In this document: in pieces, positions 1 through 64,000 of the stretch | How positions within the stretch are numbered: position 1 is the first letter of the stretch | Layout of the letters: each line of letters begins with the position of its first letter | The notes under the pieces: model-generated | What the model saw: the letters and a program-made list of their open reading frames with translations, nothing else | Databases searched by the model: none | Told to the model about the DNA's origin: nothing | Position numbers and translations under genes: made by a program | DNA from: a virus | Lineage: Duplodnaviria > Heunggongvirae > Uroviricota > Caudoviricetes | Virus record (IMG/VR): IMGVR_UViG_3300027994_000001 | Span: 57,776 to 121,775 of that record | Length of the DNA stretch: 64,000 bases | Strand: one strand, 5' to 3'

Positions 1-309
1 CAATATCGAATCCTAGAAACAGTAATATTTTTTGCAGTTTATTCATTAAGTAAATTATTTAAAAATTCTACTGTCTGCTTTAAATATCTTTCTGAAATAT
101 TATGATCAGGTAACTCTTTATTAAAATTAGCGGTATTAAAAATGTATTCTTGTATTTTTCTAATTGTTTTCCCGCAATATGCAGCTTCTTTCCTTTCTGT
201 AAAAACAGGAGGTTCTGGAATCTCTGCAAACATATCACTGTCACAACACCTATGACAAAAACCATATCTTAATTCATAAGAGCAGACTTCGCAGAAATTT
301 GATTTTAAT

Positions 310-597
310 TTATTCATGTTTTAGTTTTTGCAAGTATTTCTTATATTCTACTGGAATACTATAAAGCGTTATTAATTTATCTCCTTGAAATATATAAAGA
401 ATTTCGCCGTATATTTTTATATCTTTTTTATTTTCGTGCCCTTCAAGCAATTTATTAATGTATTTACGAAGAAGTCCGCGTGAATTTGATGCATTATAGC
501 CTTTCTCAGACACTTTCTCTAGTAATCTGATAAAAGACCTTTCGTTTAGTTTTAGACGGCTTCTGGCGCGTTCTAAAGCGTGTTTTGTAATTTCCAT
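310..597 (-). CDS. hypothetical protein; N-terminal KHALERARSR reminiscent of DUF4258-type small toxin-fold proteins
   Basis: Pattern recall only: HAleR...R plus a C-terminal LITLYSI block. Confidence 0.25.
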   Translation of the reverse strand: MEITKHALERARSRLKLNERSFIRLLEKVSEKGYNASNSRGLLRKYINKLLEGHENKKDIKIYGEILYIFQGDKLITLYSIPVEYKKYLQKLKHE

Positions 598-714
598 ATT
601 TCATCATTTAATAGTATATTTCATCCCCGCAAGTTTTACATCTATCAATCCTTATATTTACAGTTTCCCATTCACATTTATTTGAATAAGGACAAGGCTC
701 ATCATCTATTTCTT

Positions 715-1341
715 TCATTTATTATGCGTATAAAATTGATTTGCAAAGCCCTGACAGCACATACTTCTGATATCAGCATCTTCTTTGATAAACTCTTTTG
801 CCCACCACATCTCATCAATAAACTCAATAGCCGATTTGTGAAAATATACAAGTCCAGGTTTACTTCTTCCAGGTCTGATATATAAATTAGGATTCTTCGG
901 CACATCTTCCCACTTTGTATATGTTTTAGGAGGTATATTAAACTCGCCCCACAAAGCAGTTTTCTTAGTCCAAGGAGAATCAATTGAGTATTCCCAAGGC
1001 TGATATACGTATTGAGGTTTTCCAATAATATCTTTAAGTTTTCCTGTCGCCGGATTCTCTAACACCCACCATACAGGATTGGCTTCATTAATTATACGTA
1101 AACAATGATTAACTAAAATCATACCCTCTTCTGTATTGGTTGGCACGTCAAACCCTCTGGCGATTGAAAAACTTTGGCATGGAGGATTCGCTATTATTCC
1201 ATGTACATTAGCTGGAGGATGATAATTCTCAACACCTATAAGTTGCCCGATCTTTATAACTTCATAATCTGGGTCGAGTTGGTAGAATAAGCTATCCGAT
1301 CCTAGGTCGGCGCATAAATGTAAAATTATTTTCTTATTCAT
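715..1341 (-). CDS. DNA (cytosine-5)-methyltransferase, compact (208 aa)
   Basis: Translated ORF carries C5-MTase motifs: motif I-like LCADLGSDS, catalytic PC motif NPPCQSFS (motif IV), ENP/ENV motif VLENPATG (motif VI). It is too short to hold a normal target-recognition domain. Confidence 0.65.
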   Translation of the reverse strand: MNKKIILHLCADLGSDSLFYQLDPDYEVIKIGQLIGVENYHPPANVHGIIANPPCQSFSIARGFDVPTNTEEGMILVNHCLRIINEANPVWWVLENPATGKLKDIIGKPQYVYQPWEYSIDSPWTKKTALWGEFNIPPKTYTKWEDVPKNPNLYIRPGRSKPGLVYFHKSAIEFIDEMWWAKEFIKEDADIRSMCCQGFANQFYTHNK

Positions 1342-1843
1342 TTAATTCTAAATATATTTTCAATTTATAATAAGTCGTGCCTAAAAATGTACGTACTTCT
1401 TCTTTAGCTTTTTCTAAATCATATTCACAGCCAATCCATTTTCCATCTAGTTCAATATCATAGCTGGGAGAGTCTTTCCAAGATTTCCATTCTATTTTTG
1501 CCTGCCCTAACGGAGTTTCACAAATTACGTGATCGTAAGAGCTTATATTTGCTGTTGGTGGAGTTGGTTCTGTCCAGTTCATAACTTCTCTATTTTAATT
1601 CCTTTTTGGTCATGTGTATATCCTATTTCTAAATCGCCGGATAAAAACTTAAAAGCAAAATCCCTAGCCTTAACAACAGACCCTTCATAGGCATCTTTAT
1701 TATTAAAGGCTACATGTTCTACTTCACAAATTAAATCATTAATTAAAGTACACATTTCTTTAAGGTTTTCAAAACGCTCGCCATCTCTTGAAGCATCTCC
1801 TGCTGGGTTAATACTGCCTATTAATTTCTTAATTATTTCTGTA

Positions 1844-2299
1844 TTATTCATAATGTTTATTTAAAAGTTCTACTAATAATTCTGTATTTACCGGATCATA
1901 ACAAACGCATATATCTTGATTTGTTTCAGAATCGTAAATAAGCGATTTATCTTTTTCATATCTAAATCTAGACTCATCTAAATTATCAAGTTGGTATTCT
2001 GCCCAGCTTATTGCTAAATCACTTATTAGTTCTTTTATTTCCGCCTCATTTAAAATACGCCCTTCTTGATCACTGCTTGTGTTTATATACCATCTTAAAA
2101 CTTGAAGATCATTAAAATTGTCATACTGTATTTCATAATAAAAACCTTCAAAATCAAATGCGGGGCAAGAAGACTTAAAAGAAGAAAATTGCTCATAATT
2201 ATAAAAAACCGTAAACACTAAATATCTTTCTAACTTCTCTAATGTTTTTACTAATTCGTGTATTAACTCTTTTTTCATATTATCTAATTGTATCTCCAA
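1844..2299 (-). CDS. hypothetical phage protein
   Basis: 151-aa ORF in a co-directional array with abutting neighbours. Confidence 0.45.
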   Translation of the reverse strand: MEIQLDNMKKELIHELVKTLEKLERYLVFTVFYNYEQFSSFKSSCPAFDFEGFYYEIQYDNFNDLQVLRWYINTSSDQEGRILNEAEIKELISDLAISWAEYQLDNLDESRFRYEKDKSLIYDSETNQDICVCYDPVNTELLVELLNKHYE

Positions 2300-2486
2300 C
2301 GCGGTATGCTTTATTTGTGTATAAAGTAACCGAATTAGGAAAAGTGTTTAAATAGACTTTGTATTTTGTTTTGCTGTCAGACGTAACATCAAACTCTACT
2401 CCCTTAACAATAATATGTTCTATAACTACATCATTACACGAAATTGCGCAAAAGACTAAAAACAAAACTATTAATATTTTTCTCAT
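2280..2486 (-). CDS. small secreted lipoprotein (68 aa), paralog of 3267..3491
   Basis: N-terminal signal peptide with lipobox-like FCAISC; C-terminal YRVGDTIR shared with the paralog. Confidence 0.5.
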   Translation of the reverse strand: MRKILIVLFLVFCAISCNDVVIEHIIVKGVEFDVTSDSKTKYKVYLNTFPNSVTLYTNKAYRVGDTIR

Positions 2487-3266
2487 AACTTACTAAAATC
2501 AATTATTTCTACTCTATAACTTTCTGTCGGACTTCCTTTATACTCAGGTTCAATTATTTTAACTTTCTCACCTTTTTTATTCAACCAAACAGTACTAGAG
2601 CTGTCTTCTACACTCCATGTTTCGCCATTTATAATAATAGGATCATGATAAATAATTTCTCTGTCAGGATCAGCTGTTAAAACGTTAACAGACTCTAGTA
2701 ACATTTCTGTCATTTTATCCCACAATTCATCCCCTTCTAAATGAGAGTAATGAGGATAAGCGGTTTTAAATTCTTCTGTTGTCATATTCTAAATATATAT
2801 CAAATGCTGTTCTTCTATTTTTATCATTCCGGCCGTGTAACTCATCTAATCTATTTTGATGACCGCTGGCAAAATAAACTTTATTGTATTGATCTATTGT
2901 ACTAAAAACACCAAATCTGCCTATAGTTACTTCTCCAGTGTAATCACAAAAACAGCAAGCGTCTCCGGCATCATTCTCAGGTGCATTAGGATTTTGGCAG
3001 AATGGACAAGGTTTGGTTTTCATAGCCATCTTTCCTCCCATTCTTTAAAATCATCAACTGTATTTGACATAGCACTGATGATACACGTTAACCCTCCTTC
3101 TAAATGTTCTAATTTATCTTTAAATCCGTGATTAAATCTAATGTCGTGTAACTTACCTCTTGTTTTAGCTAACTCCGATCTCAGTTGTTCAATTAACTCG
3201 CTTATGGGTTTATTAAAATCTTCCTCCGATTTGTAGTATATTAATCTGCTTTTTGTTTTTTCCATG

Positions 3267-3491
3267 TTATTTAATAGTATCTCCCACGTTATACATATCT
3301 GAATCAAATTTCAAAACTTTTACCCAGAATATTGTATCAGGGTTTTTAAGTTGCAACCAATCTCTTTGTTCATCATAAGAGCTTTTATGACTGATTACAT
3401 ATTTTCGTCCTCCCCATTTTTCTATTGGTGCAAACTCTGTATTATCACAGGAAATCGCGCAAAAAGCTAAAAACAACAGTAATTTTTTCAT
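3267..3491 (-). CDS. small secreted lipoprotein (74 aa), paralog of 2280..2486
   Basis: Signal peptide with FCAISC lipobox-like motif; C-terminal YNVGDTIK. Confidence 0.5.
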   Translation of the reverse strand: MKKLLLFLAFCAISCDNTEFAPIEKWGGRKYVISHKSSYDEQRDWLQLKNPDTIFWVKVLKFDSDMYNVGDTIK

Positions 3492-3734
3492 TTTAATAAG
3501 ATTGAGTTTCTAAATATATTAATTCTATTTGATAATCAGTTATTTTATCAACCGTTGTCCATTGATACTCGTCCGCTAATTTTCTTTTCTTTTTATCAGG
3601 TAGAGTATTCCACCATTTGATATGTTCTGTCATAGATTTTATATTTTATTTGACAAATCTAAGTAATGTATTTCAATCTCACAAGAAAAATCTGCTTTAT
3701 TTTGTTTTTTGCGCCAAAATGGCTTAAACGAAGT

Positions 3735-3760
3735 GCCGGAAAAAGACTTAAAAACAGAAA
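3735..3760 (-). promoter_or_regulatory. copy of recurrent T-run/GC-palindrome/A-run motif
   Basis: GCCGGAAAAAGACTTAAAAACAGAAA in the 320-bp gap upstream of ORF 3267..3491. Confidence 0.3.
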
Positions 3761-3811
3761 ATAAAAAAATGCCCTTAGTATAAGTAAGAGCATTATAGTT
3801 ATATTAAAATC

Positions 3812-5032
3812 CTAGAACAGATGTGTAATCCGTGCAATCTGCCCATGCTCTTTAGAATGTAAAAATCCTTCAATAGCTTTTGGGGCGAAGTGGTATTGGT
3901 TTCTAGAGTGCCAGGAATCTGTACCTGACGGACTCCTTAAAGCTTCAACATTAACCCCCATATAGTCCTTACTGATTTTGTGGTGAAAGTGGTGGACATA
4001 AAAATATCTATGCTTACAATCACTCCAATCTTTACTTTCATGTGCCATACTAAGAGGTAAATCTGCCAATTTTCCACCGTCTCCATGAGAACTTCCAATT
4101 AGGTTTTGTCCATAAGTAAAATACTTTCTGTGCGCTATAGAACAATCAAATGTTATATTTTCACAGTCTTTAAAATAAGTCCTAATCACATCAGCTAGAA
4201 AGAAACCTACAGTATAATCGTGATTACTCGGATTAAAAACAAAATGAACGTCACTTATTTGTAATAGTCTTGTTAGAACTTCAATATAAATTTCTTTTGC
4301 CATCAAGAAGTTAGAGTACCACATCCCCGATACGTCCTGTACAGTACCTGATGTAGTAGTTCCTTTTGGGGTGTCTATATGGAGTATATCGTTACCACCG
4401 ATAAATAATACCTTATCTATAGGAAAGCCTTTAGTTTTTTCAATAATGCCTTCTACGCCCTCTCTTATGCGTTGAACAGCTATTTGATTATTATAATCTT
4501 CACCTGTCTCAAAACTATCCGCCAGTTTTCCTACGTGACAGTCCGCGGGATCTACGACAAGTAAATAAGATTCTTTATCTAAAGGACGTTCCCTAATTAC
4601 TGCTTTTGGCTTATTAGGTAAGTTTGATAACTCTTCTAATAAAGTTTTGTAGAAATTTTCAAAACCTTCTCCTTTAATTGGATTACTTGCTAAATTATAA
4701 TAAGCCCCCTTAGATGAGTGAGTTACAAGCTTGTATGTTCTAACTTCTTCATAAGGAATTTTATAAAATTCGCAATACTCCTTCAGATTCATGATAGTGC
4801 CATCTGGCTTAAGAGCAGATAACTGAGAAACTGCTTCATACTGATTTGTCTCTGTGAGAGTATCATTTTCTAAATCGTTATCTACAAGTTTGTCTTGTCT
4901 TGCTAAAACCTTAGAACATTGCCTGCGAAAATTGTCTGTGTATGAGATACCTTCTAATTCTGCATATTTTTTAGCTGCTGCTGTGATTGTTTCTTCTACT
5001 TCTACTAGTGATTGTAACTTTTGTACGTTCAT
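3812..5032 (-). CDS. calcineurin-like metallophosphoesterase (406 aa)
   Basis: Metallophosphatase signature blocks: VVDPADCHVG (DxH), FIGGNDILH (GD), NPSNHDY (GNHD/E), and a histidine-rich C-terminus HHFHH. Confidence 0.65.
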   Translation of the reverse strand: MNVQKLQSLVEVEETITAAAKKYAELEGISYTDNFRRQCSKVLARQDKLVDNDLENDTLTETNQYEAVSQLSALKPDGTIMNLKEYCEFYKIPYEEVRTYKLVTHSSKGAYYNLASNPIKGEGFENFYKTLLEELSNLPNKPKAVIRERPLDKESYLLVVDPADCHVGKLADSFETGEDYNNQIAVQRIREGVEGIIEKTKGFPIDKVLFIGGNDILHIDTPKGTTTSGTVQDVSGMWYSNFLMAKEIYIEVLTRLLQISDVHFVFNPSNHDYTVGFFLADVIRTYFKDCENITFDCSIAHRKYFTYGQNLIGSSHGDGGKLADLPLSMAHESKDWSDCKHRYFYVHHFHHKISKDYMGVNVEALRSPSGTDSWHSRNQYHFAPKAIEGFLHSKEHGQIARITHLF

Positions 5033-7329
5033 TTATTTTTGTTTTTTAATTTTTATCCGCCGGATTATAAGGAATTTCTTTATAGTAACTAAATCTTCTT
5101 ATACTTTCTTCAACTCCTTCTAACACATTGTTAATAAAGGGCTCAATTTCTTTATCTTCTAAAGTGTTTATGTAACTGGAATATTGATATTTTAATAAAT
5201 TAGTTATTTTTTCCATTAATTCTGTGTCTTTACTCATAATTCACCAAAATTATTTTCATACCAATTATTCAAATCATAAGAATCCTTTTCGTCTTCTAGC
5301 TTACTGTGAATATCTTGGTATTGATCTTTTCTAGCTTGCCAATACCTAATAAATTGTCTGTGACTATGCGTATGACTCCAATCCTGACCATCAAAGTGTT
5401 CGAGTTCAACTTGTTGTAAAGTCCCAAAATCGTCTACAGCAACAAGACAGGTGTATTTACCTTTTATAGAAGGTAAGCTCATTTTTGTGTCTATCCAAAC
5501 CATTATTTTTCTGTTTTAGTTTCTTCTTCGCGGGATTCCTCAATCCAATATAAAGCGTCTTTCCACGCTTTTGCTTCTGTTGCTCCTTCACCTAATCTTC
5601 GACGTTCTTCTCGTAATCTTGAAGACCATATTAAATAATAGTGTTCTTTAGCTAAAGGATTTCTCTTTGTATATTTTTCTGCATAAGCTAGAGCATATAC
5701 TTCTTTTATTTTATCTTTTGCGGCCATATTACTTACTTAATTTATCAAACGCTTCCTCTAAACACTCTTCGAATCCTGCTCCGCCATTATAAAATCTTAA
5801 TTCAAATTCTATAGTTCCGTCAGGTAGTTTATTAGCTTTGATTATATCATCATCGGCATCTAAACTTTCATAATCTAATTTATATAAAGCTTGTCCGTGA
5901 AAGAAGTAATCATGATAATAATTTTCACACAGATATTCAATTTCTGAGCCATCTTCAACTTCTGTGATTTTTCCTTTGTCTTCTAATATTTTTCGCGCAA
6001 TTCCTAGAGGAGTTAAATATGGATCTTCTAATCTTATTGCTTTTCCTCTGTAATGTACTGTTTCGCTCATTTTCTTTTCTTCTTTTTAGATTTTAAATGT
6101 GACATAGGATTTCTGTATTTTCTAAAATTACCATATTCGTCCTGGAAGTCAGGATTAGGAACTAAATATGACTCACTATCAGAGCCTGTTTTTTCAATCA
6201 TTCTTTGCGGTTTATCCATGTTTTTATATATTTATTCTTTTTGCGCCGTGGATTTCTAAGTACTCAATTATCTCATCAATGTCGTCAATTTCATAGTAGT
6301 CATACCATAAAATATAGCCATCATAATTTCGGCCAAAAACAGTTGTAAGTGTGTCTACCCACTTGACTTCAAAGTATTCTCCCGTAAATACGCCATATTT
6401 AGTAAAATTGTAGAAATCTCTAAAATGAGGGGATATTATTGCTATCATTGTTTTATCATTTTAATTATTTCCTCGCCGGATAAATAGTCAAAGCTGGTTT
6501 GCTCATCTCCCAAAAAACAGTGGCTTTTTCCTTTATAATAAGCTACGGATTTTAAAGGATGATCACCTAAATAAAAAGCAATATCTTCTTTACCCTCTAA
6601 CTCATTGTGCCAGCCTAACATGTATACGTCTAGTAGTTCTTTGTCTGTCATAATAATAGTTTTTCTTTAATTTCTTTTATGTAGTATTCCAGGTTGCTTT
6701 TTATTATTTCCCCGCATTTGTCTGAATATTGAAGATAGTACTTGTAATATTCTTCTTCTGTTTCTATCTCCTTGTCGCCGGAAAAAACTAAAGCAAAACG
6801 AGACTTAAAACTATTAATCCCATCTCTTATAAAAATACAATTATCATAATCTTCTTTCTCTTCTAATTCCCACAATACTTTTAAAACAGGCAACATACCA
6901 TAAGACAATAGTAACTTGTGAATATCATTTTCTTTCATCAGCAATTTTTTAAAATAAATATAAACACCAACCATCCCCATCCTTCTTTACCTGTAGCGGC
7001 TAAATAAACTATTCCTGCTACTAAGGCTACATCAACTATACAATCTAAATATTTATTTTTCATTTTCTATTTGTTTTAAAGCTAATTGATAACCAAACTG
7101 TATTGCCATCATTACAGGAGAGTATTTGTCAGTTCCTTCGTATACTTTTGTATAATTAATAATTTCTTGGCCTATTTTTTCTAAATTTATTTCTTGTTCC
7201 ATTACACTTGTATTATTTTAATTATTTTTTCACGTGGTTTTTGTTCCAGTTTTACTTTTTTGGCAATTATTTCTTCTATTTCACAATCTCTGCAATAAAG
7301 AAAATATTTCTGCTTAAAATCTTTTTTTA

Positions 7330-8244
7330 TCATTTCTTTTTGTATTCAGCTGGATGATTTAGCCCTTTCAAGAACATTTGCTTCCCAGTAGCTAAATATC
7401 CTCGCGTATTTTTTGACATATATGTATTGTTCTCAATTGCTTCAATCATTGTATCATAAGCTAGTTCTTCACTAATATAATTTGCCGCCGACCAGCCGCC
7501 AATCAGGAAAGAAATGCCAAGTAGTGCGGGGTGGGCATTATCTTCAATCCTATCTATAAGGAAAATAATACTTTTAACAACCTCTTGCTCAATCTCTTCA
7601 TCAATATCTCCAGGGATTTCAAAATCAATTGGTGCGTTTACGTCAAAAAAGTTAATTTTATTACCTCTCTGAGTCCACTCTTCCGCATCTTCTCTAACTA
7701 ATATATCTCTATCATAAGACAAAAAAACTGGAAGTACAATATTAAAATTTACACCATCGAAACCCTCATACTGGGATAGATAGTAAGCAAGACCGCAAAA
7801 ATACTCCTTATAATTTTCAACAGAAGTAGGCTTTTTAATTCGAATTAAGAGTTTGAGTCCCCTACCCGAAGGACTGATCCAAGCCGCAATAACTGATTTC
7901 AAATTATTGAATAGCCGTTCTTTAAGTTCTAAAGCATTATCTATTTTATCGAACTCACATAACATTATAGGATTATAATCAATAATATTTAAAAGTCCTC
8001 TCCCATTTCCATCTAAAATTACTGAGGGAACAAATGAATATAAATTGTTTTGTTTTAGCGAGTCTTTCAGTTTTAAATCATTGTTTTTAGCGGCTATTTT
8101 TATCTGCTCAATAACTTTTACTGTAGATTCCTTTGGATTCTTATGAACGTCTAAAAATGCTCTTAAAGTGAGCTGTCCAAGTGGCTGAGCTTCCCAAATT
8201 TTAGCCGGAAAAAACTGAAAAGAAATTTCATCAAGATAACTCAT
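7330..8244 (-). CDS. putative archaeo-eukaryotic-type primase (PrimPol/VirE_N-like)
   Basis: SPSGRGLKLLIRI resembles AEP motif II (sGxGxH-like); acidic ILDGNG/EFDKID candidates for motif I. Weak call. Confidence 0.3.
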   Translation of the reverse strand: MSYLDEISFQFFPAKIWEAQPLGQLTLRAFLDVHKNPKESTVKVIEQIKIAAKNNDLKLKDSLKQNNLYSFVPSVILDGNGRGLLNIIDYNPIMLCEFDKIDNALELKERLFNNLKSVIAAWISPSGRGLKLLIRIKKPTSVENYKEYFCGLAYYLSQYEGFDGVNFNIVLPVFLSYDRDILVREDAEEWTQRGNKINFFDVNAPIDFEIPGDIDEEIEQEVVKSIIFLIDRIEDNAHPALLGISFLIGGWSAANYISEELAYDTMIEAIENNTYMSKNTRGYLATGKQMFLKGLNHPAEYKKK

Positions 8245-10406
8245 AAAGGTATACCTGTTTTTAATACATTGATTAATCCTTCAATATCTTCTTTTTCATA
8301 AACTGCATATAATTGGTCATCGGAATACATACCATTTCTGTCATAACTCTCAAAGTCTAATTTAAAAGAATTTCCTGTTTCTCTGGCTTTTTCTAGAGTC
8401 TCTGAATATTCATCTGAATCCTGATAATCTAAGTTTCCTATTAACTCCAACTCTACATAATCTGACTGTAATTGCTCTCCTTTTATAAACAAACCGTAGA
8501 AATCTAATGGGTCGTACTCTGAATAAACAGTTCCTTCTGGGAGCTTGAAAAATTCCTCTCTATTTAATATTCTCATACACTTCTCGTTGAGTTAAATAGT
8601 TAATACTTTTCTTTACTTCATCTAAACCTTTATTCTTTATATAAGCATAATCTCCGCGCTCAAATAAAGCAATCATATTAGTTATAGGTGATAGTTTGTT
8701 TCTTATGTCTGGGATTTCTAAACTATCTTTAAACTCAATTAGATGTTTAGTCTTCTCAATCTCTTCTAAAATAATATTAGCTTTTTCTACAAACAATCCA
8801 TAATGTACCTTACCTTCTTTGTCATAAAAACTAGGTTCGCTCCAAGTTCCTTTAAAGTTAGGATCATTGATCAAAGTGTTCTTTATAAGAGTAACTAGAT
8901 TATTATAAAAAACTTCTTCTGATTTAATTTGTTTTCTCATCTGTTTTTTCTTTATTTAATTCGAAACTCAGCCACTCTAAAGCCTTGTAGCTTGACAAAT
9001 GATTCATCCAGCACTTTAGAAAATACTCTCTGTTTTCATAAATCATCTCCTTTGTGTAAGCATAATCTGTACTTCGTTCTCCAACCCATAATAGGTATAA
9101 TTCCCAAGGCATCCAGTCATAAGCGGAAATAATTTGTTCTATTTCTTTTGCTGTTACTTCTTTTCCCGCCATTCAATTTCTTTTTTAATTATATCTAAGT
9201 GCCACTTCTCTCCTCCATAATCTAAAACACCTTGTAAATGATCATCGGTCATGTCACAAATTTTAATCCAGTGTAAAGGTTGGCTTCCATCAACGCCTCT
9301 CGATCCTCTGGTAGCAACAGTCCTCACTAATTCAAAGTCATCATCAGAATAAACAGACAAATCTTCTGCTGGTATTTTATTTACGCTTCTTCTAACGTAA
9401 CCGCCTGTACCACCATCCAACATATACCACTCTTTATTTTCATCTAAGTGGGTTACATAGTCATGCCTGTGCCTAGAAACTAATGTTGTCCCATCAGGTG
9501 TCTTAATTGCATTATAAACTACTATTCTATCCATTTTAAAATCTCTGTTTTAATTTCTTTTTCCTGCGCCTCAGATAATTCTAGTAGCTCATTATCATCA
9601 TAAACTTCCAACAACTCAATTTCGAGATTCTGGATATCAACAGTACTCTGATTCTCTTCGTAAAATGTTGCACCAATATTTTCAGAAACTGTTACATCAG
9701 CTGTAATATTGAATAGAACTTCCCAGCCATTATCTAAAGTTACTTCATGCATTTGATCAACAAATTGTATGCTTTCTAAGTAGTCTATTCCTAACTCTAT
9801 TTTTTCCATAACGCTACGCTTTAAAAATTATATAAAATTTACGTTCTTTTTTCCAAGTAAACCAAAGCACCCAGTCATTGTATATAGTTTTGAATACACG
9901 CGGCTTAAAATGGTTTTCCGCAAAAAGAATTAAAAACAAAGCAAATAATATCCAAATCATAATGTCTCAATTAAATAATTTAACTTCTCTTTAAATGAAG
10001 TTGTTCCATCTACTTCTGTAAGTCTGTCATAAGCCTGAAAGATATGCTCTACAAAATCATCTTGTGTAAGACCTTCTCCTGGCTCTGCATATTTGAACAT
10101 CTCCAATTTATCGACAAGCTTTGTACATTCTGCGTGAGCCTTCCACATCCAAAAATCTCCATCAACAATAGCCGTTTTAAAGTACTGCTGATTAGGTTCG
10201 ATTATGTACCCGCAATAATTACAACGATGCTGTTTCCTTGCCTTGTGTTGAGTTGTTCCCAATACTGTCATATTTTTCTTTTAAGTATTCATAAGGTACA
10301 TCTTTATTACCAAATGAAGCAAATGCCATATTGGTGTCAGTGTCTACTAAAATAATTCTTTCTTTTCCTCTGCCGTAATTCTTAAATAATATCTTTACTT
10401 TCATAA

Positions 10407-10655
10407 TTAGTATTTTTCCATTACTACAATCCAAGTATAGCCCGAAGAACTAGTTCCAGAAACGGATTTAACAATATATCCTTTTTTAATCCAAACTCTA
10501 ATTTTACTTACAGCCGATTCTGATCCTTCGGATATGTTAAAAACAACAGTGTATTTAGGACTTGCTGGTCTTACTGTTAATAGGTTTGTACTAGTTGCAG
10601 CAAAGCTAATTGCCACAAAAATCCCTAATAAAAATGTTAAAAATTGTGTTTTCAT
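10407..10655 (-). CDS. small secreted protein
   Basis: Clear signal peptide MKTQFLTFLLGIFVAISFAATST followed by a Ser/Thr-rich segment. Confidence 0.45.
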   Translation of the reverse strand: MKTQFLTFLLGIFVAISFAATSTNLLTVRPASPKYTVVFNISEGSESAVSKIRVWIKKGYIVKSVSGTSSSGYTWIVVMEKY

Positions 10656-10851
10656 TATTATTCTATTTCTGTTAATATTTCTTGTGCTATTAATTTACAT
10701 GTCCCGCATTTTCTATAAGCTGTACATTCACAATCTTCTTCTAGATCAACTATCATTCTTATGTTAGACATTTTGTCTTCATAATTTGTCAATGCATCAT
10801 TGAACATCCCTGTTATTGTTAGTCGCTGTTTCATTACATTTCGTATATTTG

Positions 10852-10885
10852 TTTTTTCGCGCAAAAAGAACTGATAAAAACATTC
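10852..10885 (-). promoter_or_regulatory. copy of recurrent motif
   Basis: TTTTTTCGCGCAAAAAGAACTGATAAAAACATTC. Confidence 0.3.
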
Positions 10886-12147
10886 TCTATAAAATAATCA
10901 TACATATCTCCATCAGAATAACCAAACCATTCATCAGCTCTTTCCTGAGTATCTACTTCTCTTAACCACAATGCAAATTTAATTGCTGTTTCTTTTGTTG
11001 TCATGATTCTATTTGTTTTTTTGTGGTTTGGGTTAGTGTAAATTCAACATCTTCAACTTCTAAAAATATTTCTTCTATAGTTTTAAATTCCATTTCAGAA
11101 ATCATGCATAACCAAGTATCTCCTTTTACTAAATAATTATTTTCAATATGAAATCCTTCAAACAAAACACGATCTTTTGCTTCTTGATATTCTTTAATCA
11201 GTTTTGTTTCTTCTTCTGAATCGTCTATATTTGTATATTTATGAACTCCTGTTCGTTCTGGTAGTTCTTCCAAAAAATTCCCGTCCAAATCGCAAGGAAC
11301 AAACATTCCAATCGTTAAAGGTTGTTTTAGAAATAAAGCATAATTAACAATTTTTTGAAGCAATTCGTGATTACTATCATCTATATTTTTATTTTGATAT
11401 AAAACAAAATCTGTCATTGATATTAATTTACTCCCACTCATTTGGCTCACCTTTTAAAAATTTATTAATTTCAGTTATATTCTTTCTTACGGCGTGAAGA
11501 GCAGACAAATTGCTACACAAACCAACTGTAATTCCATTAATAGTTAACTCGCAGGCTAGATTATTATCCTTTAACAGCTCTTTTACTGCGTTTAACATAA
11601 TTAGCTCGTTCTTAGCTTCTTGTATATCCGCCTCTGATTTTGCAATTGGATTATATATCATAATAGTTTTTAATTGTTAAATTAACATCTTGGAATACCT
11701 TCTTCAGGATTATACCAACCGTGAATATTGAATTGATGTTTTGCTGACGGCTTTTTACCCCACTTTTGAACAGCTTCCTCTTCTGTTACTGGAAAGTGAA
11801 TTTGATTTAATTCTTCTTGATGTTTTTCGTCGCCCATACTTGGGTCAATTTCATGCTTGAATACTAAATTAAGATGTCTCTTAATCATATCTGTTTGTGT
11901 TGTACTTATTGAATCAGCCTCGCTAATCTCAAAAAATCCTTGTAGCCAATAGGCAAAATCTCTACTTGTCATAATTTCGCGGAATAAAAAAAATTAAAAA
12001 TCATCATTTATAAACCCACTTAAAAGAGGGAAAAGAACAAAACAGCAGAAACCTAAAATAGTAGTACAAATCCCCGCAACAATAAAACCAAAGTCTACTA
12101 AAAAAGCACCTCCTATTATAAGGACAGCAATTATAAGTAAAATATAT

Positions 12148-12729
12148 TTATTTTTCATTTTGTAGTTTTTTAAAAATATATTTATTATTTATAACATTAC
12201 CTGAATCTAGGTTGTATAATATTGTACAATTATTCACACTGAGAACTCTAGAGGCAAATCTCACAGACTCAAAAGACTGTGAACAACTATTTTCCAAATT
12301 GATGACCTCTATTGGAATTTTAACCGAGTCCTTGTATTTTTTATCATTTTCTTTCCAAGTAATTAGCCTCATGTTATCAAAAAAATAACTTAAGTCATCT
12401 CTCAAGCGATCTACAGAAGGTCTTTTGTCTCTATCATAATTACTCATAACCCACTCCTTATAAATTTCTGAATAATTATTTTTATACAGCCATTCGGTAA
12501 AATCTACTTTTGAAAAAGCAGGAGGGGCATGCTTTCTCGTTTTACTGCTACTTTTCAAAGACTTATATAATGAAGTAATCAATCCATGCGGTGTTCTAGC
12601 GTAGTACTCATCATATTCTTTTTGACATACCTTGCAATATGATTTTAATATTGGGTTTTTAGAGCTATATAAATTAAATTCACTCTCATTCTTCTCTAAA
12701 GAACATTTACTACAAGTTTTATTCTCCAT
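12148..12729 (-). CDS. HNH_3/AP2-type homing-endonuclease-like protein
   Basis: N-terminal CxxC...CxxC zinc cluster; C-terminal DNMRLITWKEN resembles the HNH_3 NLRLvT..EN block. The usual catalytic His is replaced (VDRL instead of VHHI). Confidence 0.4.
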   Translation of the reverse strand: MENKTCSKCSLEKNESEFNLYSSKNPILKSYCKVCQKEYDEYYARTPHGLITSLYKSLKSSSKTRKHAPPAFSKVDFTEWLYKNNYSEIYKEWVMSNYDRDKRPSVDRLRDDLSYFFDNMRLITWKENDKKYKDSVKIPIEVINLENSCSQSFESVRFASRVLSVNNCTILYNLDSGNVINNKYIFKKLQNEK

Positions 12730-13552
12730 TCTCTAGCATTTTATATTGCACTTCGATTTTATCGAGGTGTTCTTTAGCCATTGGTTTTCCAGAGGTATTT
12801 AACTTCAGAAAATAGTTCAATATATCTTTTTTCCTAAGGTTCTCACCTTTTGTAACGGCCACAGCAACAGCGGTGTCTTCGAAAACGTGTTTTAAACTCC
12901 AAGGAAGTTCAGAATAATAATATCCTTTGTAAGTAAACTGATCTGTGAAAAACCTATACAAGGCTGTCAAACGTTGACGACCGTCCAGGATCTCATACAT
13001 TAAGCCCTCACCATATCCCAAATGAATAAAAACAAATTTCCCAATATCGACATAATTAAAAATAGATTCTATCAGTTTTTGCTCATCTTCTAGACTCCAA
13101 ACTAAATCACGTTGATAAGAAGGATTAAAATTAACTCCAAAATTGATAATGTATGAACCTAATAAACTGCTTACTTGCTGCTGCATAAAACTAAGTCGTA
13201 AATCTTCACCTAATTTGATATCGCATTTATTGTCTGATAATTTAAAAATATCATACCACCCTAAAACTCTTTTTCTAGTTCGAATTTCAGTATTTGATGA
13301 ATAAGGTATATTCATTCTATAAGTTATTTCGATCTCATAGGTATCAGTTTTTAGAATATCAATAATTTTCGCAGAAATAAATCCTCCGTTAGAAACATAC
13401 ACTGATTCACCTATTATAAATTTCTTTCTTTCATTAGGTGCGTTACCTATTCTAGTAAAATCTTCTTGGATGTTTTCAATATCTTTAGCTTTATTTTGCT
13501 CGTAGATTTCATCTTGTGTTAGTTCTACTTTTTCTTTTTTATTTCTTGCCAT
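12719..13552 (-). CDS. DUF262 (ParB-like nuclease/GmrS N-domain) family protein
   Basis: Contains the DGQQR-type motif as ILDGRQRLTAL, characteristic of DUF262. Confidence 0.6.
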   Translation of the reverse strand: MARNKKEKVELTQDEIYEQNKAKDIENIQEDFTRIGNAPNERKKFIIGESVYVSNGGFISAKIIDILKTDTYEIEITYRMNIPYSSNTEIRTRKRVLGWYDIFKLSDNKCDIKLGEDLRLSFMQQQVSSLLGSYIINFGVNFNPSYQRDLVWSLEDEQKLIESIFNYVDIGKFVFIHLGYGEGLMYEILDGRQRLTALYRFFTDQFTYKGYYYSELPWSLKHVFEDTAVAVAVTKGENLRKKDILNYFLKLNTSGKPMAKEHLDKIEVQYKMLENGE

Positions 13553-13700
13553 AACTACAATTCTCTTTTAAAATAAAATTTTGTATCTTCTGATTGAGGA
13601 GTATTAACTTTACTCACTGACACCAATTCCCAACCTTCTAAACCGAAGTCATTCAAATTGTTTTCACCTAAATTAGTATCTATTTTGTATTCAAATTTTT

Positions 13701-14120
13701 TCATAGGTTTTGATTTAAAAGTTGAGGATTTTCATAAATATTTCCAATTACTTCATAGTAAATTGATGATTCTAAATTCTCCCCTTCATATCCAAATTCC
13801 TCGTTTCTCAGCCAAAAACCAAAATGAGTTAAATCTACTACATCTCTATTAGACTCTTTAATTGGAAGAGGGTGTTGCCATCTCTCATCGTCGGCATCCC
13901 AATCTTCTGCTATCTCCCAATCAGCGTCCATTTTAATTACGATATCTCCCTCGTAAATTTCTAGTCCGTTTTTATCTTTTAATCCTGTATACTGCATTGG
14001 AGTTATGAAGTATTTTTCAGGTTCTGTTAGGTAATACCAAGCGTGTTCTTTATTTATATCCTCATGTACAATCATTGTATTTCTATGTGTATCCCAAAAT
14101 CTGAATTTTATTTCTCGCAT
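13701..14120 (-). CDS. YopX family phage protein
   Basis: N-terminal MREIKFRFWD, internal YTGLKDKNGLEIYEGDIV and C-terminal GNIYENPQLL match the YopX family profile from memory. Confidence 0.7.
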   Translation of the reverse strand: MREIKFRFWDTHRNTMIVHEDINKEHAWYYLTEPEKYFITPMQYTGLKDKNGLEIYEGDIVIKMDADWEIAEDWDADDERWQHPLPIKESNRDVVDLTHFGFWLRNEEFGYEGENLESSIYYEVIGNIYENPQLLNQNL

Positions 14121-14172
14121 ATTTTTGTTTAATTTTGTTAGTCAAATCGGTTATTTTCCGTTTATCTGTTGA

Positions 14173-14205
14173 TTTTCGCGCAAAAAAGAAATAAAAACAG
14201 AAATT
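14173..14205 (-). promoter_or_regulatory. copy of recurrent motif, about 55 nt upstream of the YopX start
   Basis: TTTTCGCGCAAAAAAGAAATAAAAACAGAAATT between the GIY-YIG stop and the YopX start. Confidence 0.3.
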
Positions 14206-14250
14206 CTTCTGCAATACTACAACTTATATTATTACTGTGCAAGAGAAACA

Positions 14251-15042
14251 CTAATTATTTTTACAATACTTACATTCAGGCTGTATTATTTCTCCAGTTT
14301 CTCTTACTCTATATCTCCATAAGAAGCCTTTATACGATGCCTTCCAGCCATTACAAGTAGATAGCAAAGGACTAGTTTTGTAATTAGGGTTCTTTTCCAA
14401 TAGTTCTAACCTATTTTCAAAAGTCTCTAGTATTTCTCCGGTTAATTTATCTATTTTTAAATATTGATATAAATTATGATGCTCTGAGACCTTCTTCCTC
14501 ATGTCAATTTTTAATTGAGGATTTTCTTCCCATCGTCTATTTCTTTCTTCAATCCCTTTATATGTATTTGCAATATCTATTTTTAGCAAACCATTTGAGT
14601 GTCCTTCTTTTTTAAGATCTGACATGTATTTCTTTTGCTCATCTGACCAATAATTACCAAAGTTAGGATTATCCTCACCTAGAAATTTTCCTTTATATTC
14701 TCTTGACATCTTGTCTCGTTGCCATTGCTCCATTTTTCTACCATGTGTAGATTCTCCACCATTAGTAAGATTCAATAAATTGCCACCACAACAATCGGCT
14801 CTTTTATAATAAGCAATCAAAAGAATTTCTAATTCACAAGCCTCTTCTTTAGTTAAACCTGTAGTAAGTATTTGAACTTCATAATTAGAACAAATTTCAA
14901 TAAATTCTTTCCATTTTTTACTTCGATGTTTTTTATTATAAGGTCTTTTAAGATTATTTCCTATACCAATATAAAATACCATTCCTTCTGAAGTTAGGTG
15001 TCTATAGATACAATAAGGTTTTTCTTTCGTATTTTTATTCAT
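14251..15042 (-). CDS. GIY-YIG homing endonuclease
   Basis: CIYRH...VFYIGIG (GIY/YIG), conserved Arg, EEACELE glutamate, NLTNGG Asn block; long basic C-terminal DNA-binding extension. Lies immediately 3' of the DNA polymerase gene. Confidence 0.75.
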   Translation of the reverse strand: MNKNTKEKPYCIYRHLTSEGMVFYIGIGNNLKRPYNKKHRSKKWKEFIEICSNYEVQILTTGLTKEEACELEILLIAYYKRADCCGGNLLNLTNGGESTHGRKMEQWQRDKMSREYKGKFLGEDNPNFGNYWSDEQKKYMSDLKKEGHSNGLLKIDIANTYKGIEERNRRWEENPQLKIDMRKKVSEHHNLYQYLKIDKLTGEILETFENRLELLEKNPNYKTSPLLSTCNGWKASYKGFLWRYRVRETGEIIQPECKYCKNN

Positions 15043-17146
15043 TTTTTACCTTAGTTTTAGAAGGTTTTATTTCTTTTGGTTCGCCATGAATATCAGATAA
15101 ATACTGTCTCCAGTAAGTGTTATATTGTAATTCTGTGGGTATTTTTGAAATTATAAATTTGAGATAATTTTCTTCTTCTCTTTCTCTTTTCTTCTGTTCG
15201 ATTAAAGCTTTCCTTTCAGCTTCCAATCTTTCCTCTGTTCCATCTACACTGTGAATAATTCGAAAAGCTTGATTGATATAATAATCATAATCAACTTCAT
15301 AATTTTCAGATTTATAATAATCCATAAACATTGAGATTTTACTACCACCAACTGTTATTTCTTTACGACCATCATTATAATTTTTTCGCAAATTATCACC
15401 GTTAGTTGAAACATAAAATCTAATTACTTTATCGTTGATATTTTTTATAATATTTTCCTCATCATCTTCTAATGTATAATTCTGATTACTTTGTATCTTT
15501 TTACCTATACAAAAATCATATATCCCTTGATTCTCTATTTTACCGTAATTACCTACTGATAAATGATTTTTAACTGTTTCTTCTACTGGCACATTGTGAA
15601 TAAAATATCTCATAACTGCAATTTGTACAATTCTTTGACTACGATTTTTATGCATTTCTACATCAATTTCAAAAGCGCCTTTCATTTTTAATTTACCATT
15701 TGTATCAATCCCCAGGTAATTATTTATATCACGGGTAAACAATTTATCATAAACTGAATATTCTAATTGTAATTCAGTTAGATTTTCAATTGATACACAG
15801 GTATTATATACTTCTCTTTTTTTATCTTTAGGTACAATTAACTCAAGACCATCGGTATTTGCCATTACAATCTTAACACCTTCTATTTTAGAGAGCTGTT
15901 CACAGAGCATTGAAAGTATTAACTGACCATTTACTGTGATAGCCATTTGAAATAATTTATCGTAAAGAAAACTGTATTCATCGCCTCCTTTACCAAAAGC
16001 CGCATTTAAAAGTAACTTAATTGCCGTATTTTGAGGGTTTGATTTAGGAATTAATTTACGTTTTTCAAACAATTCTTCATATAATACACAAAAAGCTTCA
16101 GATAAATGTTCTGGGTAAAATCTATTTTTGATCGAGATATTTGGGTAAAAACTTGCAAAATCTATCGAAAGTACAATTTCTTTTTCATTTGAATTAAATA
16201 TAGAATTTCCTCTTGCAAAATGGAGGCCTCCTAAACCATAGAAATATTCACCTTCATCGAATACCATTAAATGTTTAAAAGCATCTTTAGTATCTTCGGT
16301 AATAATTTGTTCTTTAAAAAAGTCTAAAACAGAATTGAATTCAGGTGTTTCAAATTTAATATAAGGAAGAATTATATTTTTTAATTCAATTGTTTTACGG
16401 CGAGTTTGCATTTTCTTTAGTTTACTTTTTTCAATATCTAATTTCTCAGACATCAAATCTAAAAATAATGCTTCTCCAATACTACTATCTGATTTATTAA
16501 ATAATTCTAGATGAGGATTCTCCATCTGTTGAGTAAATCTTAATTCAACTAATTTTTCTGATTTCTTGAAAAATTCTTCTGTTGCGTCTACGTCATTATG
16601 ACAATAAAGAATAACATCGTCAAATTTACCTATTTCAAGAACTTCATCAAATTTATAAGGTAAATCTTGAACTTTTTTCCAGTTCATGGAGTACTCGATC
16701 CACTTTAAGCTACAAGATCTTGCACGATTATTGTAATGGTTCTGTAAAAATAAGTCTAACTGTTGACAAGATAATTTAGATTCTTGATATGGAGGAAATT
16801 CTTTTCTATTTATTTTTTCAATAACAGACTGAGCAAATTCCATAATATGTTTTGCCTTAGTTTTTCCTGTCAGTTTTTTAAATGGCTCTTTAGCTTCCAT
16901 TAACCATTGAAGGACTTGCGCATCAAATCGGCAATTATTGAATCCGATGAAAAACCAGCGTTTTAAAGCACCTTCTTTTAGAAAAGCTATTAGTTCTTCA
17001 TACTGATCTTTTCTCTCGCTTATTTCGAATGTTTTATACCTTCCTTGATATTTAAATACAACACAAAAGATACTTAGAAAAGTTTCAATATCATAAGTTA
17101 AGAATATTATTTGTTCTTTGTTCTCTTCTACTCCTTTATCTTCCAT
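15035..17146 (-). CDS. family B DNA polymerase with 3'-5' proofreading exonuclease (703 aa)
   Basis: Exo I YDIETF, Exo II GFNNCRFDAQVL, Exo III YCHNDVDAT; polymerase motif A IDFASFYPNI (DxxSLYPS), motif B KLLLNAAFGK (KxxxNSxYG), motif C MANTDGL (DTD). Confidence 0.85.
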   Translation of the reverse strand: MEDKGVEENKEQIIFLTYDIETFLSIFCVVFKYQGRYKTFEISERKDQYEELIAFLKEGALKRWFFIGFNNCRFDAQVLQWLMEAKEPFKKLTGKTKAKHIMEFAQSVIEKINRKEFPPYQESKLSCQQLDLFLQNHYNNRARSCSLKWIEYSMNWKKVQDLPYKFDEVLEIGKFDDVILYCHNDVDATEEFFKKSEKLVELRFTQQMENPHLELFNKSDSSIGEALFLDLMSEKLDIEKSKLKKMQTRRKTIELKNIILPYIKFETPEFNSVLDFFKEQIITEDTKDAFKHLMVFDEGEYFYGLGGLHFARGNSIFNSNEKEIVLSIDFASFYPNISIKNRFYPEHLSEAFCVLYEELFEKRKLIPKSNPQNTAIKLLLNAAFGKGGDEYSFLYDKLFQMAITVNGQLILSMLCEQLSKIEGVKIVMANTDGLELIVPKDKKREVYNTCVSIENLTELQLEYSVYDKLFTRDINNYLGIDTNGKLKMKGAFEIDVEMHKNRSQRIVQIAVMRYFIHNVPVEETVKNHLSVGNYGKIENQGIYDFCIGKKIQSNQNYTLEDDEENIIKNINDKVIRFYVSTNGDNLRKNYNDGRKEITVGGSKISMFMDYYKSENYEVDYDYYINQAFRIIHSVDGTEERLEAERKALIEQKKREREEENYLKFIISKIPTELQYNTYWRQYLSDIHGEPKEIKPSKTKVKNE

Positions 17147-18507
17147 CCTTCACGTTTTAATAAAAATTACCTACACCAACACCCATCAAATAAAAATCTT
17201 TTCCTAATCCATCTACACTAAACTCGAAATCTTTGAAGTATTTAAAGCACCTGTCATCCATTATATTAGGAAAAGGCAGTAACTTAAACTTACCGTCTAT
17301 AACTTCTGTTGTTCTCATAAAAGCTTTACCATTAGGTTTTACTTTTAAGTGAGGAAATAACTCCATTTCTTTAGTTAAAATAGTGTGTGCAAAGTGATTC
17401 CAGAACCATCTCCCTCCGTCTCCATAGAATTCAGGATTAGGGTCTCCAAATTTTGTAACTCCCCATCCGTCTTCTTTCATTTTAGTCTGAGAGTCTGTTC
17501 TTTCTTTATGAAGTTTGGTTTGTAGATGTGTTCTTAGTTCTTCTGTGAATAGAGGATATATTATGTCGTTTTTTCTGATTTCTATTTTCATTGTTTTTAT
17601 CCCGCGAAATTAATATAAATCCTCACTATATAAAGTTCCTTTTCCACCACTCACCATAATAATCTGGTCAGCTTTTTCTGCTATATTCCAAGCTTCTTCT
17701 CTGTCTACAAATCTATTTAGATTAGTTAGAAATCCTTGAATACTTTCTCCGGCTTCACAATCTCTTAAACCTGTTACTGCACTTTTTGTATAAATGCATT
17801 GTCCGTGTCTTAGTCCTGTAAATACTACTCCTGATTCACAATTCTTTGGTAAATACCTATTTAAAGGCACTTCTTTATTTTTTATATGTGGGAATTCTTT
17901 ATACCAAACTGCTGCACATAATATGTATTCTTTCATCTCCTACTTTTTTTGTTTTAAAACTTTTCGTAGCCTCTTTTTCCGCGAAATCCTTAATAAAGTA
18001 AACTTTCTCTGCTCAATACTTTAAAAAATCCCACAAATTCATCCCTATCTCTAAAATCTTGAATGAAATTTTCTATGTCTCCAGTAAGCTTATATAAAAC
18101 CCACGCATAACCTTTATAGATTATTCTATAGTCTTCTATATAGTCAAAAATAAGACAATCTTCTGTTTCTCTGAAACCCAGCTCTATTAGGTCTTCATTT
18201 TCTAATGCTATTTTGTAGTCTCTCATTTTTCAGTTTTACGCGAAATTATTTAAAAAATTTACCTTCTTTCAGTAATTTATTTTGATCATATCCTCCATAT
18301 TCACCTCCAGACAACATATATTTTATTTCATCAATCTCCATAGTTTCTAAAATCTGAGAGTAATAAAGTTCATATTCCTTTCCAGTCGCTATAGAGGTTA
18401 CAATTATCTCTCTTTCATAAACATCTTTTACTATTGCTTTAAAAGGACATTTTTCTGCATAAGTTGATTTGTAATTACCGTTGTCTAATACAATTACTGT
18501 TCTTTCA

Positions 18508-19086
18508 TCAAATTTTTTCATCTGTTTCTACCTTTTTCGCCGATTTTATCATATTTAAACCCTCTTGCAAGCCAAACTCCAAAGCATCCTCATATTTCTT
18601 CCAATCGTTATATTCATCATACCAGCCATTAACATTAGCAGTTCCATCAATTTCTTTTCCATTATAATACCCCCAACTTGTATAAAATTGAGACCCTTTA
18701 TCTTTAGGATCATAGTCATGATATGATTCAACTCCAATATTATGTGTTTCTCTAAGCCATTTTTTAAGTAAGCTTTGTGTTGGAAATTGTATCTGTAGAT
18801 ATTTTTTACCCGCTTTAAATATTTTCTTAAACTCTTCTAAGTCACATTCAAAATCTTCATAATAATTTCCATTTAAAAATACTTTTGGTTCAAAGGGAAT
18901 TTTAGTCTTATGATCACAATCTTTACTCCACATTACATATACAGTAGTATCTGCATCAAACTCTGGTATATTTAAGTCGTGTAATATTTTTGCCGTCTCT
19001 AAACTTATTAACTGCTCTTTCATGGTTTTACTTAGTATATTCCACAATATTAGGGTTAAAAATCCTGATTTGTCTGCCATCTTCAA
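18508..19086 (-). CDS. hypothetical phage protein
   Basis: 192-aa ORF in the array. Confidence 0.45.
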   Translation of the reverse strand: MKMADKSGFLTLILWNILSKTMKEQLISLETAKILHDLNIPEFDADTTVYVMWSKDCDHKTKIPFEPKVFLNGNYYEDFECDLEEFKKIFKAGKKYLQIQFPTQSLLKKWLRETHNIGVESYHDYDPKDKGSQFYTSWGYYNGKEIDGTANVNGWYDEYNDWKKYEDALEFGLQEGLNMIKSAKKVETDEKI

Positions 19087-20490
19087 AAACAGCGAGATAA
19101 TTTAAAGGTATGTCAGTACTTGGCAGCCATTCTTGTATTGTTACTACACCATTCTGTCCAACTTCAAACCAGTCATAATCTTCTCCTGCTCCGTCTCTGC
19201 TTTCTGTTGATCCCACTTGATGCCAGTTGTATTTTAGTTTCTTTACTTTCATTTTTTCTGTTTTTATTCTTTTTTCGCCGAAATTAATTACCCGTTCCAT
19301 ATTTTAAATTTCACTATACCACCTTTAGTCTTCTGACAGCTTACATGAAAAGGTGTGTATTGTTCTGTTTCTACTTTTACTCCAGAATCTTTATCAGTTT
19401 CTTTTACATTATATTTGTAATTCCACATTCCTAAAAATCCCTCTTCTTTATATGTAGTTGAATAGTCTTCAATATATTTAGCTATAGTTAACAATTGAGC
19501 TTCTATATTTAATTCTTCGTTTAATTCTATTTGTAATTTCATCTTTTATTTCTTTTCAAAATTAAATCCTCTACGAATTATATACAACTGCTCTTGCCTT
19601 TGTTCTAAACTGCCAAACATACCGCCGAATATTTTGCATAAGTAAGGGTCGTTCATGTCTAATGTTTTCCACCACTCTTTCATAGTTTCTCAAATTTAGA
19701 ATAAAACTCAGAAGTCTCTCTGCAAAATCTTAAATATCCTTCTTCATTAGTATAATAAGTACAGTTAATCCATTTTCTTGTAGTTGGATCTTTTACTAAT
19801 ACGTTTTCTCTTATTACTGTGTATTTGTTTTCTTTGTAGGTGTAAATCTGTTTCTTTTTAGGTTCTTTTTTCGCGGAAAATACTAAATATCCAGCACCAC
19901 CAGCACATAAAACCTGTCCAAACACAGTGTTAATCATGTATCTTATTAATTCCATTTCAGAAACTAAGTAAAAGAAAGAATTAAATAACAGATTGAATAC
20001 AGTTAATGCTAATAATAACCCTGAATATAATTTAAATTTATTCATCTTTCAATACTTTTAATATTTTTACTTTTCCTTGGCCGCCATATAATACGTGACC
20101 TACTCTAAAATCTGCATTTAAAATTAACGTAAACACAGGTAGTTTAGGAATAATTTTAAACCATCTTAGAATTTTCTTCCATAGAGCGGTTTTTATTTCT
20201 GTTGTTACTTTGTACCGTACCATAGTTTTTCTTCTATCTTTTCTAGTTTTTTATTGCGGCGAGTTCCCTTTTCCCAATACGTATTTAAAATAATCTCTTT
20301 CAGAGCATTATAGCATTCCCAGTACCCATTTTGTTTTGATATATTAACACTCGCTACGTGCCTAATCGGAGATGTAAAAAATGTATAATTATCTATAAGA
20401 ACTACACAAGGCATACTTGTTTCCCATCTATCTCCACCAAAACTATACCCATTAGGGTAATAATTTATTTCAAATCTTTTGCGGACTTTT

Positions 20491-21072
20491 CTAAGCAGTT
20501 TTGTTTTCATCTTCTTTAAGTCTTTTACAAATATAATCAAAAGCATCAAATACAATTTCCAACCATGTATGAAGTGACTTACAAAACGGAATATCTTCAT
20601 GATCTAGAAAATCAGGCCTACTGTAATCTCTGTAAGCGTGGTATGTGTATTCTATTTCATCATCAACATAATTAAGAAGCTCTTCATAGAATTCCTTTGC
20701 TCTGAATAGCTCACTATCTTTATAACCTTGTTCTTCTAGACCTGATTCTATTAATTCCAACAATTCTTTTTCAGTTTCTTTTGCATCGTAATGTGATGAC
20801 TCTTGCTGGCTTGATTGTCTTAATTTGCCCGCCCAATAACCATCAGAAACAAATCCATCAGGACTGGGATGGAATTCTCTATCAAATACCCAATTAGCAA
20901 AGTCACCTGTTACTGTTAATACCCCGCAGGAATTAATAAATGTAACTCTATTTGTGTATTCGCTATCTGGAAGTTTAAAGTCCCAAACATCTAAATTATG
21001 TTTTGTTATAGGATTTGTGTAATGTGTTTCTAATAAAATATGTTTACTGAAATCTACGTTTCTTCTGCTCAT
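20491..21072 (-). CDS. hypothetical phage protein
   Basis: 193-aa ORF in the array. Confidence 0.45.
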   Translation of the reverse strand: MSRRNVDFSKHILLETHYTNPITKHNLDVWDFKLPDSEYTNRVTFINSCGVLTVTGDFANWVFDREFHPSPDGFVSDGYWAGKLRQSSQQESSHYDAKETEKELLELIESGLEEQGYKDSELFRAKEFYEELLNYVDDEIEYTYHAYRDYSRPDFLDHEDIPFCKSLHTWLEIVFDAFDYICKRLKEDENKTA

Positions 21073-23154
21073 AATTCTTTCTTTAAATCTTTAAGTACAT
21101 CTTTTAAAATCATTATCCTGCTCTTAAACAGCTCTTTATTTTCTGTTAGTGAATTCAGGAATATTATTTTGTTCTCTATTATCTGGATAGCTTTTTCCAT
21201 CAGTTATAAATATTTTAATTGTTTGTCCTGCGTCTTGATATTCAATTTCTACGTTTATATCACCTCGTTTAATATAAGCTCTTCCTTCTCCTTTAGACGT
21301 ATGGTCAATTACTTCAAGTCTGTTTACTTTATTCATCATTATATCTTTTTATACCAATCTGGATTATCCTCAACTTCTTCTTTACTTACTTGATAACTGT
21401 CATAAATATCGCTGTAATAGACAAAACCAACTGTAGGTGCGTATCTAATTAAAATTGTTCCTTTCTTCCAGGTCTTCGGCAGGGACGGATACCATTTCTT
21501 TAATTTGTAAGTCATAATAAATGTCTTTATTTAAGTTAAAATTGTTTTCATGTTCTATTGAGTCTTGGAGAAATGTGTTATTCTGCATTATTTGTGTATT
21601 CAGCTATTATTGTATAAAAACCATATTTCTCAATATTTTCTTCAAGAAACTTTTCCGCATCTTCTAAAGAGTCAAAACCATCACTCATTTGTCTGGATCT
21701 GTCCCAATCTTCATAATCGAAAGTTCTAAATAGAATTGATTGTGCTTTGTAACTTGAATACCCGCTATATACAGTTTCTGTTTCTAATGATGTTTCAACT
21801 CTCTCGTAAATTCTATATTTCTTTATCATAATCTTTATTTAACTGGTCTAAGACGGTTTTAATTTCTTTTTCCTGCGCTAATTTACAAATTTCTTTCATT
21901 AATTAAAAGATGAAGTTTCCTCAACCATAATCTGCTCAATTTTCGTGCAAAAAAGATCAAAAACAGAGTCACTTTCGTCATAACCCTCCATTTCTCCATC
22001 ATAATCAAAAGTAACATGTCCTTGATAATTCTGTATCTCTAACCCATTATTGTAAACTGTAACTTTTTCTCCATTACTATTGAGATTTTCATATTCAAAT
22101 GAATAACCGCATTCTACTAGTTTTAATAATACCTTTTTCATAATTATTTAATGTTATATTGTGGAAACCCATATTTAATATTAGCTTGATATTCTGCTTC
22201 TGTCCTACTAAACTTCTTTATAATTTCAACTGCATGTAACTTAGCGTAATTATCCATAAACCAAATCATATCTGTTAGAGTATAATCATTTAAAAGTACT
22301 CCGGCTTGTTTCTCTTCTATAAATTGTTTTGCTGTCATCTTTAAATTATTTTATGCGGCCAAATTAATTGATCCTGTTTTTGTAATAAATTGATATTTTT
22401 AAATATTCCAATAGGCGCAGGCTTATTAGATAAAAATCCGCAGGTAACGCACCAAGTAATACCAAAACTATTATCTTTTAACTTATGTTTTCCTTTTATG
22501 CAGTTACTTCTTCTTTCCCAGTAGATTCTTAACTGTTCTTCTTTGTCCATATCTTAGGTTCGGTTTCTGGAATGTAATACTCTCTTCTAAAAATAATATT
22601 TTCTAGTTTTGCGGCTTTTAAAACCCATGCTTCATATAACGCATCAACTTTTTCAGTAGGCAGGTCATAAGACTTACAAAGGTGTATTACTCTATACAGC
22701 TCATTATAATTTCTTCTACATTTATTTAGAATTATTTTCAGTCTTTTTGTAGATTTTTTATCCGCCCACTCTTGTCTGTGTAATTTAACTAAACTCATTA
22801 TTTTTATTTATTATAAGATTCATTATGAAGAAAAACAAAATACTCGGCAAACTCCTTATCAACAGCCCCCGAACCAATAATATAAAACTCTTCGTTATTT
22901 TCTCCATATAAAATAGGTTCATCAGGCTCAATAATCCTGCACCAGCAAGTGTCATTACCACAACTGCTGGTTTTCCACTTTACTTGCAAAGCTAATTCAG
23001 AAGCCTCATCTAATGTATATTTTTCCATAATATCTATTTATTACGCTTTCGCTTTTATATTTGACAAACTTATAACTAATATTTTGATTACACAAGAGAA
23101 AAATGATTTATTTTTACAATTGGGTATAGTTAGGGCTTTTATCAGTATCTTATA

Positions 23155-23589
23155 TTACTTCCGTTTTCTTTTTTTACCCTTCTTTTCCAAAGGTTTATAA
23201 GTAGATTCAGGGAGCTTGTTTTTACTTTTTAGTGCATCATATTTATCTTGTAACTCCCTGTCAGTTGGGTTCATGGAAAATGTCCTCTTACTTTTTCTTT
23301 TTTTCTTATCCTTTCGTAGCTTCTTTTTATTCGAAGGTGTAGCTCTTACAAAAGACATTATATCCCTGCCCTTATGCTCTTTTTCATGACAAACTTTACA
23401 AAGGGTTATTAGACAGTCATCAGGTACCTCCCACGGCATTTTATCCGGCAGATAGTATTTGTGGTGAACATGTAATTGCTCTTTACAATCACACTTCACG
23501 CATTTATATCCATCTCGTTTTTTAATTTTTTCTCTTTTAGCTAACCACTCAGGAGATTTTAAAGCCTGTTGATATTGTTTTTTATTCAT
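23155..23589 (-). CDS. HNH endonuclease with lysine-rich C-terminal tail
   Basis: CVKCDCKEQLHVHHKYY...LITLCKVCHEKEH is a canonical HNH/zinc motif. Confidence 0.7.
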   Translation of the reverse strand: MNKKQYQQALKSPEWLAKREKIKKRDGYKCVKCDCKEQLHVHHKYYLPDKMPWEVPDDCLITLCKVCHEKEHKGRDIMSFVRATPSNKKKLRKDKKKRKSKRTFSMNPTDRELQDKYDALKSKNKLPESTYKPLEKKGKKRKRK

Positions 23590-23712
23590 TAAATTAAGTT
23601 AGGGTTCTCTCTTCTCCACTTACTTATTTCAGATTCAGGCAATTCTTGTTCATCATCAGAATCCATGTATAACCAATATCTTGTTTCTTCGTTAAGTGCC
23701 ATAATTATTTAT

Positions 23713-23740
23713 TTTTGTGGAGAGTGCAGGATTTGAACCT
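23713..23740 (-). tRNA. tRNA-like 3' fragment (T-arm plus acceptor 3' strand) rather than a complete tRNA
   Basis: Minus-strand read gives GTAGG-TTCAAAT-CCTGC (T-stem/loop with GGTTCAAATCC consensus), then ACTCTCC and a discriminator A. The only matching 5' acceptor strand (GGGGAGT) lies about 117 nt upstream, and no D-arm or anticodon arm can be folded in between. Confidence 0.3.
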
Positions 23741-24266
23741 ACGGTAATTTAAAGGGAACTCAGTAACTAGATATTTACCTTTAAAAGATTGCGCCCTTGA
23801 CCAGCCCGACTAGTATTTAGCTTTCAAACTCCCCTTGATTAATTTTATTTTAACATTATTGCACCAAAATCAGTATTATGTAATTTAGAATCCTCAAAGG
23901 AATATAGAACAAAAGGGACAATAGGGTAATTCACATTTTCAATAGTAAAATAACCCTCTTCTAAAGGAATAAAATAACTGATTCCGCCTTTATCTACATG
24001 AGATGGATAATTTTTACTTGGTTTAAATATTTCATATGTGGCTGGAAAATCAATTCCATTTATAACAAATTTATTTACTACCTCGGCTCTCAATCTATCA
24101 GACCAATTAACATCGTAACAATCTAACCTTGTCTCCTTTAATTCTTTTTGCAATAACTTGTTTAGTTGTGCAATTATTGTAAAATCTGAGGAAATGCCTC
24201 CATAACTTACTAAGTCCATAATTTATATTTTTGTCAAATTTATAATATATTATTTAATAATCCTAA

Positions 24267-24299
24267 TTTTCCGCGGAAAAAGATTTAAAAACAAAAAAG
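24267..24299 (-). promoter_or_regulatory. copy of recurrent motif with a downstream Bacteroidota-type -7 box candidate
   Basis: TTTTCCGCGGAAAAAGATTTAAAAACAAAAAAG; on the coding strand a TAAATTTG (TAnnTTTG) lies about 16 nt upstream of the ATG of ORF 23845..24219. Confidence 0.35.
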
Positions 24300-24311
24300 A
24301 CAGATATCTCT
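24282..24311 (-). terminator. candidate intrinsic terminator after the helicase gene
   Basis: Minus-strand read AGACAG-gtagagatat-CTGTCT followed by TTTTTTG; a 6-bp stem plus T-run just 3' of the helicase stop. Confidence 0.35.
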
Positions 24312-24429
24312 ACCTGTCTCTAATAAAATCTCCCCTAACTGCTTTCACTGATAAGACAAGCTTACCTACGGGTCTTTCGGGCACACAGGTTTGGGAGAAA
24401 GCTAATGGAGTGCCTTGTTCACTTTATTA

Positions 24430-25539
24430 TTAAAACGGAGAATTCACATCCTCTTTATCATCACTACTCCCAAAAGCATCATTAAGACTCATCAAAGGTG
24501 TCGGTGGAAACTTCTCTACTGTAAATGCTTCATTGTTGAAGACAGGAACGGTTGTTGAGAATGTTGGTGTATTAGTTGGATATTTATTTTTAAGCTCATC
24601 TGTTTTAAATATTTTTTCCGCGAAAACATCCTGAATATCTTTAATATCTGCATTTCTTCTTTTTAAATAAAAATAATACGAGACTCCTAAAGGCTCAAAA
24701 CTTGCTGTATTCCCGTTGTCGGAGTATAACTTATAATCTTCCAGCCAATCATAGCTATCTTTTCCAAAAATCATAAATTTATCCCTGATTCCTAATCTCC
24801 ACGGTAACATTTTAATATAAAGTACGTCGCACAGTTTAAGAAGTTGTCCCGAACCATACACATCTGATTCAATAGGTCTTTGATTTTTTATATTGTCTGC
24901 TCTCAGAATATAATTATCATTCATTTGATTGAGAATTATGAAGCAAATATAAGGATGTAAACCTTTAAGCCTATTAATTTCATACAGTAATGCATCCATA
25001 GCTGTCTTTTGACTGCCTTTTTCATCTAATACATTTTCCAGGTTATCAATAGAAACTACAATTTTTTTATCAGGGTATTTGGTGATAATACTTTCAATGT
25101 CAATAGCAAACTGCTTGGCGTTGACAGGTTCGTTCTGGTAATAGATATTATCATTCCTATGAGATTTACAAATTTCAGATAACTTCTTTAATTCCTCTTC
25201 TGATGGGTTGTTAAACAAAACCTGATCCATTGTTTGTCCTGTCCTTTGACAAATATCCCTAACTAATATTTTAAAAAACGTTAACTCCCAATTACAATTT
25301 ACAATTACAACATCATCTTGAGTATCAAGTAAGTGTCTTTGTATCCTTTCTAAATCATAGCTTTTTCCGTTTTGGGATCTTGCAATAATACCTAGAATCG
25401 TGGAAGGTAATAACCCACCCATCAAAACCTTATCTAAATGTGGAATTCCTACAGAAATTGGTTTTATCTCTCCCGTCTGAAACTTATTAATTAATGTTAC
25501 TGTGCTATTTGTAAGTTCTGTAGATTGGTATAAAGCCAT
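24430..25539 (-). CDS. DnaB-like replicative helicase (RecA-fold ATPase domain)
   Basis: ISVGIPHLDKVLMGGLLPSTILGIIARSQNGKS matches the DnaB C-domain GxxTGxxxLDxxxxGxxxGxLxxxAxRPxMGKT block (Walker A); VVSIDNLENV is Walker B-like. Confidence 0.7.
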   Translation of the reverse strand: MALYQSTELTNSTVTLINKFQTGEIKPISVGIPHLDKVLMGGLLPSTILGIIARSQNGKSYDLERIQRHLLDTQDDVVIVNCNWELTFFKILVRDICQRTGQTMDQVLFNNPSEEELKKLSEICKSHRNDNIYYQNEPVNAKQFAIDIESIITKYPDKKIVVSIDNLENVLDEKGSQKTAMDALLYEINRLKGLHPYICFIILNQMNDNYILRADNIKNQRPIESDVYGSGQLLKLCDVLYIKMLPWRLGIRDKFMIFGKDSYDWLEDYKLYSDNGNTASFEPLGVSYYFYLKRRNADIKDIQDVFAEKIFKTDELKNKYPTNTPTFSTTVPVFNNEAFTVEKFPPTPLMSLNDAFGSSDDKEDVNSPF

Positions 25540-25552
25540 ATTTTATATTTGA

Positions 25553-26200
25553 TTATTTTTTATTTCCCGCCTCATCTAAATTAGCTTCCCACATACTTTT
25601 AATGTACTGCTCGTTATCTTCATAGTAACGATAAAGGGGTGAATCAGCTAAAGTATAGTTCCTGGCGAAATGATTAGGTGGCGACCAAGCAATATTATCA
25701 GCCATTTGGTTTAAAACTCCTCTAGGATTTGCATCCATGAATTCTTTAACAGATAATCCTGAATTTGCATCATATGTATCTGAAAAATAACTTTGTATAA
25801 GAAGTGCAAGAAAATTACCTTGGATAGTTGTCACAGTTTTAAACCAATGAATCCTTCTGATAGTTTCCGTCTTATTTTTTATAATACCGCCACTTCTATT
25901 TTTAAATACTGAAAACACCCATTCGCCTATCTTTTTTGATTCGTCATCTGGTGCACCTTCAAAGGAAATAGAAATCAGCAGTTTCTTTAAAATATCAGAT
26001 GCTCTGAGCGTTGTATAGACATGATCTGTCTTTTTCTTTAGCTTGACCTCACTTATAAAATCTAATGTTTTAAAACGCTTTAAATCACTTTCTGTCAACT
26101 CTTTTAATAAATAATCAGTTTCTACTTGTTTAAGGGCTACTAGTAACTCAAGGTCTCCTCTTTGGAGGTTCTTTTCTATTGGGTTGAAATTTAAATACAT
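25553..26200 (-). CDS. hypothetical phage protein
   Basis: 215-aa ORF directly downstream of the helicase gene; overlapping start/stop with neighbours. Confidence 0.45.
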   Translation of the reverse strand: MYLNFNPIEKNLQRGDLELLVALKQVETDYLLKELTESDLKRFKTLDFISEVKLKKKTDHVYTTLRASDILKKLLISISFEGAPDDESKKIGEWVFSVFKNRSGGIIKNKTETIRRIHWFKTVTTIQGNFLALLIQSYFSDTYDANSGLSVKEFMDANPRGVLNQMADNIAWSPPNHFARNYTLADSPLYRYYEDNEQYIKSMWEANLDEAGNKK

Positions 26201-26201
26201 A

Positions 26202-26546
26202 TTAGCTAAGGATTACACTTATGTTTGGAAACTCTCTACTACACAGCTCTCTAATCTCTTCCATCGTGGCGTAATGCCTGCCATAAATTCTCTTAGAGCC
26301 GCAATAAACAGATAAGAACGGATCAAACCAGACTTCATTTCCTACAATGTCAATACTTTTAAAATCTCCTGTTTCGAATCGAAAGCCCCAATTGTCATAA
26401 TAACCTTCTTTTTGACCACGTGTTTTAAGCAGTAAACCAAAAAATACTCTTTCTTCAACTATTTCATCTTTCCATATATACCCAGACGGACTAGCTGGTG
26501 TAATTTCTATATGTGTTGCTTTTTGTGGATTTATTCTTGTTTCCAT
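26202..26546 (-). CDS. hypothetical protein (start probably at internal Met, not 26651)
   Basis: The long ORF version overlaps the upstream ORF 26549..26875 by 100 nt. An internal ATG at 26546 abuts that ORF's stop in an ATGA-type overlap. Confidence 0.4.
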   Translation of the reverse strand: METRINPQKATHIEITPASPSGYIWKDEIVEERVFFGLLLKTRGQKEGYYDNWGFRFETGDFKSIDIVGNEVWFDPFLSVYCGSKRIYGRHYATMEEIRELCSREFPNISVILS

Positions 26547-26847
26547 ACTTATTCTTCTGTTTTTGGATATAATTCTTTTGCCGAGTATTCTATAATTCCT
26601 GCCTCCGATAGTTCCACTACGATCCACTCTTCTGGAATATTGTTCTGCCATTTATTAATGTAACCCTCTGGTGTGCGTTTATATGTATCACAAAACTGTC
26701 TTAAATGTAATTTTACAGCTTGTTTACTTCCCCATACTTTACCTCTTGAAGTGAAATTTGGATAATGACCGCCTGTAGAAAACTTACCAATGTTATTCTT
26801 TATCTTGATTGCTTTCATAAGGTTCATATTTATTGCATCTAAGTTGT

Positions 26848-28215
26848 TCATAGCTCTTTCTCTAATAGTTTGCAAATATATTTCGATAAATTGGTGACTA
26901 CATTACCTTTTTGTGTTAAATCAATGTATTGTATTATGAACTCGTGAAAGTCAGTTTCTACATTGAAGTCTTCATCTATGATAACACAATTATTAAATCT
27001 ATCCATTATTGATTTTGAACCTTTAAGTTTTGCTCTTTTTACTTCAATGTCTAGGTCGAATTTGTACTTATTTTTTATTTCCGCGGCAAAAGAACTGATA
27101 AGAATCTCTCCTTCTTCATTCTCAACAGCAGGTTCAGCATAAGGCTCTGGTGGACTTTCAACAGTAACATTATCAGAGTAACTCCAGATATGGTCAGCAA
27201 TATTAGAAATTTTACGACCAGCAATTTTGCAATCTTTTCTGATTTTAATTTTCTCCATAATCCAATCATAAGACTTGACATCTCCATGCTTTTCATAAAT
27301 TTCAAAAGCAATATCGTGAACTAGATCCGGTGCAGAACTCCAACAACCCCTATTAGCCAAAAATTCTTTATTTTCACAAGTAAAGTCTTTGGTTATTATT
27401 TCACGAAGAAATTCTTCATTCTTGGTATTCATTATAGCATTACAAATTTCACCTTCAACTTCATACACATTTGATAAAATCCTTCTCTCATCAATTTGCG
27501 CATTCTTCACATTGAAAGCATATCGGCTAGGGACATTCTCATCTTTATAAACTAAGATGTTTTGTTTGTAAATTCTTAAATATTTTTCCTTGTTCCTTAA
27601 TATTTCTACTGAATCTGAAATCTTATAAATTGGCTCTTCTTCATTAATATACAAATGGCGATTATTCCAAATCTCAGCAAATTCTGAGTTTTCTTCAAAT
27701 TCTAATTTAAAAATAGTCCCATAAGAAGCAGACGTACACTCGTCTTCAAAATACTGACCACCTTCATCAGTCATATTAGAAAAAATTTCTCGGAGCAACA
27801 TCCACAAACTCCAGTCTATACCTAACTTAGGACTATACCCTGTCTGAATAATTTCTGGATCATAATCTCCGCCCTCAAGATCTTCACAATGAACGGAAAA
27901 GAAAGATTGTTTTGAAACAGATTTAGTAATTTGAATTAATTCTTTTTCCTTCTCTGTTTGTTCGCATACCTCATTATATGTATCAATAGTGTACAGAGTT
28001 TCACACTGTCTGTCCTCATATTCTCCAAAAGGTTCTGTATGAAATACTTTAACAGACATATCAACATTGTTTCTCAAAGCCAGAGCCATAGAATAGCACA
28101 ATCCAGAGTTGTATTTACCCACGAGAGTTTCATCATCAGCTTTATCAGAACCTCCCATAGAAAATAAATCTAAGTGGGAAAGTAAAGTAGGGGTCTTAAA
28201 ATATATTGCTTTCAT
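26848..28215 (-). CDS. hypothetical protein (455 aa)
   Basis: Long uninterrupted minus-strand ORF in a co-directional array; no recognisable motif. Confidence 0.5.
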   Translation of the reverse strand: MKAIYFKTPTLLSHLDLFSMGGSDKADDETLVGKYNSGLCYSMALALRNNVDMSVKVFHTEPFGEYEDRQCETLYTIDTYNEVCEQTEKEKELIQITKSVSKQSFFSVHCEDLEGGDYDPEIIQTGYSPKLGIDWSLWMLLREIFSNMTDEGGQYFEDECTSASYGTIFKLEFEENSEFAEIWNNRHLYINEEEPIYKISDSVEILRNKEKYLRIYKQNILVYKDENVPSRYAFNVKNAQIDERRILSNVYEVEGEICNAIMNTKNEEFLREIITKDFTCENKEFLANRGCWSSAPDLVHDIAFEIYEKHGDVKSYDWIMEKIKIRKDCKIAGRKISNIADHIWSYSDNVTVESPPEPYAEPAVENEEGEILISSFAAEIKNKYKFDLDIEVKRAKLKGSKSIMDRFNNCVIIDEDFNVETDFHEFIIQYIDLTQKGNVVTNLSKYICKLLEKEL

Positions 28216-28218
28216 AGT

Positions 28219-28238
28219 TTAAATTTAAAACCCTCCTA
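28219..28238 (-). terminator. candidate intrinsic terminator
   Basis: Minus-strand read CCCTC-ttag-GAGGG followed by TTTTAAATTT, directly 3' of ORF 28251..28532. Confidence 0.4.
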
Positions 28239-28543
28239 AGAGGGCTGTGATTAGTCTTGGGCTAAAATCTCTTTCTCGAACTGCTCATAAAGTTTAGCAG
28301 ACTCTTTTAATTCTAAAATCTTAGCAAATAAAACTTCTACTGTTGATTTGTCTAAAGGTGTGTTAGAAGCTAATCTTTCTTCTAGTGCTTCTTCTGCCAC
28401 CTCAATAGAGTCCTCAAGATCTCTCTTAGCTTTCTTAATAAATTTAGCATCTTTTGCAAGTGTATTGCTAATCACTGTTGTTACGTTTTGACCTTCTGTA
28501 AGGTTGCTCTCTAGTAAACTTCTTCTATTCATGGTTTTTGTTT

Positions 28544-28732
28544 TTAAATGGCTCGATAGCCGTTGTTTGTTAATCTAATTTTATTATCGTCAATTAATTC
28601 TCCTATACATCTGATAACGCTGTATCTGGAACAGTTTAGTTTTGTCTTGATGTATTCTGTGTTTATTACTTCTTTTCCGGCGAATAATGCTAGAATCTGT
28701 TCTGCCGTTATTTTATTATATTTGTGTGCCAA
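28544..28732 (-). CDS. small winged-helix/HTH DNA-binding protein
   Basis: 62 aa; SRYSVIRCIGELIDDNKIRL resembles an HTH recognition helix plus wing. Confidence 0.35.
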   Translation of the reverse strand: MAHKYNKITAEQILALFAGKEVINTEYIKTKLNCSRYSVIRCIGELIDDNKIRLTNNGYRAI

Positions 28733-29020
28733 TTTTTAAGGTAATTTACTATAAAGTTCGACTTGATCCCCTATAACATTTACACTGTCTACTCTCTTAA
28801 TTTTAGCTATATAATCTTTCAAAATCCTATTTTCTTTTTCTACTCCATTTTCTACAAATCTTACTTTAGGCTCAGAAATTGCGTGTGATTCGTGCTCTGT
28901 ATATTCATACTCCATTTCAGAAATACTCATAATATCTTTCACTTCTTTAGTTGTTAAAATTCTATCGGATAAAGCTTGTCCTAAACTTTCTTTCCAGTAT
29001 TCAAAATTTTTCATATTTAT

Positions 29021-29052
29021 TTTTTATTTCGCGCAAAAAGATTTAAACAGAA
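29021..29052 (-). promoter_or_regulatory. copy of recurrent motif
   Basis: TTTTATTTCGCGCAAAAAGATTTAAACAGAAG, about 15 nt upstream of the ATG of ORF 28736..29014. Confidence 0.3.
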
Positions 29053-29787
29053 GTTTTTATTCTCCAAATTATAATTCCTAATATAATTATTGTTGTTATT
29101 ACTGTGTAGACAAAAGTCTTGTTTGCTTTTTTCTTCTCTAATTCTGTCATCAATAATAGTAGTTTAGAATTTTAATGGAGTCCGTCTCTTTTTCTCCTTT
29201 ATACATATACTCATAAGTTACAGTTCCAAAGAAACAAGATTCGTATTTTTCAGTTGATCTTTTAAATATTCTTTCACCTTCTTTTCCGTACCACTCATCT
29301 ATTTTTGAAAATAGTCCTTCTAGTGTTTCGTCGGCGAATTCTGGACTTGTGTCGTCTGACCAGTGTGCCAAATATACTTGTTTCATAATTAATTTTTTGT
29401 AAAGTTAATCATATTTTCCGCAAAAACAAATAAAACAGCAATTATTTATTAAACTTTTTTAAAATCCTGCTGACATTCGCCTCCATACCACTACCATCTA
29501 ATTCAAAAGCCATTAACATCTGAGCCATAAATATCTTATTGGGTATATTTCTCACAGCAAAGCTTTTTATTGCATATTCATAATTATCCTGAACTGACAT
29601 CAAAGTCTCAGCATCTAAATTGAAGGCCTTATTGAAATCATCTACAGTGTCTTTTTCTAATTCTATTATAAGCGATTTAATGAGATTTACTTTTTTGTGC
29701 CGGAATAAAGACGTTCGTTTAAATGCTTCCAGGTTTTCTATAAGGAGCTGTTGTTGAATTATTATATCTAGGCTTAATATGGTGTTT

Positions 29788-30153
29788 TTATCCATGTATT
29801 ATTATTTCTTCCATTGTATTTAATTTTGAAGCTACTACTATACAGCCTGTTTCCTCAAATTCTTTTATTGCTTTTCCAACAGCCCCTCTTGGTATATTCA
29901 ACATTCTGCTTACTTTGTTTACCCCGCCGAACTTCAAATAAAACTCTATAATAGCTATCTTCCTAACATGATTTTCAGTTTTTTTAGCTTCTGGAAAGAT
30001 AACAGGTTTATAATTTATAAGTTCTTTTATCTGTTTTTTACTAAAGGTTATGTTAACCCCTTTAAACTTTCCTTCTAATCTTAAAACATGTGCTCGGCGG
30101 TATAAAGCAGAAACGGGGATGTTATATTTAACTGAAATTTCTTTGTACGTCAT
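29788..30153 (-). CDS. HTH-domain protein (two helix-turn-helix-like segments)
   Basis: MTYKEISVKYNIPVSALYRRA and VNKVSRMLNIPRGAVGKAIKEF both resemble HTH DNA-binding motifs. Confidence 0.4.
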   Translation of the reverse strand: MTYKEISVKYNIPVSALYRRAHVLRLEGKFKGVNITFSKKQIKELINYKPVIFPEAKKTENHVRKIAIIEFYLKFGGVNKVSRMLNIPRGAVGKAIKEFEETGCIVVASKLNTMEEIIIHG

Positions 30154-31523
30154 TTGGATGTTCTTTTTCTAATGTACTCTCCAATGCATATGCATAACGA
30201 TATTTACTATCTTTATATTTCTCTGCTATTGTGTGCTCCTCTTTTCCGAACTTCCTAAAGCTGTATGGTGGATTAAACTCCATAGCAATTAATAATGTTG
30301 TAGGCGTGTATCCACAGACAAAACCAAAGACTCCTCCATAAGTTACCTTCTTGTCTGCCCATTTATCATATAGTATTTTCATTTTGGCTTGTATTAATTA
30401 AACTGCATGAACTCTTTGTTCAAACGTTCTAAAAGTTCTGTATTATAATCCACTTTTGCAATCAATTCCTCTAAAGTTTTTGATTCGTTTTGTGTGGTAT
30501 CTACAAAGTGTTTTAAGGCACTGCCTACACGTGGATAATAGTAAGGTTCAGTGTATAGAAATTCTTCCTGCTCTTCTGTCTTTTTATTTTTTCTTTCGCG
30601 AATTTCTGAGAAAATTAAAATAACGCCATTATCTGAATCCGGCTCTAAGTGCCACTCGTTGTTTAACTCTATCTTACTACTTTTGCTGAATATATTGTTC
30701 ATATTATTTATTTTTATAAGTATCCAAAAGCAATTGCTGCTGTTTCACCAATGTCACATAAATTACCATTGTCTTCATCAAAGTCACAGTCATTCTCTGC
30801 ATCATAAGTCGGCTCATCATAATATTTACCAATCTCCTCATCAAGTGCATTCCACTTATCTGTTATTCTCTGTAAGTAATTTAATTTCTCTATTACTTCT
30901 GTTGTAGTTAATACTACTCCGTCTTTAAGCACGAGTGCCCCATCTTGTGTGTACATGTTTATTGTTGTTTTAAGTTTATTTTCCGGCGAAAAAGAAGTAA
31001 CATACAGAGACTATTATAAGAAAAACAATAATGAAACCTACAAAACTGAAATCATCATCTCCATCTCCGCCTGTAGGGTTAGAAGTAATTTCGTAATAGT
31101 AAATAGGGTCATTTTCTTTTAACCACCTCATGTAATTTTCTTTACAGTCATTTGGATTATGTTCATCTAATTCTTGCATAACTATTCTGTATAAGTTAAT
31201 TTAATTCCAGTAAAAATTTCTGTATACCAAGCATCATGCGGATCTCCTCCTGGTTCTGCATGTGTTTCAGTTATTTCTCTGATTTCAACTTCTTTTGCGG
31301 AAATTCCAAGCTTTTCGGATAATATCTCTTTTAAGTCATCTATAGTGAATACAGCTTCTACTGTTATTGTTGTTTTGATTTCCATTTTTCGCGCAATAAA
31401 ATTAATAAATAAAAAATAGTAGCTTACCTACCAGCACAAGTCCTACGTTCTTACTTGATTACGAGTGAACCTGTAGTGCCACCAAATCCGCCGTTTTATT
31501 TTCTTCCTTTCGGCTTGGAATTC

Positions 31524-32465
31524 TTATTTCAAATTAACTAAAGTTCCATTTGCTCCCCCAACAACTGTATTTGAAAGTTTTCCATCCCAACGTTGAGCTT
31601 TCATGTACTCAATATAAATAGGAGATAGTTTCTTTTGTTTAATCTCTAAAGATAATGCTTCCGCCGAGGCTTTAATTACAACTGTTGCTGAATCTCCTTT
31701 TGCTATTGCTATCTTTCTTTGTGCATCTGCTGTTGCTGCCTTAGCTTGTGACTCAGAGGTAATTGCATCTTGAACGGCTTTTGCTTTGGCATTAATTGAA
31801 CTTACAATAGATCCAGGCGGTTGAATATTTGTTTTCAACTGAGAAATAAAAAACCATTTACCAACTCTTTTATTGGCTTCAACTACAATAGCCGCTTCAA
31901 ACTGCTGACGGTTGTTAAAAATATCATCTATTACAAACCTATTAGCTACATCATTAACTGCTCCTAGAATTGCTGTTTGTAACCATCCTTGTTCAATTGC
32001 TTCTAGACCACCTCTTTTAAATGTTGACCTTAGATTGGTAAACATATCCGCAGCGGCATGTTCTTTTACAGAATAATTAAATGTTGGATGAATATCGCAG
32101 GGAAAACCTCCCTTAGCAATAATAGTAGATTTAGGGTAAACAATGTTTCTTTGGTCTAAAGCAACTTCATGTAATTCCTGCGTATAAGAATTAAATAAAA
32201 CTAATCCTGATACTTCTTTAATAGCCGAAGCTCCACGAGTATCTCCAATTAGATTAACGGCTAATCCTTTGTAACCCGCTTCCACTTTCTTTAAAGAATA
32301 AGGTTGTAATAAAATAAGTAGAAGAAATACCACTGCTGCAACTACAGGTTTGTAGTGGAATTTTAGATTTCCATCTGGAAGAGTCTCTATTAAAGTTAAT
32401 TTTTTCTGAGCAAATAAAGCTCCAAATACTACTACGAAAATAATTAGTAAAATTGTTGTTACCAT
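31524..32465 (-). CDS. SPFH/band-7 (prohibitin/HflK-C-like) membrane protein
   Basis: N-terminal transmembrane helix followed by a band-7 core and a Lys/Ala-rich coiled-coil tail (AKAKAVQDAITSESQAKAATADAQRKIAIAKGD). Confidence 0.7.
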   Translation of the reverse strand: MVTTILLIIFVVVFGALFAQKKLTLIETLPDGNLKFHYKPVVAAVVFLLLILLQPYSLKKVEAGYKGLAVNLIGDTRGASAIKEVSGLVLFNSYTQELHEVALDQRNIVYPKSTIIAKGGFPCDIHPTFNYSVKEHAAADMFTNLRSTFKRGGLEAIEQGWLQTAILGAVNDVANRFVIDDIFNNRQQFEAAIVVEANKRVGKWFFISQLKTNIQPPGSIVSSINAKAKAVQDAITSESQAKAATADAQRKIAIAKGDSATVVIKASAEALSLEIKQKKLSPIYIEYMKAQRWDGKLSNTVVGGANGTLVNLK

Positions 32466-32784
32466 GTCTAATTTTTATGTTTATAATTTATTACTGCAAA
32501 CCTACAACCTTTATTTCACTTACGCAAGGAAAATCCAAAAAATTTCGCCGGAAAAAGAAAATTAATCAGGAATCTCCATCCACCTCACAACATCACCAAG
32601 CTCATACTCATCATTACTAGTATACCAATCATTAAAATCTGATCCATCTATAAATCCTGAATACAAAACAGCTACATAATAATCATTGTGCTCATCTTGG
32701 ACTAATACTTCATCGCTTTTCTTTCCGTCCCAATACCCTTCTTTATATGTTATTGGGAGTTCTTTGTCTGTATATTTCCACATG

Positions 32785-33492
32785 TTATTTTGCGAAGTAT
32801 TTATTGTAAACCGTTACATATTCACTAATTTCTTCTACTACTCTTGTAACTTTATCCAAAGCGTATTTCACTCTTTCCTCGGTATATTGTAAGGGTATAT
32901 AAAATTGCTCTGTTGATAAGTTCAAAGGCGGTTTGATATGTGATCCAGTTCTTCGACAAAACCACACACCCATTTCATTAATTGTATAACCTTCTAAAAC
33001 CAAGGCATAACAGTATAATAACAATTGTATGTAACTTTCCTTAGTATATTCAGCCTCTTTTTTAGCTCCCCCTGTCTTTATATCTTTCGAATTACATACG
33101 TTATCACCTAGATCTTCAAAAATATCTATAAAACCAATGACAACGAATTCTCCCATATCAATAAGGATCATCCTTTCATAAACAGTATTTTCACGTCTAG
33201 GAATTAGACTTATATTTTCCCCACCCGTAAATCCATGAGCATTAGGCTGTACTTCATTCAATTCTACTGTAGTTCCTACCCAAGAACCAAAATTTGCATA
33301 TACAGATTCTGGTAACTTAATACCTGCTAATTTCTGTTTAATAAAATCTGTTCTGTAATCTTCCCAAGAGGAGACAGTAGAATAACTGATATAAAATTTA
33401 CCTAAATGTGGTTCAATTAATTTTTCATTGCCTTCATAGAACCAATTGTCCTTACTTAATTTCGAGGGTAAATTTATTTTTACTTTTGTCAT
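32785..33492 (-). CDS. PD-(D/E)XK nuclease, RecB/Cas4-like
   Basis: GFIDIFED...DIKTGG (D...D/E-x-K) followed by the QxxxY motif as YIQLLLYCYAL. Confidence 0.55.
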   Translation of the reverse strand: MTKVKINLPSKLSKDNWFYEGNEKLIEPHLGKFYISYSTVSSWEDYRTDFIKQKLAGIKLPESVYANFGSWVGTTVELNEVQPNAHGFTGGENISLIPRRENTVYERMILIDMGEFVVIGFIDIFEDLGDNVCNSKDIKTGGAKKEAEYTKESYIQLLLYCYALVLEGYTINEMGVWFCRRTGSHIKPPLNLSTEQFYIPLQYTEERVKYALDKVTRVVEEISEYVTVYNKYFAK

Positions 33493-34431
33493 TTATATTG
33501 TTGCTAAAAATGTGTCTACTTCTTTTGTTTTTTTCTCTATTGTGGCTTTTGAATCTTGCTGATTATTGATGAAGTCATTTAAAATGTATACTCCTAAAAT
33601 CATTTCTCTAACAATCTCTCTATCACGTTTAGTTAATTTCTTCTTTTTCAACTGCTCTTCTAAGCCTGCTCTTATTTCCAAAGTCATTGCTTGTGATTTG
33701 TATAACTCTTGTAAAAAATTAACTGGTTTTACTGGCTCTACATCTTTAACTTTCTGTTCTACTAAGAGAGTCTTTAAAGGTGTTAACTCGAAAAGTTTTC
33801 TATGTGTTTGTGACAGCACCTCTATCTTTTTTATCGCCGAAATCTTCAAAGCCTCAAAATTCTCAGAATTATAGTAAGTAAACTCGTCTTCATAGGGAAT
33901 TATTCCCTCTTTATCTATATTTAGAATACTTGCAATTTCTTCTAATGAAAAAGAATAACGCCCTGCCCCCTTATAATATTGTTTCAGATCAAATCCAGAC
34001 AAATTCCAACTTTTTAAACCCTTGTACTTTAAGTCTGGGTGTGGAGGATTCAAATGACTGTTAGCATCTAATCTCACTCCAATATAAGGTAATACAATTT
34101 CGGCATCAAAATGGACTAGGTTATATTCTTGAAACTGTGTTTTAACCAGATTAACAAAATTCTGTAGTAAATCCACTTCTGTTCCTATAATATATTTAAC
34201 TCTGAGTTCACCATTGTGCTCAAAACCAATGATAATTGATGTTATAGCGGAAAAAAGAGGATTGCGCCATGCATTTAATCTAAACTTATCTTCTAATTCT
34301 TCATCCTCATACAATTCTCTCTGTTGATAATCCTTTTTGTATTTATTTTGAAACAATTGCAGCTCTTTGTCTGTAGGTACGACTGTTTGACTTGATTGGT
34401 AACTCCAATATAATACTTTTTTACTTTCCAT
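33493..34431 (-). CDS. hypothetical protein, possibly degenerate RNase-H-fold / PolB-exonuclease-like
   Basis: Weak Exo II-like NLVHFDAEIVLPY; no clear Exo I. Located between the PD-(D/E)XK and DnaQ-like nucleases. Confidence 0.3.
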   Translation of the reverse strand: MESKKVLYWSYQSSQTVVPTDKELQLFQNKYKKDYQQRELYEDEELEDKFRLNAWRNPLFSAITSIIIGFEHNGELRVKYIIGTEVDLLQNFVNLVKTQFQEYNLVHFDAEIVLPYIGVRLDANSHLNPPHPDLKYKGLKSWNLSGFDLKQYYKGAGRYSFSLEEIASILNIDKEGIIPYEDEFTYYNSENFEALKISAIKKIEVLSQTHRKLFELTPLKTLLVEQKVKDVEPVKPVNFLQELYKSQAMTLEIRAGLEEQLKKKKLTKRDREIVREMILGVYILNDFINNQQDSKATIEKKTKEVDTFLATI

Positions 34432-34434
34432 AAT

Positions 34435-35199
34435 TTATTCTTTTCCTAATAATTGTTTAATTTTAATTTTTGTTTCCGCAGGGAAGTCCTTACCGAGCAT
34501 CCAGTTGGCAAATCCAGGATTATCAACTACTGAGAGGTTTACATCCTTTCCAAAGCCATACCTGATAATCCTATCTTTATCTACATACAGACTTCCGTTA
34601 AGATCAAATCTTCTTTGCTCTCCTTGTAAATATTCGTCTATATCTTTTATAGTTTCAATTGGTGTTTCAGATTGTTGAATTAACACAGGTAATAAAATAT
34701 CCGCAATTTCCTTTGTGGCTTTTATATCAAAGACAGCACCATGCGCTCCCTCTAATTCTTTTCCTGTCAGTCTTTTATAAACATCCGATAAAGTATTAGG
34801 AAATAGTTTTCTATATAATTTTAAAATATCATATAAATTAGGATTCCACGTAATTCCTTCCAAACCTGCACGCTCGAATTCTGCTGATAAAAGTGGTACA
34901 TCATATTTATCTGAATTGAATCCCGCTAGATCACACCCACCAAACCATTTTCTAATAGCTTGGGCGTATTGTTTAAATACAGGTAAATCTTTCACCATGT
35001 CATCTGTTATTCCATGAACTTCCGAAGCTTCAACAGGAATTGGTATTTCTGGATTTACCAAAATTGTTTTTTCCTCTTGTGTGCCATCAGGATTATACTT
35101 TATACATGCTAATTCAATGATTCTTGCTGTCTGTGTTTCTACAGACGTGCTTTCAATATCAAAAAATATAATAGGTTTTTCTAATTTCATAATCTCCAC
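34435..35199 (-). CDS. DnaQ-like (DEDDh) 3'-5' exonuclease
   Basis: Exo I FFDIESTS, Exo II AGFNSDKYDVPLL, Exo III AHGAVFDIKAT. Confidence 0.8.
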   Translation of the reverse strand: MEIMKLEKPIIFFDIESTSVETQTARIIELACIKYNPDGTQEEKTILVNPEIPIPVEASEVHGITDDMVKDLPVFKQYAQAIRKWFGGCDLAGFNSDKYDVPLLSAEFERAGLEGITWNPNLYDILKLYRKLFPNTLSDVYKRLTGKELEGAHGAVFDIKATKEIADILLPVLIQQSETPIETIKDIDEYLQGEQRRFDLNGSLYVDKDRIIRYGFGKDVNLSVVDNPGFANWMLGKDFPAETKIKIKQLLGKE

Positions 35200-35269
35200 T
35201 TTATTTTAACTTGTTCTTGAATTCTTAAACACGTCTGGGTATAACTCCAGAGCCTCTTTTAAATCGTTT

Positions 35270-35632
35270 TCATTTTTCCACAGAAGGCGAGCAGGAACGA
35301 AGGAATGACACGAGGTAAAAGAACACAGAGAACAAACGGAACTCGTCCATATAGAACCAAGTATAATATTTTCTTTCATTCGTGTTTTTAAAGTTTGGAA
35401 TCCACCCTTTATTGTAAAATGCAGCCAACATAGCTTCTTGTTCATAATATTTTACATGTAAAGGGATATTTTTATAGAGTTCATCAAAATCCTTTTCTGT
35501 GGTTTTATGGTACTCGAGTACTTTTTGGAAGCTATTATAAACCTCTCTAAATACAATTCTATCGAAAGTAGATCTTTCTTTATCTATTTCAAATCCTTTT
35601 GGAACTTCAATTTTCAATTCTTGTGTTTTCAT
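35270..35632 (-). CDS. small protein carrying a second, degenerate DGR variable-repeat copy at its C-terminus (candidate secondary or decayed target)
   Basis: C-terminal FRLFSVFFYLVSFLRSCSPSVEK is encoded by VR2. The pre-VR segment KYYTWFYMDEFRL is paralogous to KYFPWWYLGKNFRL in the primary target. Confidence 0.5.
   Translation of the reverse strand: MKTQELKIEVPKGFEIDKERSTFDRIVFREVYNSFQKVLEYHKTTEKDFDELYKNIPLHVKYYEQEAMLAAFYNKGWIPNFKNTNERKYYTWFYMDEFRLFSVFFYLVSFLRSCSPSVEK
35279..35341 (-). repeat. VR2: VR-like repeat diverged from the TR at adenines and carrying two 1-nt insertions
   Basis: Hand-aligned to TR 36662..36722: about 20 substitutions, all at coding-strand TR adenines, plus two single-base insertions. 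It shares the GC-enriched 3' block CTCGCC(T)TCTGTG with VR1. Confidence 0.6.
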
Positions 35633-36584
35633 TTTCGTATTTATTTACTAAGTTTTTACTATTACAGTGGACTAACCAACTCTTATGATTTTTCTTTACT
35701 TTATTTTTAATATATTTTTTCTTAATTGACTTTCTTATCAGAGTATGTGTATGATAATGTTTATATCCCAAAAAATCAATGCTCCGTGCACTTACTGGAA
35801 AAACTTGATAATTTCCTTTTATTTCCAACTTTAGTTGTGTTCTCAGATAGTCTTGGATATTATAAAACCACTCCCATAATTGTTCTTTATTATCTGAAAG
35901 TAAAACCATATCATCACAATATTTGAAATAATATTTTACTTTTAAAACCTCCTTAATCCAATGATCAAAATATGTCAGATAGAAATTTCCAAAAAATTGA
36001 CTTGTGAAATTACCTAATGGAACTCCACTGTGAGAATCTATAATATCGTCTAATAAATATAGCAAATCATTATCTTTAAACTTTCGCCGTAACATTCCTT
36101 TTAATATCTCATTATCTATGTTAGGGAAAAATTTCTTAATGTCTAGTTTAAGGCAGTATTTTGTCCCCTCTGTGTCTTTCAATACCTTTCTTAATTTATA
36201 AGAAGCTTGGTGCACACCTCTTCCCTTCACACAACTATATGTATCAGCGGTAAAAACAGATACAAAAATAGGCTCTAAAATATTTAGTATGGCGTGGTGT
36301 ACAATTCGATCAGGATAGTAAGGCAATTGTGATATTGTTCTTTCTTTTCCATCGGATATTGTAAATACATTATATCTAGACGTTGTAAATTTTTTATCAC
36401 TTAAAGTTTTGTGTAAATTTAAAATATTATCTTCTTCATTCTGTAAATGTTTTATTACTCCGTATTGTTTTAATTTCCCTCTTCTTGCTTTCTTATCTGC
36501 TGACTGTAAGTTTTCAATGTTGATTATTTGCTGGTATAAATTATTGTGTCTTTTCATGCTCTGTGTATATAAACTCACTTTCAA
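35607..36584 (-). CDS. diversity-generating retroelement reverse transcriptase
   Basis: RT motifs LDIKKFFPNID, GVPLGNFTSQFFGNFYL (the DGR-specific [I/L]GxxxSQ in place of the retroviral QGxxxSP), YFKYCDDMVLL (YxDD) and IDFLGYK. About 325 aa, adjacent to a TR/VR pair. Confidence 0.85.
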   Translation of the reverse strand: MKVSLYTQSMKRHNNLYQQIINIENLQSADKKARRGKLKQYGVIKHLQNEEDNILNLHKTLSDKKFTTSRYNVFTISDGKERTISQLPYYPDRIVHHAILNILEPIFVSVFTADTYSCVKGRGVHQASYKLRKVLKDTEGTKYCLKLDIKKFFPNIDNEILKGMLRRKFKDNDLLYLLDDIIDSHSGVPLGNFTSQFFGNFYLTYFDHWIKEVLKVKYYFKYCDDMVLLSDNKEQLWEWFYNIQDYLRTQLKLEIKGNYQVFPVSARSIDFLGYKHYHTHTLIRKSIKKKYIKNKVKKNHKSWLVHCNSKNLVNKYENENTRIEN

Positions 36585-36661
36585 TTACTTTACTAACGAG
36601 TCTTTAAGGCTTTTATTTATTTTTTACCGAGAGGTAAAGTGTTTTTACTTATTTTAAAATC

Positions 36662-36722
36662 TACAGATGTGAGTAGGAACGTTGGAATTATTCGAGTTAT
36701 AGTTCACATTGTTCAAACGGAA
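36662..36722 (-). repeat. DGR template repeat (TR), 61 bp, intergenic between target stop and RT start
   Basis: Coding-strand read TTCCGTTTGAACAATGTGAACTATAACTCGAATAATTCCAACGTTCCTACTCACATCTGTA is rich in AAC/AAT codons. It matches VR1 at 47 of 61 positions; every mismatch is at a TR adenine. Confidence 0.8.
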
Positions 36723-36740
36723 GGGGTAAAAACACTTGTT

Positions 36741-37304
36741 TTAATTCATATAATCTTTCCAAATATCTTTAAACTGAGATGCTGAGTAATTTCCTAATTC
36801 GGAAGATTTGACACAGAGGCGAGAAGGAACGCAGGAACAATCCGAGTAATAGTTCACAGCGCCCAAACGGAAATTCTTACCTAAATACCACCAAGGAAAA
36901 TACTTATATTCGCTGTGATTATCCCAATCAAGTTCAATCCCATTATTTAGAGCCTTAGAAATAACTACAAGTTCTTGGCAAGCTACTACTTTTCTTTCTA
37001 AATTTGGTGTGTTTTTTAACAGCCTTAATTGAAGAACTTCATTATCTATCTCTCCCAACTGTTTACATGCATCCTCAACTGTCTTTATATCCTCCCAAGT
37101 GTCACGTACATCAAAAATCTCTTTAACAATGGGTAACTGCTCCGCTGTACAAGCTGTAATCATCTCGTTAATTTGTTTTTCTGTGAATTTTATTTCCGCG
37201 GAAAATGGATCTTCTGAGCCGAAAGCTTTTATTTTCTTCTTCCAAGAATCACAGGCAATATCGTGTATCTGTTTTAACTCTTCTCTGGTTATACTATTTT
37301 TCAT
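36741..37304 (-). CDS. DGR target protein (187 aa) with variable repeat near its C-terminus
   Basis: VR1 encodes FRLGAVNYYSDCSCVPSRLC, against the TR-encoded FRLNNVNYNSNNSNVPTHIC. The ORF stop lies 19 nt upstream of the TR on the coding strand. Confidence 0.75.
   Translation of the reverse strand: MKNSITREELKQIHDIACDSWKKKIKAFGSEDPFSAEIKFTEKQINEMITACTAEQLPIVKEIFDVRDTWEDIKTVEDACKQLGEIDNEVLQLRLLKNTPNLERKVVACQELVVISKALNNGIELDWDNHSEYKYFPWWYLGKNFRLGAVNYYSDCSCVPSRLCVKSSELGNYSASQFKDIWKDYMN
36812..36872 (-). repeat. DGR variable repeat VR1
   Basis: Ungapped 61-bp alignment to the TR at an offset of +150. 14 mismatches at + coordinates 36812, 18, 20, 24, 32, 33, 38, 39, 42, 48, 59, 60, 62 and 63, all opposite TR T on the + strand (A on the coding strand). 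Confidence 0.8.
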
Positions 37305-37306
37305 AA

Positions 37307-38086
37307 TTATTTATTTAAAATCATTTCTTTAATATCCTGAACATGCTTACTTCCCCATTTTTGCAGAGCGTATCTAGCTTTGGCTTCAATAATTGAAATC
37401 AATGGAACAATTTTATAAGTAAAGCCTTTATACTCCAATAGTTCGTATTTCTGGTTAGGATCGATTCTTACATCAGCTTTAACGCCGTCAATATAGATGC
37501 TTTCATTATAGTCCGAACTTGAAAATCTATCTTCACCGCTTTCAATATCTAATCCATCAGCCTTAAGAATTTGGTAAAACGGTAGAATAAAATCATAATC
37601 CGCTTCTCCGTCTCTGAATCTTTCAAGTCTCACACCTTGTAAATATAAACTGATACTGCCACCTACTATAAGATTAGGATTGCTTTCCTGAAGAGTTTTT
37701 ACAGTTGATAAGTGCATAGCTTCGTCTAGTCTTTCAGATTCTTTGGCTTTTCTAATCTCTTTTAATTCTTTTTCGCCGATTTCTTCTAAAAATTTAATAC
37801 ATCTTGTGGTGTTTTTATGAGTGTCTTCTTTAAATTCACCTAAAATTTCTATTTTAAAAAATCTATTTGAACCATTATTACTGTAATGGTTAAACACTTC
37901 ATCAAGCTCATTCCAATAACTTATAGCTTTACTTGAATCTAATTCTAACTTAGATTTGATTACGTTATATCCTTCTGGTAATTCTTGCGTTTCTCCCTTA
38001 TCGTCAATGTAGTAAGTTTTACCTATTTCAAACTGCACTTTATTGAGCTGCATGTTATTATCTGTTCCTTTAAATCCTAATTTCAT
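37307..38086 (-). CDS. hypothetical protein (259 aa) immediately upstream of the DGR target
   Basis: Long minus-strand ORF with its stop 2 nt from the target's ATG; no recognisable motif. Confidence 0.45.
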   Translation of the reverse strand: MKLGFKGTDNNMQLNKVQFEIGKTYYIDDKGETQELPEGYNVIKSKLELDSSKAISYWNELDEVFNHYSNNGSNRFFKIEILGEFKEDTHKNTTRCIKFLEEIGEKELKEIRKAKESERLDEAMHLSTVKTLQESNPNLIVGGSISLYLQGVRLERFRDGEADYDFILPFYQILKADGLDIESGEDRFSSSDYNESIYIDGVKADVRIDPNQKYELLEYKGFTYKIVPLISIIEAKARYALQKWGSKHVQDIKEMILNK

Positions 38087-38285
38087 ATAATAATGTATTT
38101 AATGTTTTCTTCTGTTTCTTTTACTTCTCCCTGCTCCAGAATCTGTTGTGCTGTTTCTGGATGTATTTCGTGGATTAACGCAATTGTTACGCCCATATAT
38201 ATGACCTTCATAAGTTTGTTTTTGAATCTCTTTCCCGCAAATGTAAGTTATATATTTTAATCTCGCAATAGTTTTTGTAAAAATA

Positions 38286-39209
38286 TTAAAAATTTCCATA
38301 TTCAACCTGAAAAACTTTCAATCCGAGTGCCCTAGCTCTTCTACAAACGGAATTTCTATCGTCTATTAAGGTAAGAATGTAGTTATTTTTCGCTATTTCT
38401 TCCCACAATTCCATTTTTACTATATCATCTGACCTAAAATCTCCTGATTTTCTCATATATAAGGTTATTTCAACATCTTCAAGATCTAATTCTAGATTAT
38501 CTCTTAACCATTTTTCTGTTTCTTCTCTACAACCCTCATCTCGACCCGAACAGAAAATTAATTCTGGCTGGTCTAAAGTCATATACAAATGTGCAAAAAG
38601 CTCTGCTACAGGAAAATCCAGTTTATCTTCTGAGACTTTTTTCCAGTCAAAAGGGCTTCTATTTCCCATATGTGCGAGTGTCCCATCAATGTCAAAAACG
38701 TAGCAAGCTGGTTTTTCTATGTCATTCTCAAATACAATAGGTTCAAAATCTTTTACAGGAATACCTTGTCTTTGCAGTTCCATATATTGATTGTGCTGTC
38801 TTTTTATTACTTCTGCTCCAACACTTCTGTTTCTTTTTGAATCTCTTTCTATTGCTTTTTCCGGCGAAATATCAAAATATTTGTAGCTTATTGGCACATT
38901 CCAATACTGAAACCTATCAAGGAACTCTTTCTTAAGGTGTGTGGCATCCACTAATACAGTTTTATTTTCTGCTAATCCTTCGTGAATTAAAACATCTTCA
39001 TACTTTGTTACCTGTTTTTCTAACTTAGAGATGTCTGGTCTGGAATAGTATTCTTTAATTGACTCTTCTGAGAAAGAAAACATCAATTCTCTGATTTTGT
39101 CCCGATTTACTACCAATACCCCTGTTGGATTTGCTCTCCATTGTTCGTGTGCATACGTCGATTTACCGCTGCCGGATATTCCCACTAAAACTTCTATCTT
39201 TTTACTCAT
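38286..39209 (-). CDS. pnk: polynucleotide 5'-kinase/3'-phosphatase (T4 Pnk-like)
   Basis: N-terminal P-loop GISGSGKST; C-terminal HAD phosphatase motif VFDIDGTLAH (DxDGT) and downstream acidic HAD blocks. Confidence 0.8.
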   Translation of the reverse strand: MSKKIEVLVGISGSGKSTYAHEQWRANPTGVLVVNRDKIRELMFSFSEESIKEYYSRPDISKLEKQVTKYEDVLIHEGLAENKTVLVDATHLKKEFLDRFQYWNVPISYKYFDISPEKAIERDSKRNRSVGAEVIKRQHNQYMELQRQGIPVKDFEPIVFENDIEKPACYVFDIDGTLAHMGNRSPFDWKKVSEDKLDFPVAELFAHLYMTLDQPELIFCSGRDEGCREETEKWLRDNLELDLEDVEITLYMRKSGDFRSDDIVKMELWEEIAKNNYILTLIDDRNSVCRRARALGLKVFQVEYGNF

Positions 39210-39879
39210 AATGAAATTGTCTTGTGTTATTTGCTTGAAGCATTATATTTAATAAATCATCATCTGTTTCTTGGATATAATAATTCTCCAATAAGTGATT
39301 CTGATACATGTCGGAGGCTTTTTGTCTTAGATAACCTTCCATTTCTATGCAATACTTTTTATCCTTTAAATTCAAAGCTATTTTCTGTATTTCTTCTTTT
39401 TTCGGCAAAATATTATCAATCAAACACTCCGCAATATAAAGGCTTCTATTAGCGTGAAATAATTTGTTTTTATTGTTATGTAGTTTTAAATCCCGTTTTG
39501 CAACTCCGCAATATGCTCGAATGAGCTTAAAAGTTCTGCATGTCTTCAAAACTTGCTCTCCAATCCTCTCATTTCCCCCAGTAAACAGTAAAATATCAGA
39601 ATGAATTGTACCATCACCACTCTTTAAATTAGCCCAAAACTGTTCTTCTGAAACCCAAATATATTGAGAGTTGTTTTCTAAGTCATCATATTGAAAACTA
39701 TGAATACTCGGTAAGCCGTTGACCTTTTCTTTAAAAACACTATCGTAATTATATACTCTCATATAATCATAGTCACTGTCTTCCTTGTTTGTACCGAAAA
39801 GCCTTGATCCAAATTCATATTCAATGTATCTGGATTTATTAAGCCGTTCGTGTTGTTCTTTTGTTATTTTTATGTTCAT
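39202..39879 (-). CDS. Pol-beta-superfamily nucleotidyltransferase-domain protein (paralog 1)
   Basis: FGSRLFGTNKEDSDYDYM fits the NTase signature hG[GS]x9-13Dh[DE]h. Confidence 0.5.
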   Translation of the reverse strand: MNIKITKEQHERLNKSRYIEYEFGSRLFGTNKEDSDYDYMRVYNYDSVFKEKVNGLPSIHSFQYDDLENNSQYIWVSEEQFWANLKSGDGTIHSDILLFTGGNERIGEQVLKTCRTFKLIRAYCGVAKRDLKLHNNKNKLFHANRSLYIAECLIDNILPKKEEIQKIALNLKDKKYCIEMEGYLRQKASDMYQNHLLENYYIQETDDDLLNIMLQANNTRQFHYE

Positions 39880-40541
39880 ATCAATAATTTTAGTTCCTCT
39901 AATAAGTCAGTGTTAAAACAGTTGTGTTTTTCAAGAATTTCTTTTATACTTCTTAACTTTTCTGTTTGTTTTTCTATCGGGTTTAGCTTTTTAAACTCCG
40001 TGGCCTTACTATTAAACAAAGTCCTATACTTATCATTTATTTTATCCCACAATTCTTGCCTGTCATGATAAGCTGATAATTTATATAAGTCTCTTAGCAG
40101 CCAATTCATATTTGAATAATCAAGTATCTTACCTTCTCTCATAATTTGAATTGCAAAATCTAATATCCTAATAGAATGAAATATAGATTTAAGTGCAATA
40201 TCTAAGTCATAATCTCCGATAACAATAAGTTTCTTTTTTCCTTTAACCCAACTATTTGATGTTAACATTGATATATTTCGTCTAAAGGATTCTTTATTTA
40301 TATCAACTGTTGGGAATTCCCACTTATAAACTTCAAAGGTACTCTTATCTGCAAAATAAACTTCTAAACAAGCAATATCTCCGTTTTTAACAGCCGTTAT
40401 AAAAGATTCTTTAGTAAAACAGTGAATATTTACATCTTCTATTTTTTCTAGTTCGTCTTGTATCACAATATAATCATGATCAGATTTTTCTGAATGGCTT
40501 CCGTACAGTCTACTACCAAATAAGCATTTGTTTAAAATCAT
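39876..40541 (-). CDS. Pol-beta-superfamily nucleotidyltransferase-domain protein (paralog 2)
   Basis: FGSRLYGSHSEKSDHDYIV is the same signature; similar length and a 4-nt overlap with paralog 1. Confidence 0.5.
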   Translation of the reverse strand: MILNKCLFGSRLYGSHSEKSDHDYIVIQDELEKIEDVNIHCFTKESFITAVKNGDIACLEVYFADKSTFEVYKWEFPTVDINKESFRRNISMLTSNSWVKGKKKLIVIGDYDLDIALKSIFHSIRILDFAIQIMREGKILDYSNMNWLLRDLYKLSAYHDRQELWDKINDKYRTLFNSKATEFKKLNPIEKQTEKLRSIKEILEKHNCFNTDLLEELKLLI

Positions 40542-41530
40542 AATCTTTCAAATTTAGGTTTAATAGCCTTCCAAATTACTTGGGAATAGTCTTTATCATT
40601 ATACATATTGAATAAAATTCCTGACAAAGAGTACTTTAAAGCATCTAAAGCAAACTGTTTTTTATCTGTTGTATTAATTATTTTAAATACATATTTATAT
40701 TGGGCTTCTATTAAAAGATACTCTGACCACAACTTTTCAACAAATTCATCGACTTTATTATAAAATTCATCTGGAACTCCTTCTAAAATACTCATGATAT
40801 CATCACCGTTCTTTAAACATTCCCAAACAGAGGTTGTAGATACAGCTGTCATAATTCTGTGCAATCTCAAATACTCGTCACCTTTTATTTTACATCTTTC
40901 TCCATTATAAAACCTTACAACATATCCTTCTTCTGTTTCTTTTATTTCTTTGTTTAATTCTTTTAGTGGCGTTTTTGAATCAAAATTTTTTACTTTGTTA
41001 GGAAAATGAACCTCTTCTAAACTTTTTTCCACACCGGACTCAGTTTCAAATACTCCTGTTAAAATAACTCCTTCAAACTCCCCATAATCACATACAATTC
41101 TGTTGTTTTTATAGATTATCTCAAAACAATATGTATACTCTTTACTGAATTCACTGTAATCAGAAATAGCTTCTAAAAATTCTCTACCTTTAAGAGCTTG
41201 ATCAGATGTAAATGAACCGCGGGAAGCAAAAACCCAAGAATCATCATAATAGAATAAAATACCTAATGAACCATCAAGCTTCTCGTAAATATCATATTTA
41301 TCACATATATTAGTCTTACCCTCTGATAGATTAAAAAACTTCTTGAAAGGCTTAGCTACTACATTTCCTTTATCATCTGTTACAAGTCCTCTGCACATCA
41401 TTATGATATCGTTCCACAAGCTTTCATATTGAACTTTATCTGAATAGTTCCATATAAGTAATGGGAGTGTTGGGTGCTTCTGTTTGAAAACTAAACCTTT
41501 TTTTTCGTATTTTAACAGTATGTCTAACAT
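40538..41530 (-). CDS. ATP-dependent RNA ligase, Rnl1-like
   Basis: Nucleotidyltransferase motif I KxDG present as YEKLDGSLGILFY, resembling T4 Rnl1 KEDGSL; about 330 aa, adjacent to the pnk block. Confidence 0.65.
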   Translation of the reverse strand: MLDILLKYEKKGLVFKQKHPTLPLLIWNYSDKVQYESLWNDIIMMCRGLVTDDKGNVVAKPFKKFFNLSEGKTNICDKYDIYEKLDGSLGILFYYDDSWVFASRGSFTSDQALKGREFLEAISDYSEFSKEYTYCFEIIYKNNRIVCDYGEFEGVILTGVFETESGVEKSLEEVHFPNKVKNFDSKTPLKELNKEIKETEEGYVVRFYNGERCKIKGDEYLRLHRIMTAVSTTSVWECLKNGDDIMSILEGVPDEFYNKVDEFVEKLWSEYLLIEAQYKYVFKIINTTDKKQFALDALKYSLSGILFNMYNDKDYSQVIWKAIKPKFERL

Positions 41531-43784
41531 AATCTAAAATAAATCACCGCCATTTAACAAATCCCCTATAATTCCGCCTTCTAAAGAACCGCCAAGAAGT
41601 CCTCCTAATAAAGCTGAATCTGTTGCATATCCTATAACTCCCGACAAAAGTAAATCTGTTGTATTGTCTTTACTGCTTTCTGAAACTTCTACTTTTACAT
41701 AATCTAATTGATCTGAGTAAGATAGTGCCTTATAAGTTTCTTTTCTTAGCATTACACCTGTATTTTTATTTTGATATACTTTCATAAGCTTGTCCGTATT
41801 TAATTAATGTTTTTAAAAAATTTATTCCTTCTTCCTTTGTGTTGTACTGCCAATAACAATCATTGAGAATTAGATCATACTGCTCTTTTGTCAATAAACC
41901 TTTTTCTAAGCAGTCTGTTAATGCATTACCTATGTATTGTTCATCTGTGCTTTCGTATTCTGCTAAGAGAATTTTGTATAGTTTTTTCATTATATTTTTA
42001 CCAGCTCACTTTTACAACATAATCTCCTTCTTCAATAAATCCATCCTCATATAATACCTGAAATATGTGACTTATTGAGTGATTGCCATATTCACCATTT
42101 CTTATGTCTTCTGCCTCTGTACCAAAAAACACTGTCATATTTGGAGCTTTGAAATCATAAGATGAATAGTTATTAGCCTCGTGTTGTGCTACGAATTCTA
42201 AATCTCCTCCGTATTTCGATTGTACAAAGTCATCAAAATCAAAACTATCAATTGTAAATATTGTTTGTTTTTTAAAAATGCTACTCGTTTTCATAATTAC
42301 AGTTTGATTGATTAAATATCTCCTTGAAAATCGGCAGGATTAATGCCTTGTTGTTCTAAAATTTCGAAACCAGTAATAGTATCTTTTACTTTATCCCAAT
42401 ACCTAGTCGTTGAATTCCAAGTGTATTCCTTGCTTTTATCGCCGGAAGAATAAAAATCTAAAGCTCTTAATGCTCCGTTACCTATTCCTGCGTTATTCAT
42501 TGCCGATGCAATATCTATTCCTGTTACTATTTGTGTATCTCCTGTAAGCCAGAAGAGTGTGAAGTTTAGTGTGTTCATGTTATAGTTTATATATTTTAAT
42601 TGCTCTTAGAAACACTTGTATTGATTTATCTGTTTCTGTTAGTTTTACTCTGTTTTCTTTTTGTATCTGGATGTGTTTTGAAAGATTTTCCTCTGTTTTT
42701 AATCTTTTTTCCGGCGAATTCTGCTTGTATTGAGAAATTGAATCTTTTATTAGCTGTTTCTGAATCATATTATTTACAATTTTCACAACAAGTTTTACCA
42801 TTTTCCCAATAAAGTTCGCTACTTCTAACTATCTCTCCACAATTTGAGCACATTTCAACGTTCTTCCCTGCTTCATAATCAGTGTAGTCATACTTATAAT
42901 CGTCTGCAAAATGTCCCATAATTATCCTCTTATTATTTCTATAATGTCTGTTTCTGAATTCGATGCTCTTAAAGTCTTCCCTGCGTGGGTACGACTTCCA
43001 ACTTTAGTTTTTGCTTCATCGTACCAAACTAAATGGTCGAAGTAATCTGATTCTGGCAGAGGTTCTTTGTAATACATTATTGAACCATCTCTGGCGATAA
43101 GTTTATCGTTTTTTACACAACTTCTAAGGTCTACTGAGTCGGGTGATTCTACCCACTCTAAATCAAATACTTTTCTTGTGTATTCATCTATATTAAATTC
43201 TTCTTTCATGATACTATAGTTTTAATTAAAAAATCTCGATAAGGTTTATTTGTCTCCCCTAGTATATACCAAAGTTTCTCATTTAATGTAAGGAAAGGGT
43301 ATTTGTTTAGAAGCAGTTTGTATTTTTTCTTCTTTTTCCGCGGAATTCTAGTATAATTGTAAAACGGACTAAGCTGTTTTGGTGCTATGAAATTATCCAT
43401 TACTTTTGATATCCTCTATAATTAAACAGCCTGAACAAATGTCTGTGATAGATTTCCAATAATCAGATAAACTCCCTGACCCTGTTGAAACTCTTTTTCT
43501 CTCGCCTTCTGGAAACTCGATATTAAATGTCCAAAATTGAGCAGGAGCACCTTCAACCCAAATTTCAATTTTACAGCCAAAAAATAATATTTCCCCTACT
43601 CTTATTGAAGTCCAATTAGGTATATCTTTAAACTTATTTAATCCTAGTTCTATGAACAATTCTTGATCTCCGTAATATGTGCTGAATGTCGTCATATTTT
43701 TTAGTTTTTATCTTTTTAGCGGCAAAAGTAGAAACGATCACACCTCCGTTATTATTTCGGGAGCACCATGTTTTGCCATTGTTA

Positions 43785-44342
43785 TTACCTGCCGTATCCA
43801 AAAGCCACACTAATTGTCTGTGGGTTAAATTTGAATGTTGTCGTTATAAAATTCTTCTTTATTTTGATAAAATACTTTAGTCCTGCGTCTATGTGTGTTA
43901 CCCTTGCTTCTGAAACTTTACTGTTGTTTATGAAAGTTAAGTTTTGATAGTTTGTTACTCCTGATAGTAAATACAGTTGTTTTAACCAGCATGTTTTACA
44001 GATGCTTACTCCAAAGTTTAAACTTACTGCTCTTGTTTCTGTTTTTAAAGTTTTTTCTCCGCCGAAATTTAAATTTTCTGTTTCACAATTACAATCCGCT
44101 GTTATGGGAGTATCTGTTTTATAAATCCTATTTCCTGACATATAATTAGAATGCTCCGCCCCCAATAATAAATCATTTAAATATTCTCTATTCTGATCAG
44201 TTTTTATAATGAAATTTAAACCAATCAAATAACCTGTGTTTTTATCCTCACTCAATACAGAGCCGGTATAAAGCTCATAATTCTGGCTGTATACCGATCC
44301 TGTAATAAGAAGAGCTAATAAAAGCTTTTTCATTAGTTGCAA
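43785..44342 (-). CDS. outer-membrane beta-barrel-type protein with signal peptide
   Basis: N-terminal MQLMKKLLLALLITGSVYSQ signal; alternating hydrophobic/Tyr-rich pattern typical of small OMP beta-barrels; C-terminal FGYGR. Confidence 0.45.
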   Translation of the reverse strand: MQLMKKLLLALLITGSVYSQNYELYTGSVLSEDKNTGYLIGLNFIIKTDQNREYLNDLLLGAEHSNYMSGNRIYKTDTPITADCNCETENLNFGGEKTLKTETRAVSLNFGVSICKTCWLKQLYLLSGVTNYQNLTFINNSKVSEARVTHIDAGLKYFIKIKKNFITTTFKFNPQTISVAFGYGR

Positions 44343-45271
44343 TTAGGATAATTAGGGCAGTTCTCTTCAACCCAATTCTGGAAAGAAAATACTAATTTGT
44401 TTTCACTTGTGTATGGACTCGGTGCTTTGTCTTTACTTACTGTATAAATACATGAAATAGAAGTAGAAGCTTTAATCAATTGCTCTACTGTATAAATAGT
44501 GTGAAGATTGTTATTGTTATTAGGATATGGCGTTACATCAACTGTGTAAACCACTTTATTTCCCGCAACTGATAACTCATTACTCCACTCGAAAGAAGCT
44601 AAACCACTGCCGTTGATTTTTGGGCCGCTATTTGTCGCTAATAATGTTCCTGTAGAATTATAAATCTTAGCTGTAATTGTTGCAGCATAGTTGTTTTTAA
44701 AACCGGAATCACTATCTAATTGAAATACAGTCAGCAATCTGCCGTAAACTGTAGTCATATTAATACTTACAACATTATTTGTCTGTAAAATATCCTGTGT
44801 TTTATTTCCTGTATACAAGACATAAGGAATATGCGTTTTTAACGACGTTAGTCTGTCTTCTGCTGAGCCACTGGCTGTAACTAATTCAAAATATTTAACC
44901 GCAGTTGTTTCTGTTGAAGCCGTAAAAGTGTTATTACCTACCGCCACATCTGTTAAAATAAAGTTTTCGTCTGCTCCGGCTGTGTTGTTTGCTACAATAT
45001 TCCACTGATCTTCTTTTGCATAAGCAGGTGTACTGTTATAAACAGCTTTAACTTTGATTACACTAACTGAGGCTGGAATATCACCGCGTTTAATTGACTT
45101 CCCTGTTTCATTTGTTGGCTGCTTAACTAAGAGTGCAACGTTTGTTTTTTGAATTGGTAATTGTGTTGTCTCTGTCTCATCTGTTGAGCAAGACGCTAAT
45201 AATAAAATAATCCCCAATGCCAGTACTAATCTGTTTGTTTTCATGTTCTTGTTTTTAATTGTTTTGCGCAA
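44333..45271 (-). CDS. surface lipoprotein (312 aa)
   Basis: Signal peptide with lipobox LLLASC; Thr/Ser/Asn-rich mature part; Cys-rich C-terminus CPNYPNCN. Overlaps the downstream OMP gene by 10 nt. Confidence 0.55.
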   Translation of the reverse strand: MRKTIKNKNMKTNRLVLALGIILLLASCSTDETETTQLPIQKTNVALLVKQPTNETGKSIKRGDIPASVSVIKVKAVYNSTPAYAKEDQWNIVANNTAGADENFILTDVAVGNNTFTASTETTAVKYFELVTASGSAEDRLTSLKTHIPYVLYTGNKTQDILQTNNVVSINMTTVYGRLLTVFQLDSDSGFKNNYAATITAKIYNSTGTLLATNSGPKINGSGLASFEWSNELSVAGNKVVYTVDVTPYPNNNNNLHTIYTVEQLIKASTSISCIYTVSKDKAPSPYTSENKLVFSFQNWVEENCPNYPNCN

Positions 45272-45481
45272 ATTTACGACTTTATTTTTAATTTCCTAAT
45301 ATTTCCGTTAAATTATTTTCTATAAAGAATTTTCTTAGTCCGCTTTGTTGAGATAGGCTGTGTAAGACTCCTAATTTTAATATAGAGTCATTATCCTCAT
45401 ACGCTTTTTTAAATGCCTCCTGTAAGCCAAAACACCTGTTAAATGCGTTTTCTATTTGTTCCTTTTCAAATTCGTTCATAA

Positions 45482-45889
45482 TCAAATGTTTTTTACAATG
45501 AATAGTCTTAGTTCTTTAATTGCTTGATTTAACAATTTTGGTGCGTCATAAACTCCTAGAAAACTCTGTTGTGCCATTTCTATAGGAACTAGCTCATAAG
45601 AGTTACAAAAACAACCGAGTCTAAAAAACCTGCTCTTTGATTCTGACATACAGTGCTCGTTTTCTGTACTTGTTAAGGGAATGCAAATTACATAAGTTGC
45701 TGTTACTTTTATGATTACACCAGGACGAGGTTTAACGCGACACTTCAAAAGTATGACGTCGCCTTTTTTAAAATACTCAGGGCATAACTTCATATTAGCT
45801 GTAGAGATACCCGTTATCATTTCTCTTACATATTTACCTAGATACTGAGAAGTAGGTACAATACTGTCTATTGTTTCTTGCTTTGTCAT
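45482..45889 (-). CDS. MazF/PemK-like (CcdB/MazF-fold) protein
   Basis: KKGDVILLKCRVKPRPGVIIKV...YVICIPLTS resembles the MazF/PemK block GDIxxVDF..RPAlVvS...VVPLTS. Confidence 0.4.
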   Translation of the reverse strand: MTKQETIDSIVPTSQYLGKYVREMITGISTANMKLCPEYFKKGDVILLKCRVKPRPGVIIKVTATYVICIPLTSTENEHCMSESKSRFFRLGCFCNSYELVPIEMAQQSFLGVYDAPKLLNQAIKELRLFIVKNI

Positions 45890-48612
45890 CTTTCTAATTG
45901 TTTAGCAGTTCTTGTCCAATTTCTTTTATTCTTTTTTGTTCCGCGAATTCAATCTCCATTTGTCTCAATTCAGAACATTTGTAGTGAAATTCCTGATCTA
46001 TTGTATGTTTAAAGAGCGATAACATTTTTTCAGGAAGCTTAAAACTAATATCAAACTTAAAATCTCTTTTCTCTGAAAAAGAAGACCATCGAGGAATATA
46101 AAAATAAGAGATTGAAGCCTTTAAATCCTTATTTACTTTAACATGAAATTCATCTAAGTTTGTACCCCAATTACTCTCATTAGTGTAAGGATTATACTCC
46201 TTATCAAACTCATTTGCATATCTTATATCAGAAACTTTTATCTCTCCACTTATAATACCTTCCTTTATCGGTTTCACAATGTCTCTGAAAATCTCCCAGC
46301 TGTTTTGAGTACTGTAGACGCTTATCGAGCCTATTATTTTAAGTTTGTTTTTCATAATCTAATTTCTTATTGTGATCTCTTTTGCACCCAATAAAATCAT
46401 ATAATCAAGTGCCTCATTAATAGTCTTATGAATTCTATTATTTCCTTGGTCTGGTGCGGGAAAAAGACTTAAATACCTCCTTTTACCATCAAACTCAATA
46501 AAATACCTGTGAACATCATTGTAAATAGAATTTATTTCATCGTCCATAAGTAAATCAGCGTCTACACCGAAATGTTCTAAGGCTAATTCATTACGTTTTG
46601 TTAAGCCTATTGAGTTAAACCAATTTATTGCTTTTTTATTTTCCATCACCAGCCTTTTAAAAATTCTGTTGTTAAATCATCTTGTTCTTTACTAACCCAA
46701 TTTAATAATTCAACTGAAATTACTTTTTCTTTTTTAATCGAGTCTACAAATTTTAATAAGCTTTCTTGGTCTGTATCTGTTGTGTAAATATCAAGATTGT
46801 GATAATCATCTTCTGTTTTTAGTTTTATTTTCGCGCGAAATAAATAATCATCAAATTGTTCTCTTGAATATTTTAGGTTTTTTATTGTTTTCATGATTTA
46901 ATATTATGTTTTACATCTTCTTTTAACTGAATCTCTTTAAGCTCTAACAATCTTGCTAGTTTTAAAGCAGTTGTTTCTAGTTCTAAATCTATGTTTTCAA
47001 ATTCTTCTTCGCTGTCTTGTAACAAAAAGAATTCGCACATATCTTCATGTGTTTCGTGTATTGCATGTGTATTAGTGTAGATTACTGTATTTATAAAATC
47101 CGTAAATGGTTTCTTGAAGGTATGTAATCTTTCTAATTCGTTTGTGACTGATTTAAAAATGTTATAGTCTTTCATTTCTTCAATTTCTTAAAAGCGGTTA
47201 TTACTTGAACGGATTCTAAATCTCGTTTTAGTTTTTCATCCAGCTTTGTATTAAACTGTTCTGTTATCTCTTGTAGTAACAAAATACTTTCTTTTGTTGT
47301 TTTATCTACTAGTAATGCTTTAAGTATTCCTTTTATATTCTCCTGACGCTTTTTTGAAGCGTTCTCAACATCTTTTTTCCTTAGGTACACCTTAGACATC
47401 CTAATTAATTTAAAGTTGCTTATATCCATTGTTTTAAAGTTTTATTGATATTTTTCCTATGTCTTTTCCTGTCAAGATATAATAAGTATTTAGACCTCTT
47501 ACATTTTTTGTGTATGAAATTCCCAATTTTTTCAAACGTGGCGCAAGCTCAGATGTCCCCACCCAGAGATTGACCGTCTTAATTGCTGTAGTTATTTTAC
47601 TATCGTCATCTAAAAAGATAACTTCTTCATCATAGCTCATAATTCTTTACTTTTAAAAATTCATCGGCAAAATCAGGGCTGTAATAGCTTCCATTGCCTT
47701 TATACTCTACTCTTGTTTCTCTAGTTGTTTGTTTTGCAAGTCTGTAAGCAAATACACTTACTTCCTGCCAGTCTTTAAATATATGCTCTACTTTTGGCGA
47801 AGCATTCCAATCTAATGATGGTCTTTTTACTTGTAGTGTTACTGTGAACATAGTTTTTCTGTTTTTGCGCTTATCGTTTATTTTTTGTTTTCCGCAAATT
47901 TTTTATCAATGTAATCTTCAATATGAATTTGTGTGGCAAAGAAAAGCATTAATATTGCAAGTAATAACAAACCTATTCTAAATTCTATATCCTTTGTACA
48001 TTAAAGCTGCTGCTGAATACCCTAGGAATTTAAAGTAATAAAAGTATTTCATTTTTTGTCTTTTTTAGATTTTGTAAATAATGCCTGTACATCTTCTGCC
48101 ATTTCTGACAATCCGTACAATGTAAAATTTAGAGCGTCTTCTCTGTCACCTACCAAGACTGTTTTCATGTCTTTTACGCGGCGAATATAGTATAGTTTTG
48201 TTTCTTCGTCTTTCAGGTATTGATACCTGAAATTACTTTGTGATACTAATAGGTTTATATTTTCTGTGTCCATTTTTATTGTTTTTAAATGTTTTTTACA
48301 AATTTCGAGCAGGTTCTGAAATATCCTTCTCCTATTTTTACTACTATATCTTGCAAATAAGCGGTATCTAGTCCAAAACTTGGTATAATAATGTCTTCTA
48401 TGTCAATTTCTTCTACATAGGCTTCAATATCTTTTAATCGTTCATGACTGCCTGTTAATACAGGGTATGCAAATACTATATAAACATCTTCGTGCTCTGT
48501 ATCTTTTACAGATAATCCGCTTCCGTCTATTAGTTTTACTTTATTCCCTACTTTTATATCAGGATTTATAAATTTTCTTATTTTATAACTTTGTTTTTGC
48601 ATGACTTTCTAT

Positions 48613-48644
48613 TTTTGCGCGGAAAAAGATTTAAAAACAAACCT
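48613..48644 (-). promoter_or_regulatory. copy of recurrent motif
   Basis: TTTTTGCGCGGAAAAAGATTTAAAAACAAACC, about 15 nt upstream of the ATG of ORF 48285..48602. Confidence 0.3.
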
Positions 48645-50693
48645 CTTACCAACTGATTATTAATTCAAATTTAAAGGCTTAAACCAAGCAAAGCCATATC
48701 CAACTATCAATTCACGGACTAATTGTCTTAGAGTGAATGCAAATACTATTTGAGAGCAATTAAGCTGACATTCATAATAGGATACTTTTGATGTCGTTGT
48801 TTTAGTTATTTTCATCTTTTTATTGCATTTATAAGCTCTTTTGCAGCTTTTTTGGTTGGGCAGTCAGTGTTTTTTGTTGCATCTATTAAAGTCATATCTG
48901 TAATTGTTTTATGATACTCTAAGCCTCTTACAGGTGTTGTGTATATTACAAGGTAATGCCCTGCTGATAAGAATTTAAATGTTAAGTTTTCCATTATTTA
49001 AGCTTTTATTGGTTCTACAAAATCATTAAATAACTTACTGGAAAGACTGCCTATTTTCTTTCTTGTTTTCGGCCAATAAATGTGATACATTTCGCGTACT
49101 TGCTCAGCATAGATTTCGTCTGTTTCTATTAGTAAAACTTTCTCTAATAATGAGAACGGTTTTGTTACTTTATATTTTTTCATTGTTTTAAAATAAATCG
49201 TTAATATCTTCTTCTATTGATTCTGTTACAACCATATTTAATAAGCTTGCTTTTAGTTCTAATGCGGGCAAACAAAGTAAATAAGTTTCTTCGTCGCAAA
49301 ACACTGCAACTACTTCCGAGTGTTTATCTGATTCAAAATATACTTTTATCATTCTATTGGTTGTTATAATATTTTACAAATTCTATACAGGCGTTATAGA
49401 CGGCTTGTTTTGTAGTTAGACCCGTATCTCTGTATCTTATTTCAATTAAAGATTTAGAATAATTTCCATGAATTATAATTTCTACCATATAAGACAGTAT
49501 ATTAAACTCTATGTCCTTAGTTTTCTTTATCTTATCAACTACCTCCATTAACCAATTCCAATCTGAATTGTATTTAGAATCTTCAATGTATAATTCATGG
49601 TTTGTAGATTTATTATATAAACTTGAATTTTCAGGATGCATTTTTTTGTATCCCATAAATTCAGCTAGTAATATATTGTTTTCTGTACTCATGATTCTTA
49701 AATTAAAGTTGTTTCTTCATAATCTGTAATAACAAAATCTAAACAATTTTTATCGTTTGGGTTTGCTATACACTCTTTAATATCTTCCTCACTTAATCCG
49801 TAATAAAAGATTAAATCGTCAAATGCTTCGTTTTTTTCTGAATCGCTAAACTCTTTTACAATATAGTCTTCAAAAATATCTTCTGTATCGTCTTTCCAAT
49901 ATCCTGAGATGCTAAAATATTTACTCATGTTTTTTAAATTAAAGTTGTTGTTCTCCGAACAGAAGCATTTCAATATCTTTATGTGTATATACTTTATTAC
50001 AGTTTTCAATGGTTTTAAATCTGTCTTCAATTTCTTTTTGGCGCGAATTCTGGCCGCATAAAAAAGCTAAAAACATCAAAGAACCAACCGCTAAACATAC
50101 CGTTAAGCTGATTGCAATAACATTATAAGTTGTTTTCATAAGTATTTTATTAATGGTTTAATAAACAAAGCAAGTTTTCTTAAATCTTCTTCGCTTAAAG
50201 TATAACGCTCTCCGTAATTCCATCTAAAATGGGCACGCGGTAAATTTCCTTTATGGCTGTATTTTTCATTACCGTTTTTGTTTGTCCATTCATATAACAA
50301 GCCCTCATCACTATTATAAGGGTTTGTTTTAAGTCTTTTTGTTCCGCGCGAAAAAGAATTTAACATATATAAAACATCCGTTAACCCATTAGCTTTGTAT
50401 AACATATTTTCAACTTTATCTAGTAAGAAATATTGAATTTCTGTTATATTTAAAACTTCTGGAAATGTTGTACATTCTCTATAAGAACTATCTTCATTTT
50501 GAATCAATGGTTTACTGCCTTTTCTTAGATCATCGTATGTAATATTGTGCCCATTTTTAAGATAAACATAATTCCAATTTCTTAGACTTATATTTTTATC
50601 AACTTCCGTCGAAAATATTAAGAACAAATCACGCAGGAACTCTAATTTCAATTTATTAGGGTTTATTAATCCTCTGTACTTTTTCATAACTTA

Positions 50694-51500
50694 CTAATTT
50701 ATGTATGTTAAGACCTCCAATTCTTTTTCAGAAAATAAACTTGCCATTCCCTCATATTCTTTTACAACTCCTTTATATGTTCTTTCGGCTTGTCTGCTGT
50801 CTTGGTCATAACCAAAATTATCACAAAAATCCTCAAAAGTCCCAACCTCGTATTTTTCTAAACAGCTCAGCACGTCATATAAACTTGGTTCTTTCGGTTT
50901 ATCTTGTAGTTGTTTATCTTTACTAAGTACTTTATTTTCTTCTAACTCTTTTAATTTTCTTTTTGCCGCATTTTGAATACATTGAATAAACATTCCATTT
51001 TCTTTGGATACTGTCACGTATAAACCTGCCGATCTTGCGTATTCTTTTGCAAACTTTTTATTAACAGCATCATTGTAATTTTTCGCCTGTTCTTCAAAAG
51101 ATTGTTTAAGCTTATTTGCTTCAATCTCTATTACCTCATACTCTAAATTTTGAAGCTCTTCTAAAGATAATTTAAAGCTCTTACCTACAGAAATTTTATC
51201 AGATTTTAAACCTGCATAAAACTCTATTTTAGAATTGGGCTGTAATGTTTCAATTTCGCTTATATAATCACAACTATCAACAACACTAGAGCCAAATTCA
51301 AAACTGTATTTTTTATCACCTCTAACTAATTCACAGTTAAAAACGTTTCTCATTTGTTTATCTGTGTCCCACGGCATAGATTTAAATTCAACGTCTAATA
51401 TATTTAACTTGAAATTAAATTTTCCTGCTAATAAGTCGCAGGCTTTGTCGTATTCGGAAGAGTCTACAAATTTTTCTACTTTATTTATAAGTGCTTTCAT
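50694..51500 (-). CDS. hypothetical phage protein
   Basis: 268-aa ORF with a coiled-coil-like middle part. Confidence 0.45.
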   Translation of the reverse strand: MKALINKVEKFVDSSEYDKACDLLAGKFNFKLNILDVEFKSMPWDTDKQMRNVFNCELVRGDKKYSFEFGSSVVDSCDYISEIETLQPNSKIEFYAGLKSDKISVGKSFKLSLEELQNLEYEVIEIEANKLKQSFEEQAKNYNDAVNKKFAKEYARSAGLYVTVSKENGMFIQCIQNAAKRKLKELEENKVLSKDKQLQDKPKEPSLYDVLSCLEKYEVGTFEDFCDNFGYDQDSRQAERTYKGVVKEYEGMASLFSEKELEVLTYIN

Positions 51501-51613
51501 GTTTTAAAATTTTGATGTTAGTAATTCAATGCAATATAGTAAAAAATTCGCGGAAAAAAGAATAAGAGCAATTAAAACTGCTATTCCTATTTTAATAGAT
51601 AAATCTTTCATAG

Positions 51614-52204
51614 TTAATACATTTTACCATTAGACAAAAACTCATAGTTTGCAGTAAGTGTTTCTTTTATACACTCGTCACTATTATGCCATTCAATTTC
51701 ACTATAACCCATTGCTTCTAATTCTTTACACAAAGAAAGATAGTAATTTTCTATTTTTTCCCTTACTTTAGATACTACATTATTACAATTATCTGTATTG
51801 TAGTGGTTATAGTCTTCTAAATCTAAATTTACATCCCTTACACTTGAAAAAGCATAACGATCTGTAACTTTTATTGAAAAATCTAAATTATCTATCAATA
51901 CTTGTATTTGTTTCTCTTTATTTTGCCCCATAATTTCGGCGAAAAAAGAAACTAAAACAGGATTTTCCAAACCACTGGAATTAAAACTCAATCCATCGCC
52001 TTGTGAGTAACTTAAACTATACTGCAATACAGGCTCTTTAAAACCTTTTTCTTTGATTATTTCTATACAATTTTCTGAAAACATATCTAAACTAATATGC
52101 TCATAGTTTTCATTTCTAAATCTTTCTATTGCATTTTCTTGTGCTTCTTTACTTAACTCATTAAAAGTATAAACTTTTGTTCTAATTGTTCTCATTGTTT
52201 GCAC
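51614..52204 (-). CDS. hypothetical acidic phage protein
   Basis: 196-aa acidic ORF; no motif I can name with confidence. Confidence 0.4.
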   Translation of the reverse strand: MQTMRTIRTKVYTFNELSKEAQENAIERFRNENYEHISLDMFSENCIEIIKEKGFKEPVLQYSLSYSQGDGLSFNSSGLENPVLVSFFAEIMGQNKEKQIQVLIDNLDFSIKVTDRYAFSSVRDVNLDLEDYNHYNTDNCNNVVSKVREKIENYYLSLCKELEAMGYSEIEWHNSDECIKETLTANYEFLSNGKMY

Positions 52205-55200
52205 GCCTTTTTGTTATCAGGAAGCGTCTAAACTCTTTAATTGTTTTTATTGTCTTAAAATGGCTGTAAATAGCCTTGTTTGATGTTTTCTGTTCTTATT
52301 TGTTTTCGGGCAAAATAAAAACCCTAAATTTATTATTTTTAAAACTCCAAGATAATTCATTTCTAATAATACCGTCTTTAAAAGAAACGGTAAAATCTTC
52401 ATTAAGTATATAAGTTGTAGAGTAATAAAATTCATTTAACATTCTTTCTGCTATTGCTTTTGAGCTTGCGGAAATTAATATTTTTGGTTTCATATCTTAA
52501 TGTTTGTAAATAAGTTCGTGAGGTGTGAAAATATCTTGGTATTCTCTTAATCTTTCATAGCTTAATCCGTTTGTACATTCATTTTGAAATTCCAGCCAAA
52601 CAGAAAGAAAACCTTTATCATTTATTGCTATTTCAAAAGCATCTAAATTATCGTAGTTGTTATTTAGTTTCATAATTACAATGTCTTGATTAATAAATTA
52701 ACTTTTTAAGATATTCAAGATTATTCTTTGCTTTTCTTTGTTGTGTTAATCCTGCTTTATATCTTTTCCAATTATACCGACTTACAGAATTAATAAATGC
52801 TAAAATATCGGTCGTTCCTCTTACTGCTAAACGTCTGGAAATATCTGAACACTTGTTATTTGTTATAATAGCGTGATAAAAAGTCGATTTGTTTTTTATT
52901 CGTGCTCTTCTTTCATTTGTATACGCCATTCCTTTGGCAAGTCTTGAAGGCCTGTTTTCTATTTGTGGTTTTACACCCCAATATAATATCTGTTTTTTGC
53001 TTTTAGTTTTCATATTTATTTGAATTGCGACATTTAAAGTGTCGTTATGTCGTGATTAATTTTCGCGGGAATAAAAAAAATGAAAAAGAAAATTACATAT
53101 CAGCCATAATAACATAACCAGTATATAATAAGTCAATTTCTTCACAAATATACTGTGTTACGGGACAATTTGTAGTACGTTCTTTTAGTTCTTTCAGTGC
53201 TTTTATAATTGCTTCACATCTTTTTAAATCTCTTTCATAACTGTAAGTAGTTGACTGTGTAACATCAAAGCTTAAGTTCTGTAGTAATAGACTTAATAAA
53301 TCGTGATTCGGCCAAACAACTGTAAGAAAAGATAAAAAAGTTCTTGTTTTCTCTACTTGTTTTTTAAATGCGGATAACTGTTTTTGTGTTTTCATAATTA
53401 TTATATTAAATTTGCCGGGAAAAAAGAATTAAAAGAAAGGATTATATAACCACAATAGTAAGACAATCACTAAAATAAACCCTATCAAATAACAATTGAG
53501 CCAAACCATTTACAGTTAAGCTTACTACACCGCTGTTATGGTCATAAGACGAGTAACTCCCCTCTATAACATTAACAGTTATTTCTGTATATAAATTATT
53601 TTCGTAGTATTGACATTCATTGTTTTTAATTAAGTCTAATACATTTACTTTTGGTATTTGGATTGCTTCCATTGTGTTAAAATTTGTTAAGTATTAAATA
53701 TAGTGTTTATAGGTCGATAAATTCAAAAAAGACCAATCGGTCATAAAAAGAGTGCTTATAAAAGGAATGAAAAGGTATTGAGGGAATTGTCCTCACCTTT
53801 AAAGCCCTGTAAAAGTTTAAACTATTCTCAATAAAAAAGAAATTCCCTGAGAATTATGCGTATTGGCTCTAGGCGAGAATAAAAGAAAGTTGCGAATAAT
53901 GCAATTTAAAGCTTTTTATACTCTTTTAGCTCAATTGAATTCCCCTCACAGTCGAAATAAATAGTATAACGTTTGTCACTGCAATAATTTTTCTTAACTA
54001 AGTAATGAGCTTTTGCGCTTTTGTTTGCGTTAATGATTAATTTTACATAGTATAGTGTTATGTAGTTATTAAACATTTGTATTCTGTATCCGTAATCTTT
54101 CTTAGTTACTTTTGTTACTCTAGTTCCTTGAGTGTTTATTGGTTCTACTGTTAATAGTTGATTGTAGTTCATAATATTTTTCTGTTTTTATTTCTTTTTT
54201 GCGCGAAATTTAGTCTAAACTATAATAAGTTTCTTCATCCATATCAATAAAATATGTAGTATGATTGTTGAAAGAAACTTTAAACTTTGATAAGCTATTA
54301 TCTATAAAAGATAAGCTTCTTATTGAAATAGATAGAAAAGGTGTTTTTGTATCTATAAACTCTATTAACTGTATAATATTAAATGACTTCATTGTATTAC
54401 TTTTTAAATTCTTTTAATTCCCTTTGTAAACAGTTTTCTTTTAGCTTGTGAGTAGTTTTAATTTTATACTTTTCATATGCTTGTCTTGGTGTTGTAACTG
54501 TTTTAAATGTTTTCAGTTCTTTTTTTACCGCCTCAAAAGCTTGGTATCTGTAAAAGTCTCCATAACCATATTGAAAAGGTAGTATTAATCTTTTTTCAGT
54601 TTGTTTGCCCGCATTTACAATTACTTCGCCTGCAAAATAACTGTTCCCGTTTACCTTGTCAAACCATTCTTTACAATGTACATCGATGGTTTTTATATTG
54701 TTTGCTTTCATTTTCTTTCTGTTTAGTTTTTGTTTGCGCGAATAATAGCTTTGATTCTTTTAATTTCAGCGGCCGTTTTATTTACTGTAAAATCATTTAA
54801 TAACTCACTCAATACATTTAGAATATAATACTTAGTTGTATCGTCATTCTCTATAATAAAATCATAGCCATTCCAGTAGTTACGGTTAATTTCTTTGTAA
54901 GCATCAGTACATTTAATATTGATTGCCACGCCCGCATTAAAAACTGAGATATCAAAGAAAAGATAATCTTTTGAACTGTTAAACGCTCTTAATAGTTCTT
55001 TAATTGGGCTTGTCTGTAGTGTGTTTATTAGTGACATAATAATAAGTTTTAAATGAATATTTGTTTTAGTGCCGTTCCTAATCTCGCTTTAAGGTGCTAG
55101 TCATTAACTATCAAACGGCTTTGTTTTTCTTTTCCCGCATTTCGCCGACAAAAAAGAATAAAACAGACTTTTAAATTAAGTCTAATATAATAAATCCTTA

Positions 55201-55566
55201 CTAAATAAGGAATGAAATAATCTATGTTACTGCTTTAGTCCTTTGTTTACCCTCGCAAAACTAATACGAGATAGTTTTAAAAGATAACTACTAACTTTTG
55301 TAAGAACGTGTTTCAAAGATGCGTTTAAATCTTTAATAGCTTTATTAGATACTATTAAACTATTTACATTTGCGAAGTGAATGCCTTTCGACCTTAACAC
55401 TATTCTAAGAGCTTAACACGAACTTAGATGCTTGAATATTTTACTGCTTTAATTCTTATACAAATATATGTCGATATTTAATATAAAATACTGAAAATAA
55501 ATTTTTTTATTTGAAATGTTTTTCGTATAACGTGCGTGTGCGTTCCTATATTAATCTGTTTTAGTT

Positions 55567-55611
55567 TTTATTTCGCGCGAAAAAAGAATAGTAGTCAATA
55601 AAACAAAACCG
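55567..55611 (-). promoter_or_regulatory. copy of recurrent motif inside the large non-coding region
   Basis: TTTTATTTCGCGCGAAAAAAGAATAGTAGTCAATAAAACAAAACC. Confidence 0.3.
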
Positions 55612-57558
55612 CAATTAAATCATAAATATAAAATCAATATAATACTAAGAATAAAAGAACAGAAAGAAAAGTTATAAAATAAAATATCTGTACAAATAAG
55701 TAATAGCTGGAAATAACATAATAACAAACATAGATAAAGACCAGATAAAAACTTCAAAAACTAGGATCGATTTTAAGCCCTTGTATGAAAAATGAAACGG
55801 TTTTGGATGTTGACCCTCGGGCTACCCCAGAAACGCCAGGATTTGATACGTCAATCCCAGTAGGTCTAAGTACAGAGGGACACGTAAACAATTTTTAAAA
55901 TATGTACCATTCACAAAAATTTTTAGAAAATAAAAACCCTCACCAAAAATTGAAATCAAGTTCAAAGTTTAGGGAGGGGGTTCATTATAAATAGGGGTAT
56001 TAATCTAAGGGGTGGGTATTCTTAACTAAGTAGTAATACTGGTTGATTGTCTCCCTCATATCCTTTATGTGTGTTCGCATGTATTCAGCTAGTATATAAG
56101 GAAAAGTTCCTTTGTCTTTTTTCCATTGATCTAACTGATATAGTTTGTCACTGATTCTATCTAAGTTATTGTGAGCATCATGCTGTAAGTTTATATTGGC
56201 TTTATCTCTGTTTAGAAGTATTTCTTCTATGTTGTAGAATAGTGCCAGTTCTACTTTATGTTCTGCATATCTTTCTATTACGTGGCTTAGTTCTTCAAAG
56301 TTATCGAAGTCTAATGTTTTCTCTATATCTGGATACTTTTCTGTTATGAATTCGTATAGTGTCATTTAATTTTCTGTTTTTAAGCTTTTTCGGCGGCTTT
56401 TCTCTTTCTTCTAAAGCCGGCTAGTATTAAATTGTAATCGTATCTGTAAAATAACCTGCTTCTAAATATTGTACATAAGACACAACTCATAAATAAATTA
56501 AATTTTTCCATATGTATGATCATAGTATTCATCTGATGATTTAAAATTTTGTTTTTCTCCAAAGCTGTATGCCATTTTTATCTCTGTTTCAATTTCTTTT
56601 TCGGCCGACTTCTGCCTGATAGAATAAAGAAGTTTCTTTTGTTTTTCTTACATATACTTTTTTCATAACTATTTTACTGTTACTGATTTTTTACCGTTCC
56701 AAATTCCAGTATCCAGTTCTTTAATAATCTCTTCGGCTTTATTAAAAACATTTTCTGCTTTTTCTACTGTGCCGTATACTCTAACAATTATTTTACCTTT
56801 TTTCATCTCTTTTCCAGATGATTTTAATTCCCATTTAAATACCCCGACTGAGAAGGTTTTATTCCACCCTGCTTCTGACAGAGAGTTATCTTTATCGTAA
56901 TCATGTTTATCTGTAAATTGAATATCTTTTGTATTATACATATATTTATTTTTTGAAATATTCTGAAAATTCTACCACTCTTAATCCTGACTCCTTTTGA
57001 TAATATACACTTCCGACAGATCCTATTGAATACTTAGTTTTCTTTTTTGCCCAGATTACAATTGCTGTTGGTTCTGTTTCCATAGGGGGCGACCAGTCAA
57101 TGTATAATACTTCCTTACCTAAAAAGTTTTGAATTATGTCATACTCTTCTTTATTTTTTATTTGTATTGATAATCCTTTTTCTTTTTTCACATTAATTCC
57201 TTTAGGTGGTTCATACTCATCTATGTTTATTCCTGAGTCTGGTTTTACTTGGATGTTTCTTATGTGGTCGTTTCTTTTTAGTTTCATTGTTTTTCCGCCG
57301 ATTCGAAATTATCCTTAAAATATTGCTCGGCAATCAACCACTGATCTAAATGGTTTTTAGGATTACGCCCAATCATGTCACCAATCTTAGGACTTCCATT
57401 GTCTAAATCAGCTTCACTTATAGAGACTAATTTATCATAATTATGCTCAATACAACCATAAGCTTTGAACTTTATTATATCTGATTCTGTAACTTCTCTT
57501 ATTTCTGCTATTTGACTTCTTCTGTATTGTTTAAAATCTTCCATATTATTTTTGTGTT

Positions 57559-57903
57559 TTATTTGTTTTCCGCGAATTCCTCATCAAACAACTCACTGTC
57601 ATCTCTATCGCACCAGCATCTTGAACAATACCACTCTCTTGAATAAGTATCTGCATCACATTCTGGGCAGTATTCTATGTTATCAATAGTGTTTACTTTG
57701 GTTATATCGTATTTCCAATGCGCGCAGATATCTTTTCTGTGAACGTCTCTTTCTCTTGGATATAAACTGCAAACAAATATAGTATCTTCGGAACTCCTGT
57801 CATTTTTATCTTCATAAAGAAATTTCCCATTATTATCATATACACTGAATGGTAGTTTTCTTTTTGCGTACTTACAAGAAGAACAGCTGACTTTTAATTC
57901 CAT
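57559..57903 (-). CDS. cysteine-rich zinc-ribbon protein
   Basis: Multiple CxxC pairs: CSSC, CPEC, CSRCWC. Confidence 0.4.
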   Translation of the reverse strand: MELKVSCSSCKYAKRKLPFSVYDNNGKFLYEDKNDRSSEDTIFVCSLYPRERDVHRKDICAHWKYDITKVNTIDNIEYCPECDADTYSREWYCSRCWCDRDDSELFDEEFAENK

Positions 57904-59923
57904 TTATTCCCCACAATAGTTATTCCTTTTTCATATCTTATAGTGATAAAAAGAGCTGCTGTATAACACCCGTACTTATCTCCTTCATCTGAGTAGCCTA
58001 TCCATCCGTTATTTGTGTATCTTAGCCAATATTTTGTATTTGATTTACCTGTTGTGAAGATATCTCCGTCGTAAATATAAATTCCTTTTGAATCTTTTTC
58101 TCCCGTGCAGAATTCAATTACATATCTTTCTCCTGGTATATGAAACTCATCGTTTTCTGAATTATATAATCTGCCGTTTCTTGTAAGCATCCATCTATGG
58201 TCTGGTTCTTCACAGTATTCTTTTTGTTTTTTATCGTAGATTCTGTATTTCATCTGTTTCTTTTTAAATACCTTTTCCCGCTGAAAGCAGACTTAGGTTC
58301 ATTGAGACACTTACCCGTTCCGGTAGAAAACAGATAATGCTCTTCTCCAGTTTCAGTATCAAAATAATTATTCTCCAAAGTAATATAGTCTTTGTCTACT
58401 GACCTTATTGTTGACTCTTCTTCTGATGTTACTCCAAAGCAATCAAAATACATTGTTATTTTATCTCCTATTTTCATTACATTTCTTCTAATAAATTATT
58501 ATCAAGTAATAGTTGCTCATATTGGTATATGATGTCTATAGCTTCTTTAACTTTTTGTGCTGACTCGTCATCTAAGAATTTTTCTGGTTTAAAATAACCG
58601 CCTATAAATAAATCATAGTAAAAATCATCTGTCGGTACTGCTTCTAAATTTTCTTTTTTTAATTTCATCTGTTTTATTTTTTACGTTTCACTAGCCTTAA
58701 TTATTTGTGAAGATAGGGGGTTTTGTTGGATTGTGCAAGTGTTATGAGTTAAATTTTTCTGCATCAATAACAAAATTTCTAATTTCTTTGCCACAACACG
58801 GGCAATAATTAAGCCTGATTTTTGTGTTTAAAATGTGTGGCATTAAGTATTCTAATTTACCATCTGTTTGTAAATTAAACCATCCAAATATCTCTTTATT
58901 TTCTTCCATATTTTTTACATTTACAGGTTTGACATTTATTAAAAAATCTTAAACATATCGAGCATAATTTTAACGCTTTCATAATCCTAAATTTTATGCC
59001 TATTGGCGTTAGTGGGTTTAAATTAAATCAGAATCTTTAAACATTCTAAAAAGCTTTTCTAATTCATACGCTTTGTCTATATTTTTATTTTTATCCTTAA
59101 GAATTTGTTGAATATAATCGTAAATAGTTTTCTTAGGTTTTTTATTAAATTTTACTACTGGCATCCCAATTTATTTTAAAGTTTCTTTGTTTGTTGTGTG
59201 AAAGGTTTGTTCGAAAAGTTCTTCAGGTTTAAATGAAAATATTACATTTTCATCACAATCGACTTCACGAACCATTTGACATTTATTTGCAAAATCAATA
59301 ATTTGATTTTTTTCTGGTTCTAAATAGTTTTTAGCTGTTGTGATTACGTGATTTGGAATATTATCACGTTCTTTAATCCCCTCTAAGTATTCTATATATT
59401 CCGTTAAGGCTGTTTTCATAATTATTTTGATTTTTTAGGTTTTATTCCCGCGAATAAAGGAAATAGGGAGAAAATAAATCCAAACCCCAATCCCACGCAA
59501 ACAGATATTAATAAATTATCATCTTGAACTCTGGCAAGGCTGGCTAATACACATAATAAATAAGTTATTATCCATCCGCTCCAATTTAATCTTTTTAAAT
59601 ATTCCATTATAATTTCTGTTTTACTTCTTCTCGTTCTTTATAATATTCTTCTTTTTCAATCTTTTTGCCGGAAATACCTAAAATAAACTGCTTAAATACA
59701 TATGGGATATTATCTGCATCCATCCATTCTTTTCTAATCCTAATACCAGTAATATTTCCGAAGTTGGTGATTGTTTCCAAGGTATAATCTGCAAAACCTT
59801 CTTCATCAACCTCTTCTACAACCATTTTATATGAAATCAGATCTTCGTCTTCAAAATAATATGTTCCTGGATTTACTTCTACTTCTTCTGTTATGACTTC
59901 TTTAGTTTTTGTTATTTTCATAA

Positions 59924-60421
59924 TTATTTTCTGTTTAATATTCTTATTGCTTTTTCCGCGCAAATTCTAGTTAACCCATAACCTACATCTATGCAATCTG
60001 AATGGTTTATATTATTTGCAGTTCTTACAAAATTACTTCTCTGACTATTCAGCATATCGTTATCGTCATCTAAGATAACATAGTGTGTAACTTCTGTTTG
60101 GTGTTCATCCAGCCACTCTTGTATTTCATGTCCCCTTTCGACTTGATCATAGAATTCAAATTTACCTTCGCCTATTAATTGATAGCAGTCTATTGTCACA
60201 TCAATTATTTCTCCTGGCAAATCTCTGTCTGCCCACATTTGTTTCATTTTCTCTAGTCCCGCAAATCTCCAAGTAGAACTTATTACAATTTTGGCCTGAG
60301 TTTCATTTATAATCCATCTTAGATTATTTTCAAAATGTTTGTGAAAGAGTTGTCCATATTGATCATGTCCTTGACCATAAACATTTAAAACTCCATCAAT
60401 ATCTAAAAATATTACTTTCAT
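59924..60421 (-). CDS. HAD-superfamily phosphatase/nucleotidase
   Basis: N-terminal MKVIFLDIDGVLN (DxDG[TV] motif I), a later ISSTWR block (motif II Ser/Thr) and acidic distal motifs. Confidence 0.55.
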   Translation of the reverse strand: MKVIFLDIDGVLNVYGQGHDQYGQLFHKHFENNLRWIINETQAKIVISSTWRFAGLEKMKQMWADRDLPGEIIDVTIDCYQLIGEGKFEFYDQVERGHEIQEWLDEHQTEVTHYVILDDDNDMLNSQRSNFVRTANNINHSDCIDVGYGLTRICAEKAIRILNRK

Positions 60422-61105
60422 GAACTCTGTTTTTATTTATACAAATGTAGTAAATATATTTTAGACTGCAAAACTTTTTTCTGTTTTTATTTGTTTTTTG
60501 CGGAAAATAAAAAATCCCTCTGTTTTATGAGAGGGATGATTTTTAATGGCCTTTAACTTCGGCATTTATTGTTGGATGGTTTATCAATTCATTTGTTCTG
60601 CTTATGTTATACCTTTGGAAGTTTATTTCTTTTTCTATTCTCCAAATAACTTTATGAATGTTACTTAACATCCCTTCAGGCGGTTCAACTCCTTTGGTGG
60701 TTTCACTAGCCTCAGGCTCTGGAGTTGCAGACAATAAACTCTGATTTAAATTATAATGGTTTTCATTATTTGAGTTTAACTGTCCTGATATTTCTTGTAA
60801 TTTGTAATATGCGTTTTCTAAATTCATTCTATTTAATTTTATTGGTTTTAAAATATTGTATTGCGCTGATTATATTATTTCCTTTATACATCTGTAACCA
60901 AATACTGAATATACTTTCAAACTGATCATATGGAATTACTTTAAATGATTCGCAATATAAATTATAGCAGATTTGCCAATTGTTTCCATTTCCTCTTTTG
61001 ATTATCTCGTCGAACCTTTCTTGTTTCATATCTATCGTCAATTGTAAACGATTATTTTGTGTAAGTGGTAGTAAGATATGCCTTGATGTATTTTAGTAGT
61101 TTAAA

Positions 61106-61867
61106 TTAACGAAAACGTCTTTCTGATTCCATTCGTCTTAAACACTCTAAAGCTGTCTCACCTTTTTTCATTTGGTATGAACAACCTACTGTACCACCTT
61201 TCCAGCTTCCTGCTCTTTCACCCATTTCATTTTTGAACTCAACTTCTATACAATGTCTCATCATCTTACCTAAGCCGAACCAGTTTCTCCACGTTCTTTT
61301 TTCTTCATAAATTTCAGCTGTTGTGTACTGTTTTTCGCCGGAATTTAAGGTATATGTATAAGGATGAGTTTCTAACAGTGTTTTATCTCCCCACACATCT
61401 TTATCCCAAAGATTATCACCTTTCTGTTCTGTGTACCATCCGTCTTTGTGTAAAACTTCTCTTTTATAAAACTTATACGCCCAGGGAAAATAAAAGGACT
61501 TCCAGCCTCTAATCCAAATTTCTGTTGGAAATCCACCATCTGCGTGATAAAACATTACTCCGTATGTAGGAGACTCTGCGTCATTATTTTTACCTGTGTC
61601 AAATGGAAGATGTAAATATATGCTTCCCCAGCTGTAAAAGCAGAAAAATAATGAAATTGGTAACAAATATAAGCTAAAAAACGGTAGAATTAATGCTAAT
61701 ATAGTTGTAAGATTTGTATTAATTTGTGGTCTAGGATCGAAATATCCATAAGGTTCATAACATAAGTAAAAACCTGTGCCTTTATTTCTTTGTGCGGAGA
61801 AAGTAAGCCACTCATTATAGTATTCTGTGTCTTGCTCTCTGAATTTTAATTTGAATGTTCCGATCAT
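61106..61867 (-). CDS. hypothetical membrane protein
   Basis: 253-aa ORF with an internal hydrophobic stretch ILALILPFFSLYLLPISLFFCFY. Confidence 0.4.
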   Translation of the reverse strand: MIGTFKLKFREQDTEYYNEWLTFSAQRNKGTGFYLCYEPYGYFDPRPQINTNLTTILALILPFFSLYLLPISLFFCFYSWGSIYLHLPFDTGKNNDAESPTYGVMFYHADGGFPTEIWIRGWKSFYFPWAYKFYKREVLHKDGWYTEQKGDNLWDKDVWGDKTLLETHPYTYTLNSGEKQYTTAEIYEEKRTWRNWFGLGKMMRHCIEVEFKNEMGERAGSWKGGTVGCSYQMKKGETALECLRRMESERRFR

Positions 61868-62334
61868 TATAAATTTATTTGTTTAAATTGGTTTTTGTAT
61901 AAAATAACGTCTAGTCCGTTATTAAATCGCTTAATTTGTTTCTTATTAAGTCCTAGTTTTCTAAGTTTATTAGCGAAAATCTTATTATTATTCTCGTCTT
62001 GTTTAGTCATTATCCTTTCATCTACTATAGATGAGTTACGAAGCGGATAAACCAATCTATCCCACTTATGAAACAGAATAAAATCTAATCCTTCATGTGT
62101 TAATCTGCCCGTATAGTCTGTAAGTATCATTGTACCTGCGGAAATCAATGCATCAGTCAATGTGATCTCAATATTATCGCCGAGGGAATTAAAGAAGTTA
62201 ATAAGACATCTCATAGGATCTAGGCTTCCGCCTTCTGTGCCAAACCAAAGTTTTATATTTTCTTTTCCGTCTATTTTTTCAATTAGTTTATTAACTGACT
62301 CTGCGTCTATGCTTTCATTAAAATAGTAATACAT
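61867..62334 (-). CDS. ClpP/NfeD-like serine protease (short, 155 aa)
   Basis: IKLWFGTEGGSLDPMRCLINFF...TDALISAGTMILT...GLDFILFH parallels ClpP INSPGGSVTAG...GQAASMG...MIHQP, with candidate Ser and His positions. Confidence 0.45.
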   Translation of the reverse strand: MYYYFNESIDAESVNKLIEKIDGKENIKLWFGTEGGSLDPMRCLINFFNSLGDNIEITLTDALISAGTMILTDYTGRLTHEGLDFILFHKWDRLVYPLRNSSIVDERIMTKQDENNNKIFANKLRKLGLNKKQIKRFNNGLDVILYKNQFKQINL

Positions 62335-62651
62335 TTATATTGTTTTATTGTATTTTTTATATGATGAACATTGCCTTTTATAAGTTGGTACATATGCGGA
62401 AGCTAATGTCACCTCGTCTGTTATTATGAAATAACTTTTGCTCTCAACATACTCTTTACTAATTTCTCCATTAATATCATAGTGTATTCCATCTATCTCG
62501 GTTATCCAATGCCCATCATTTTGAGAATAACAAGGTCTTGCGTTAGGATATACAGATTTGATTATTTTATAAAGCCTGAAACAGCTCCCCTCTGTGTATA
62601 TTTTATCGTTTAAATGATAACTATACTTAAGTTCTTTTAGGAAGTCTAGTA

Positions 62652-63392
62652 TCATTTACTTCCTAATTGGTAACCTGCGAATATTCCCGCCGCTATACCC
62701 ACTGGAATTAGTACTTTATTCCACCAGCTTTTAGTTCTAAGCTTATCGTTCTCTAATTCTAAGTTTTTATTTAGATTTGTCTGGAGTTGATTTACTTCTT
62801 TATATGAATTTAAAGATTTTTCCGCGGAAAACAATAAAACAGAAGAATTTTTTATCTGTTTATCTTTACTTACAATAACACTGTCTTTAATAGTAAGCTG
62901 ATTATCTTTTTCTTTAATTACTTCTGAAGCTGTGTTTGCATCAGAGACTGTCTCTAAAATTTGATAAGGTAAACTGCTTTTAATATCAATTGAGTTACTC
63001 GTAGCTGTTGCGTTTTTTCCTCCATAAACTGTATTTAATTCCTCGGCCACACCTTGTAGAGACAGATTTTTAATTTCTGTTTTCTTTTTGGTGTTGAGTG
63101 CTTGCAGTTCTTTTACTTTGTTTTCACTTTTTTCTGCCGATTTTTTAAGTTCTTTAATTCTGGCTTCTGCTTTAGCGTTTTCAAGTCTGATTGAATCTTT
63201 TTGTCGAAATCGTGCTTTCTCGGTAGCTACCAACCCATCTTTAAGTATTTGAACCTGCTCTTTGAGTATTTTATTCTCGCCGTGGATTTGATCAGCTTTT
63301 TTAGAGTTGCATGATCTGGCGGAAAAAAGAACAATAAGAGCAACTACTGCCCCAATTACCCACCACTTGTATTTATTTATTACTTCTTTCAT
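62652..63392 (-). CDS. membrane-anchored coiled-coil protein (candidate lysis or structural accessory, spanin-like topology)
   Basis: N-terminal hydrophobic segment WWVIGAVVALIVLFSARSC, a long Lys/Glu-rich coiled coil, and a C-terminal TM helix IPVGIAAGIFAGYQLG. Confidence 0.3.
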   Translation of the reverse strand: MKEVINKYKWWVIGAVVALIVLFSARSCNSKKADQIHGENKILKEQVQILKDGLVATEKARFRQKDSIRLENAKAEARIKELKKSAEKSENKVKELQALNTKKKTEIKNLSLQGVAEELNTVYGGKNATATSNSIDIKSSLPYQILETVSDANTASEVIKEKDNQLTIKDSVIVSKDKQIKNSSVLLFSAEKSLNSYKEVNQLQTNLNKNLELENDKLRTKSWWNKVLIPVGIAAGIFAGYQLGSK

Positions 63393-64000
63393 TTTGTACT
63401 TTATTAATTTGTCTTTTTAATTCAGATTTATTTAGTATATTACCTAAAAACAGTCCTGATTTATCATCTCTGATAATCACTTTATGTGAAGGTGTCATTC
63501 TATTAGTTCCATAAAATACTATTTCTAAACCATCTTTCTTAAATACAGAAGTTCCTCCATCTCTATACTGATCGTGATACTTAAAACCTATTTCATGGAT
63601 GTCTTCCTGATCCAGGTATTTTACTCTTATTTCTTTTTCAGTAATTTCCCCCTGTAAAGTATATTCTTCAAAAGATTTAAAAAATCCATCCGTATAGACT
63701 TCTTGTTGCCATTTTCCTGACATAAACCATTCGAATTCAAATCCTATGAAAAACTCTTCTGCGTCTGGTATATAGTATTTACTCATTTTTATTTTGTTTT
63801 ATACATAATCTAAACACACTAATCTCCCTTCATACCAGCCAAAATTTTCTTTTTTGTTATCTGTGCTACATAGAGGTTTGAAAAATTCTTTTTGCTCTTC
63901 TGTAAGATCTTCTAGCTTTGGTTCACACTTAGCTTGAAACTGTAGTAATCCAAAGTATGAACAAAAATAAGAAGGTGCTACATGTTCTACCATGTTTTCT

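Follow-up and report, generated by a model that had tools for sequence, protein, structure and literature searches.

A bipartite DNA motif used in both orientations upstream of small genes in one clade of Bacteroidota-type phages

Here, we describe an asymmetric, bipartite DNA motif of about 30 bp that is found closely upstream of roughly one in four to five small genes, in either orientation, in an uncultured phage of the Bacteroidota type. We tentatively read it, with a probability of about 0.4, as an operator-like site on duplex DNA to which a regulator binds that controls cassettes of accessory or early genes. The window, i.e. the whole analysed stretch of 64,000 nt, has a GC content of 31.1% (given as 30% in the original prediction) and is about 91% coding, with intergenic DNA making up 8.5% of its sequence. 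Every gene lies on the minus strand. The literature searched yielded no description of the motif.

The motif is real and occurs far above chance. The strict pattern, defined as T{3,}[GC]{3,7}A{3,} with CG or GC inside, has 34 sites in the window, compared with 5.4 expected from a Markov-1 and 6.7 from a Markov-3 model. The sequence TTTTNCGCGNAAAA is matched 13 times in the window at no more than one mismatch (0.48 expected), and the most over-represented 8-mers in the window are the core and its flanks. Among 482 G/C runs of at least 4 nt, 49 stand in a T-run...A-run context and only 10 in the mirror A...T context, and 24 of the 49 CGCG occurrences are in T...A context.

In detail, the motif comprises a short T-run, a CG-rich core of 4-6 nt and three helically phased A-tracts, the latter forming an arm of the type AAAAAG-AWT-TAAAAAC-AG-AAAA in which the A-runs end in TAAAAACAG. 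The arm box AAAAAGAWT-TAAAAACAG is located 8-10 nt from the core, on one side or the other, and the part formed by T-run, CG-core and A-run is quasi-palindromic. Both this arm anatomy and the quasi-palindrome had been overlooked initially. The plus-strand consensus with the arm GAWTTAAAAACAGAA, as originally proposed, holds for about one third to one half of the copies, whereas the rest carry the same arm on the opposite side of the core and thus read on the minus strand. T-rich arms run contrary to the strand composition. The cores are heterogeneous (CGCG, GCGC, CCGCGG, CGGCG, CGCCGG, CCGC) and vary in length from 3 to 7 nt; such variation is unusual for a rigid dimeric operator and is a counterpoint to the operator reading.

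Counted over the window plus six related loci, the copies divide into 31 that read with the genes and 29 that read against them. The position-frequency profiles of the two orientations correlate closely at most motif positions (r about 0.9-1.0) and less so at a few weakly conserved ones (0.64-0.73). In both sets the box lies 8-10 nt from the core, and its spacing is fixed to the core and not to the ATG. An asymmetric 30-bp motif that faces both ways with matching profiles indicates recognition of duplex DNA, and the 1:1 orientation counts against a classical promoter or RNA operator. The general idea of the original prediction, a sequence-specific protein-binding site, is therefore favoured, while two of its three candidates, middle or late promoters and translational operators, both expected to be almost always co-oriented with the genes, are weakened. 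The copies reading against the genes are the following:

2441..2465, plus strand, copy: GCGC-AAAAGAC-TAAAAACAA
3730..3757, plus strand, copy without T-run: GCCGG-AAAAAGACT-TAAAAACAG; first reported as 3735
9913..9939, plus strand, copy within the small membrane-protein ORF 9814-9960; kept in L007
10853..10883, plus strand, copy with CGCGC core and box offset of 12; overlaps the end codons of the upstream ORF, 23 nt before ATG 10834
14172..14200, plus strand, intergenic copy: ATTTT-CGCGC-AAAAAAGAAA-TAAAAACAG; 56 nt upstream of ATG 14120, with promoter-like TTGCAC-N-TAGTATTG 11 nt upstream in gene direction; orthologous site kept in L007
21936..21967, plus strand, weak copy with interrupted core GCACG, within ORF 21899-22141; first reported as 21940
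24266..24294, plus strand, intergenic copy: ATTTT-CCGCGG-AAAAAGATT-TAAAAACAA; preceded by a hairpin and T-run, with a host-type -7 box TAAATTTG coming after it at 24235-24242
29025..29050, plus strand, intergenic copy with CGCGC core, 15 nt upstream of ATG 29014; promoter and motif unit kept in L003 and L006
29413..29438, plus strand, intergenic copy with CCGC core, 31 nt upstream of ATG 29386
48612..48640, plus strand, intergenic copy: TTTTT-GCGCGG-AAAAAGATT-TAAAAACAA; 14 nt upstream of ATG 48602
51932..51960, plus strand, copy with CGGCG core, within called ORF 51614-52195
62817..62842, plus strand, copy with CCGCGG core, within ORF 62652-63392

The copies reading with the genes, including junction variants, are:

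17592..17609, minus strand, compact junction copy: TAA-TTT-CGCGGG-A-TAAAAACA-ATG
17960..17988, minus strand, junction copy with weak box: TAAGGATTT-CGCGG-AAAAAGAGG...
18227..18245, minus strand, compact junction copy: TAA-TTT-CGCG-TAAAACTGAAAA-ATG
18522..18547, minus strand, copy: AAAT-CGGCG-AAAAAGG-TAGAAACAG-ATG; related sequence in L007
19258..19285, minus strand, copy: TAATTAATTT-CGGCG-AAAAAAGAA-TAAAAACAG-AAAAA-ATG; orthologous site kept in L007
24600..24627, minus strand, motif-like sequence within a DnaB-like helicase ORF, encoding the conserved peptide ..FAEKIFKTDE..; probably a coding coincidence and not a functional copy
30965..30993, minus strand, two-armed copy (arms on either side): CTCTGTATGTTACTTCTTTTT-CGCCGG-AAAATAAAC-TTAAAACAA; 26 nt before ATG 30956
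42693..42721, minus strand, copy: GAATT-CGCCGG-AAAAAAGAT-TAAAAACAG; within short called ORF 42580-42801
43698..43728, minus strand, intergenic copy: CTTTT-GCCGC-TAAAAAGA-TAAAAACTA-AAAAAT-ATG
45249..45274, minus strand, intergenic copy: AATTT-GCGC-AAAACAAT-TAAAAACAA-GAAC-ATG
46813..46842, minus strand, copy: TATTT-CGCGCG-AAAATAAAAC-TAAAAACAG-AAG-ATG; alternative start codon directly after
52290..52316, minus strand, copy: ATTTT-GCCCG-AAAACAAA-TAAGAACAG
54182..54210, minus strand, copy: TAA-ATTT-CGCGC-AAAAAAGAAA-TAAAAACAG-AAAAATATT-ATG; occupies the 37-nt gap before the gene at 54172
54719..54745, minus strand, copy encoding the C-terminus of the upstream ORF (..IIRANKN*), whose stop codon is the TAA of the box; ATG 7 nt past the box
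55556..55588, minus strand, copy: TTCTTTTTT-CGCGCG-AAATAAAAAC-TAAAACAG; within a 962-nt non-coding stretch
56374..56402, minus strand, copy without T-run: GCCGCCG-AAAAAGCT-TAAAAACAG-AAAATTAA-ATG
57550..57579, minus strand, copy overlapping the end codons of the upstream ORF (..EFAENK*), 27 nt before ATG 57544
60481..60508, minus strand, copy: ATTTT-CCGC-AAAAAACAAA-TAAAAACAG; flanked on one side by a canonical terminator (60514-60537) and on the other by the host-type promoter TTTG-N19-TACATTTG (-7 box 60442-60449)

Six further sites have no assigned direction:

11973..11994, no strand, core with T-rich upstream flank and no clear box: TTTTTTTTATT-CCGCG-AAATT-ATG; core 5 nt from ATG 11972
31386..31399, no strand, core only: TTTTATT-GCGCG-AAAA-ATG; 4 nt from ATG 31385
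32541..32565, no strand, core CCGGCG with T-rich arm on the gene-upstream side; a host-type promoter has its -7 box TAGGTTTG (32497-32504) about 45 nt downstream
51544..51575, no strand, intergenic core CCGCG with T-rich arm on the gene-upstream side and weak box
53059..53081, no strand, intergenic core CCCGCG with T-rich arm on the gene-upstream side; 50 nt from ATG 53013
53409..53437, no strand, intergenic core CCCGGC with T-rich arm TTTCTTTTAATTCTTTTTT; 18 nt from ATG 53395

Strict sites are intergenic in 14 of 34 cases, compared with the 8.5% share of such sequence, and 35 of 155 gene junctions carry a site. Within the 70 nt preceding the start codon, 29 of 156 genes have a site, whereas random 70-nt windows contain one in 7% of cases. 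The measured spacing from core to ATG is mainly 4-34 nt, with some cores at 39-59 nt (12-20 or about 50 nt in the original prediction). Copies inside coding sequence exist as well, yet they are more than the predicted few, amounting to about one third of the strict matches; some of these probably arise by coincidence where F-A-E-K is encoded as TTT GCG GAA AAA, as in the helicase gene at 24622. The copies reading with the genes are closely coupled to the start codon, with the end of the box 2-9 nt before the ATG and TAAAA contained in the box, which also fits an RNA-level role for that class. The proposed ribosome-binding consensus of Flavobacterium is TAAAA, 2-12 nt from starts (PMC2483708). 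The motif tracks the local gene direction, and in relatives the small genes of a convergent, oppositely transcribed operon are also preceded by it (12485 and 13210 in L134, 13919 in L135, 14311 in L136). In the region of large structural-like genes, of which about 22 kb with only 2-3 intergenic gaps were sampled, no copy was seen upstream of genes.

The occurrence of the motif is limited to one clade of IMG/VR phages of about 141-144 kb. It supplies the top k-mers in three of the relatives (L007, L008, L009) and is absent from two more distant ones (L010, L001) and from Cellulophaga phage phi17:2, a genome of equal GC content. Orthologous sites keep their orientation (window 14179, 19278 and 9919, each with L007; window 29032 with L003 and L006) and persist while the flanking intergenic sequence diverges.

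Host-type promoters (TTG-N17-21-TAnnTTTG) and canonical terminators are present as separate features, and RNA folding revealed no excess structure (mean fold z of -0.03 over 56 sites). The motif is thus neither a host promoter nor a terminator or RNA hairpin. Relative to the motif, host-type promoters are placed either upstream or downstream, depending on the site, over a span of about -70 to about +40, so that no single geometry of repression or activation applies. In five to six cases, a host-type early promoter is followed by the motif 11-14 nt later. The example coordinates of the original prediction check out, including the Bacteroidota-type -7 box TAAATTTG downstream of the 24267 site, although the position of such boxes relative to the motif varies between sites. 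Among the genes of the window, no obvious conserved regulator is encoded, and the only clear HTH protein (29791-30153) is without a homologue in the relative L003.

Several other explanations were weighed. A phage-specific middle or delayed-early promoter, used by host RNA polymerase under redirection by a phage factor, or by a putative phage sigma factor or polymerase, would start transcription in the A-run just past the core and yield short-leader or leaderless mRNAs. The size of about 30 bp, the copy number and the placement at 4-34 nt resemble known phage promoter sets, the tandem arrangement with host-type promoters is like that of T4 early and middle promoters, the lineage specificity is as in phage promoter specificities, and the lack of copies in the sampled structural-like region points the same way. 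We nevertheless regard a promoter as unlikely: orientation is balanced, the two orientations share nothing but a quasi-palindrome rich in GC, an unlikely melting element, some cores are merely 4-6 nt from the ATG, and no sigma factor or RNA polymerase gene was found in the window. Less probable still is an element acting at the RNA level, with the with-gene copies as translational operators or enhancers over the TAAAA region, like T4 RegA targets or the start-associated sequences of Cluster K phages, and the against-gene copies as leaders rich in U that promote translation or base-pair with A-rich sites. Such a role agrees with the position of the TAAAA-containing box before the ATG, with a similar box at 60430 inside the leader of a host-type promoter transcript and with the complementarity of the two classes over at least 20 nt. 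However, the two orientations are unrelated as RNA, yet their DNA profiles agree position by position; the against-gene copies are nearest to the consensus and kept between genomes, the box keeps its distance to the core rather than to the ATG, and excess structure is missing.

Comparably improbable is a boundary of mobile gene cassettes, either a recombination hotspot like the PeSL (promoter-early stem-loop) cassettes in hyperplastic regions of T4-type phages or a spreading miniature selfish element, with regulation being secondary. The region is indeed extremely mosaic (of 63 gene junctions that could be compared, only 5 kept synteny in every comparison), and a unit of about 70 bp comprising promoter and motif recurs before unrelated genes in the window, L003, L006, L007 and L009; in L006, homology with L003 and the window stops directly after the core, and in L003 the gene at 29014 moved together with the unit. 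Against this, broken junctions carry the motif no more often (13 of 58) than junctions overall (35 of 155), homology blocks generally end at gene boundaries anyway, and terminal inverted repeats, target-site duplications or a hairpin are lacking. Inverted interspersed copies would also favour harmful inversions, yet each arm has one gene direction. The idea that an enzyme modifying or cutting DNA targets the motif, be it as a recognition site of the phage's own C5-methyltransferase or as a T5-like site-specific nick site, fared far worse. A small gene for such a methyltransferase is present (718-1341) and half of the CGCG occurrences are in the motif, but the cores are heterogeneous (CGCG, GCGC, CGGCG, CGCCGG, CCGC), the 20-nt arm and the placement upstream of genes are left unexplained, CGCG is not depleted elsewhere (49 observed versus 36 expected), and the motif occurs on both strands, unlike the nick sites of T5-like phages, which are known from one strand only. 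Chance or base composition, in an AT-rich genome whose coding strands are A-rich, could explain some with-gene copies in ORFs through F-A-E-K codons and the A-rich coding strand, as at 24622. This reading is effectively refuted already by the excess of matches to TTTTNCGCGNAAAA, the five- to six-fold enrichment over Markov models, the excess of T..A over A..T contexts and the absence from phi17:2 at equal GC; T-rich arms counter to strand composition and the conservation at orthologous sites also speak against it.

Different known systems share features with the motif. The stoperators of Cluster A mycobacteriophages, about 24-36 asymmetric repressor sites of 13-14 bp in short intergenic regions, are likewise many copies of one asymmetric DNA site apart from promoters and are thought to act on transcription through operons. 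In contrast, the orientation of stoperators strongly follows transcription, and their phages are temperate and have an identified repressor, whereas the motif has 1:1 orientation, about 30 bp, a variable GC core and phased A-tracts, and neither a binding protein nor a lysogeny module is known for it. PeSL are also repeated regulatory units among small, rapidly shuffled ORFs, and the promoter and motif cases with their recurring 70 bp unit resemble them; unlike PeSL, the motif forms no stem-loop, mostly lacks an adjoining promoter, occurs in both orientations and shows no detectable enrichment at synteny breaks. The start-associated sequences (SAS, ESAS) of Cluster K mycobacteriophages, whose function is unproven, are conserved directly upstream of a subset of starts, include the ribosome-binding region and fit the with-gene copies, but have a single orientation, while the motif has equally many inverted copies with the arm pointing away from the start codon. 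Promoter sets specific to phages, such as the T4 middle promoters (MotA box) and the middle or late motif of crAss-like phages, also comprise dozens of lineage-specific copies upstream of genes, at times in tandem with early promoters of the host type. These sets are directional with a fixed distance to a -10 element and the transcription start (all but four intergenic matches of the crAss-like motif are in sense direction), whereas our motif lacks a -7 or -10 partner and occurs in either direction. Finally, the intergenic RIP/BIME repeats of E. coli, which bind the architectural protein IHF and gyrase, are similar in having many copies in both orientations, often just past stop codons, with asymmetric A-tract protein sites; BIME/REP are, however, hairpin-forming GC-rich palindromes of a bacterial chromosome, and the motif does not fold, has no IHF consensus and is located in a phage.

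Taken as an operator-like site, the motif would most likely be recognised by one sequence-specific DNA-binding protein, probably a phage-encoded regulator or architectural protein peculiar to this clade. The copies precede the start codons of roughly one in four to five small genes of accessory or early type by 5-35 bp, and some of these copies adjoin host-type early promoters or follow them closely. Where junctions are compact, the site reads with the genes and its A-rich arm doubles as the upstream stop codon (TAA) and the TAAAA ribosome-binding region of the next gene; in roomier gaps, often beside a promoter, it reads against them. From there, the protein would influence transcription that enters or passes through the gene cassette downstream, with the site serving as operator, roadblock or activator site independent of the direction in which it faces.

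The motif, an element of about 30 bp in which a T-run and a CG-rich core are followed by an A-rich arm ending in a box, is real and more frequent than composition predicts, as the original prediction had claimed. The sequence TTTTNCGCGNAAAA was found 13 times with at most one mismatch, compared with 0.48 expected occurrences, and the generic pattern T3+ [GC]3-7 A3+ was found at 34 sites, compared with 5.4-6.7 under Markov-1 and Markov-3 models. Among the 482 G/C runs of at least 4 nt, 49 are flanked by T-rich sequence on the left and A-rich sequence on the right and 10 show the mirror arrangement, a contrast which acts as an internal control and rules out composition as the explanation. The most over-represented 8-mers of the window are words of the core and its flanks, and the same holds independently for the related IMG/VR loci L007, L008 and L009. 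A chance origin of the motif is thus excluded. A further repeated motif, GTAGGTAAGC, was not significant.

Although intergenic DNA makes up only 8.5% of the sequence, it holds 14 of the 34 strict sites, so that many copies of one asymmetric site lie in short gaps with a five-fold intergenic enrichment. The expected bias toward gene starts was likewise confirmed: a site lies within 70 nt of 29 of the 156 starts as against 7% of random windows, with a spacing between core and ATG of 4-34 nt for most, and 35 of 155 gene junctions carry a site. In a 50-kb stretch of Cellulophaga phage phi17:2 that matches the window in GC content and gene organisation, the motif is essentially absent.

The window has a GC content of 31.1%, is about 91% coding and contains about 156 mostly small ORFs, which lie on the minus strand without exception. 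The following genes were recognised:

718-1341, minus strand: small C5-methyltransferase (208 aa, PCQ motif)
12722-13552, minus strand: GmrSD_N/DUF262 protein (ParB-fold, stand-alone)
15035-17146, minus strand: family-B-like DNA polymerase
35607-36584, minus strand: reverse transcriptase (RVT_1)
61109-61867, minus strand: homologue of the CBASS inhibitor Acb3 (Pfam PF25187, E = 2.5e-36)
elsewhere in the window, minus strand: DnaB-like helicase
elsewhere in the window, minus strand: primase-like protein
elsewhere in the window, minus strand: exonucleases
elsewhere in the window, minus strand: T4-type RNA ligase and polynucleotide kinase/phosphatase (PNKP)
elsewhere in the window, minus strand: Band-7 protein

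No sigma factor, RNA polymerase or repressor gene was found in the window, and Pfam scans of all 156 ORFs yielded a single clear HTH protein, without a homologue in the relative L003. The C5-cytosine methyltransferase-like protein leaves little room for a target-recognition domain. The Acb3 homologue lies among small accessory genes, with a YunG-like protein and other ORFs nearby, in what looks like an anti-defence region. The reverse transcriptase (about 316-325 aa) matches generic RT, DRT UG17/UG26/Drt3a and retron-like models in PADLOC, has homologues in L003 (87%) and L006 (57%) and is preceded by a non-coding stretch of 183 nt (36558-36740); it could be retron-like, DRT-like or of the DGR type with an associated non-coding RNA.

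GenBank phages include no near-identical sequence. Among cultured phages, the nearest relatives are phi17:2 and phi4:1, Cellulophaga phages of 145 kb (helicase identity about 27%) in which the motif is absent, and an IMG/VR clade with contigs of about 141-144 kb has DNA polymerases 77-95% identical to that of the window, with 65-80% nucleotide identity in patches. The start codons of the window lack Shine-Dalgarno sequences and TTG-N17-21-TAnnTTTG promoters occur in it, features which point to a host among the Bacteroidota, probably a flavobacterium. A scan with the sigma-70 consensus was uninformative (94 matches vs 98 in shuffles), as expected with such a host. Searches for tRNAs and known RNA families (Rfam) gave no match, the motif included. 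At about 23715-23834 on the minus strand, a tRNA-like RNA of about 117 nt, uncalled by ARAGORN and Rfam, combines a 7-bp acceptor-like stem (GGGGAGT/ACTCTCC), a T-arm-like hairpin (GUAGG-UUCAAAU-CCUGC) and two more hairpins (MFE -29.7 kcal/mol, z -1.6).

Two points of the motif's anatomy had been overlooked in the original prediction: the part formed by T-run, core and A-run is quasi-palindromic, and a longer arm, AAAAAG-AWT-TAAAAACAG, is found on either side of the core. The cores are 3-7 nt long and heterogeneous (CGCG, CCGCGG, GCGCG, CGGCG, CGCCGG, CCGC), and A-tracts repeat at intervals of 10-11 bp. Since the offset of the box varies, a position-weight matrix built around the core ended up as a generic A-rich profile, and 60 sites, taken from the window and from six related loci, were aligned on the TAAAAACAG box instead. 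In this alignment 31 sites follow the gene direction and 29 oppose it; with looser criteria and the window by itself, the numbers are 28 and 14. The position-frequency profiles of both orientations match, with correlations of about 0.9-1.0 along most of the motif's length, falling to 0.64-0.73 at a small number of weakly conserved positions. The spacing between core and box is 8-10 nt in both sets, so the box keeps its place relative to the core rather than the start codon.

Copies with the genes are found in compact junctions, where the TAA of the box often doubles as the stop codon of the upstream gene, and the motif itself encodes the C-terminal F-A/C-E/G-K/N-K of several upstream ORFs. From the end of the box to the next ATG there are 2-9 nt, so that the box overlaps TAAAA, which is reported as the ribosome-binding consensus of Flavobacterium at 2-12 nt from starts (PMC2483708). 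Copies against the genes occupy longer gaps and are nearest to the consensus, despite a T-rich arm that opposes the A-rich composition of the coding strand. Two features of this design are unusual: the site is used in both orientations, and it serves as stop codon and ribosome-binding region at once.

When the host promoter consensus (-33 TTTG / -7 TAnnTTTG; PMC2483708) was applied, neither box was located inside the motif, which was therefore rejected as a Bacteroidota primary-sigma promoter. The TAnnTTTG promoters are separate features, and TTG-N17-21-TAnnTTTG(CAGAAGAA) promoters also occur in the relatives. In the window, host-type -7 boxes of promoters separate from the motif are located at:

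3654-3661: host-type -7 box
23065-23072: host-type -7 box
24235-24242: host-type -7 box
32497-32504: host-type -7 box
60442-60449: host-type -7 box

In 5-6 cases a copy against the genes follows a promoter at a distance of 11-14 nt, putting the motif at transcript positions of about +5 to +35, and elsewhere the motif precedes the promoter by 20-70 nt:

promoter, then motif: window about 14215 and about 29100; L003 4258; L006 4020; L007 12849; L009 13742 (22 nt)
motif 20-70 nt upstream of promoter: window 60449, 32504, 24242 and 3661; L007 5246; L008 13218

With the motif on either side of the promoter and at variable distance, there is no single geometry between the two.

An RNA hairpin or terminator was also rejected, as 60-nt windows folded around 56 sites gave a mean z of -0.03. 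The prevailing order is T-run, core, A-run (49 runs) and not the A, core, T order of a terminator (10 runs), and canonical GC-stem terminators are separate from the motif (60514-60537, about 28240, and the convergent point at 12230 of the related locus L133). Likeness to a T7 class II terminator (ATCTGTT vs yTGTTTTTA) was dropped, since the match is partial, the orientation problem stays and no T7-like polymerase is known here; frameshifting on AAAAAAG was dropped as well, the heptamer being present in only some copies and unusable by inverted ones. A stretch of 962 nt without ORF (55038-55999), bounded by a terminator-like hairpin, contains two copies of the motif and host-type TAnnTTTG boxes at 55732, 55468 and 55263. 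Rfam gave no match to it, a 104-nt piece of it is 78% identical to a stretch in the relative L005, and it is probably the source of one or more non-coding RNAs.

The motif occurs in L003, L004 and L006-L009 and is absent from L010 (51% polymerase identity), L001 (37% GC) and phi17:2, a pattern that indicates an innovation of one sub-lineage. The IMG/VR genomes IMGVR_UViG_3300022932_000014, 3300023106_000001, 3300023118_000008 and 3300023314_000001 are positive for it, and 3300001262_000008 and 3300023082_000011 are negative. At orthologous junctions its presence and orientation are kept while the flanks diverge. Scanning viral contigs with the arm alone gave only chance matches in unrelated AT-rich contigs, and a loose pattern (CGN...) gave 120 single chance matches without clusters in bacterial genomes of unrelated taxa, which is uninformative on the host. 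A literature search by sequence and topic found no description of the motif or of regulation in this clade.

The region is extremely mosaic. One homology break in L006 falls exactly after the core, and one promoter-motif-gene unit is relocated in L003. A 92-aa gene within 28736-29129 has another place in the gene order of L003 (4240-4604, 7814-7887), promoter and motif included, and a remnant of the upstream sequence persists at the original place; this is an example of cassette-wise shuffling.

L133 and L134-L143 were used to extend the comparison outside the window. About 0.9 kb past window coordinate 1, a strong bidirectional terminator, AAAGCCCCCC...GGGGGGCTTTC (L133 12200-12270), closes the array of minus-strand genes and is faced by a convergent operon encoding a Thg1-like protein, an RNA ligase and two giant proteins (about 1900-2100 aa). 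Together with the T4-type RNA ligase and PNKP of the window, the genes of this operon give the phage two RNA-repair gene sets. Upstream of the small genes of the operon the motif occurs again; these copies read against the operon's own direction, with no more than 4-6 nt between core and ATG. Across about 22 kb occupied by large structural-like genes, no gene has a motif copy upstream, which is weak evidence given the few gaps there. The gaps before large structural-like genes (L141/L139/L143 413-460 and 6261-6369) have a common conserved sequence unlike the motif, TTGCAAAT(A/C)TCAAA(A)TAAA ... TA(T/A)TTT(T/C)G, possibly a variant of the host-type consensus for late promoters.

The motif belongs among the pervasive intergenic cis-elements of phages. 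It differs from the known classes in a defining feature that was tested, mainly orientation. With stoperator arrays it shares many asymmetric sites in short intergenic regions, but stoperator orientation is correlated with the direction of transcription, whereas here it is 1:1. PeSL cassettes consist of an early promoter and a stem-loop; the motif has no significant stem-loop, and forms a unit with a promoter in only 5-6 cases. For an asymmetric, conserved and gene-proximal site of about 30 bp with both orientations equal, the simplest explanation is recognition of duplex DNA by an orientation-independent protein. We therefore tentatively regard the motif as a putative operator-like duplex-DNA site controlling the transcription of accessory/early gene cassettes, with a probability of about 0.4. 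A protein would recognise the motif in duplex DNA and act independently of site orientation, and the site may serve a repressor, a roadblock or an activator; alternatively, the phased A-tracts could be where an architectural protein bends the DNA. In cramped junctions the arm doubles as stop codon and ribosome-binding region.

A classical promoter, which we consider unlikely, and an RNA operator, for which the chances are smaller still, each account well for one orientation class and leave the other wholly unexplained. Phage-specific promoter sets (T4 MotA/late, T7, crAss-like middle) are almost wholly co-oriented with downstream genes, and nearly all intergenic matches of the crAss-like promoter motif are in sense orientation; unlike these, the present motif faces both ways (31 vs 29). 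Its copies with the genes do match the short start-codon distance of a start-associated sequence or translational operator, but such elements occur in sense orientation only, and half of the motif copies are inverted. A cassette boundary or mobile element, about as improbable as the RNA operator, draws anecdotal support from the break in L006 and the moved unit in L003, but broken junctions carry the motif no more often than junctions overall (13/58 vs 35/155). That the motif is the target of a methyltransferase or nickase is highly improbable: such a site is one short sequence independent of genes, and neither the arm nor the placement would be explained, given the heterogeneous cores, the conserved 20-nt arm and the gene-proximal position. 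It is also very unlikely that the two orientations are functional partners at the RNA level in a phage-wide RNA-RNA network, in which case the symmetry at the DNA level would be a consequence of the pairing requirement. Both orientations are transcribed in mRNAs of the same direction. The copies against the genes are U-rich there and often begin early transcripts; over at least 20 nt, CGCG clamp included, they are complementary to the A-rich copies with the genes, which contain the TAAAA ribosome-binding region. By such pairing, ribosome-binding regions could be masked or double-stranded processing sites created, with temperature perhaps tuning this in a cold-water host.

To our knowledge, gene regulation in Bacteroidota phages outside the crAss-like group is almost unknown, and we know of no source on the clade of about 141-144 kb other than metagenomes. 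About one in four junctions carries the motif in a fast-evolving accessory-gene region which also contains anti-defence genes such as the Acb3 homologue, and a regulon can thus be read directly from the sequence. If one protein binds the motif, it is probably a master switch of early/accessory gene expression, and motif and protein together would provide a handle for experiments and for the annotation of related metagenomic phages.

What the first reader, a model, noticed from the sequence alone, without database searches (positions are those of the whole stretch)
31524..32465. Phage-encoded SPFH/band-7 membrane protein
A 313-aa protein with one N-terminal TM helix, a band-7 core and an Ala/Lys coiled-coil tail is unusual cargo in a phage replication region. 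SPFH proteins scaffold membrane microdomains and regulate membrane proteases. A ClpP/NfeD-like protease is also encoded in this window (61867..62334), and NfeD-SPFH pairs are a known bacterial operon theme, although here they lie 30 kb apart. The phage may use it to remodel host membrane during infection or to counter membrane-acting defences.
Basis: partly seen in the sequence, partly recalled or inferred. Interest (0 to 1): 0.5.

Follow-up and report, generated by a model that had tools for sequence, protein, structure and literature searches.

The report
Phage-encoded periplasm-facing SPFH membrane protein
The gene is real and encodes a membrane-anchored SPFH (band-7/prohibitin-like) protein, but it belongs to a large phage family already noted in many phage genomes, whose function nobody has tested.

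Summary
The 313-aa ORF at 31524..32465 (minus strand) is real. It scores 48.3 bits on Pfam Band_7 (cut-off 23.6) and matches PHROG 200 over its full length (E 1e-44). Its AlphaFold model matches HflK/C, prohibitin, stomatin and QmcA cage subunits end to end.

- It has two N-terminal hydrophobic helices, not one.
- Its SPFH domain most likely faces the periplasm. This rests on charge bias and on many homologues that replace the helices with a lipoprotein signal peptide.
- It is not unusual cargo. Relatives occur in 208 deposited phage genomes and at least 369 IMG/VR contigs. Papers have noted phage SPFH genes since 2006.
- The supposed ClpP/NfeD partner at 61867..62334 does have a ClpP-like fold. 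It lacks an NfeD domain and membrane segments and lies 30 kb away, so there is no NfeD-SPFH pair.

The gene is under strong purifying selection (dN/dS about 0.05). It holds its position after two nuclease genes in related ~130-145 kb phages.

A more distant clade nearly always carries a translationally coupled 2-TM mini-protein upstream; this window lacks it.

The function is inferred only: a periplasm-facing HflK/C-like cage on the host inner membrane.

Verdict: new member of a known, functionally uncharacterised phage family. Interest is modest.

The parts
31524..32465 (-). SPFH/band-7 gene, 313 aa, ATG at 32465..32463, TAA stop at 31526..31524
   Evidence: ORF list and translation. Pfam Band_7 48.3 bits. 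PHROG 200 E 1e-44. An identical protein is on record on metagenome contigs, the longest 138.6 kb.
32409..32462 (-). Codons for residues 2-19: first hydrophobic helix (TM1). The N-tail is one residue with no K/R.
   Evidence: AlphaFold helix 2-19. Conserved in the family alignment. Charge statistics.
32355..32408 (-). Codons for residues 20-37: polar linker, variable in length, net positive (QKK directly after TM1). Predicted cytoplasmic loop.
   Evidence: Alignment A1. Across 209 family members the linker averages 4.3 K/R against 2.5 D/E, and the N-tail has 0 K/R.
32307..32354 (-). Codons for residues 38-53: second hydrophobic helix (TM2), ending in the nearly invariant Q54-P55 motif just before the SPFH domain
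   Evidence: AlphaFold helix 38-53. P55 invariant and Q54 nearly invariant.
31725..32288 (-). Codons for residues 60-247: SPFH (Band_7) core
   Evidence: Pfam envelope 60-247. Beta-rich SPFH1 and alpha/beta SPFH2 in the model. Foldseek matches to HflK/C, prohibitin, stomatin, QmcA, erlin and flotillin.
31629..31814 (-). Codons for residues 218-279: long Ala/Lys/Ser-rich helix. It corresponds to the coiled-coil wall helix of SPFH cages.
   Evidence: Model helix 218-279. Composition A15 K9 S8 of 62 residues. Aligned over about 290-300 columns with full-length cage subunits.
31527..31628 (-). Codons for residues 280-313: C-terminal tail with the family motif Y-x-E-Y..W293-D-G-K-L (consensus WDGxLPT) and a Gly-rich end. 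Low model confidence.
   Evidence: W293 and G295 nearly invariant; P298 nearly invariant in the family but Ser in this protein. The motif is kept in the distant phage homologues PaP4 gp18 and cr126_1 gp042. pLDDT below 50 for residues 299-313.
32466..32561 (-). 96-nt upstream intergenic region. It contains TAGGTTTG (32497..32504, minus strand), a match to the Bacteroidota -7 promoter consensus TAnnTTTG, 32 nt before the ATG. Weak lead only.
   Evidence: Sequence. The motif is not enriched in the window: 117 found against 103 expected. No sigma-70-like site on the coding strand.
31386..31523 (-). 138-nt downstream intergenic region. It has a weak hairpin plus U-run, then an exact copy of the window-enriched motif TGCGCGAAAA abutting the ATG of the next ORF. 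Suggests a transcription-unit boundary after the SPFH gene.
   Evidence: Sequence. The fold is no better than shuffles, z = 0.18. Motif found 20 times against 2.4 expected, with an exact copy at 31386..31395.

Best explanation
Shown. The gene encodes a bona fide SPFH (band-7, prohibitin/HflK/C-like) protein. It is carried by an uncultivated phage whose longest recorded contig is about 139 kb; the host is probably a Flavobacterium. The protein has two N-terminal hydrophobic helices, an SPFH core, a 62-residue helix and a conserved WDG-type tail. It belongs to a family found in many phage genomes and viral contigs (PHROG 200). It is under strong purifying selection and keeps its place in this phage lineage.

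Inferred.
- Topology is N-out, loop-in, C-out. The SPFH domain and coiled coil then sit on the periplasmic face of the host inner membrane, the orientation of HflK/C.
- Like every structurally solved full-length SPFH protein, it self-assembles into a ring or dome that fences off a patch of membrane.
- As an HflK/C- or prohibitin-type cage, it most likely encloses and restrains a host inner-membrane protein. The best candidate by homology is the FtsH-type quality-control protease. Caging it would change which membrane or regulatory proteins survive during infection.

The protein works alone or with a universal host component. It has no conserved phage partner here.
For: SPFH membership: Pfam Band_7 48.3 bits against a 23.6 cut-off. 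AlphaFold model with mean pLDDT 77.7. The best PDB matches are HflK/C (7vhq, 9cz2, 7wi3), prohibitin (8rrh, 9o9z), stomatin and QmcA, aligned over about 290-300 of 313 residues at E about 1e-11 to 1e-10.

Periplasmic orientation:
- The N-tail is about 1 residue with no K/R. The linker is net positive (4.3 K/R against 2.5 D/E). The segment after TM2 is neutral. These figures are from 209 family members.
- Of 119 full-length 50%-cluster representatives, 58 carry a lipoprotein signal peptide whose Cys directly precedes the first SPFH strand. Several of the 30 classed as single-TM/signal also show lipobox-like ends. 26 have the two-TM form.
- Examples are PaP4 gp18 '...AITAGC|SKVPAGYTG' and cr126_1 gp042 '...VFSSC|ERIDAGCEG'.

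Functional constraint: dN/dS is 0.05 against the 88%-identical orthologue. Residues 57-290 differ at only a handful of positions. SPFH is the best conserved of the syntenic genes, 88% against 24-78%. The order exonuclease, PD-(D/E)XK nuclease, SPFH is kept in ~145 kb viral contigs L092 and L094.

Stand-alone action: the context differs in FL-1 (between terminase and portal), in an Elizabethkingia prophage-like region, in a contig carrying crAss-type genes and in host chromosomes.

Precedent, from established knowledge: HflK/C cages FtsH from the periplasmic side, and lambda targets FtsH with CIII. The HflK/C-FtsH structures are among the top fold hits.
Against: - No experiment exists for any phage SPFH protein. 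Seven literature searches found only annotations and 'reason remains unclear' statements.
- No ftsH or other protease gene is associated with the SPFH gene in 165 loci examined.
- NCBIfam HflK and HflC models do not match. The gene is single, whereas hflK-hflC is a paralogous pair.
- Sequence identity to solved SPFH proteins is only 11-19%. A profile of the family finds no PDB sequence. Target specificity therefore cannot be transferred.
- Oligomerisation and topology are predictions.
- The family occurs in strictly lytic as well as temperate phages, so a lambda-style lysogeny role cannot be general.
Confidence: 0.33

Rival explanations
1. Superinfection-exclusion or envelope-shield factor. 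The periplasm-facing SPFH assemblies cover or stiffen the inner membrane of the infected (or lysogenic) cell. Incoming DNA of competing phages, or lysis from without, cannot then breach it. Known analogues are extracytoplasmic phage exclusion proteins: lipoproteins T5 Llp and TP-J34 Ltp, and membrane proteins T4 Imm/Sp.
For: - The family is extracytoplasmic and often a lipoprotein. Several known exclusion proteins are extracytoplasmic lipoproteins (own knowledge).
- It behaves like a mobile single-gene moron with unrelated contexts: inside the FL-1 structural module, in prophage-like regions, and in a Kaistella variable island next to Fic, RT and KAP NTPase genes.
- In Vi01-like phage PhiSH19 the SPFH gene is listed next to an annotated superinfection exclusion protein.
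- Neighbours in viral contigs are often small exported or membrane proteins.
Against: No member has been tested. There is no PADLOC match. The very strong conservation of the core between phage and chromosomal copies (65-68% identity) is unlike the fast-evolving exclusion proteins. The association with exclusion genes is anecdotal.
Confidence: 0.25
2. Counter-defence or membrane-integrity factor. The cage stabilises the inner membrane or sequesters membrane-acting host suicide effectors (pore-forming Abi, CBASS or retron effectors). The infected cell then keeps its membrane potential until progeny are made.
For: - The gene sits in an auxiliary region rich in counter-defence-type genes: Rnl1 RNA ligase plus PNKP (tRNA repair), a HAD_SAK_2 RNA-repair domain and an Acb3-like CBASS inhibitor.
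- In relatives, SPFH lies near NAMPT/Prs (cr126_1) or near NAMPT, PNK and RNA ligase (Pseudomonas phage PHB09 gene table).
- A B. subtilis SPFH protein has a published membrane-stress role: YdjI links PspA to the membrane, according to the title of PMC8581546.
Against: This is pure guilt by association, and most of the listed genes are kilobases away. A periplasmic domain cannot reach the cytoplasmic parts of effectors. There is no experimental precedent.
Confidence: 0.12
3. Lysis-timing component. The SPFH assembly organises or restrains holin, spanin or endolysin action at the inner membrane.
For: In crAss-like phage cr126_1 the order is: 64-aa 2-TM protein, SPFH lipoprotein, 121-aa multi-TM (holin-like) protein, peptidoglycan hydrolase. 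A membrane anchor plus a long periplasmic helix resembles i-spanin architecture.
Against: In this window the gene lies among replication and recombination genes, and no lysis gene was identified nearby. In PaP4 it is in the early left arm. In FL-1 the annotated lysin is about 8 kb away. No lysis gene was recognisable from sequence in the 25 largest neighbour clusters.
Confidence: 0.1
4. SPFH-NfeD type pair with the ClpP-like ORF at 61867..62334. The protease would process or regulate the SPFH protein.
For: The 155-aa ORF has a ClpP-like fold with invariant Ser65 and His89. One source names a 66%-identical homologue 'ATP-dependent Clp protease proteolytic subunit'.
Against: It has no NfeD domain and no Pfam match at all. 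No hydrophobic segment is visible in its sequence, and it is predicted soluble while the SPFH domain is predicted periplasmic. It is 30 kb away, and its stop overlaps the start of an Acb3-like gene. SPFH genes in FL-1, prophage-like regions and host chromosomes occur without it within the flanks examined.
Confidence: 0.03

Closest known systems
PHROG 200 phage SPFH / 'lipoprotein' family (e.g. Flavobacterium phage FL-1 APZ82870.1, crAss-like cr126_1 gp042, Pseudomonas phage PaP4 gp18)
   Same: Full-length profile match at E 1e-44. 65% identity to the FL-1 protein. Shares the SPFH core, the long helix and the C-terminal WDGKLP-type motif. Phage-encoded, with function untested.
   Different: This protein and its close clade are anchored by two TM helices and have no lipobox Cys, so the name 'lipoprotein' does not apply. 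PaP4 and cr126_1 have lipoprotein signal peptides. The window lacks the small 2-TM upstream partner found in the clade at 52% identity or below.
E. coli HflK/HflC (FtsH-caging SPFH complex)
   Same: Top structural matches: 7vhq, 9cz2 and 7wi3 at E 1e-11 to 1e-10 over about 290-300 columns. The order of anchor, SPFH domain, coiled coil and C-terminal tail is the same. Both have a predicted periplasm-facing orientation.
   Different: Identity is only 11-15%. NCBIfam HflK/HflC models do not match. This is a single gene rather than a K/C paralogue pair. It has two TM helices with a one-residue N-tail, rather than one TM with a cytoplasmic N-terminus. No link to FtsH has been shown.
Prohibitin PHB1/PHB2 (mitochondrial inner-membrane SPFH ring associated with the m-AAA protease)
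   Same: Second-best structural matches: 8rrh and 9o9z, 15-19% identity. Depositors label several phage homologues 'prohibitin family protein'. In both, the SPFH domain faces the non-matrix/non-cytoplasmic side of the membrane.
   Different: Prohibitin is eukaryotic and heteromeric. No sequence-level match to PDB prohibitin chains was found, even with a family profile.
QmcA-YbbJ and other SPFH-NfeD operon pairs
   Same: Cage-type SPFH fold; 8z5g is a top hit and the only weak PDB sequence match. The distant clade of this family also has a small membrane-protein gene translationally coupled to the SPFH gene.
   Different: The SPFH domain of QmcA is cytoplasmic (own knowledge). No NfeD domain was found in any neighbour or in the small partner. 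The window has no partner at all.

Membership tests
SPFH / Band 7 superfamily (Pfam PF01145) | Match to the Band_7 profile above Pfam's gathering score | tested here: met
   48.3 bits against a 23.6 cut-off, E 1.5e-12, residues 60-247, profile positions 2-173 of 176.
SPFH / Band 7 superfamily (Pfam PF01145) | SPFH alpha/beta fold followed by a long coiled-coil helix, as in solved cage subunits | tested here: met
   AlphaFold model with pLDDT 77.7. Foldseek probability 1.00 to HflK/C, prohibitin, stomatin, QmcA, erlin and flotillin.
SPFH / Band 7 superfamily (Pfam PF01145) | Membrane anchor N-terminal to the SPFH domain | tested here: met
   Hydrophobic helices at residues 2-19 and 38-53.
SPFH / Band 7 superfamily (Pfam PF01145) | Assembly into a large homo- or hetero-oligomeric ring or cage | not testable with these tools
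   No multimer prediction or experiment was available. Inferred only from homology to cage-forming members.
PHROG 200 (phage SPFH, labelled 'lipoprotein') | Full-length match to the PHROG profile | tested here: met
   E 1.1e-44, 154 bits, residues 1-312 on profile positions 44-359 of 379.
PHROG 200 (phage SPFH, labelled 'lipoprotein') | Lipoprotein signal peptide with a lipobox cysteine | tested here: not met
   There is no Cys before residue 123, and two TM helices are present instead. Lipoboxes are present in PaP4 gp18, cr126_1 gp042 and 58 of 119 diverse representatives.
HflK/HflC | Match to curated HflK or HflC family models | tested here: not met
   The NCBIfam scan at E up to 1 returned only two irrelevant weak hits.
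HflK/HflC | Two adjacent paralogous SPFH genes (hflK-hflC) | tested here: not met
   A single SPFH gene; the neighbours are unrelated small ORFs and nucleases.
HflK/HflC | SPFH domain on the periplasmic side of the inner membrane | tested here: inconclusive
   Predicted from the positive-inside rule and from lipoprotein homologues. Not measured.
HflK/HflC | Physical or functional association with FtsH | not testable with these tools
   No ftsH was found in the neighbourhood in 165 loci. No interaction data exist.
SPFH-NfeD operon pair | An NfeD-domain gene (PF01957) adjacent to, or co-transcribed with, the SPFH gene | tested here: not met
   The flanking ORFs have no NfeD match. The proposed partner at 61867..62334 has no Pfam match even at E up to 10. 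It has a ClpP-like fold only and lies 30 kb away.
SPFH + small 2-TM partner module (distant clade of the same family) | A 56-75 aa two-TM gene immediately upstream, overlapping the SPFH start by 4 or 8 nt | tested here: not met
   Present in about 114 of 165 loci, all at 52% identity or below. HMMs of the partner find nothing in the 64-kb window (best E 0.08) or in any close-clade locus.

The most novel reading that the evidence does not exclude
The extracytoplasmic SPFH family (PHROG 200) is a general phage device that builds protective cages on the outer face of the host cytoplasmic membrane. The cages either exclude competing phages or neutralise membrane-acting abortive-infection effectors. 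Its recurrent placement beside counter-defence genes (tRNA repair, NAD salvage, Acb3-like) would reflect that role. The small 2-TM protein coupled to it in most members would be its adaptor or client.
Probability: 0.2. Interest if true: 0.65.

Novelty: new member of a known kind. Interest (0 to 1): 0.3.

Why it matters
SPFH proteins are an ancient membrane-organising family whose bacterial roles are still poorly understood. Phages of very different types and hosts carry an exported version. None of the papers retrieved here reports a functional test of it; one from 2026 says the reason for its presence 'remains unclear'.

This window adds one more well-conserved example in a large, uncultivated, probably Flavobacterium-infecting phage. 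Three side results sharpen what a future experiment should test:
- The whole family is extracytoplasmic.
- Most members come with a coupled 2-TM mini-protein.
- The gene is under strong purifying selection and stably placed in one phage lineage.

The cultivable relative FL-1 (65% identity) offers a tractable system. The finding itself does not change current understanding.

Tried and rejected
- Defence-system membership: PADLOC gave no match.
- NCBIfam naming: no meaningful match.
- PDB by sequence: the single sequence gave only a weak QmcA hit (E 0.05), and the family profile gave none. Fold comparison was needed.
- Near-identical DNA in deposited phages: none, so the phage itself is not in INPHARED.
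- NfeD partner: rejected. The ClpP-like fold of ORF 61867..62334 was confirmed, but it has none of the NfeD-defining features.
- Small 2-TM partner in the window: HMM search of all reading frames was negative.
- Promoters: the sigma-70 scan found fewer sites than in shuffles. The Bacteroidota -7 motif TAnnTTTG is not enriched (117 against 103), and the combined -33/-7 pattern does not occur upstream of the gene. The TAGGTTTG upstream is only a lead.
- Structured RNA in the 3' intergenic region: z-score 0.18, and no Rfam family in the whole window.
- Functional literature on phage SPFH: seven searches gave only annotations. One hit for 'band 7' was a gel band.
- 'Recent passenger gene without function': rejected by dN/dS 0.05 and conserved synteny.
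Full report
**1. The observation**

The minus strand of 31524..32465 carries an ATG-to-TAA ORF of 313 codons. The plus strand is closed in that frame. An identical protein is on record on metagenome contigs, the longest 138.6 kb. Homologues align from residue 1, so the start codon is sound.

All 90-aa-plus ORFs that look like genes lie on the minus strand, G+C is about 31%, and there are no tRNAs. PHROG and Pfam matches identify a phage replication and auxiliary region:
- DNA polymerase (15035..17146)
- DnaB-like helicase (24430..25539)
- DNA repair exonuclease (3812..5032)
- RNase_T exonuclease (34435..35199)
- a second 3'-5' exonuclease (33493..34431)
- a weak PD-(D/E)XK nuclease (32785..33492)
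- Rnl1-type RNA ligase (40538..41530) and polynucleotide kinase (38286..39209)

Megablast finds no similar phage in the INPHARED collection.

**2. What the protein is**

Pfam Band_7 (PF01145) matches at 48.3 bits against a gathering cut-off of 23.6, over residues 60-247. PHROG phrog_200, labelled 'lipoprotein', matches over the full length at E 1.1e-44. PADLOC and NCBIfam give nothing useful.

An AlphaFold2 model built on 33 homologues has mean pLDDT 77.7. It shows helices at 2-19 and 38-53, a beta-rich then alpha/beta SPFH core, one 62-residue helix (218-279), a short helix (282-292) and a disordered tail.

Foldseek against the PDB returns only SPFH cage subunits at the top. These are HflK/C (7vhq, 9cz2, 7wi3), prohibitin (8rrh, 9o9z), stomatin (9oh9) and QmcA (8z5g). 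They align over about 290-300 columns at E about 1e-11 to 1e-10, but with only 11-19% identity. Sequence-only searches of the PDB barely see this: one weak QmcA hit, and none with a family profile.

The 'one TM helix' is not correct: there are two hydrophobic helices separated by a polar linker of variable length.

**3. Topology**

Statistics come from 209 family members:
- The N-tail is about one residue with no Lys or Arg.
- The linker between the two helices averages 4.3 K/R against 2.5 D/E.
- The 15 residues after helix 2 are neutral.

The positive-inside rule then predicts N-terminus out, loop in, SPFH domain out, meaning in the periplasm.

Independent support comes from more distant homologues. 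An exhaustive phmmer search of 1.84 billion cluster representatives found 927 clusters at E 0.001 or below. Of 119 full-length representatives among the best 150:
- 58 have a lipoprotein signal peptide whose Cys sits directly before the first SPFH strand.
- 30 were classed as a single TM or signal peptide. Several of these also show lipobox-like ends.
- 26 have the two-helix form.

Pseudomonas phage PaP4 gp18 (MKKILGLLAIAALAITAGC|SKVPAGYTG) and crAss-like cr126_1 gp042 (..VFSSC|ERIDAGCEG) are examples. Both keep the C-terminal WDGKLPT motif. The family as a whole is therefore extracytoplasmic. This is the orientation of HflK/C and the opposite of QmcA or bacterial flotillins (the latter from my own knowledge). 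Here it is a prediction, not a measurement.

**4. How common it is**

tblastn finds the protein in 208 deposited phage genomes. These are Flavobacterium phage FL-1 (65% identity, full length), crAss-like phages, Lak megaphages, and phages of Pseudomonas (64 records), Bacillus (31), Burkholderia (30), Erwinia, Stenotrophomonas, Alteromonas, Rhodobacter, Myxococcus and others. They are variously annotated lipoprotein, prohibitin family protein, band 7 protein or HflK/HflC.

Pattern scans found at least 369 relatives in IMG/VR viral contigs. They found 151 in one-genome-per-species bacterial contigs, almost all labelled Bacteroidota. The two scans used different patterns, so the counts are not strictly comparable.

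Papers have listed SPFH genes in several phage groups:
- T4-like phages, 2006
- Vi01-like phages, 2011 and 2024
- a Pseudomonas satellite prophage, 2016
- Burkholderia phage CSP3, 2023
- an N4-like phage, 2026, with the remark that the reason for its presence 'remains unclear'

I found no functional study. The gene is thus not unusual cargo; it is a recurrent phage accessory gene of unknown function.

**5. Evolutionary behaviour**

The nearest relative (88% identity) lies on a 130-kb contig of a related phage. That phage keeps the order reverse transcriptase, small ORF, exonuclease, SPFH, 102-aa ORF. SPFH is the best conserved of the shared genes, at 88% against 24-78%.

Nei-Gojobori dN/dS between the two SPFH genes is about 0.05 (dS about 1.5, close to saturation). 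The amino-acid differences are confined almost entirely to the membrane/linker segment and the last 20 residues.

Two ~145-kb viral contigs (L092, L094) keep the order exonuclease, PD-(D/E)XK nuclease, SPFH at 54% SPFH identity.

Elsewhere only the SPFH gene is shared:
- In FL-1 it sits between the terminase and the portal.
- In Elizabethkingia it is in a prophage-like region that includes a Peptidase_S49 gene.
- In Flavobacterium sp. FlaQc-50 it is beside genes with crAss-type and giant LPD23 domains.
- In Kaistella it is in a variable island with Fic, RT and KAP NTPase genes.
- In another contig it lies among ordinary chromosomal genes such as gldB and gldL.

It is thus both stably inherited within a phage lineage and horizontally mobile as a single gene.

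**6. Partners**

No NfeD-like gene flanks it.

However, an AlphaFold model built on 15 homologues (pLDDT 83) matches only ClpP in the top 50 Foldseek hits (E about 1e-7, TM 0.60-0.65). Ser65 and His89 are invariant. One database names a homologue as a Clp protease subunit.

It is therefore a small soluble ClpP-fold protein. It has no NfeD domain and no visible hydrophobic segment, it lies 30 kb away, and its stop overlaps the start of an Acb3-like gene. It is not an NfeD partner.

A different partner emerged from comparing 165 loci. In about 114 of them, all with SPFH identity of 52% or below and drawn from both viral contigs and Chitinophagales/Bacteroidia genomes, a 56-75 aa two-TM protein lies immediately upstream. 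In its largest cluster the short loop carries a conserved EY-x-[IV]-[NS]-R-[EP] motif. Its gene usually overlaps the SPFH start by 4 or 8 nt. It has no Pfam family. cr126_1 has a protein of the same architecture.

The close clade, including this window, lacks this partner. HMMs of it find nothing in any frame of the 64-kb window.

**7. Mechanism**

Firm (shown):
- It is an SPFH protein.
- It is anchored by two helices.
- It is strongly constrained.
- It is a member of a family found in many phages.

Inferred:
- It has a periplasm-facing topology.
- It self-assembles into a ring or cage, as all solved full-length SPFH proteins do.

The purpose is the open part. I commit to the homology-default reading at about one chance in three: an HflK/C- or prohibitin-like cage that encloses a host inner-membrane protein, FtsH being the precedent. 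HflK/C and prohibitin are the best fold matches, share the predicted orientation and partner FtsH-family proteases. Phages are also known to target FtsH (lambda CIII, own knowledge).

Against this: no ftsH association in any locus, no match to curated HflK/C models, a single gene rather than a pair, and presence in strictly lytic phages.

The rivals are:
- Superinfection exclusion or envelope shielding (about 0.25). This is supported by extracytoplasmic lipoprotein precedents, moron-like mobility and an anecdotal neighbour in Vi01-like phages.
- Counter-defence or membrane integrity (about 0.12). This rests on guilt by association with Rnl1/PNKP, an Acb3-like gene, and NAMPT in relatives.
- Lysis timing (about 0.1). 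In cr126_1 a holin-like gene and an endolysin lie directly downstream, but nothing comparable is present here.
- The NfeD pairing (about 0.03).

**8. Expression signals**

The 96-nt upstream gap contains TAGGTTTG 32 nt before the ATG. This matches the Bacteroidota -7 consensus, but the motif is not enriched in the window.

The 138-nt downstream gap has only a weak hairpin and U-run, and it folds no better than shuffled sequence. It ends with an exact copy of TGCGCGAAAA abutting the next ATG. That motif occurs 20 times in the window against 2.4 expected, which hints at a unit boundary after the SPFH gene.

**9. Verdict**

It is a new member of a known kind. It lies far from characterised SPFH proteins in sequence but squarely inside a phage family that is already catalogued. 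Interest is modest (0.3). The open question, what exported SPFH proteins do for phages, is real, but this window does not make it more testable than the cultivable phages that carry the same gene.

Noticed in passing
window 35607..37304 (minus strand): A diversity-generating retroelement. A 60-nt repeat pair (36663-36722 and 36813-36872, 78% identical) differs at 13 positions. All 13 are A in the intergenic copy (template repeat) on the coding strand and another base in the copy inside the 3' end of ORF 36741..37304 (187 aa, the variable repeat). The reverse transcriptase (35607..36584; RVT_1 61 bits; phrog_1423 E 1e-108) follows directly. It sits among replication and early genes, about 4 kb upstream of the SPFH gene. 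The related phage keeps the RT at 78% identity.
   Followed up: partly
window 61106..62655 (minus strand): Three abutting genes. A YunG-like gene (62335..62655) is followed by a 155-aa soluble ClpP-fold protein with invariant Ser65 and His89 (61867..62334; no Pfam match, fold only). Next is a protein whose C-terminal half matches the CBASS inhibitor Acb3 (61106..61867, 126 bits). The ClpP-fold stop overlaps the Acb3-like start.
   Followed up: partly
loci L034-L086 and L096-L166, immediately upstream of the SPFH gene (e.g. L152 1362..1550): In about 114 of 165 related loci, a 56-75 aa two-TM protein is translationally coupled to the SPFH gene (overlap 4 or 8 nt). Its largest cluster has a conserved EY-x-[IV]-[NS]-R-[EP] loop. 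It has no Pfam family. It is absent from the window's clade.
   Followed up: partly
locus L174 (crAss-like phage cr126_1) 2249..4097: Gene order: 64-aa 2-TM protein, SPFH lipoprotein, 121-aa multi-TM holin-like protein, peptidoglycan hydrolase, preceded by NAMPT and Prs genes. This is the only context seen that links the family to a lysis cassette.
   Followed up: no
window 38286..41530 and 59924..60421 (minus strand): An RNA-repair set: Rnl1-type RNA ligase (40538..41530), polynucleotide kinase/phosphatase (38286..39209) and a separate HAD_SAK_2 'Swiss Army Knife RNA repair' domain protein (59924..60421).
   Followed up: no
window, 20 sites, e.g. 5990, 10854, 14173 and 31386 (minus strand): The motif TGCGCGAAAA (up to 1 mismatch) occurs 20 times against 2.4 expected, with 0 of 100 shuffles reaching 20. 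The copy at 31386..31395 directly abuts a start codon on the coding strand, and several longer intergenic repeats (D3, D6, D7) contain related sequence. It may be a phage promoter or a translation-initiation element.
   Followed up: no

Follow-up and report, generated by a model that had tools for sequence, protein, structure and literature searches.

The window analysed here, a stretch of 64,000 nucleotides from a virus of the Caudoviricetes (positions 57,776 to 121,775 of IMG/VR record IMGVR_UViG_3300027994_000001), carries a DGR. In the ORF map of this part of the window, the genes around the DGR all lie on the minus strand. They follow one another, in the order of transcription, as target gene 1 (containing VR1), the template repeat (TR), the reverse transcriptase (RT), the ORF of target 2 and an RNase T-type exonuclease. 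The features are as follows, in window coordinates.

36741..37304, minus strand: intact target gene 1, encoding 187 aa and carrying VR1 close to its 3' end (ORF map)
36812..36872, minus strand: VR1 (alignment to the TR)
36662..36722, minus strand: non-coding TR, located after target 1 and before the RT (alignment and codon layout)
36585..36661, minus strand: spacer between the TR and the RT, containing a hairpin at 36623..36638
35607..36584, minus strand: DGR-type RT, intact (Pfam RVT_1, BPP-1 Brt and PDB matches)
35206..35632, minus strand: target gene 2 as in the orthologues, 141 aa after removal of one base (homologue comparison)
35270..35632, minus strand: target 2 ORF as annotated, 120 aa (ORF map)
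35284..35341, minus strand: VR2 proper, 58 nt, one more than the TR core of 57 nt
35314..35320, minus strand: interval holding the single extra base, covering all equally good gap placements
35279..35283, minus strand: flank CTGTG, belonging to the codons CTG TGG (Leu-Trp), which are found in-frame in the orthologues
34435..35199, minus strand: RNase T-type exonuclease (Pfam RNase_T, E = 3.6e-22), given as context and outside the DGR

Target gene 1 matches phrog_11581, a family of unknown function. The DGR is embedded in a replication and nucleotide-metabolism module of the phage, which extends over window positions 3812..45271 according to the Pfam and PHROGs matches. Besides exonucleases, the module includes the following members.

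15035-17146: DNA polymerase
24430-25539: DnaB-like helicase
38286-39209: PNKP
40538-41530: RNA ligase

The setting within a replication module hints at a role of the targets other than receptor binding. The DGR does not adjoin tail genes, which is unusual for the targets of phage DGRs. The target 2 ORF begins before the RT gene has ended, giving an overlap of 26 nt (35607..35632), and the same is seen in L081, L082 and L084 (L numbers denote the loci used for comparison); the overlap suggests that translation of target 2 may be coupled to that of the RT. In the window as a whole, approximately 139 of the 143 gene-like ORFs are on the minus strand, most of them small (60-150 aa), and a family match was found for 15 of the 26 window ORFs scanned against Pfam or PHROGs. 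Positions 34400-37400 gave no megablast match to the INPHARED phages, and an Rfam gathering scan of the whole window did not return a match.

The RT matches Pfam RVT_1 (E = 1.5e-16) and is 37% identical to Brt of the Bordetella phage BPP-1 (E = 2e-56). In the alignment to Brt, LGNFTSQ of the window RT is placed opposite IGSLTSQ, and YCDD opposite YMDD. The best match in the PDB is 8ub7_A, a 328-aa reverse transcriptase (2.5e-48), with the RTs of group II introns and retrons at around 1e-12. As judged from these matches, and with an (I/L)GxxxSQ motif and a Y-x-DD box, the RT is of the DGR type. The spacer upstream of the RT contains the hairpin TTTACC-TCTC-GGTAAA (36623..36638, minus strand), and the sequence around the stem is A-rich. 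This hairpin is nearly invariant across seven related loci, although the RTs of these loci are only about 60-86% identical, and in L082 the stem shows one compensatory change from C-G to G-C. By analogy with the Bordetella spacer that is needed for priming, the hairpin is probably part of the DGR RNA.

Avd is frequent, though not universal, in catalogued DGRs. For the 16 ORFs within approximately 10 kb of the DGR we did not find a Pfam match to Avd, and the interval from target 1 to the TR contains no ORF. A phmmer search with the Avd of BPP-1 against all window ORFs of at least 60 aa, an approach of limited sensitivity, gave a best E value of 0.28. The absence of a detected Avd homologue leaves the requirement for an accessory protein unexplained.

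The TR core reads TTCCGTTTGAACAATGTGAACTATAACTCGAATAATTCCAACGTTCCTACTCACATC on the coding strand. In the frame of VR1 it reads F R L N N V N Y N S N N S N V P T H I C and shows a succession of AAC/AAT codons. VR1 aligns to the 57-nt core of the TR without a gap, and is changed at 13 of the 18 A positions and at none of the 39 non-A positions (Fisher p = 3.5e-9). An IMH-like block, CTCGCCTC, is located at 36816..36823 in VR1, and the corresponding block of VR2, CTCGCCTT, at 35284..35291. The TR carries CTCACATC where both VRs read CTCGCCT(C/T), such that the 3' block CTCGCC common to VR1 and VR2 stands opposite CTCACA in the TR. The same distinction is present in the relatives: CGCCT(C) is found in all VRs of all of them, whereas their TRs read CACATC or, in L002 and L006, CACTTC, which includes one non-A difference. 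The combination of CGCC in the VRs and CACA in the TR looks like an IMH/IMH* pair, which would mark the VRs as recipients.

A search pattern made of the non-A bases of the TR, with one variable gap, occurs at exactly three sites in the 64 kb: the TR (36667-36722), VR1 (36817-36872) and VR2 (35285-35341). The pattern did not match in any of 100 shuffles, and its 3' half alone, with three mismatches allowed, recovers the same three sites. The similarity of VR2 is thus far above chance, and all 38 non-A positions of the searched pattern are kept in it. In addition, target 1 and target 2 encode paralogous proteins, with 37% identity over 62 aa (E = 6e-8). The initial annotation, which was made from the letters of the window alone, had placed a third TR/VR copy at the 3' end of the ORF at 35270..35632 on the minus strand, and had described the segment that precedes it as paralogous to the corresponding part of the main target; both proposals are borne out, and the resemblance to the TR is not at chance level. 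By its sequence, the region 35284..35341 is a genuine second DGR target site, on the far side of the RT.

The alignment of VR2 to the TR truly requires a gap, as without one there are 34 mismatches, of which 17 fall at non-A positions. With a single gap, VR2 is changed at 16 of the 18 A positions of the 57-nt core and at one of the 39 non-A positions, a terminal C>T (Fisher p = 4e-11), so that the enrichment of differences at TR adenines holds after optimisation of the gap. The initial annotation used two gaps over 61 nt and counted about 20 differences, all at TR adenines. In that alignment the mismatches are indeed confined to adenines (17 of 19 A, none of 42 non-A), but the count is 17.

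Of the two single-base insertions that had been proposed, only one is real. The homology between VR2 and the TR is gap-free in at least six related contigs (L001, L082, L084, L086, L002 and L006), and ends there in CGCCT(C/T/G). The codons that follow the end of VR2 in these six relatives are CTG TGG, GTG TGG or TGT TAT. At the VR2 edge L082 reads GCG CGC CTC CTG TGG AAA and the window GCT CGC CTT CTG TGG AAA, and the encoded segment ARLLWKNE, found in seven homologues, is the commonest form in the family. Since the Leu-Trp codons are present in the intact orthologues beyond the TR homology, the offset match of TCTGTG with TCTGTA is an overrun of the alignment into the flank, and the 3' insertion is an artefact. 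Consequently, of the copy originally delimited as 35279..35341, positions 35284..35341 are VR2 and 35279..35283 are flank; likewise, of the 3' block given as CTCGCC.TCTGTG and said to be the same as in VR1, CTCGCC is common to both VRs whereas TCTGTG results from the overrun. When gaps are allowed, an alignment of TR and VR can run past the real end of the VR and produce indels that do not exist.

The remaining extra base is one of the Ts of the coding-strand run TTTT (35317..35320) or one of the two Cs at 35314..35315, with equally good gap placements at VR2 indices 21-24 and 26-27. It is located opposite AAC-TAT-AAC of the TR. A register shift of 1 in VR2 was also detected independently in the screen of related loci described below.

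The extra base shifts the reading frame after ...FRLFSVFF, and the 120-aa product ends in ...YLVSFLRSCSPSVEK followed by a stop codon. The conserved tail, VPARLLWKNENDLKEALELYPDVFKNSRTS and its stop codon, can still be read in the +1 frame, as far as 35206. Deleting one base in GTGTTC-TTTT-ACC gives a 141-aa protein that is colinear with the family (L001/P0011 and P0003), and the +1 tail of the window matches 28 of the last 30 residues of P0003. A protein search with the 120-aa ORF found 24 homologues besides itself, two of them fragments and 22 full-length (134-157 aa, with 21 in the range of 134-143 aa). In comparison with these 24 homologues, only the window copy of target 2 is truncated by a frameshift. 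The closest relative, the IMG/VR contig L001, encodes an intact target 2 of 141 aa that ends in ...FRLNDVDFSSFNSRVPARLCYKNKKDLLEAIELYPDVFKESREF. The gene model of target 2 is to be corrected to 35206..35632 with a +1 frameshift, in place of the 120-aa ORF.

In the AlphaFold model of P0003 (pLDDT 90), the VR corresponds to the second strand of a beta-hairpin (residues 99-106) and the loop that follows it, and two confident helices are placed after the VR, at 121-139. The frameshifted product would lose both of these conserved C-terminal helices, and because of this predicted loss the allele is most likely non-functional. No recognisable C-type lectin or Ig fold was found in the target scaffold.

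When comparing the locus with its relatives, the layout target 1-TR-RT-target 2-exonuclease is kept in related phages of approximately 140 kb, and the exonuclease is found downstream of target 2 in all relatives. In the window and in L001, L002, L006, L082, L084 and L086, the RT has a target on either side. Identity of the RT to that of the window was scored for three of these, and amounts to 86% for L001 and 63% for L002 and L006. The relatives with the two-sided layout have a size of 130-148 kb where full contigs are known. In most other members of the RT clade, a tandem array of two or three paralogous targets lies upstream of the RT. Since at least six related contigs keep the two-sided layout, it is, as far as can be read from these sequences, a stable two-target DGR design and not a trace of turnover.

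Four contigs of a related phage among the compared loci, L086, L087, L088 and L089 (Logan assemblies of SRR28413661, SRR25375777, SRR28413679 and SRR25375768, respectively), are 100% identical over 4-5 kb. The identity includes both VRs, and the exact target 2 protein occurs on 24 contigs. Either there is no consensus-level turnover of the VRs across these samples, or they represent one clonal stock.

The screen for register shifts covered 74 related loci with 142 distinct VRs. Small register shifts were found in three of the 142, namely VR2 of the window and one VR each of L023 and L008. The proximal VR of L023 (IMGVR_UViG_2582581873_000001, 3646..3718) lacks 2 nt opposite GAT-AAC of the TR; the deletion splits the proximal target into two frames and is an independent case in the same DGR family. 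In the VR of L008 (2812..2891) the shift is an in-frame insertion of 3 nt opposite TCTAA-TGATG. Frameshifted VRs thus appear to be rare (about 1-2%) but recurrent in this DGR family, which fits with occasional errors of mutagenic retrohoming. All three indels are located opposite A-rich positions of the TR; as approximately one third of the TR is A, this is suggestive only.

Several explanations other than a recently written extra base have to be weighed. It is improbable that the extra base reflects an error in sequencing or assembly, such that target 2 is really intact and the consensus carries an artefact, perhaps from heterogeneity of the reads in the hypervariable region. An artefact would be in line with the position of the base in a short homopolymer (or CC), with the window copy being the sole truncated one among the 24 homologues, and with the perfect preservation of the downstream frame. 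However, the identical 120-aa product is found on four contigs that derive from three assembly sources (JGI, ENA and Logan). Exact-protein look-ups also retrieved an identical target 1 and exonuclease on four contigs and an identical RT on three, and L081 shows 100% identity to the window across 6,363 nt. The four contigs of the window phage are identical at both VRs in the assembled consensus. This recurrence argues against a one-off assembly error, with the reservation that the contigs may share one population or sample series. Moreover, a run of 4 nt is not error-prone with Illumina-type data, and a further VR of this DGR family, that of L023, is independently frameshifted. Searches for the exact DNA on the flanks of VR2 gave no match among IMG/VR and JGI metagenome contigs, and no VR2 variants of the window phage were found in this way. 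A frameshift that is real might be functional, either through a programmed +1 ribosomal shift on C-TTT-TAC or as a useful, extreme variant of the C-terminus. In favor of this, the tRNA-Phe in the P-site could re-pair one base downstream in TTTT, the frame of the tail is preserved, and noncanonical mutagenesis has been raised as a possible capability of DGRs (PMC5758913). Nevertheless, we consider a functional frameshift exceedingly improbable: the TTTT run is followed by neither a slow codon nor a stop codon, a stimulatory element is not apparent, and no orthologue has the run. The run arose by A-to-T changes in a hypervariable segment, and there is thus no conserved signal for a programmed shift; in the predicted fold, two confident C-terminal helices would be missing.

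The indel relative to the TR and the truncated ORF would also be consistent with VR2 being an old, decayed target, or the target of a second TR that has been lost, and the initial annotation had favored these possibilities on the premise that active DGR targets do not normally tolerate indels. This premise is outdated, as length differences between TR and VR were reported for 7% of 372 DGRs, with frameshifting in 11 of 25 (Wu et al., 2018, NAR 46:11; PMC5758913). In the case of decay, drift would be expected, but none of the 38 internal non-A positions of VR2 is changed with respect to the TR. The tail is open for 30 codons and shows nine synonymous and two non-synonymous codon differences to L083, a signature of purifying selection. 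For the first 97 codons of target 2, a three-way comparison assigns approximately 14 non-synonymous and 15.5 synonymous changes to the window lineage, 11 and 9.5 to L083, and 11 and 14.5 to L082; there is no non-synonymous excess on the window lineage, and these counts give no sign of relaxed selection on the N-terminal part. Furthermore, the 5' end of VR2 (TTCCGTTTG), its 3' block CTCGCC, the TR, the RT and target 1 are intact. Taking together the lack of non-A decay, the open tail, the lack of relaxed selection and the intact ends, TR, RT and target 1, the frameshift looks recent and appears to have occurred in an otherwise live target. VR2 can be accounted for without a lost cognate TR, because all its bases but the extra one are explained by the resident TR, and a TR that is one base longer would break its own AAY codon register. 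Targets are present on both sides of the RT, as had been proposed, in the form of a second, paralogous target beyond it; the idea that they record DGR turnover inside a phage is contradicted by at least six relatives that share the two-sided layout, with one TR for both VRs and a gap-free VR2 in each. An old decayed target, a lost TR and a record of target turnover are therefore all highly improbable readings of VR2.

The locus is thus very likely a two-target DGR within the replication module of a phage of approximately 140 kb, in which VR2 combines the A-to-N signature with one extra base that shifts the frame. At the level of sequence, the locus fits the definition of a DGR, with an RT of the corresponding clade, an A-specific TR/VR pair, a VR in the 3' part of the target, and a non-coding TR that adjoins the RT. 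In the proposed mechanism, one TR and one DGR-type RT would serve two paralogous small targets that flank the RT, and cDNA made on the TR by misreading of its adenines would replace VR1 and VR2. The extra base was probably written in a recent retrohoming event, through slippage of the RT on the A-rich template; ordinary replication slippage in the new run of four Ts would be a less likely source. Because neither the TR and RT nor the two ends of VR2 are damaged, the defect could be overwritten by a further round of retrohoming. It could further be imagined that the RT of the DGR both writes and erases the +1, which would make retrohoming an on/off switch for target 2 while target 1 stays on. 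We regard such a switch as rather unlikely; if it exists, the frameshifted VR of L023 would be another instance.

Frameshifting VR indels are already documented (PMC5758913), DGRs with two targets are common (PMC5758913, PMC10743442), and beyond annotation the frameshift in VR2 matters little. It adds one clean example of a VR indel opposite AAC codons, with orthologues that show the intact gene. The wider context is perhaps more useful: the small targets of such DGRs, encoded among replication genes, make up a large family that is uncharacterised. Small targets without a recognisable fold could be studied as diversified binders other than tail fibres.

In several aspects the two-target DGR of the window resembles that of BPP-1, in which the order is mtd (with its VR1), avd, TR and brt. 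The RTs are homologous, a non-coding TR is located just upstream of the RT, the VR is at the 3' end of the target ORF, the differences between TR and VR are adenine-specific, and a fixed 3' block that differs between VR and TR resembles an IMH/IMH* pair. In contrast to BPP-1, no avd gene was detected in the DGR of the window, the TR and VRs are approximately 57 nt long (134 nt in BPP-1), and there are two targets, one of which is downstream of the RT. In addition, the targets are proteins of unknown function of 141-187 aa encoded in a replication module, with no detectable C-type lectin fold, whereas the target in BPP-1 is the tip of the tail fibre.

Among the DGRs with indels described by Wu et al. 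(2018), 74% of VR indels adjoin AAC, which was attributed to slippage of the RT on AAC repeats, and in DGRs with multiple targets it is often one target alone that is affected (PMC5758913). VR2 of the window is similar in that the indel is next to AAC, causes a frameshift, and affects only one of the two targets. The same authors suggested that frameshifts may add diversity (PMC5758913). In contrast to the indel DGRs of that study, the shift in the window is uncompensated within the VR and removes a conserved C-terminal tail, such that the VR2 allele looks null rather than a source of added diversity.

Two targets in one cassette occur in 13% of DGRs (PMC5758913), and two-target DGRs of gut phages have been documented (PMC10743442). 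As in other multi-target phage DGRs, one TR and one RT of the window serve two genes that carry a VR (PMC5758913, PMC10743442). The targets of the tentaclin phages differ from each other in topology, with C-lec domains recognisable in both (PMC10743442), whereas those of the window are paralogous and flank the RT. The tandem-target DGRs of IMG/VR (L010, L013 and L046 among them) share with the window the RT clade (55-63% identity), the family of small targets and the length class of the TR. In these, two or three targets are arranged in tandem upstream of the RT, and the arrangement with one target on each side is seen only in the clade of phages of approximately 140 kb to which the window belongs.

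What the first reader, a model, noticed from the sequence alone, without database searches (positions are those of the whole stretch)
35607..36740. No avd-like accessory gene and only a 61-bp TR: minimal DGR architecture
Canonical DGRs place a roughly 120-aa basic four-helix-bundle Avd between target and TR. Here the target stop (36741) is only 19 nt from the TR and the TR only 78 nt from the RT start, leaving no room. The TR is also short, where 100-150 bp is more usual. The nearest small ORFs (35270..35632, which carries VR2, and 37307..38086 at 259 aa) do not look Avd-like. This bears on how the RT finds its template in this element.
Basis: inference. Interest (0 to 1): 0.55.

Follow-up and report, generated by a model that had tools for sequence, protein, structure and literature searches.

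The report
Avd-less phage DGR, structured template RNA
This phage hypermutation cassette (a diversity-generating retroelement) really does lack the usual helper protein Avd and has a short template, but that layout is an already described class, and the template is flanked by a conserved RNA scaffold that most likely recruits the reverse transcriptase on its own.

Summary
On the minus strand lie target gene 1 (37304..36741, VR1 36872..36813), a 60-nt TR (36722..36663), a reverse transcriptase and a second, frameshifted target (VR2 35341..35285). No Avd-like gene was found next to the cassette, among 117 ORFs of the 64-kb window, or around relatives.

Two corrections. The RT starts at ATG 36557, not TTG 36584, so the TR-RT spacer is 105 nt, not 78. 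A TR of 55-65 nt is the norm in this roughly 140-kb phage family.

The architecture is not new. Wu et al. 2018 found 29% of DGRs without accessory genes and noted that lineage 3 (target-TR-RT) lacks avd. A crAss-like phage DGR from that lineage is among this RT's nearest database hits.

The added result concerns the spacer, which is a conserved structured RNA. A 12-bp duplex brackets the TR. It is followed by a short hairpin, an A-rich single strand and a hairpin with a sarcin-ricin-type loop. This RNA resembles Rfam RT-17 and mirrors the bRT-contacting parts of the Bordetella DGR RNA. Only 14 nt separate the TR from the duplex, so there is no room for the Avd-binding hairpin.

Verdict: a real, ordinary member of a known Avd-independent DGR class.

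The parts
36741..37304 (-). DGR target gene 1 (187 aa), with VR1 near its C-terminus
   Evidence: ORF. It hits phrog_11581 at 2.6e-23. Fifty-five homologues, nearly all 187 aa, are hypervariable exactly over the VR.
36813..36872 (-). VR1, variable repeat
   Evidence: 78% identical to the TR. All 13 mismatches are at TR adenines.
36726..36737 (-). 5' strand (AAGUGUUUUUAC) of the 12-bp duplex that brackets the TR, analogous to the 'cPRT Stop' duplex of BPP-1
   Evidence: Seen in the MFE fold. Compensatory changes occur in relatives. Own-locus pairing beats cross-locus pairing (19.7 vs 12.5).
36663..36722 (-). TR, template repeat: 60 nt, 18 adenines, 7 AAY codons
36649..36662 (-). 14-nt AU-rich, unstructured, poorly conserved linker. 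It occupies the place where BPP-1 carries the 31-nt Avd-binding stem-loop and the primer strand.
   Evidence: Handa et al. bioRxiv 10.1101/2023.10.23.563531
36637..36648 (-). 3' strand (GUAAAAACACUU) of the TR-bracketing duplex
36625..36636 (-). SL1, a short hairpin (UACC-UCUC-GGUA) directly after the duplex
   Evidence: Helix 1 of the covariance-model alignment has 4 of 5 pairs with compensatory changes. It aligns to the first hairpin of Rfam RT-17 and RT-18.
36602..36624 (-). A-rich single-stranded segment; the first five adenines after SL1 are invariant
36572..36601 (-). SL2, a hairpin with a UAGUA/GAAA (sarcin-ricin-type) internal loop and a GNRA-like cap
   Evidence: Helices 2 and 3 show 7 of 8 pairs with compensatory changes. 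It aligns to Rfam RT-17/18/14. The loop type is taken from PMC13085918.
36558..36571 (-). Conserved tail ending in ACAGAG(C), immediately before the RT start. It may pair with the TR 3' end (UCUGU, 36667..36663).
   Evidence: suggestive; not supported across the whole clade
35607..36557 (-). DGR reverse transcriptase, 316 aa from ATG 36557. It carries LGNFTSQ and YCDD motifs.
   Evidence: Pfam RVT_1 at 1.5e-16; phrog_1423 at 1e-108; bRT (PDB 8ub7) at E 2.9e-48 over residues 2-287
35206..35632 (-). DGR target gene 2. It is disrupted by a 1-nt insertion in VR2, so the ORF as read is 35270..35632 (120 aa). The repaired reading is 141 aa.
   Evidence: Relatives carry intact ORFs of 134-143 aa overlapping the RT stop; L091's is 111 aa and unlike the others in sequence.
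35285..35341 (-). VR2; the extra base is at 35314/35315

Best explanation
This is an Avd-independent diversity-generating retroelement of the 'target-TR-RT' type. That corresponds to Architecture A of Wu et al. 2018, and most probably to their lineage 3. It sits in a roughly 140-kb, AT-rich phage that probably infects Bacteroidota. The cassette diversifies one small protein (187 aa) and formerly a second (141 aa, now frameshifted) by adenine-specific mutagenic retrohoming.

The RT finds its template through a cis RNA scaffold transcribed with the TR. A 12-bp duplex forms between sequences just upstream and 14 nt downstream of the TR and loops the TR out. It is followed by a short hairpin, an A-rich single strand and a hairpin with a sarcin-ricin-type internal loop.

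These elements match, in order and kind, the parts of the Bordetella phage DGR RNA that contact bRT: the cPRT Stop duplex, its stem-loop, the A-minor adenosines and Thumb Ring, and the bRT-binding stem. The element that binds Avd in Bordetella, a stem-loop directly 3' of the TR, is missing.

Shown here: the anatomy, the A-only TR/VR differences, the absence of detectable Avd, and the conservation and covariation of the RNA helices.

Inferred: that the RNA binds the RT, that cDNA synthesis stops at the bracketing duplex, and that no protein cofactor is needed. The priming site is unknown.
For: DGR identity. The TR/VR1 mismatches are 13 of 13 at adenines (P 1.7e-9). VR2 shows 16 adenine changes and no others. 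The RT is homologous to bRT at E 2.9e-48 and has the LGxxxSQ and YxDD motifs.

No Avd. See, with positive controls. No Avd Pfam family is recorded for any called gene within 3-6 kb in eight relatives. None appears among 150 ORFs flanking about 35 further related loci.

Conserved cassette. In seven of eight relatives on contigs up to 156 kb a 187-188-aa target is followed by about 180 nt, an RT of 311-314 aa and a 134-143-aa ORF that overlaps the RT stop; in six of these that ORF carries a second VR matching the TR, while L084 was not scanned for VRs. The eighth, L091, has a 153-aa upstream target, a 317-aa RT and a 111-aa downstream ORF in which no VR was found.

RNA. The window matches Rfam RT-17 at 30.3 bits, full length, E 7e-4. 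Relatives L090, L013 and L015 pass the RT-17 gathering score. My covariance model hits once upstream of the RT in all 77 loci, at 35-94 bits; one locus, L009, has a second hit downstream of the RT. In that alignment 91.8% of cells pair against 70.8% when shuffled; the covariation score is 0.648 against 0.221, and 0.16 or less when partners are slid.

TR-bracketing duplex. Within the family, 90.7% of cells pair against 49% or less when slid, and 9 pairs have compensatory changes. Across the clade the own-locus score is 19.7 against 12.5 for cross-locus pairs, the median fraction of cross pairs reaching the own score is 0.02, and there are 45 distinct 3'-strand 8-mers.

Linker. The distance from the TR to the 3' strand is -2 to 23 nt in all loci except two crAss-like phages. 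In BPP-1 this stretch is 58 nt and includes the Avd-binding hairpin.

Literature. Wu et al. 2018 state that lineage 3 lacks avd, and a profile search found no avd elsewhere in those genomes. The crAss LMMB DGR belongs to lineage 3 and has no avd. Its RT is 43% identical to this one.
Against: Only 64 kb of a 138.6-kb contig could be searched, so an Avd gene elsewhere in the phage or in the host is not excluded. Avd proteins are poorly conserved, so profile searches can miss them.

The window RNA is below the RT-17 gathering score (30.3 vs 40.4 bits), and single-sequence folding is not better than shuffles (z -0.13 and +0.34).

No biochemical data exist for any Avd-less DGR, so RT binding by this RNA is an analogy with BPP-1.

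Lineage-3 membership was not tested by phylogeny.

One of the two targets is frameshifted, which could signal decay.
Confidence: 0.8

Rival explanations
1. The DGR does use an Avd. It is encoded in trans, either in the 74 kb of the phage genome outside the window or in the host chromosome.
For: Only part of the contig was available (contig length 138,623). Avd families are poorly conserved (Wu et al.). One unlocated window ORF gives a weak PaREP1 hit (E 0.0034); I recall this as a helical-bundle family, but that rests on memory and was not checked here.
Against: There is no hit to either Avd Pfam family in the 117 window ORFs or around relatives. Wu et al. searched genomes of Avd-less DGRs with a profile and found none. 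The RNA leaves only 14 nt where the Avd-binding hairpin lies in BPP-1, and this short linker holds across the clade.
Confidence: 0.08
2. A protein unrelated to Avd replaces it. Candidates are a neighbouring gene product, such as the RNase_T-type 3'-5' exonuclease downstream, or a host factor.
For: An RNase_T exonuclease follows the cassette in the window and in 4 of 8 relatives. The sister clade has a conserved ORF of about 98 aa overlapping the RT stop.
Against: Flanking genes differ among relatives: AAA ATPase, HNH and DNA_pol_B_exo2 in L086, L087 and L090, and none in L091. The 98-aa ORF has no homologue in the window. The exonucleases are part of a replication module and are found in DGR-free Flavobacterium phages.
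Confidence: 0.1
3. The cassette is a decaying, inactive DGR, and its minimal appearance reflects loss of parts, including Avd.
For: Target 2 is frameshifted inside VR2. The 3' constant part of the TR/VR is only 5 nt, against the 20-40 bp reported as typical by Wu et al..
Against: The RT ORF is intact with its catalytic motifs. Target 1 is intact. The RNA scaffold is conserved, and the same Avd-less layout with two intact targets occurs in at least six relatives sharing 70-79% RT identity. VR positions are hypervariable among homologues.
Confidence: 0.07

Closest known systems
Architecture A / lineage 3 DGRs (Wu et al. 2018, NAR 46:11; PMC5758913), for example the crAss-like phage LMMB DGR (Morozova et al. 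2020; PMC7290462)
   Same: The gene order is target-VR, TR, RT. There is no avd or other accessory gene. The hosts are Bacteroidota-associated phages. The RT is 43-55% identical to crAss-like phage RTs. The same spacer RNA core is present in cr52_1, LMMB and Perkons.
   Different: The TR is shorter (60 nt vs 90-104 in the crAss-like phages). The targets are small proteins (187 and 141 aa) in a non-structural gene region, rather than tail fibre proteins of 400-490 aa. A second target lies downstream of the RT. The TR-to-duplex linker is 14 nt, against 44-47 nt in the crAss-like phages.
Bordetella phage BPP-1 DGR (mtd-avd-TR-brt) and its DGR RNA (Rfam RF03022 Phage_DGR, formerly RT-10; Handa et al. 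bioRxiv 10.1101/2023.10.23.563531)
   Same: The RT is homologous (E 2.9e-48). TR/VR differences are adenine-specific. The TR is bracketed by a long-range duplex of 11-12 bp. A short hairpin follows, then adenosines and a single strand, then a long hairpin with a sarcin-ricin-like internal loop just before the RT gene.
   Different: There is no avd gene. There is no Avd-binding stem-loop (Sp3-33). No primer strand is recognisable between the TR and the duplex. The spacer is 105 nt rather than 144, and the TR is 60 nt rather than 134. The window gives no Rfam hit to RF03022.
Rfam RT-17 RNA (RF03020), with RT-18 and RT-14 (Weinberg et al. 2017; PMC5737381)
   Same: The window aligns full-length to RT-17 (model positions 1-95), with both hairpins and the UAGUA/GAAA loop. 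Relatives pass the gathering score. The motif lies immediately upstream of an RT gene.
   Different: The window scores 30.3 bits, below the 40.4 gathering score. The Rfam model does not include the long-range duplex that brackets the TR. Weinberg et al. only speculated that RT motifs other than RT-10 belong to DGRs.

Membership tests
Diversity-generating retroelement (DGR) | TR/VR repeat pair whose differences are confined to TR adenines | tested here: met
   VR1 has 13 of 13 mismatches at adenines. VR2 has 16 adenine changes and no others over 56 nt.
Diversity-generating retroelement (DGR) | DGR-type reverse transcriptase adjacent to the TR (bRT homology, [ILV]GxxxSQ and YxDD motifs) | tested here: met
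   bRT 8ub7 at E 2.9e-48; PLGNFTSQ aligned to PIGSLTSQ; YCDD aligned to YMDD.
Diversity-generating retroelement (DGR) | VR at the 3' end of a protein-coding target gene | tested here: met
   VR1 encodes residues 145-164 of the 187-aa target. VR2 is near the C-terminus of target 2.
Canonical (Architecture B, BPP-1-like) DGR | avd gene in the cassette | tested here: not met
   No PF05635, PF22296 or phrog_3206 hit. The intergenic gaps of 18 and 105 nt leave no room for a gene.
Canonical (Architecture B, BPP-1-like) DGR | Avd-binding stem-loop directly 3' of the TR | tested here: not met
   The linker is 14 nt and unstructured. Linkers are short in 74 of 77 loci.
Architecture A / lineage 3 DGR (Wu et al. 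2018) | No accessory gene; order target-TR-RT | tested here: met
Architecture A / lineage 3 DGR (Wu et al. 2018) | RT falls in the lineage-3 clade of the RT tree | tested here: inconclusive
   The support is indirect only. The nearest phage RTs are from crAss-like phages, including LMMB, which Morozova et al. placed in lineage 3. No tree with the Wu et al. reference set was built.
Architecture A / lineage 3 DGR (Wu et al. 2018) | CLec3-class VR on a C-type lectin fold | tested here: inconclusive
Rfam RT-17 RNA (RF03020) | Score at or above the curated gathering threshold (40.4 bits) | tested here: not met
   The window scores 30.3 bits. Relatives L090, L013 and L015 score 43-44 bits.
Rfam RT-17 RNA (RF03020) | Two hairpins with a UAGUA/GAAA internal loop upstream of an RT gene, supported by covariation | tested here: met

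The most novel reading that the evidence does not exclude
In this Avd-less clade the DGR RNA may be a rearranged version of the Bordetella one. Having lost the Avd-binding hairpin, it would place the priming strand at the 3' end of the spacer. That strand is the conserved ACAGA-G immediately before the RT start codon, and it would pair with the TR 3' end (UCUGU). The result would be a pseudoknot with the TR-bracketing duplex, in which an adenosine followed by G primes cDNA synthesis as A56-G57 do in BPP-1.

If so, a 316-aa RT plus a 190-nt RNA would be a complete, protein-cofactor-free targeted mutagenesis engine.
Probability: 0.2. Interest if true: 0.6.

Novelty: new member of a known kind. 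Interest (0 to 1): 0.3.

Why it matters
Avd-independent retrohoming was inferred from genomics in 2018, and I found no report of it being tested biochemically. All mechanistic and structural work found here, and the one engineering study read, use the Bordetella bRT-Avd pair.

This cassette and its relatives define a very compact candidate system: a 316-aa RT, a 60-nt TR and about 130 nt of flanking RNA. The conserved RNA elements are now mapped, so the question 'what replaces Avd?' can be tested directly. As a genome-scan finding, however, the absence of Avd is expected for this RT clade and would not surprise a specialist.

Tried and rejected
1. Single-sequence folding of the TR-spacer region gave energies no better than shuffles. 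It was useful only as a lead to the bracketing duplex.

2. RNAalifold on the raw MAFFT alignment missed the long-range duplex, because gaps were placed inconsistently. The duplex was confirmed by explicit pair counting and by own-locus versus cross-locus scoring.

3. I tested pairing between the TR 3' end and the conserved tail as a template:primer duplex. Some classes are attractive: UCUGU:ACAGA in the window family, UUUGUGU:ACACAAA in Perkons, UACUUUA:UAAAGUA in L009, and UUGUCA:UGACAA in L027. In a constrained-window test, however, own pairs were no better than cross pairs overall (mean fraction 0.51; 10.5 vs 9.5 for shuffles). The main clade also has an alternative pairing with GCAUG of the start codon. 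I keep this only as a hypothesis.

4. My ungapped duplex finder picked a different pairing in GC-rich BPP-1 than the one seen by cryo-EM. Its single-locus calls should therefore not be over-read.

6. The 259-aa DUF7666 ORF was considered as an accessory protein. It was rejected because it is not conserved next to the cassette in relatives.

7. The weak PaREP1 hit among the window ORFs was not located. It was not among the ten most helical or most basic candidates.

8. No close whole-genome relative was found in the phage collection.
Full report
**Anatomy**

All genes in the window lie on the minus strand. In transcription order the region holds:
- a 259-aa ORF (38086..37307; Pfam DUF7666, phrog_33731);
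- target gene 1 (37304..36741, 187 aa);
- an 18-nt gap;
- the TR (36722..36663);
- a 105-nt spacer;
- the reverse transcriptase (36557..35607);
- overlapping the RT's end, a 120-aa ORF (35632..35270) that carries VR2.

The repeat finder recovers TR 36663-36722 and VR1 36813-36872 at 78% identity, and recovers VR2 in two blocks offset by one base. On the minus strand the TR has 18 adenines. VR1 differs from it at 13 positions, all adenines. The probability of that by chance is 1.7e-9. The TR reads FRLNNVNYNSNNSNVPTHIC and contains seven AAY codons, the usual DGR design.

The RT matches Pfam RVT_1, matches phrog_1423 at 1e-108 and matches the Bordetella bRT structure 8ub7 at E 2.9e-48. The LGNFTSQ and YCDD motifs are aligned. 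This is a genuine DGR.

The RT ORF was taken from a TTG at 36584. The alignment to bRT starts at residue 2 of MKRHNN. All relatives start at the homologous ATG directly after ACAGAG. The stretch between TTG and ATG belongs to a conserved RNA motif. The start is therefore ATG 36557, and the spacer is 105 nt, not 78.

The 120-aa ORF is not just 'a small ORF that carries VR2'. Removing one C (a G on the plus strand at 35314/35315) restores a 141-aa protein. Its C-terminus...ARLLWKNENDLKEALELYPDVFKNSRTS, matches the intact 142-aa proteins of two relatives, L085 and L086. VR2 then shows 16 of 18 adenines changed and no other change over 56 nt. The window copy of target 2 is thus frameshifted, either truly or through an assembly error.

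**Is there an Avd?**

Every test was negative:
- Pfam and PHROGs scans of 20 ORFs within about 6 kb found none.
- A Pfam scan of all 117 minus-strand ORFs of 65-230 aa in the 64-kb window at E<=0.01 returned 24 families, the complete list. Neither PF05635 nor PF22296 (bAvd) is among them.
- Ten of the more helical or basic ORFs, scanned at E<=5, gave nothing Avd-like.
- phmmer with BPP-1 Avd against all six-frame ORFs found nothing at E<=10.
- As controls, BPP-1 Avd hits PF22296 at 7e-36 and phrog_3206 at 9e-29.

**Relatives**

The RT family is very large: more than 7,400 proteins at E<=1e-30. Eight relatives with 62-88% RT identity were examined. They carry these RTs on contigs of up to 156 kb, though four of the loci were read from shorter contigs of 14-40 kb.

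In seven of the eight the cassette is a 187-188-aa target, about 180 nt, an RT of 311-314 aa and a 134-143-aa ORF that overlaps the RT stop. In six of these that ORF carries a second VR matching the TR; L084 was not scanned for VRs. The most distant relative, L091, has a 153-aa upstream target, a 317-aa RT and a 111-aa downstream ORF in which no VR was found, and which does not resemble the others. The genes on either side differ from one relative to another, and no Avd family is recorded for any of them. The 259-aa ORF is absent from this position in all eight.

In a further ~35 related viral contigs, 150 flanking ORFs gave no Avd family. In the annotated phage collection the nearest RTs belong to crAss-like phages (43-55% identity) and to Psychrobacillus phage Perkons. 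There too the annotation shows a target, an intergenic gap and an RT, with nothing in between.

**Literature**

Wu et al. 2018 (PMC5758913) found avd in 74% of 372 DGRs. They defined Architecture A, with no accessory gene, in 29%. [quoted passage not shown] They also searched the genomes for avd elsewhere, without success, and proposed Avd-independent homing. They give the mutagenised part of TRs as about 30-100 bp.

Morozova et al. 2020 (PMC7290462) described exactly this TG-VR-TR-RT layout without avd in crAss-like phage LMMB and placed it in lineage 3. The absence of Avd is therefore real, but it is a known and common state.

TR length is a family trait:
- 55-65 nt in the window's family;
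- about 70-90 nt in most of the ~60%-identity clade;
- 90-104 nt in the crAss-like phages;
- 137 nt in Perkons.

**How the RT may find its template**

Folding the single sequence is not informative (z -0.13 and +0.34). The MFE fold did, however, show a perfect 12-bp helix enclosing the TR: AAGUGUUUUUAC (36737..36726) paired with GUAAAAACACUU (36648..36637).

Relatives keep this helix through compensatory changes, UUUAC/GUAAA to UCUGC/GCAGA to UCUAG/CUAGA. Explicit counting on nine family sequences gives 90.7% paired cells against 49% or less for slid partners, with nine pairs showing compensatory changes. Across 77 loci each locus's own strands pair far better than strands from other loci. The scores are 19.7 against 12.5, the median fraction of cross pairs reaching the own score is 0.02, and there are 45 different 8-mers.

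Downstream of the helix, Rfam matches RT-17 (30.3 bits, full length), RT-18 and weakly RT-14. Relatives L090, L013 and L015 exceed the RT-17 gathering score.

A covariance model of this core (short hairpin, A-rich strand, hairpin with a UAGUA/GAAA loop, and tail) hits once directly upstream of the RT in all 77 loci; one locus, L009, has a second hit downstream of its RT. Covariation is strong: 91.8% paired against 70.8% when shuffled, and a score of 0.648 against 0.221. In 75 of the 76 RT-upstream cases a TR with one to three adenine-variant VRs was detected just 5' of the motif. In the remaining locus, L033, the sequence held starts too close to the motif for a VR to be present.

**Comparison with the Bordetella RNP**

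Weinberg et al. 2017 linked only RT-10 to a DGR and speculated about the other RT motifs. RT-10 is now Rfam 'Phage_DGR' and matches the BPP-1 spacer at 104.7 bits. RT-10, -14, -16, -17, -18 and -19 share a sarcin-ricin loop (PMC13085918).

The cryo-EM study of bRT-Avd-RNA (bioRxiv 10.1101/2023.10.23.563531) describes the following, in 5' to 3' order:
1. an upstream strand;
2. the TR;
3. an Avd-binding stem-loop (Sp3-33);
4. the primer strand (Sp47-56, with A56 priming);
5. the 3' strand of the 'cPRT Stop' duplex (Sp59-70);
6. a short stem-loop;
7. A-minor adenosines;
8. a single-stranded Thumb Ring;
9. a long bRT-binding stem.

The window has elements 1, 2 and 5-9 in the same order. Between the TR and the duplex there are only 14 unstructured, poorly conserved nucleotides. 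The RNA element that holds Avd is therefore absent, along with the gene. This is independent support for Avd-independence. That study surveyed RNA elements only in DGRs that have Avd.

**What remains open**

The primer is unknown. The conserved tail ACAGA-G before the start codon can pair with the TR 3' end (UCUGU), and several other classes show matching changes. A constrained own-versus-cross test was negative over the whole clade. I rate this at about 0.2.

The target proteins form a narrow family of small proteins, with smaller homologues of 125-152 aa in the sister clade. The AF2 model of target 1 is confident (pLDDT 88.5) and mostly helical, with the VR in a loop. It has no lectin-like or other significant match. 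I could neither confirm nor exclude a C-type lectin scaffold.

**Verdict**

The finding is correct in substance and ordinary in kind. This is a new member of the known Avd-less, target-TR-RT class of DGRs. The useful addition is a map of its conserved template-flanking RNA.

Noticed in passing
window 35206-35632 (extra base at 35314/35315): The second DGR target is frameshifted by a single extra base inside VR2. Removing it restores a 141-aa protein that matches relatives. It could be a real pseudogene, an RT or homing indel, or an assembly error.
   Followed up: yes
window 37307-38086: A 259-aa ORF (Pfam DUF7666 at the N-terminus, phrog_33731 full length) sits directly upstream of target 1 only in this genome. 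The eight relatives examined have unrelated small ORFs at that position.
   Followed up: partly
window 36741-37304; L013:3943-4790: The DGR targets of this RT clade are small proteins (125-190 aa) that share a C-terminal motif (ALN.GW..DW....KY.PW...(VR)..SRLC.K). In the window they lie among replication and RNA-repair genes rather than tail genes. The AF2 model is mostly helical with no C-type lectin match, so this may be an undescribed VR scaffold.
   Followed up: partly
window 38286-41530: An RNA-repair-like cluster lies just upstream of the DGR: polynucleotide kinase-phosphatase (38286-39209), two Pol-beta/RlaP-like nucleotidyltransferases (39202-40541) and a 330-aa ORF (40538-41530). A HAD_SAK_2 'Swiss Army Knife RNA repair' hit occurs elsewhere in the window.
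   Followed up: no
L009 (IMGVR_UViG_3300020037_000721) 5631-5973: A second complete VR-TR-RNA-motif module lies downstream of the RT (VR 5631-5702, TR 5799-5870, motif 5877-5973). This is either a tandem DGR or one RT serving two templates.
   Followed up: no
L013:5947-6243 and the same position in at least 14 other loci: In the sister clade (about 60% RT identity, Bacteroidota prophage-like contigs) a conserved ORF of about 98 aa overlaps the RT stop codon. It has no Pfam hit and no homologue in the window. It is a possible clade-specific accessory gene.
   Followed up: partly
window, unidentified ORF of 65-230 aa: One ORF gives a weak Pfam PaREP1 hit (PF05942, E 0.0034). It was not among the ten most helical or basic candidates.
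   Followed up: partly
L001 (cr52_1) and L003 (crAss LMMB): In the two crAss-like phages the linker between the TR and the 3' strand of the bracketing duplex is 44-47 nt, against 23 nt or less elsewhere. That is long enough to hold an extra RNA element, although these DGRs also lack avd.
   Followed up: no
whole window 1-64000: Nearly all ORFs of 90 aa or more run on the minus strand. The source contig is 138.6 kb. Relatives with the same DGR carry it on contigs of up to 156 kb, with no close relative among deposited phage genomes. The nearest nucleotide matches outside the RT are Flavobacterium phage exonuclease genes.
   Followed up: partly

Follow-up and report, generated by a model that had tools for sequence, protein, structure and literature searches.

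A phage gene block encoding an Rnl1-family RNA ligase, two predicted nucleotidyltransferases and Pnk as a probable RNA repair operon

Do the four genes at positions 38286..41530 of this phage DNA form one RNA repair pathway, and what do the two genes lodged between the T4-like ligase and kinase/phosphatase contribute? A first-pass annotation had recognized a polynucleotide kinase/3'-phosphatase (Pnk) and an Rnl1-like ligase, separated by two extra genes, and suggested that the host lineage deploys tRNA-targeting defenses. We followed up this locus within the 64-kb window, the whole stretch of DNA analyzed here. Our preferred reading, which we hold with good confidence, is that the block is a phage operon for heal, fill and seal repair of RNA, with tRNA as the most likely substrate.

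Gene order and genomic setting

The Pnk and ligase open reading frames were confirmed as first annotated; both lie on the minus strand, which had not been specified. Read in that direction, the block begins with a 330-aa ATP-dependent RNA ligase of the Rnl1 family (40538..41530), recognized by matches to Pfam, PHROG and the T4 Rnl1 structure. It is followed by NT-A (39876..40541, minus strand, 221 aa), a predicted Pol-beta superfamily nucleotidyltransferase (NTase) with a C-terminal helical domain, assigned from its motif and homolog profiles, and by NT-B (39202..39879, minus strand, 225 aa), a divergent NTase of the RlaP clade, assigned by profile homology to RlaP. The last gene (38286..39209) encodes Pnk, a 307-aa T4-type polynucleotide 5'-kinase/3'-phosphatase recognized through Pfam, PHROG and the T4 Pnk structure 1LTQ. 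An independent gene caller, run on the source contig, returned the same four products of 330, 221, 225 and 307 aa.

As the first-pass annotation had it, exactly two genes lie between ligase and Pnk and all four are co-directional; their stop and start codons overlap. Reading the junction sequences gave ATGA between the ligase stop and the NT-A start, ATGA again between NT-A and NT-B, and an 8-nt overlap, ATGAGTAA, between the NT-B stop and the Pnk start. With overlaps at three of three junctions, the block reads as a single heal, fill and seal operon, and co-expression of its genes is implied.

The 5-kb block had no megablast match among 50,697 phage records, which points to a phage without a close cultured relative. 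Judged from its sequence, this phage probably infects Bacteroidota. Predicted promoters (69 versus 61 ± 9 in shuffled sequence, sigma-70 type only, while the host may use another) and terminators (6 versus 4.5) were no more frequent than in shuffled sequence, so that the scan is mute on operon boundaries. Neither tRNA or tmRNA genes nor Rfam families were found within the 64-kb window. A diversity-generating retroelement lies just downstream of the block. We also weighed the DUF7666 gene that lies downstream of Pnk (37307-38086) as a possible fifth member of the block but discarded it, as no homolog of it was present in the other repair loci searched.

The ligase and Pnk

On its profile and structure matches, the product of 40538..41530 is a T4 Rnl1-family RNA ligase. 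It matched Pfam RNA_lig_T4_1 (PF09511) at 5.5e-18 and 66.1 bits (cutoff 28.3 bits), PHROG 562 (T4 Rnl1) at 2e-67, with residues 9-328 aligned to profile positions 19-365 of 377, and the T4 Rnl1 structure 2C5U at 9e-16. The NCBIfam equivalog TIGR02308 gave 71.1 bits against a 242-bit cutoff (residues 43-320 on 49-355), which marks the protein as a distant family member and not an orthologue-level match. Homology to T4 Rnl1 is full length at 27% identity (86/321), and the nearest cultured-phage homologs are about 37% identical. The C-terminal region, which in T4 Rnl1 is an all-helical domain conferring tRNA specificity, is reached by the PHROG 562 and TIGR02308 matches, and pairwise similarity there is weak.

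Mapping on T4 Rnl1 placed the active-site motifs. Motif I is K84-L-D-G-S-L (residues 84-89, with K84, D86 and G87), the KLDGSL first quoted for this gene, and motif Ia is S103-R104-G105 (SKG in T4). Motifs III (F-E137-I-I), IV (E201-G202-Y-V) and V (K214-I-K216), whose loss the first-pass annotation had named as evidence against the assignment, are all present. The essential, Rnl1-specific N-terminal residues R47, K64 and F66 (T4 R54, K75 and F77) are retained, as they are in six of six other aligned phage Rnl1 homologs. Among the catalytic residues checked, the sole change is T4 K119 to R104, and arginine is found there in several other phage Rnl1 homologs as well.

The product of 38286..39209 is, by the same kinds of match, a full-length T4-type polynucleotide kinase/3'-phosphatase. 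Searches of the kind that the first-pass annotation had proposed returned HAD_PNKP (PF25109; 1.3e-39, 136 bits against a cutoff of 27.6, profile positions 1-143 of 143) and the polynucleotide kinase family PHROG 505 (3.5e-78, end to end), together with AAA_33 (Pfam, 1.9e-16). The protein also aligned with the T4 Pnk structure 1LTQ (2.1e-30, residues 3-307 on chain positions 2-301) and, over its full length, with Capnocytophaga gingivalis Pnkp1 (4XRP, 1.3e-28). For both Pnk and the ligase, the profile and structure matches are far beyond chance.

Catalytic residues of Pnk were mapped in a MAFFT alignment that included T4 Pnk along with five phage homologs. The two quoted motifs, GISGSGKST and FDIDGTL, occupy residues 10-18 and 172-178. 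Kinase residues K16, S17, D37, R40 and R126 (T4 K15, S16, D35, R38 and R126) are kept, as is R122; the nucleophile motif of the HAD phosphatase, D173-x-D175-G-T177, is intact and is accompanied by R184, R223, D261 and D283/D284 (T4 R176, R213, D254 and D277/D278). Identity to T4 Pnk is 32%, with homology over the full length. This end-to-end alignment and the retained residues place the protein in the Pnk family and in no other P-loop kinase family, the alternative that had been kept in view.

The two predicted nucleotidyltransferases

What the first-pass annotation missed is the identity of the two intervening genes, whose products appear to be Pol-beta nucleotidyltransferases of the RNA-ligase-associated type. 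This identity turns the block into a four-enzyme cassette. Their motifs show NT-A and NT-B to be Pol-beta-superfamily members with the predicted catalytic carboxylates intact, and predicted active sites are intact in all four proteins of the block.

In NT-B (39202..39879), G24, S25, D36, D38 and D95 are invariant across 51 sequences. Its own match to Pfam RlaP (PF10127) reaches 15.5 bits, below the 23-bit gathering threshold, and covers the N-terminal motif only. RlaP is the top Pfam family among its homologs (19 of 51 at E<=0.01, best E-value 1.2e-7). Alignment of the NT-B family profile by hhalign with a protein that passes the PF10127 threshold at 43.2 bits (L014:5205-6023) gave 99.5% probability and an E-value of 2.6e-23 over 179 columns, spanning both the NTase and helical domains. 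The AF2 model of NT-B (pLDDT 92.0) has a beta-sheet core (residues 18-77) followed by helices (78-216). No RlaP entry was present among the PDB fold-search matches for the NT-A and NT-B models.

The genomic neighborhood of NT-B was surveyed at 16 distinct, Pfam-checked loci. An RNA ligase was found in 11 of them, usually immediately upstream of NT-B, and these ligases belong to three families: Rnl1 (PF09511), PF09414 with an N-terminal OB domain, and PNKP_ligase (PF16542) with Hen1. Most ligase-bearing loci also carry an end-healing kinase and a HAD or metallophosphoesterase phosphatase. On one jumbo-phage contig (L012), the NT-A/NT-B pair lies directly upstream of Hen1_N, PNKP_ligase, a kinase and a metallophosphoesterase.

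NT-A (39876..40541) has the GS...D.D motif at G9, S10, D21 and D23, and E60 is likewise invariant among 57 homologs. By Pfam, these homologs match the generic NTP_transf_2 family (PF01909, 50 of 57) and PF18765 (47 of 57), and only four of 57 match RlaP; NT-A itself scores 13.5 bits against PF10127, under the gathering threshold of 23. Comparison by hhalign with the bona fide RlaP of L014 gave 93.7% probability over 125 columns, including a common helix motif, K..FH..R, while the alignments with T4 NrdC.11 (95.2%, 69 columns) and with NT-B (97.6%, 65 columns) cover the core only. The AF2 model (pLDDT 96.2) has its best viral structural neighbors among giant-virus and jumbo-phage NTases (TM 0.65-0.71). 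As judged by these profile comparisons, NT-A belongs to an RlaP-related viral family that the Pfam RlaP model misses. It adjoins NT-B or RlaP in the window and in L012, L014, L018 and L019, and stands one gene apart in L033, with gene order shuffled. In two of three cultured phages carrying NT-B, NT-A is found elsewhere in the genome. Among other phages, NT-A often has no detectable ligase nearby and adjoins R2K ATP-grasp, CCA-adding or NAD-synthesis genes, which suggests a looser tie to repair.

That looser tie is a point in favor of a reading in which Pnk and Rnl1 alone form the repair pair, as in T4, and the NTases are unrelated passengers that either blunt host immunity by making or mimicking nucleotide or oligonucleotide signals (HalB-like) or modify small molecules (ANT-like). 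Among solved structures, both NTases come closest to Hailong HalB (9DBJ, an oligodeoxyadenylate synthase) and to ANT(4')/KNTase, NCBIfam returns a weak HalB match for NT-A (2.9e-4), and T4 itself has genes of unrelated function between rnlA and pseT. However, the TM-scores of these closest structures are only 0.37-0.46, and the HalB model NF051895 gives NT-A 20.5 bits against a 190-bit cutoff, on the shared NTase core only. NT-B had no match to NF051895 in the NCBIfam search, and PADLOC returned no matches among the four proteins. The occurrence of NT-B after RNA ligases of three families, together with the placement of NT-A/NT-B ahead of a Hen1/Pnkp-ligase system in L012, would be difficult to account for if their function were not tied to RNA ligation, and the overlap at every junction of the block also counts against passengers. 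We therefore consider this reading unlikely; NT-A and NT-B are probably not bystanders.

In another reading, one NTase, most plausibly NT-A, would resemble an MNT antitoxin and directly inactivate a host HEPN-type anticodon nuclease by nucleotidylylation, leaving Pnk, NT-B and Rnl1 to repair the damage. The nuclease domains of PrrC and RloC belong to the HEPN superfamily, NCBIfam weakly matches NT-A (0.0096) and NT-B (0.11) to the adenylyltransferase antitoxin MntA, and MNT/HEPN structures come up in the lower part of the fold-search ranking. These MntA matches, however, cover only the generic GS...D.D core and fall far under the 60-bit cutoff; MntA proteins are ~100-140 aa long and lack the large C-terminal helical domain of both NTases here; the helical-domain K..FH..R motif is common to NT-A and RlaP; and Pfam and PHROG annotation showed no HEPN partner nearby. 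We regard the antitoxin reading as highly improbable. Both it and the HalB-like reading were ranked low.

Proposed repair pathway and comparison with known systems

Under the preferred RNA repair reading, the HAD domain of Pnk would take off the 3' phosphate of the broken RNA and its P-loop kinase domain would phosphorylate the 5'-OH. If the nuclease had also excised one or two nucleotides, as in RloC-type cleavage, the Pol-beta nucleotidyltransferases would re-add nucleotides to the 3'-OH, with NT-B acting in an RlaP-like manner and NT-A probably performing the same or a related job. The Rnl1-type ligase would seal the 3'-OH and 5'-phosphate ends with ATP through a lysyl-AMP at K84.

The fill step draws on what is reported for RlaP, which is described in PMC7824862, with citation of Burroughs and Aravind 2016, as defined through its RNA ligase linkage and predicted to restore excised nucleotides. 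Purified RlaP adds one or two NMPs onto RNA 3'-OH ends in a Mn2+-dependent manner, shows a preference for cleaved-tRNA mimics and recovers part of the aminoacylation of tRNA without one anticodon-loop nucleotide; this activity is known only for Pseudomonas RlaPs (PMC12776372). Nucleotide addition by RlaP-type enzymes could offset the action of nucleases that cut and then remove a base. Use of tRNA-targeting nucleases by the host lineage, as first suggested, is a reasonable inference, and the block hints that such nucleases remove bases besides cutting. A more specific proposal, which we offer tentatively, is that tandem NT-A/NT-B may constitute a dedicated two-enzyme fill module, as a heterodimer or with complementary nucleotide or substrate specificities, rebuilding one or two nucleotides excised by RloC- or PaOrf2-type 'smart' anticodon nucleases. 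The cassette would then be a four-enzyme heal-fill-seal pathway and NT-A the founder of a second, so far undescribed family of RNA-ligase-associated NTases.

A role in phage RNA or DNA metabolism in place of counter-defense, whether in transcript processing, tail-fiber attachment of the T4 gp63 kind, or 3'-phosphatase/kinase action on DNA ends in replication and repair, is very unlikely in our estimate. Consistent with such a role, T4 Rnl1 is also annotated as a tail-fiber attachment catalyst and PHROG 562 carries the category 'tail'; the block lies inside a DNA replication/repair region with DNA polymerase, helicase and exonucleases; and DNA ends are substrates of T4 Pnk in vitro. The attachment function of gp63, however, is T4-specific and non-catalytic and has no recognizable sequence signature. 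The partners to which linkage is conserved (RlaP, Hen1 and Pnkp-ligase) are RNA-specific, and RlaP does not act on DNA (PMC12776372).

Repair systems of the preferred type are already known from phage T4 and jumbo phages, and the block is a clean, fairly ordinary example that introduces no new principle. Linkage of ligase, RlaP and Pnk in phages is already published, and the sole mildly new element is the NT-A/NT-B tandem. The block nevertheless adds a further probable phage RNA repair operon, compact and translationally coupled, that unites a ligase, two putative nucleotide-restoring enzymes and an end healer. Its four small proteins are a handy set in which to probe cooperation between RlaP-type enzymes and 5'-phosphate RNA ligases, a point left open by RlaP biochemistry because RtcB needs a 3'-phosphate end.

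Compared with T4 Pnk (pseT) and Rnl1 (rnlA/gp63), whose annotation is tRNA repair in restrictive prr hosts, the pair described here has full-length homology and the same arrangement, the ligase preceding Pnk on a shared strand. In T4, the order is rnlA, alc, pseT.3, pseT.2, pseT.1, pseT, the genes between being unrelated to repair, and the T4 RlaP (NrdC.11) lies ~80 kb away from the pair, whereas in the window the space between ligase and Pnk is taken up by two NTases and the junctions overlap. Hailong HalB and ANT(4')/KNTase share the NTase plus helical-domain architecture of NT-A and NT-B, at 10-18% identity and low TM-scores (0.31-0.46); the window has no HalA partner, and its genomic context is RNA repair, not defense or antibiotic resistance. 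Among bacterial Pnkp/Hen1 and Pnkp1-Rnl-Hen1 systems, Pnk resembles C. gingivalis Pnkp1, and L012 pairs NT-A/NT-B with Hen1/PNKP_ligase. The block itself has an Rnl1-type and not a Pnkp-type ligase and lacks the Hen1 methyltransferase, so that repaired junctions would not be 2'-O-methylated. With RlaP (PF10127), NT-B shares homology in the NTase and helical domains, three acidic catalytic residues and RNA ligase neighbors, although both NTases fall under the Pfam threshold. The characterized Pseudomonas RlaPs reside in RtcB-RtcA operons, whereas the block described here joins two distinct NTases in tandem, in place of one, to an Rnl1-type 5'-phosphate ligase.

A four-gene operon with Pnk and an Rnl1-type ligase

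The ORFs of the T4-like polynucleotide kinase/3′-phosphatase (Pnk) and Rnl1 pair proposed by the first-pass annotation were found on the minus strand with exactly matching coordinates and two ORFs in between. The operon runs from the ligase (40538-41530, 330 aa) through two Pol-beta nucleotidyltransferases (NTases), NT-A (39876-40541, 221 aa) and NT-B (39202-39879, 225 aa), to Pnk (38286-39209, 307 aa), all on the minus strand. Consecutive genes overlap, with TTATGA at the ligase/NT-A junction, ATATGA at NT-A/NT-B and ATGAGTAA at NT-B/Pnk. A second, independent gene prediction, made on the metagenomic contig of origin (Logan accession SRR8536160, with a longest copy of 138,637 bp), yielded the same four products. 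A scan for consensus sigma-70-type promoters and for terminators gave no excess over shuffled sequence, and the 5-kb repair block had no nucleotide-level match among deposited phages. The window is AT-rich (GC ~31%), carries all 34 ORFs of at least 150 aa on the minus strand and has negative GC skew in every 2-kb bin (1-64000); a search of it for tRNA genes found none.

Pnk contains both motifs noted at first pass (GISGSGKST and FDIDGTL) and matched HAD_PNKP (1.3e-39) and AAA_33 (1.9e-16) in Pfam and, over the full length, the 'polynucleotide kinase' family PHROG 505 (3.5e-78). Among solved structures, it matched T4 Pnk (1LTQ; 2e-30, residues 3-307) and Capnocytophaga gingivalis Pnkp1 (4XRP; 1.3e-28). 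In a MAFFT alignment with T4 Pnk (identity 90/280) and five phage homologues, all checked residues of the kinase (K16, S17, D37, R40, R122 and R126) and of the phosphatase (D173, D175, T177, R184, S221, R223, D261, K265, D283 and D284) could be mapped.

The ligase, in which the motif KLDGSL is likewise present, scored 66 bits against Pfam RNA_lig_T4_1 (cutoff 28.3) and matched PHROG 562, the T4 Rnl1 family (2e-67, residues 9-328), and the T4 Rnl1 structures 2C5U, 5TT6 and 9DO4 (about 1e-15). Its R47, K64 and F66 correspond to T4 R54, K75 and F77, motif I K84/D86/G87 to T4 K99, D101 and G102, and motif III E137 to T4 E159; motif IV (E201-G202) and motif V (K214/K216) were also located. R104 in place of T4 K119 is a conservative change that also occurs in four of six further phage homologues in the alignment. 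The ligase has 86/321 identical positions with T4 Rnl1 and only about 36-37% identity with its top cultured-phage homologues, which come from Streptomyces, Tenacibaculum and Arthrobacter phages. Because it scored 71 bits against the NCBIfam equivalog model, below the 242-bit cutoff, the protein is classified on sequence as a distant Rnl1 family member. A ligase missing motifs III-V, or a Pnk from another P-loop family, had been named as grounds for abandoning the proposed pair; since the residues of both proteins map onto their T4 counterparts, the proposal withstood these tests.

Directly downstream of the block lies a diversity-generating retroelement (DGR; 35607-37304, minus strand). Its reverse transcriptase (35607-36584, minus strand; PF00078 1.5e-16, PHROG 1423 1e-108) carries LGNFTSQ, in keeping with the DGR-type signature (I/L/V)GxxxSQ. 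A 60-nt intergenic template repeat (about 36663-36722, minus strand) is 78% identical to a variable repeat (about 36813-36872, minus strand) at the C-terminus of the target ORF (36741-37304, minus strand; 187 aa, PHROG 11581), and each of the 13 mismatches coincides with an adenine of the template, read on the coding strand. Between Pnk and the target gene are a 42-aa ORF (38083-38211, minus strand) and a gene for a 259-aa DUF7666 protein (37307-38086, minus strand; PF24703 4.8e-11, PHROG 33731 1.9e-41). Both are probably unrelated to the cassette, as a search of the other repair loci found no homologues of either. Downstream of the reverse transcriptase, two consecutive DnaQ-like 3′-5′ exonuclease genes (33493-35199, minus strand; one RNase_T 3.6e-22 and PHROG 192, the other PHROG 25228) share a replication module with a DNA polymerase (15035-17146) and a DnaB-like helicase (24430-25539). 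On the other side of the block, two adjoining genes (43785-45271, minus strand) encode secreted proteins, one of 185 aa starting with a signal peptide and one of 312 aa with the lipoprotein-type signal LLLASCSTDETE. Acidic residues past the lipobox cysteine of the latter resemble the Bacteroidota surface-lipoprotein export signal, a hint of a Bacteroidota host that agrees with the presence of Tenacibaculum phage pT24 among the nearest relatives.

Two Pol-beta NTases between ligase and Pnk

Near their N-termini, NT-A and NT-B carry the Pol-beta nucleotidyltransferase signatures FGSRLYGSHSEKSDHDY and FGSRLFGTNKEDSDYDY, respectively. As single sequences, they scored 13.5 and 15.5 bits against RlaP (PF10127; cutoff 23), the family of RNA-ligase-associating NTases, and each fell below all Pfam thresholds. 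Homologue sets of 90 and 73 proteins were gathered and aligned (A1 and A2). Invariant positions are G9, S10, D21, D23 and E60 in NT-A and G24, S25, D36, D38 and D95 in NT-B, so that both keep the full catalytic triad. Compared profile to profile, the two proteins match across the NTase core only (97.6%, 65 columns).

Profile evidence places NT-B in the RlaP clade. RlaP is the commonest Pfam family among its homologues (19/51, best E-value 1.2e-7), and the NT-B profile matched, at 99.5% probability in an alignment of 179 columns that takes in the NTase as well as the helical domain, a protein from a related locus (L014) that passes the PF10127 threshold with 43.2 bits. NT-A appears to represent a distinct though related family: of its 57 homologues, 50 match the generic NTP_transf_2 and only 4 RlaP. 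Its profile reached the same L014 RlaP at 93.7% over 125 columns, with a K..FH..R helix motif common to both, and the core of NrdC.11, the T4 RlaP (PMC12776372), at 95.2%. The NT-A family comprises 487 representatives of 50%-identity clusters (E<=1e-30) among 1.84 billion.

Confident AlphaFold2 models (pLDDT 96.2 for NT-A and 92.0 for NT-B) predict an alpha/beta NTase domain at the N-terminus and a helical domain at the C-terminus, an architecture also reported from the crystal structure of PfRlaP (PMC12776372). No RlaP entry was among the PDB fold-search matches, in which Hailong HalB (9DBJ) and ANT(4′)/KNTase were nearest (TM 0.31-0.46). PADLOC returned no matches. In BFVD, the nearest structures to NT-A are nucleotidyltransferases of giant viruses and jumbo phages (TM 0.65-0.71). 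The fold is thus present in giant viruses of amoebae (Yasminevirus A0A5K0U7I7, 1081 aa; Terrestrivirus A0A3G4ZN96, 794 aa; TMq 0.66-0.71), and some matches are part of large fusions annotated as endonuclease V or exonuclease, suggesting that the NT-A family also works with nucleic-acid-processing nucleases beyond phages.

Linkage to RNA ligases and a proposed repair route

Related loci were obtained by exact-protein look-up and IMG/VR pattern scans; all their ORFs were scanned with HMMs of A1/A2 and phmmer queries for repair enzymes, and unresolved neighbours were checked against Pfam. An RNA ligase is present in 11 of 16 distinct NT-B loci; its gene usually runs up to the start codon of NT-B. 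These ligases belong to three families: Rnl1 (PF09511; the window, pT24, L009, L010, L011, L016 and L028), PF09414 with an N-terminal OB domain as in Bacillus phage PBC2 gp157 (L017, L019 and L021), and Pnkp-type (PF16542) accompanied by Hen1 (L012). End healers vary as well: some loci have T4-type Pnk, and L011, L012 and L021 have a metallophosphoesterase together with a standalone kinase. In L011 (5009-7750), L021 (4687-7739) and L016 (4985-7306), a metallophosphoesterase-like protein followed by a ~150-aa standalone kinase takes the place of bifunctional Pnk while ligase and NT-B stay; the end-healing module is therefore swappable.

NT-A adjoins NT-B or RlaP, in variable order, in the window, L012, L014, L018 and L019, and lies one gene apart in L033. 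L019 (4176-12653; IMGVR_UViG_3300045684_000009) has NT-B, NT-A and a T4 NrdC.11-like RlaP, three Pol-beta NTases in all, along with a PF09414-type ligase, kinase and metallophosphoesterase. PBC2 has NT-A 1.4 kb upstream of RNA ligase and Pnk. NT-B was found in three cultured phages, in two of which (Vibrio phage 2.275.O and Salicola phage SCTP-2) NT-A is encoded at another place in the genome. Other phages have NT-A on its own, close to tRNA gene clusters, or in the vicinity of genes for R2K ATP-grasp proteins, CCA-adding enzymes or NAD synthesis.

The core motifs by themselves would suit NTases that are unrelated passengers or HalB-like signal makers, a weak reading to which the ligase linkage runs contrary. 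A HEPN-nuclease inhibitor of the MNT kind would share those motifs too and is likewise a poor fit to genes that travel with ligases. A non-defence role for the whole block, with which the motifs also agree, is improbable beside that linkage.

The property that defined RlaP was linkage to RNA ligases, and a role in replacing excised nucleotides was predicted for it (PMC7824862). The purified enzyme adds one or two NMPs to RNA 3′-OH ends, with 3′-OH required and Mn2+ preferred; given a cleaved-tRNA mimic, it favours the 5′ half, and it restores part of the aminoacylation of tRNA without one anticodon-loop nucleotide (PMC12776372). Its product ends in 3′-OH and would thus suit a 5′-phosphate ligase such as Rnl1. 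On the strength of this linkage, activity and product end, we read the block as a heal, fill and seal route, in which Pnk would heal the ends, NT-B, probably with NT-A, would fill, and Rnl1 would seal. Sequence and context analysis establishes the families, the intact active sites, the gene layout and the linkage, whereas the substrate, most likely tRNA, the order of steps, the role of the NTases and a host nuclease as the source of damage are inferred. NT-A and NT-B could form a heterodimer or divide specificity between them.

Comparison with known systems

The window block and T4 share the ligase-then-Pnk order on one strand, the T4 genes being rnlA, alc, pseT.3, pseT.2, pseT.1 and pseT. Arthrobacter phage Bauer and Streptomyces phage StarPlatinum have the order of the window, whereas in pT24 the two genes are close together but Pnk is upstream. 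A split bacterial-type Pnkp/Hen1 repair system with the window's NTase pair ahead is seen in L012 (6001-10827), on a 266-kb jumbo-phage-sized contig (GCA_050655915.1) encoding NT-A, an NT-B-like protein, Hen1_N, PNKP_ligase, a standalone kinase and a metallophosphoesterase. The combination of Pnk and Rnl1 is well known as the classic system of T4. Published work has also established that RlaP is linked to RNA ligases and that, in phages, end-healing kinases and phosphatases are distributed to match those ligases (PMC7824862). Mildly new is that an RlaP-clade NTase repeatedly pairs with a member of a second NTase family, one outside the Pfam RlaP model.
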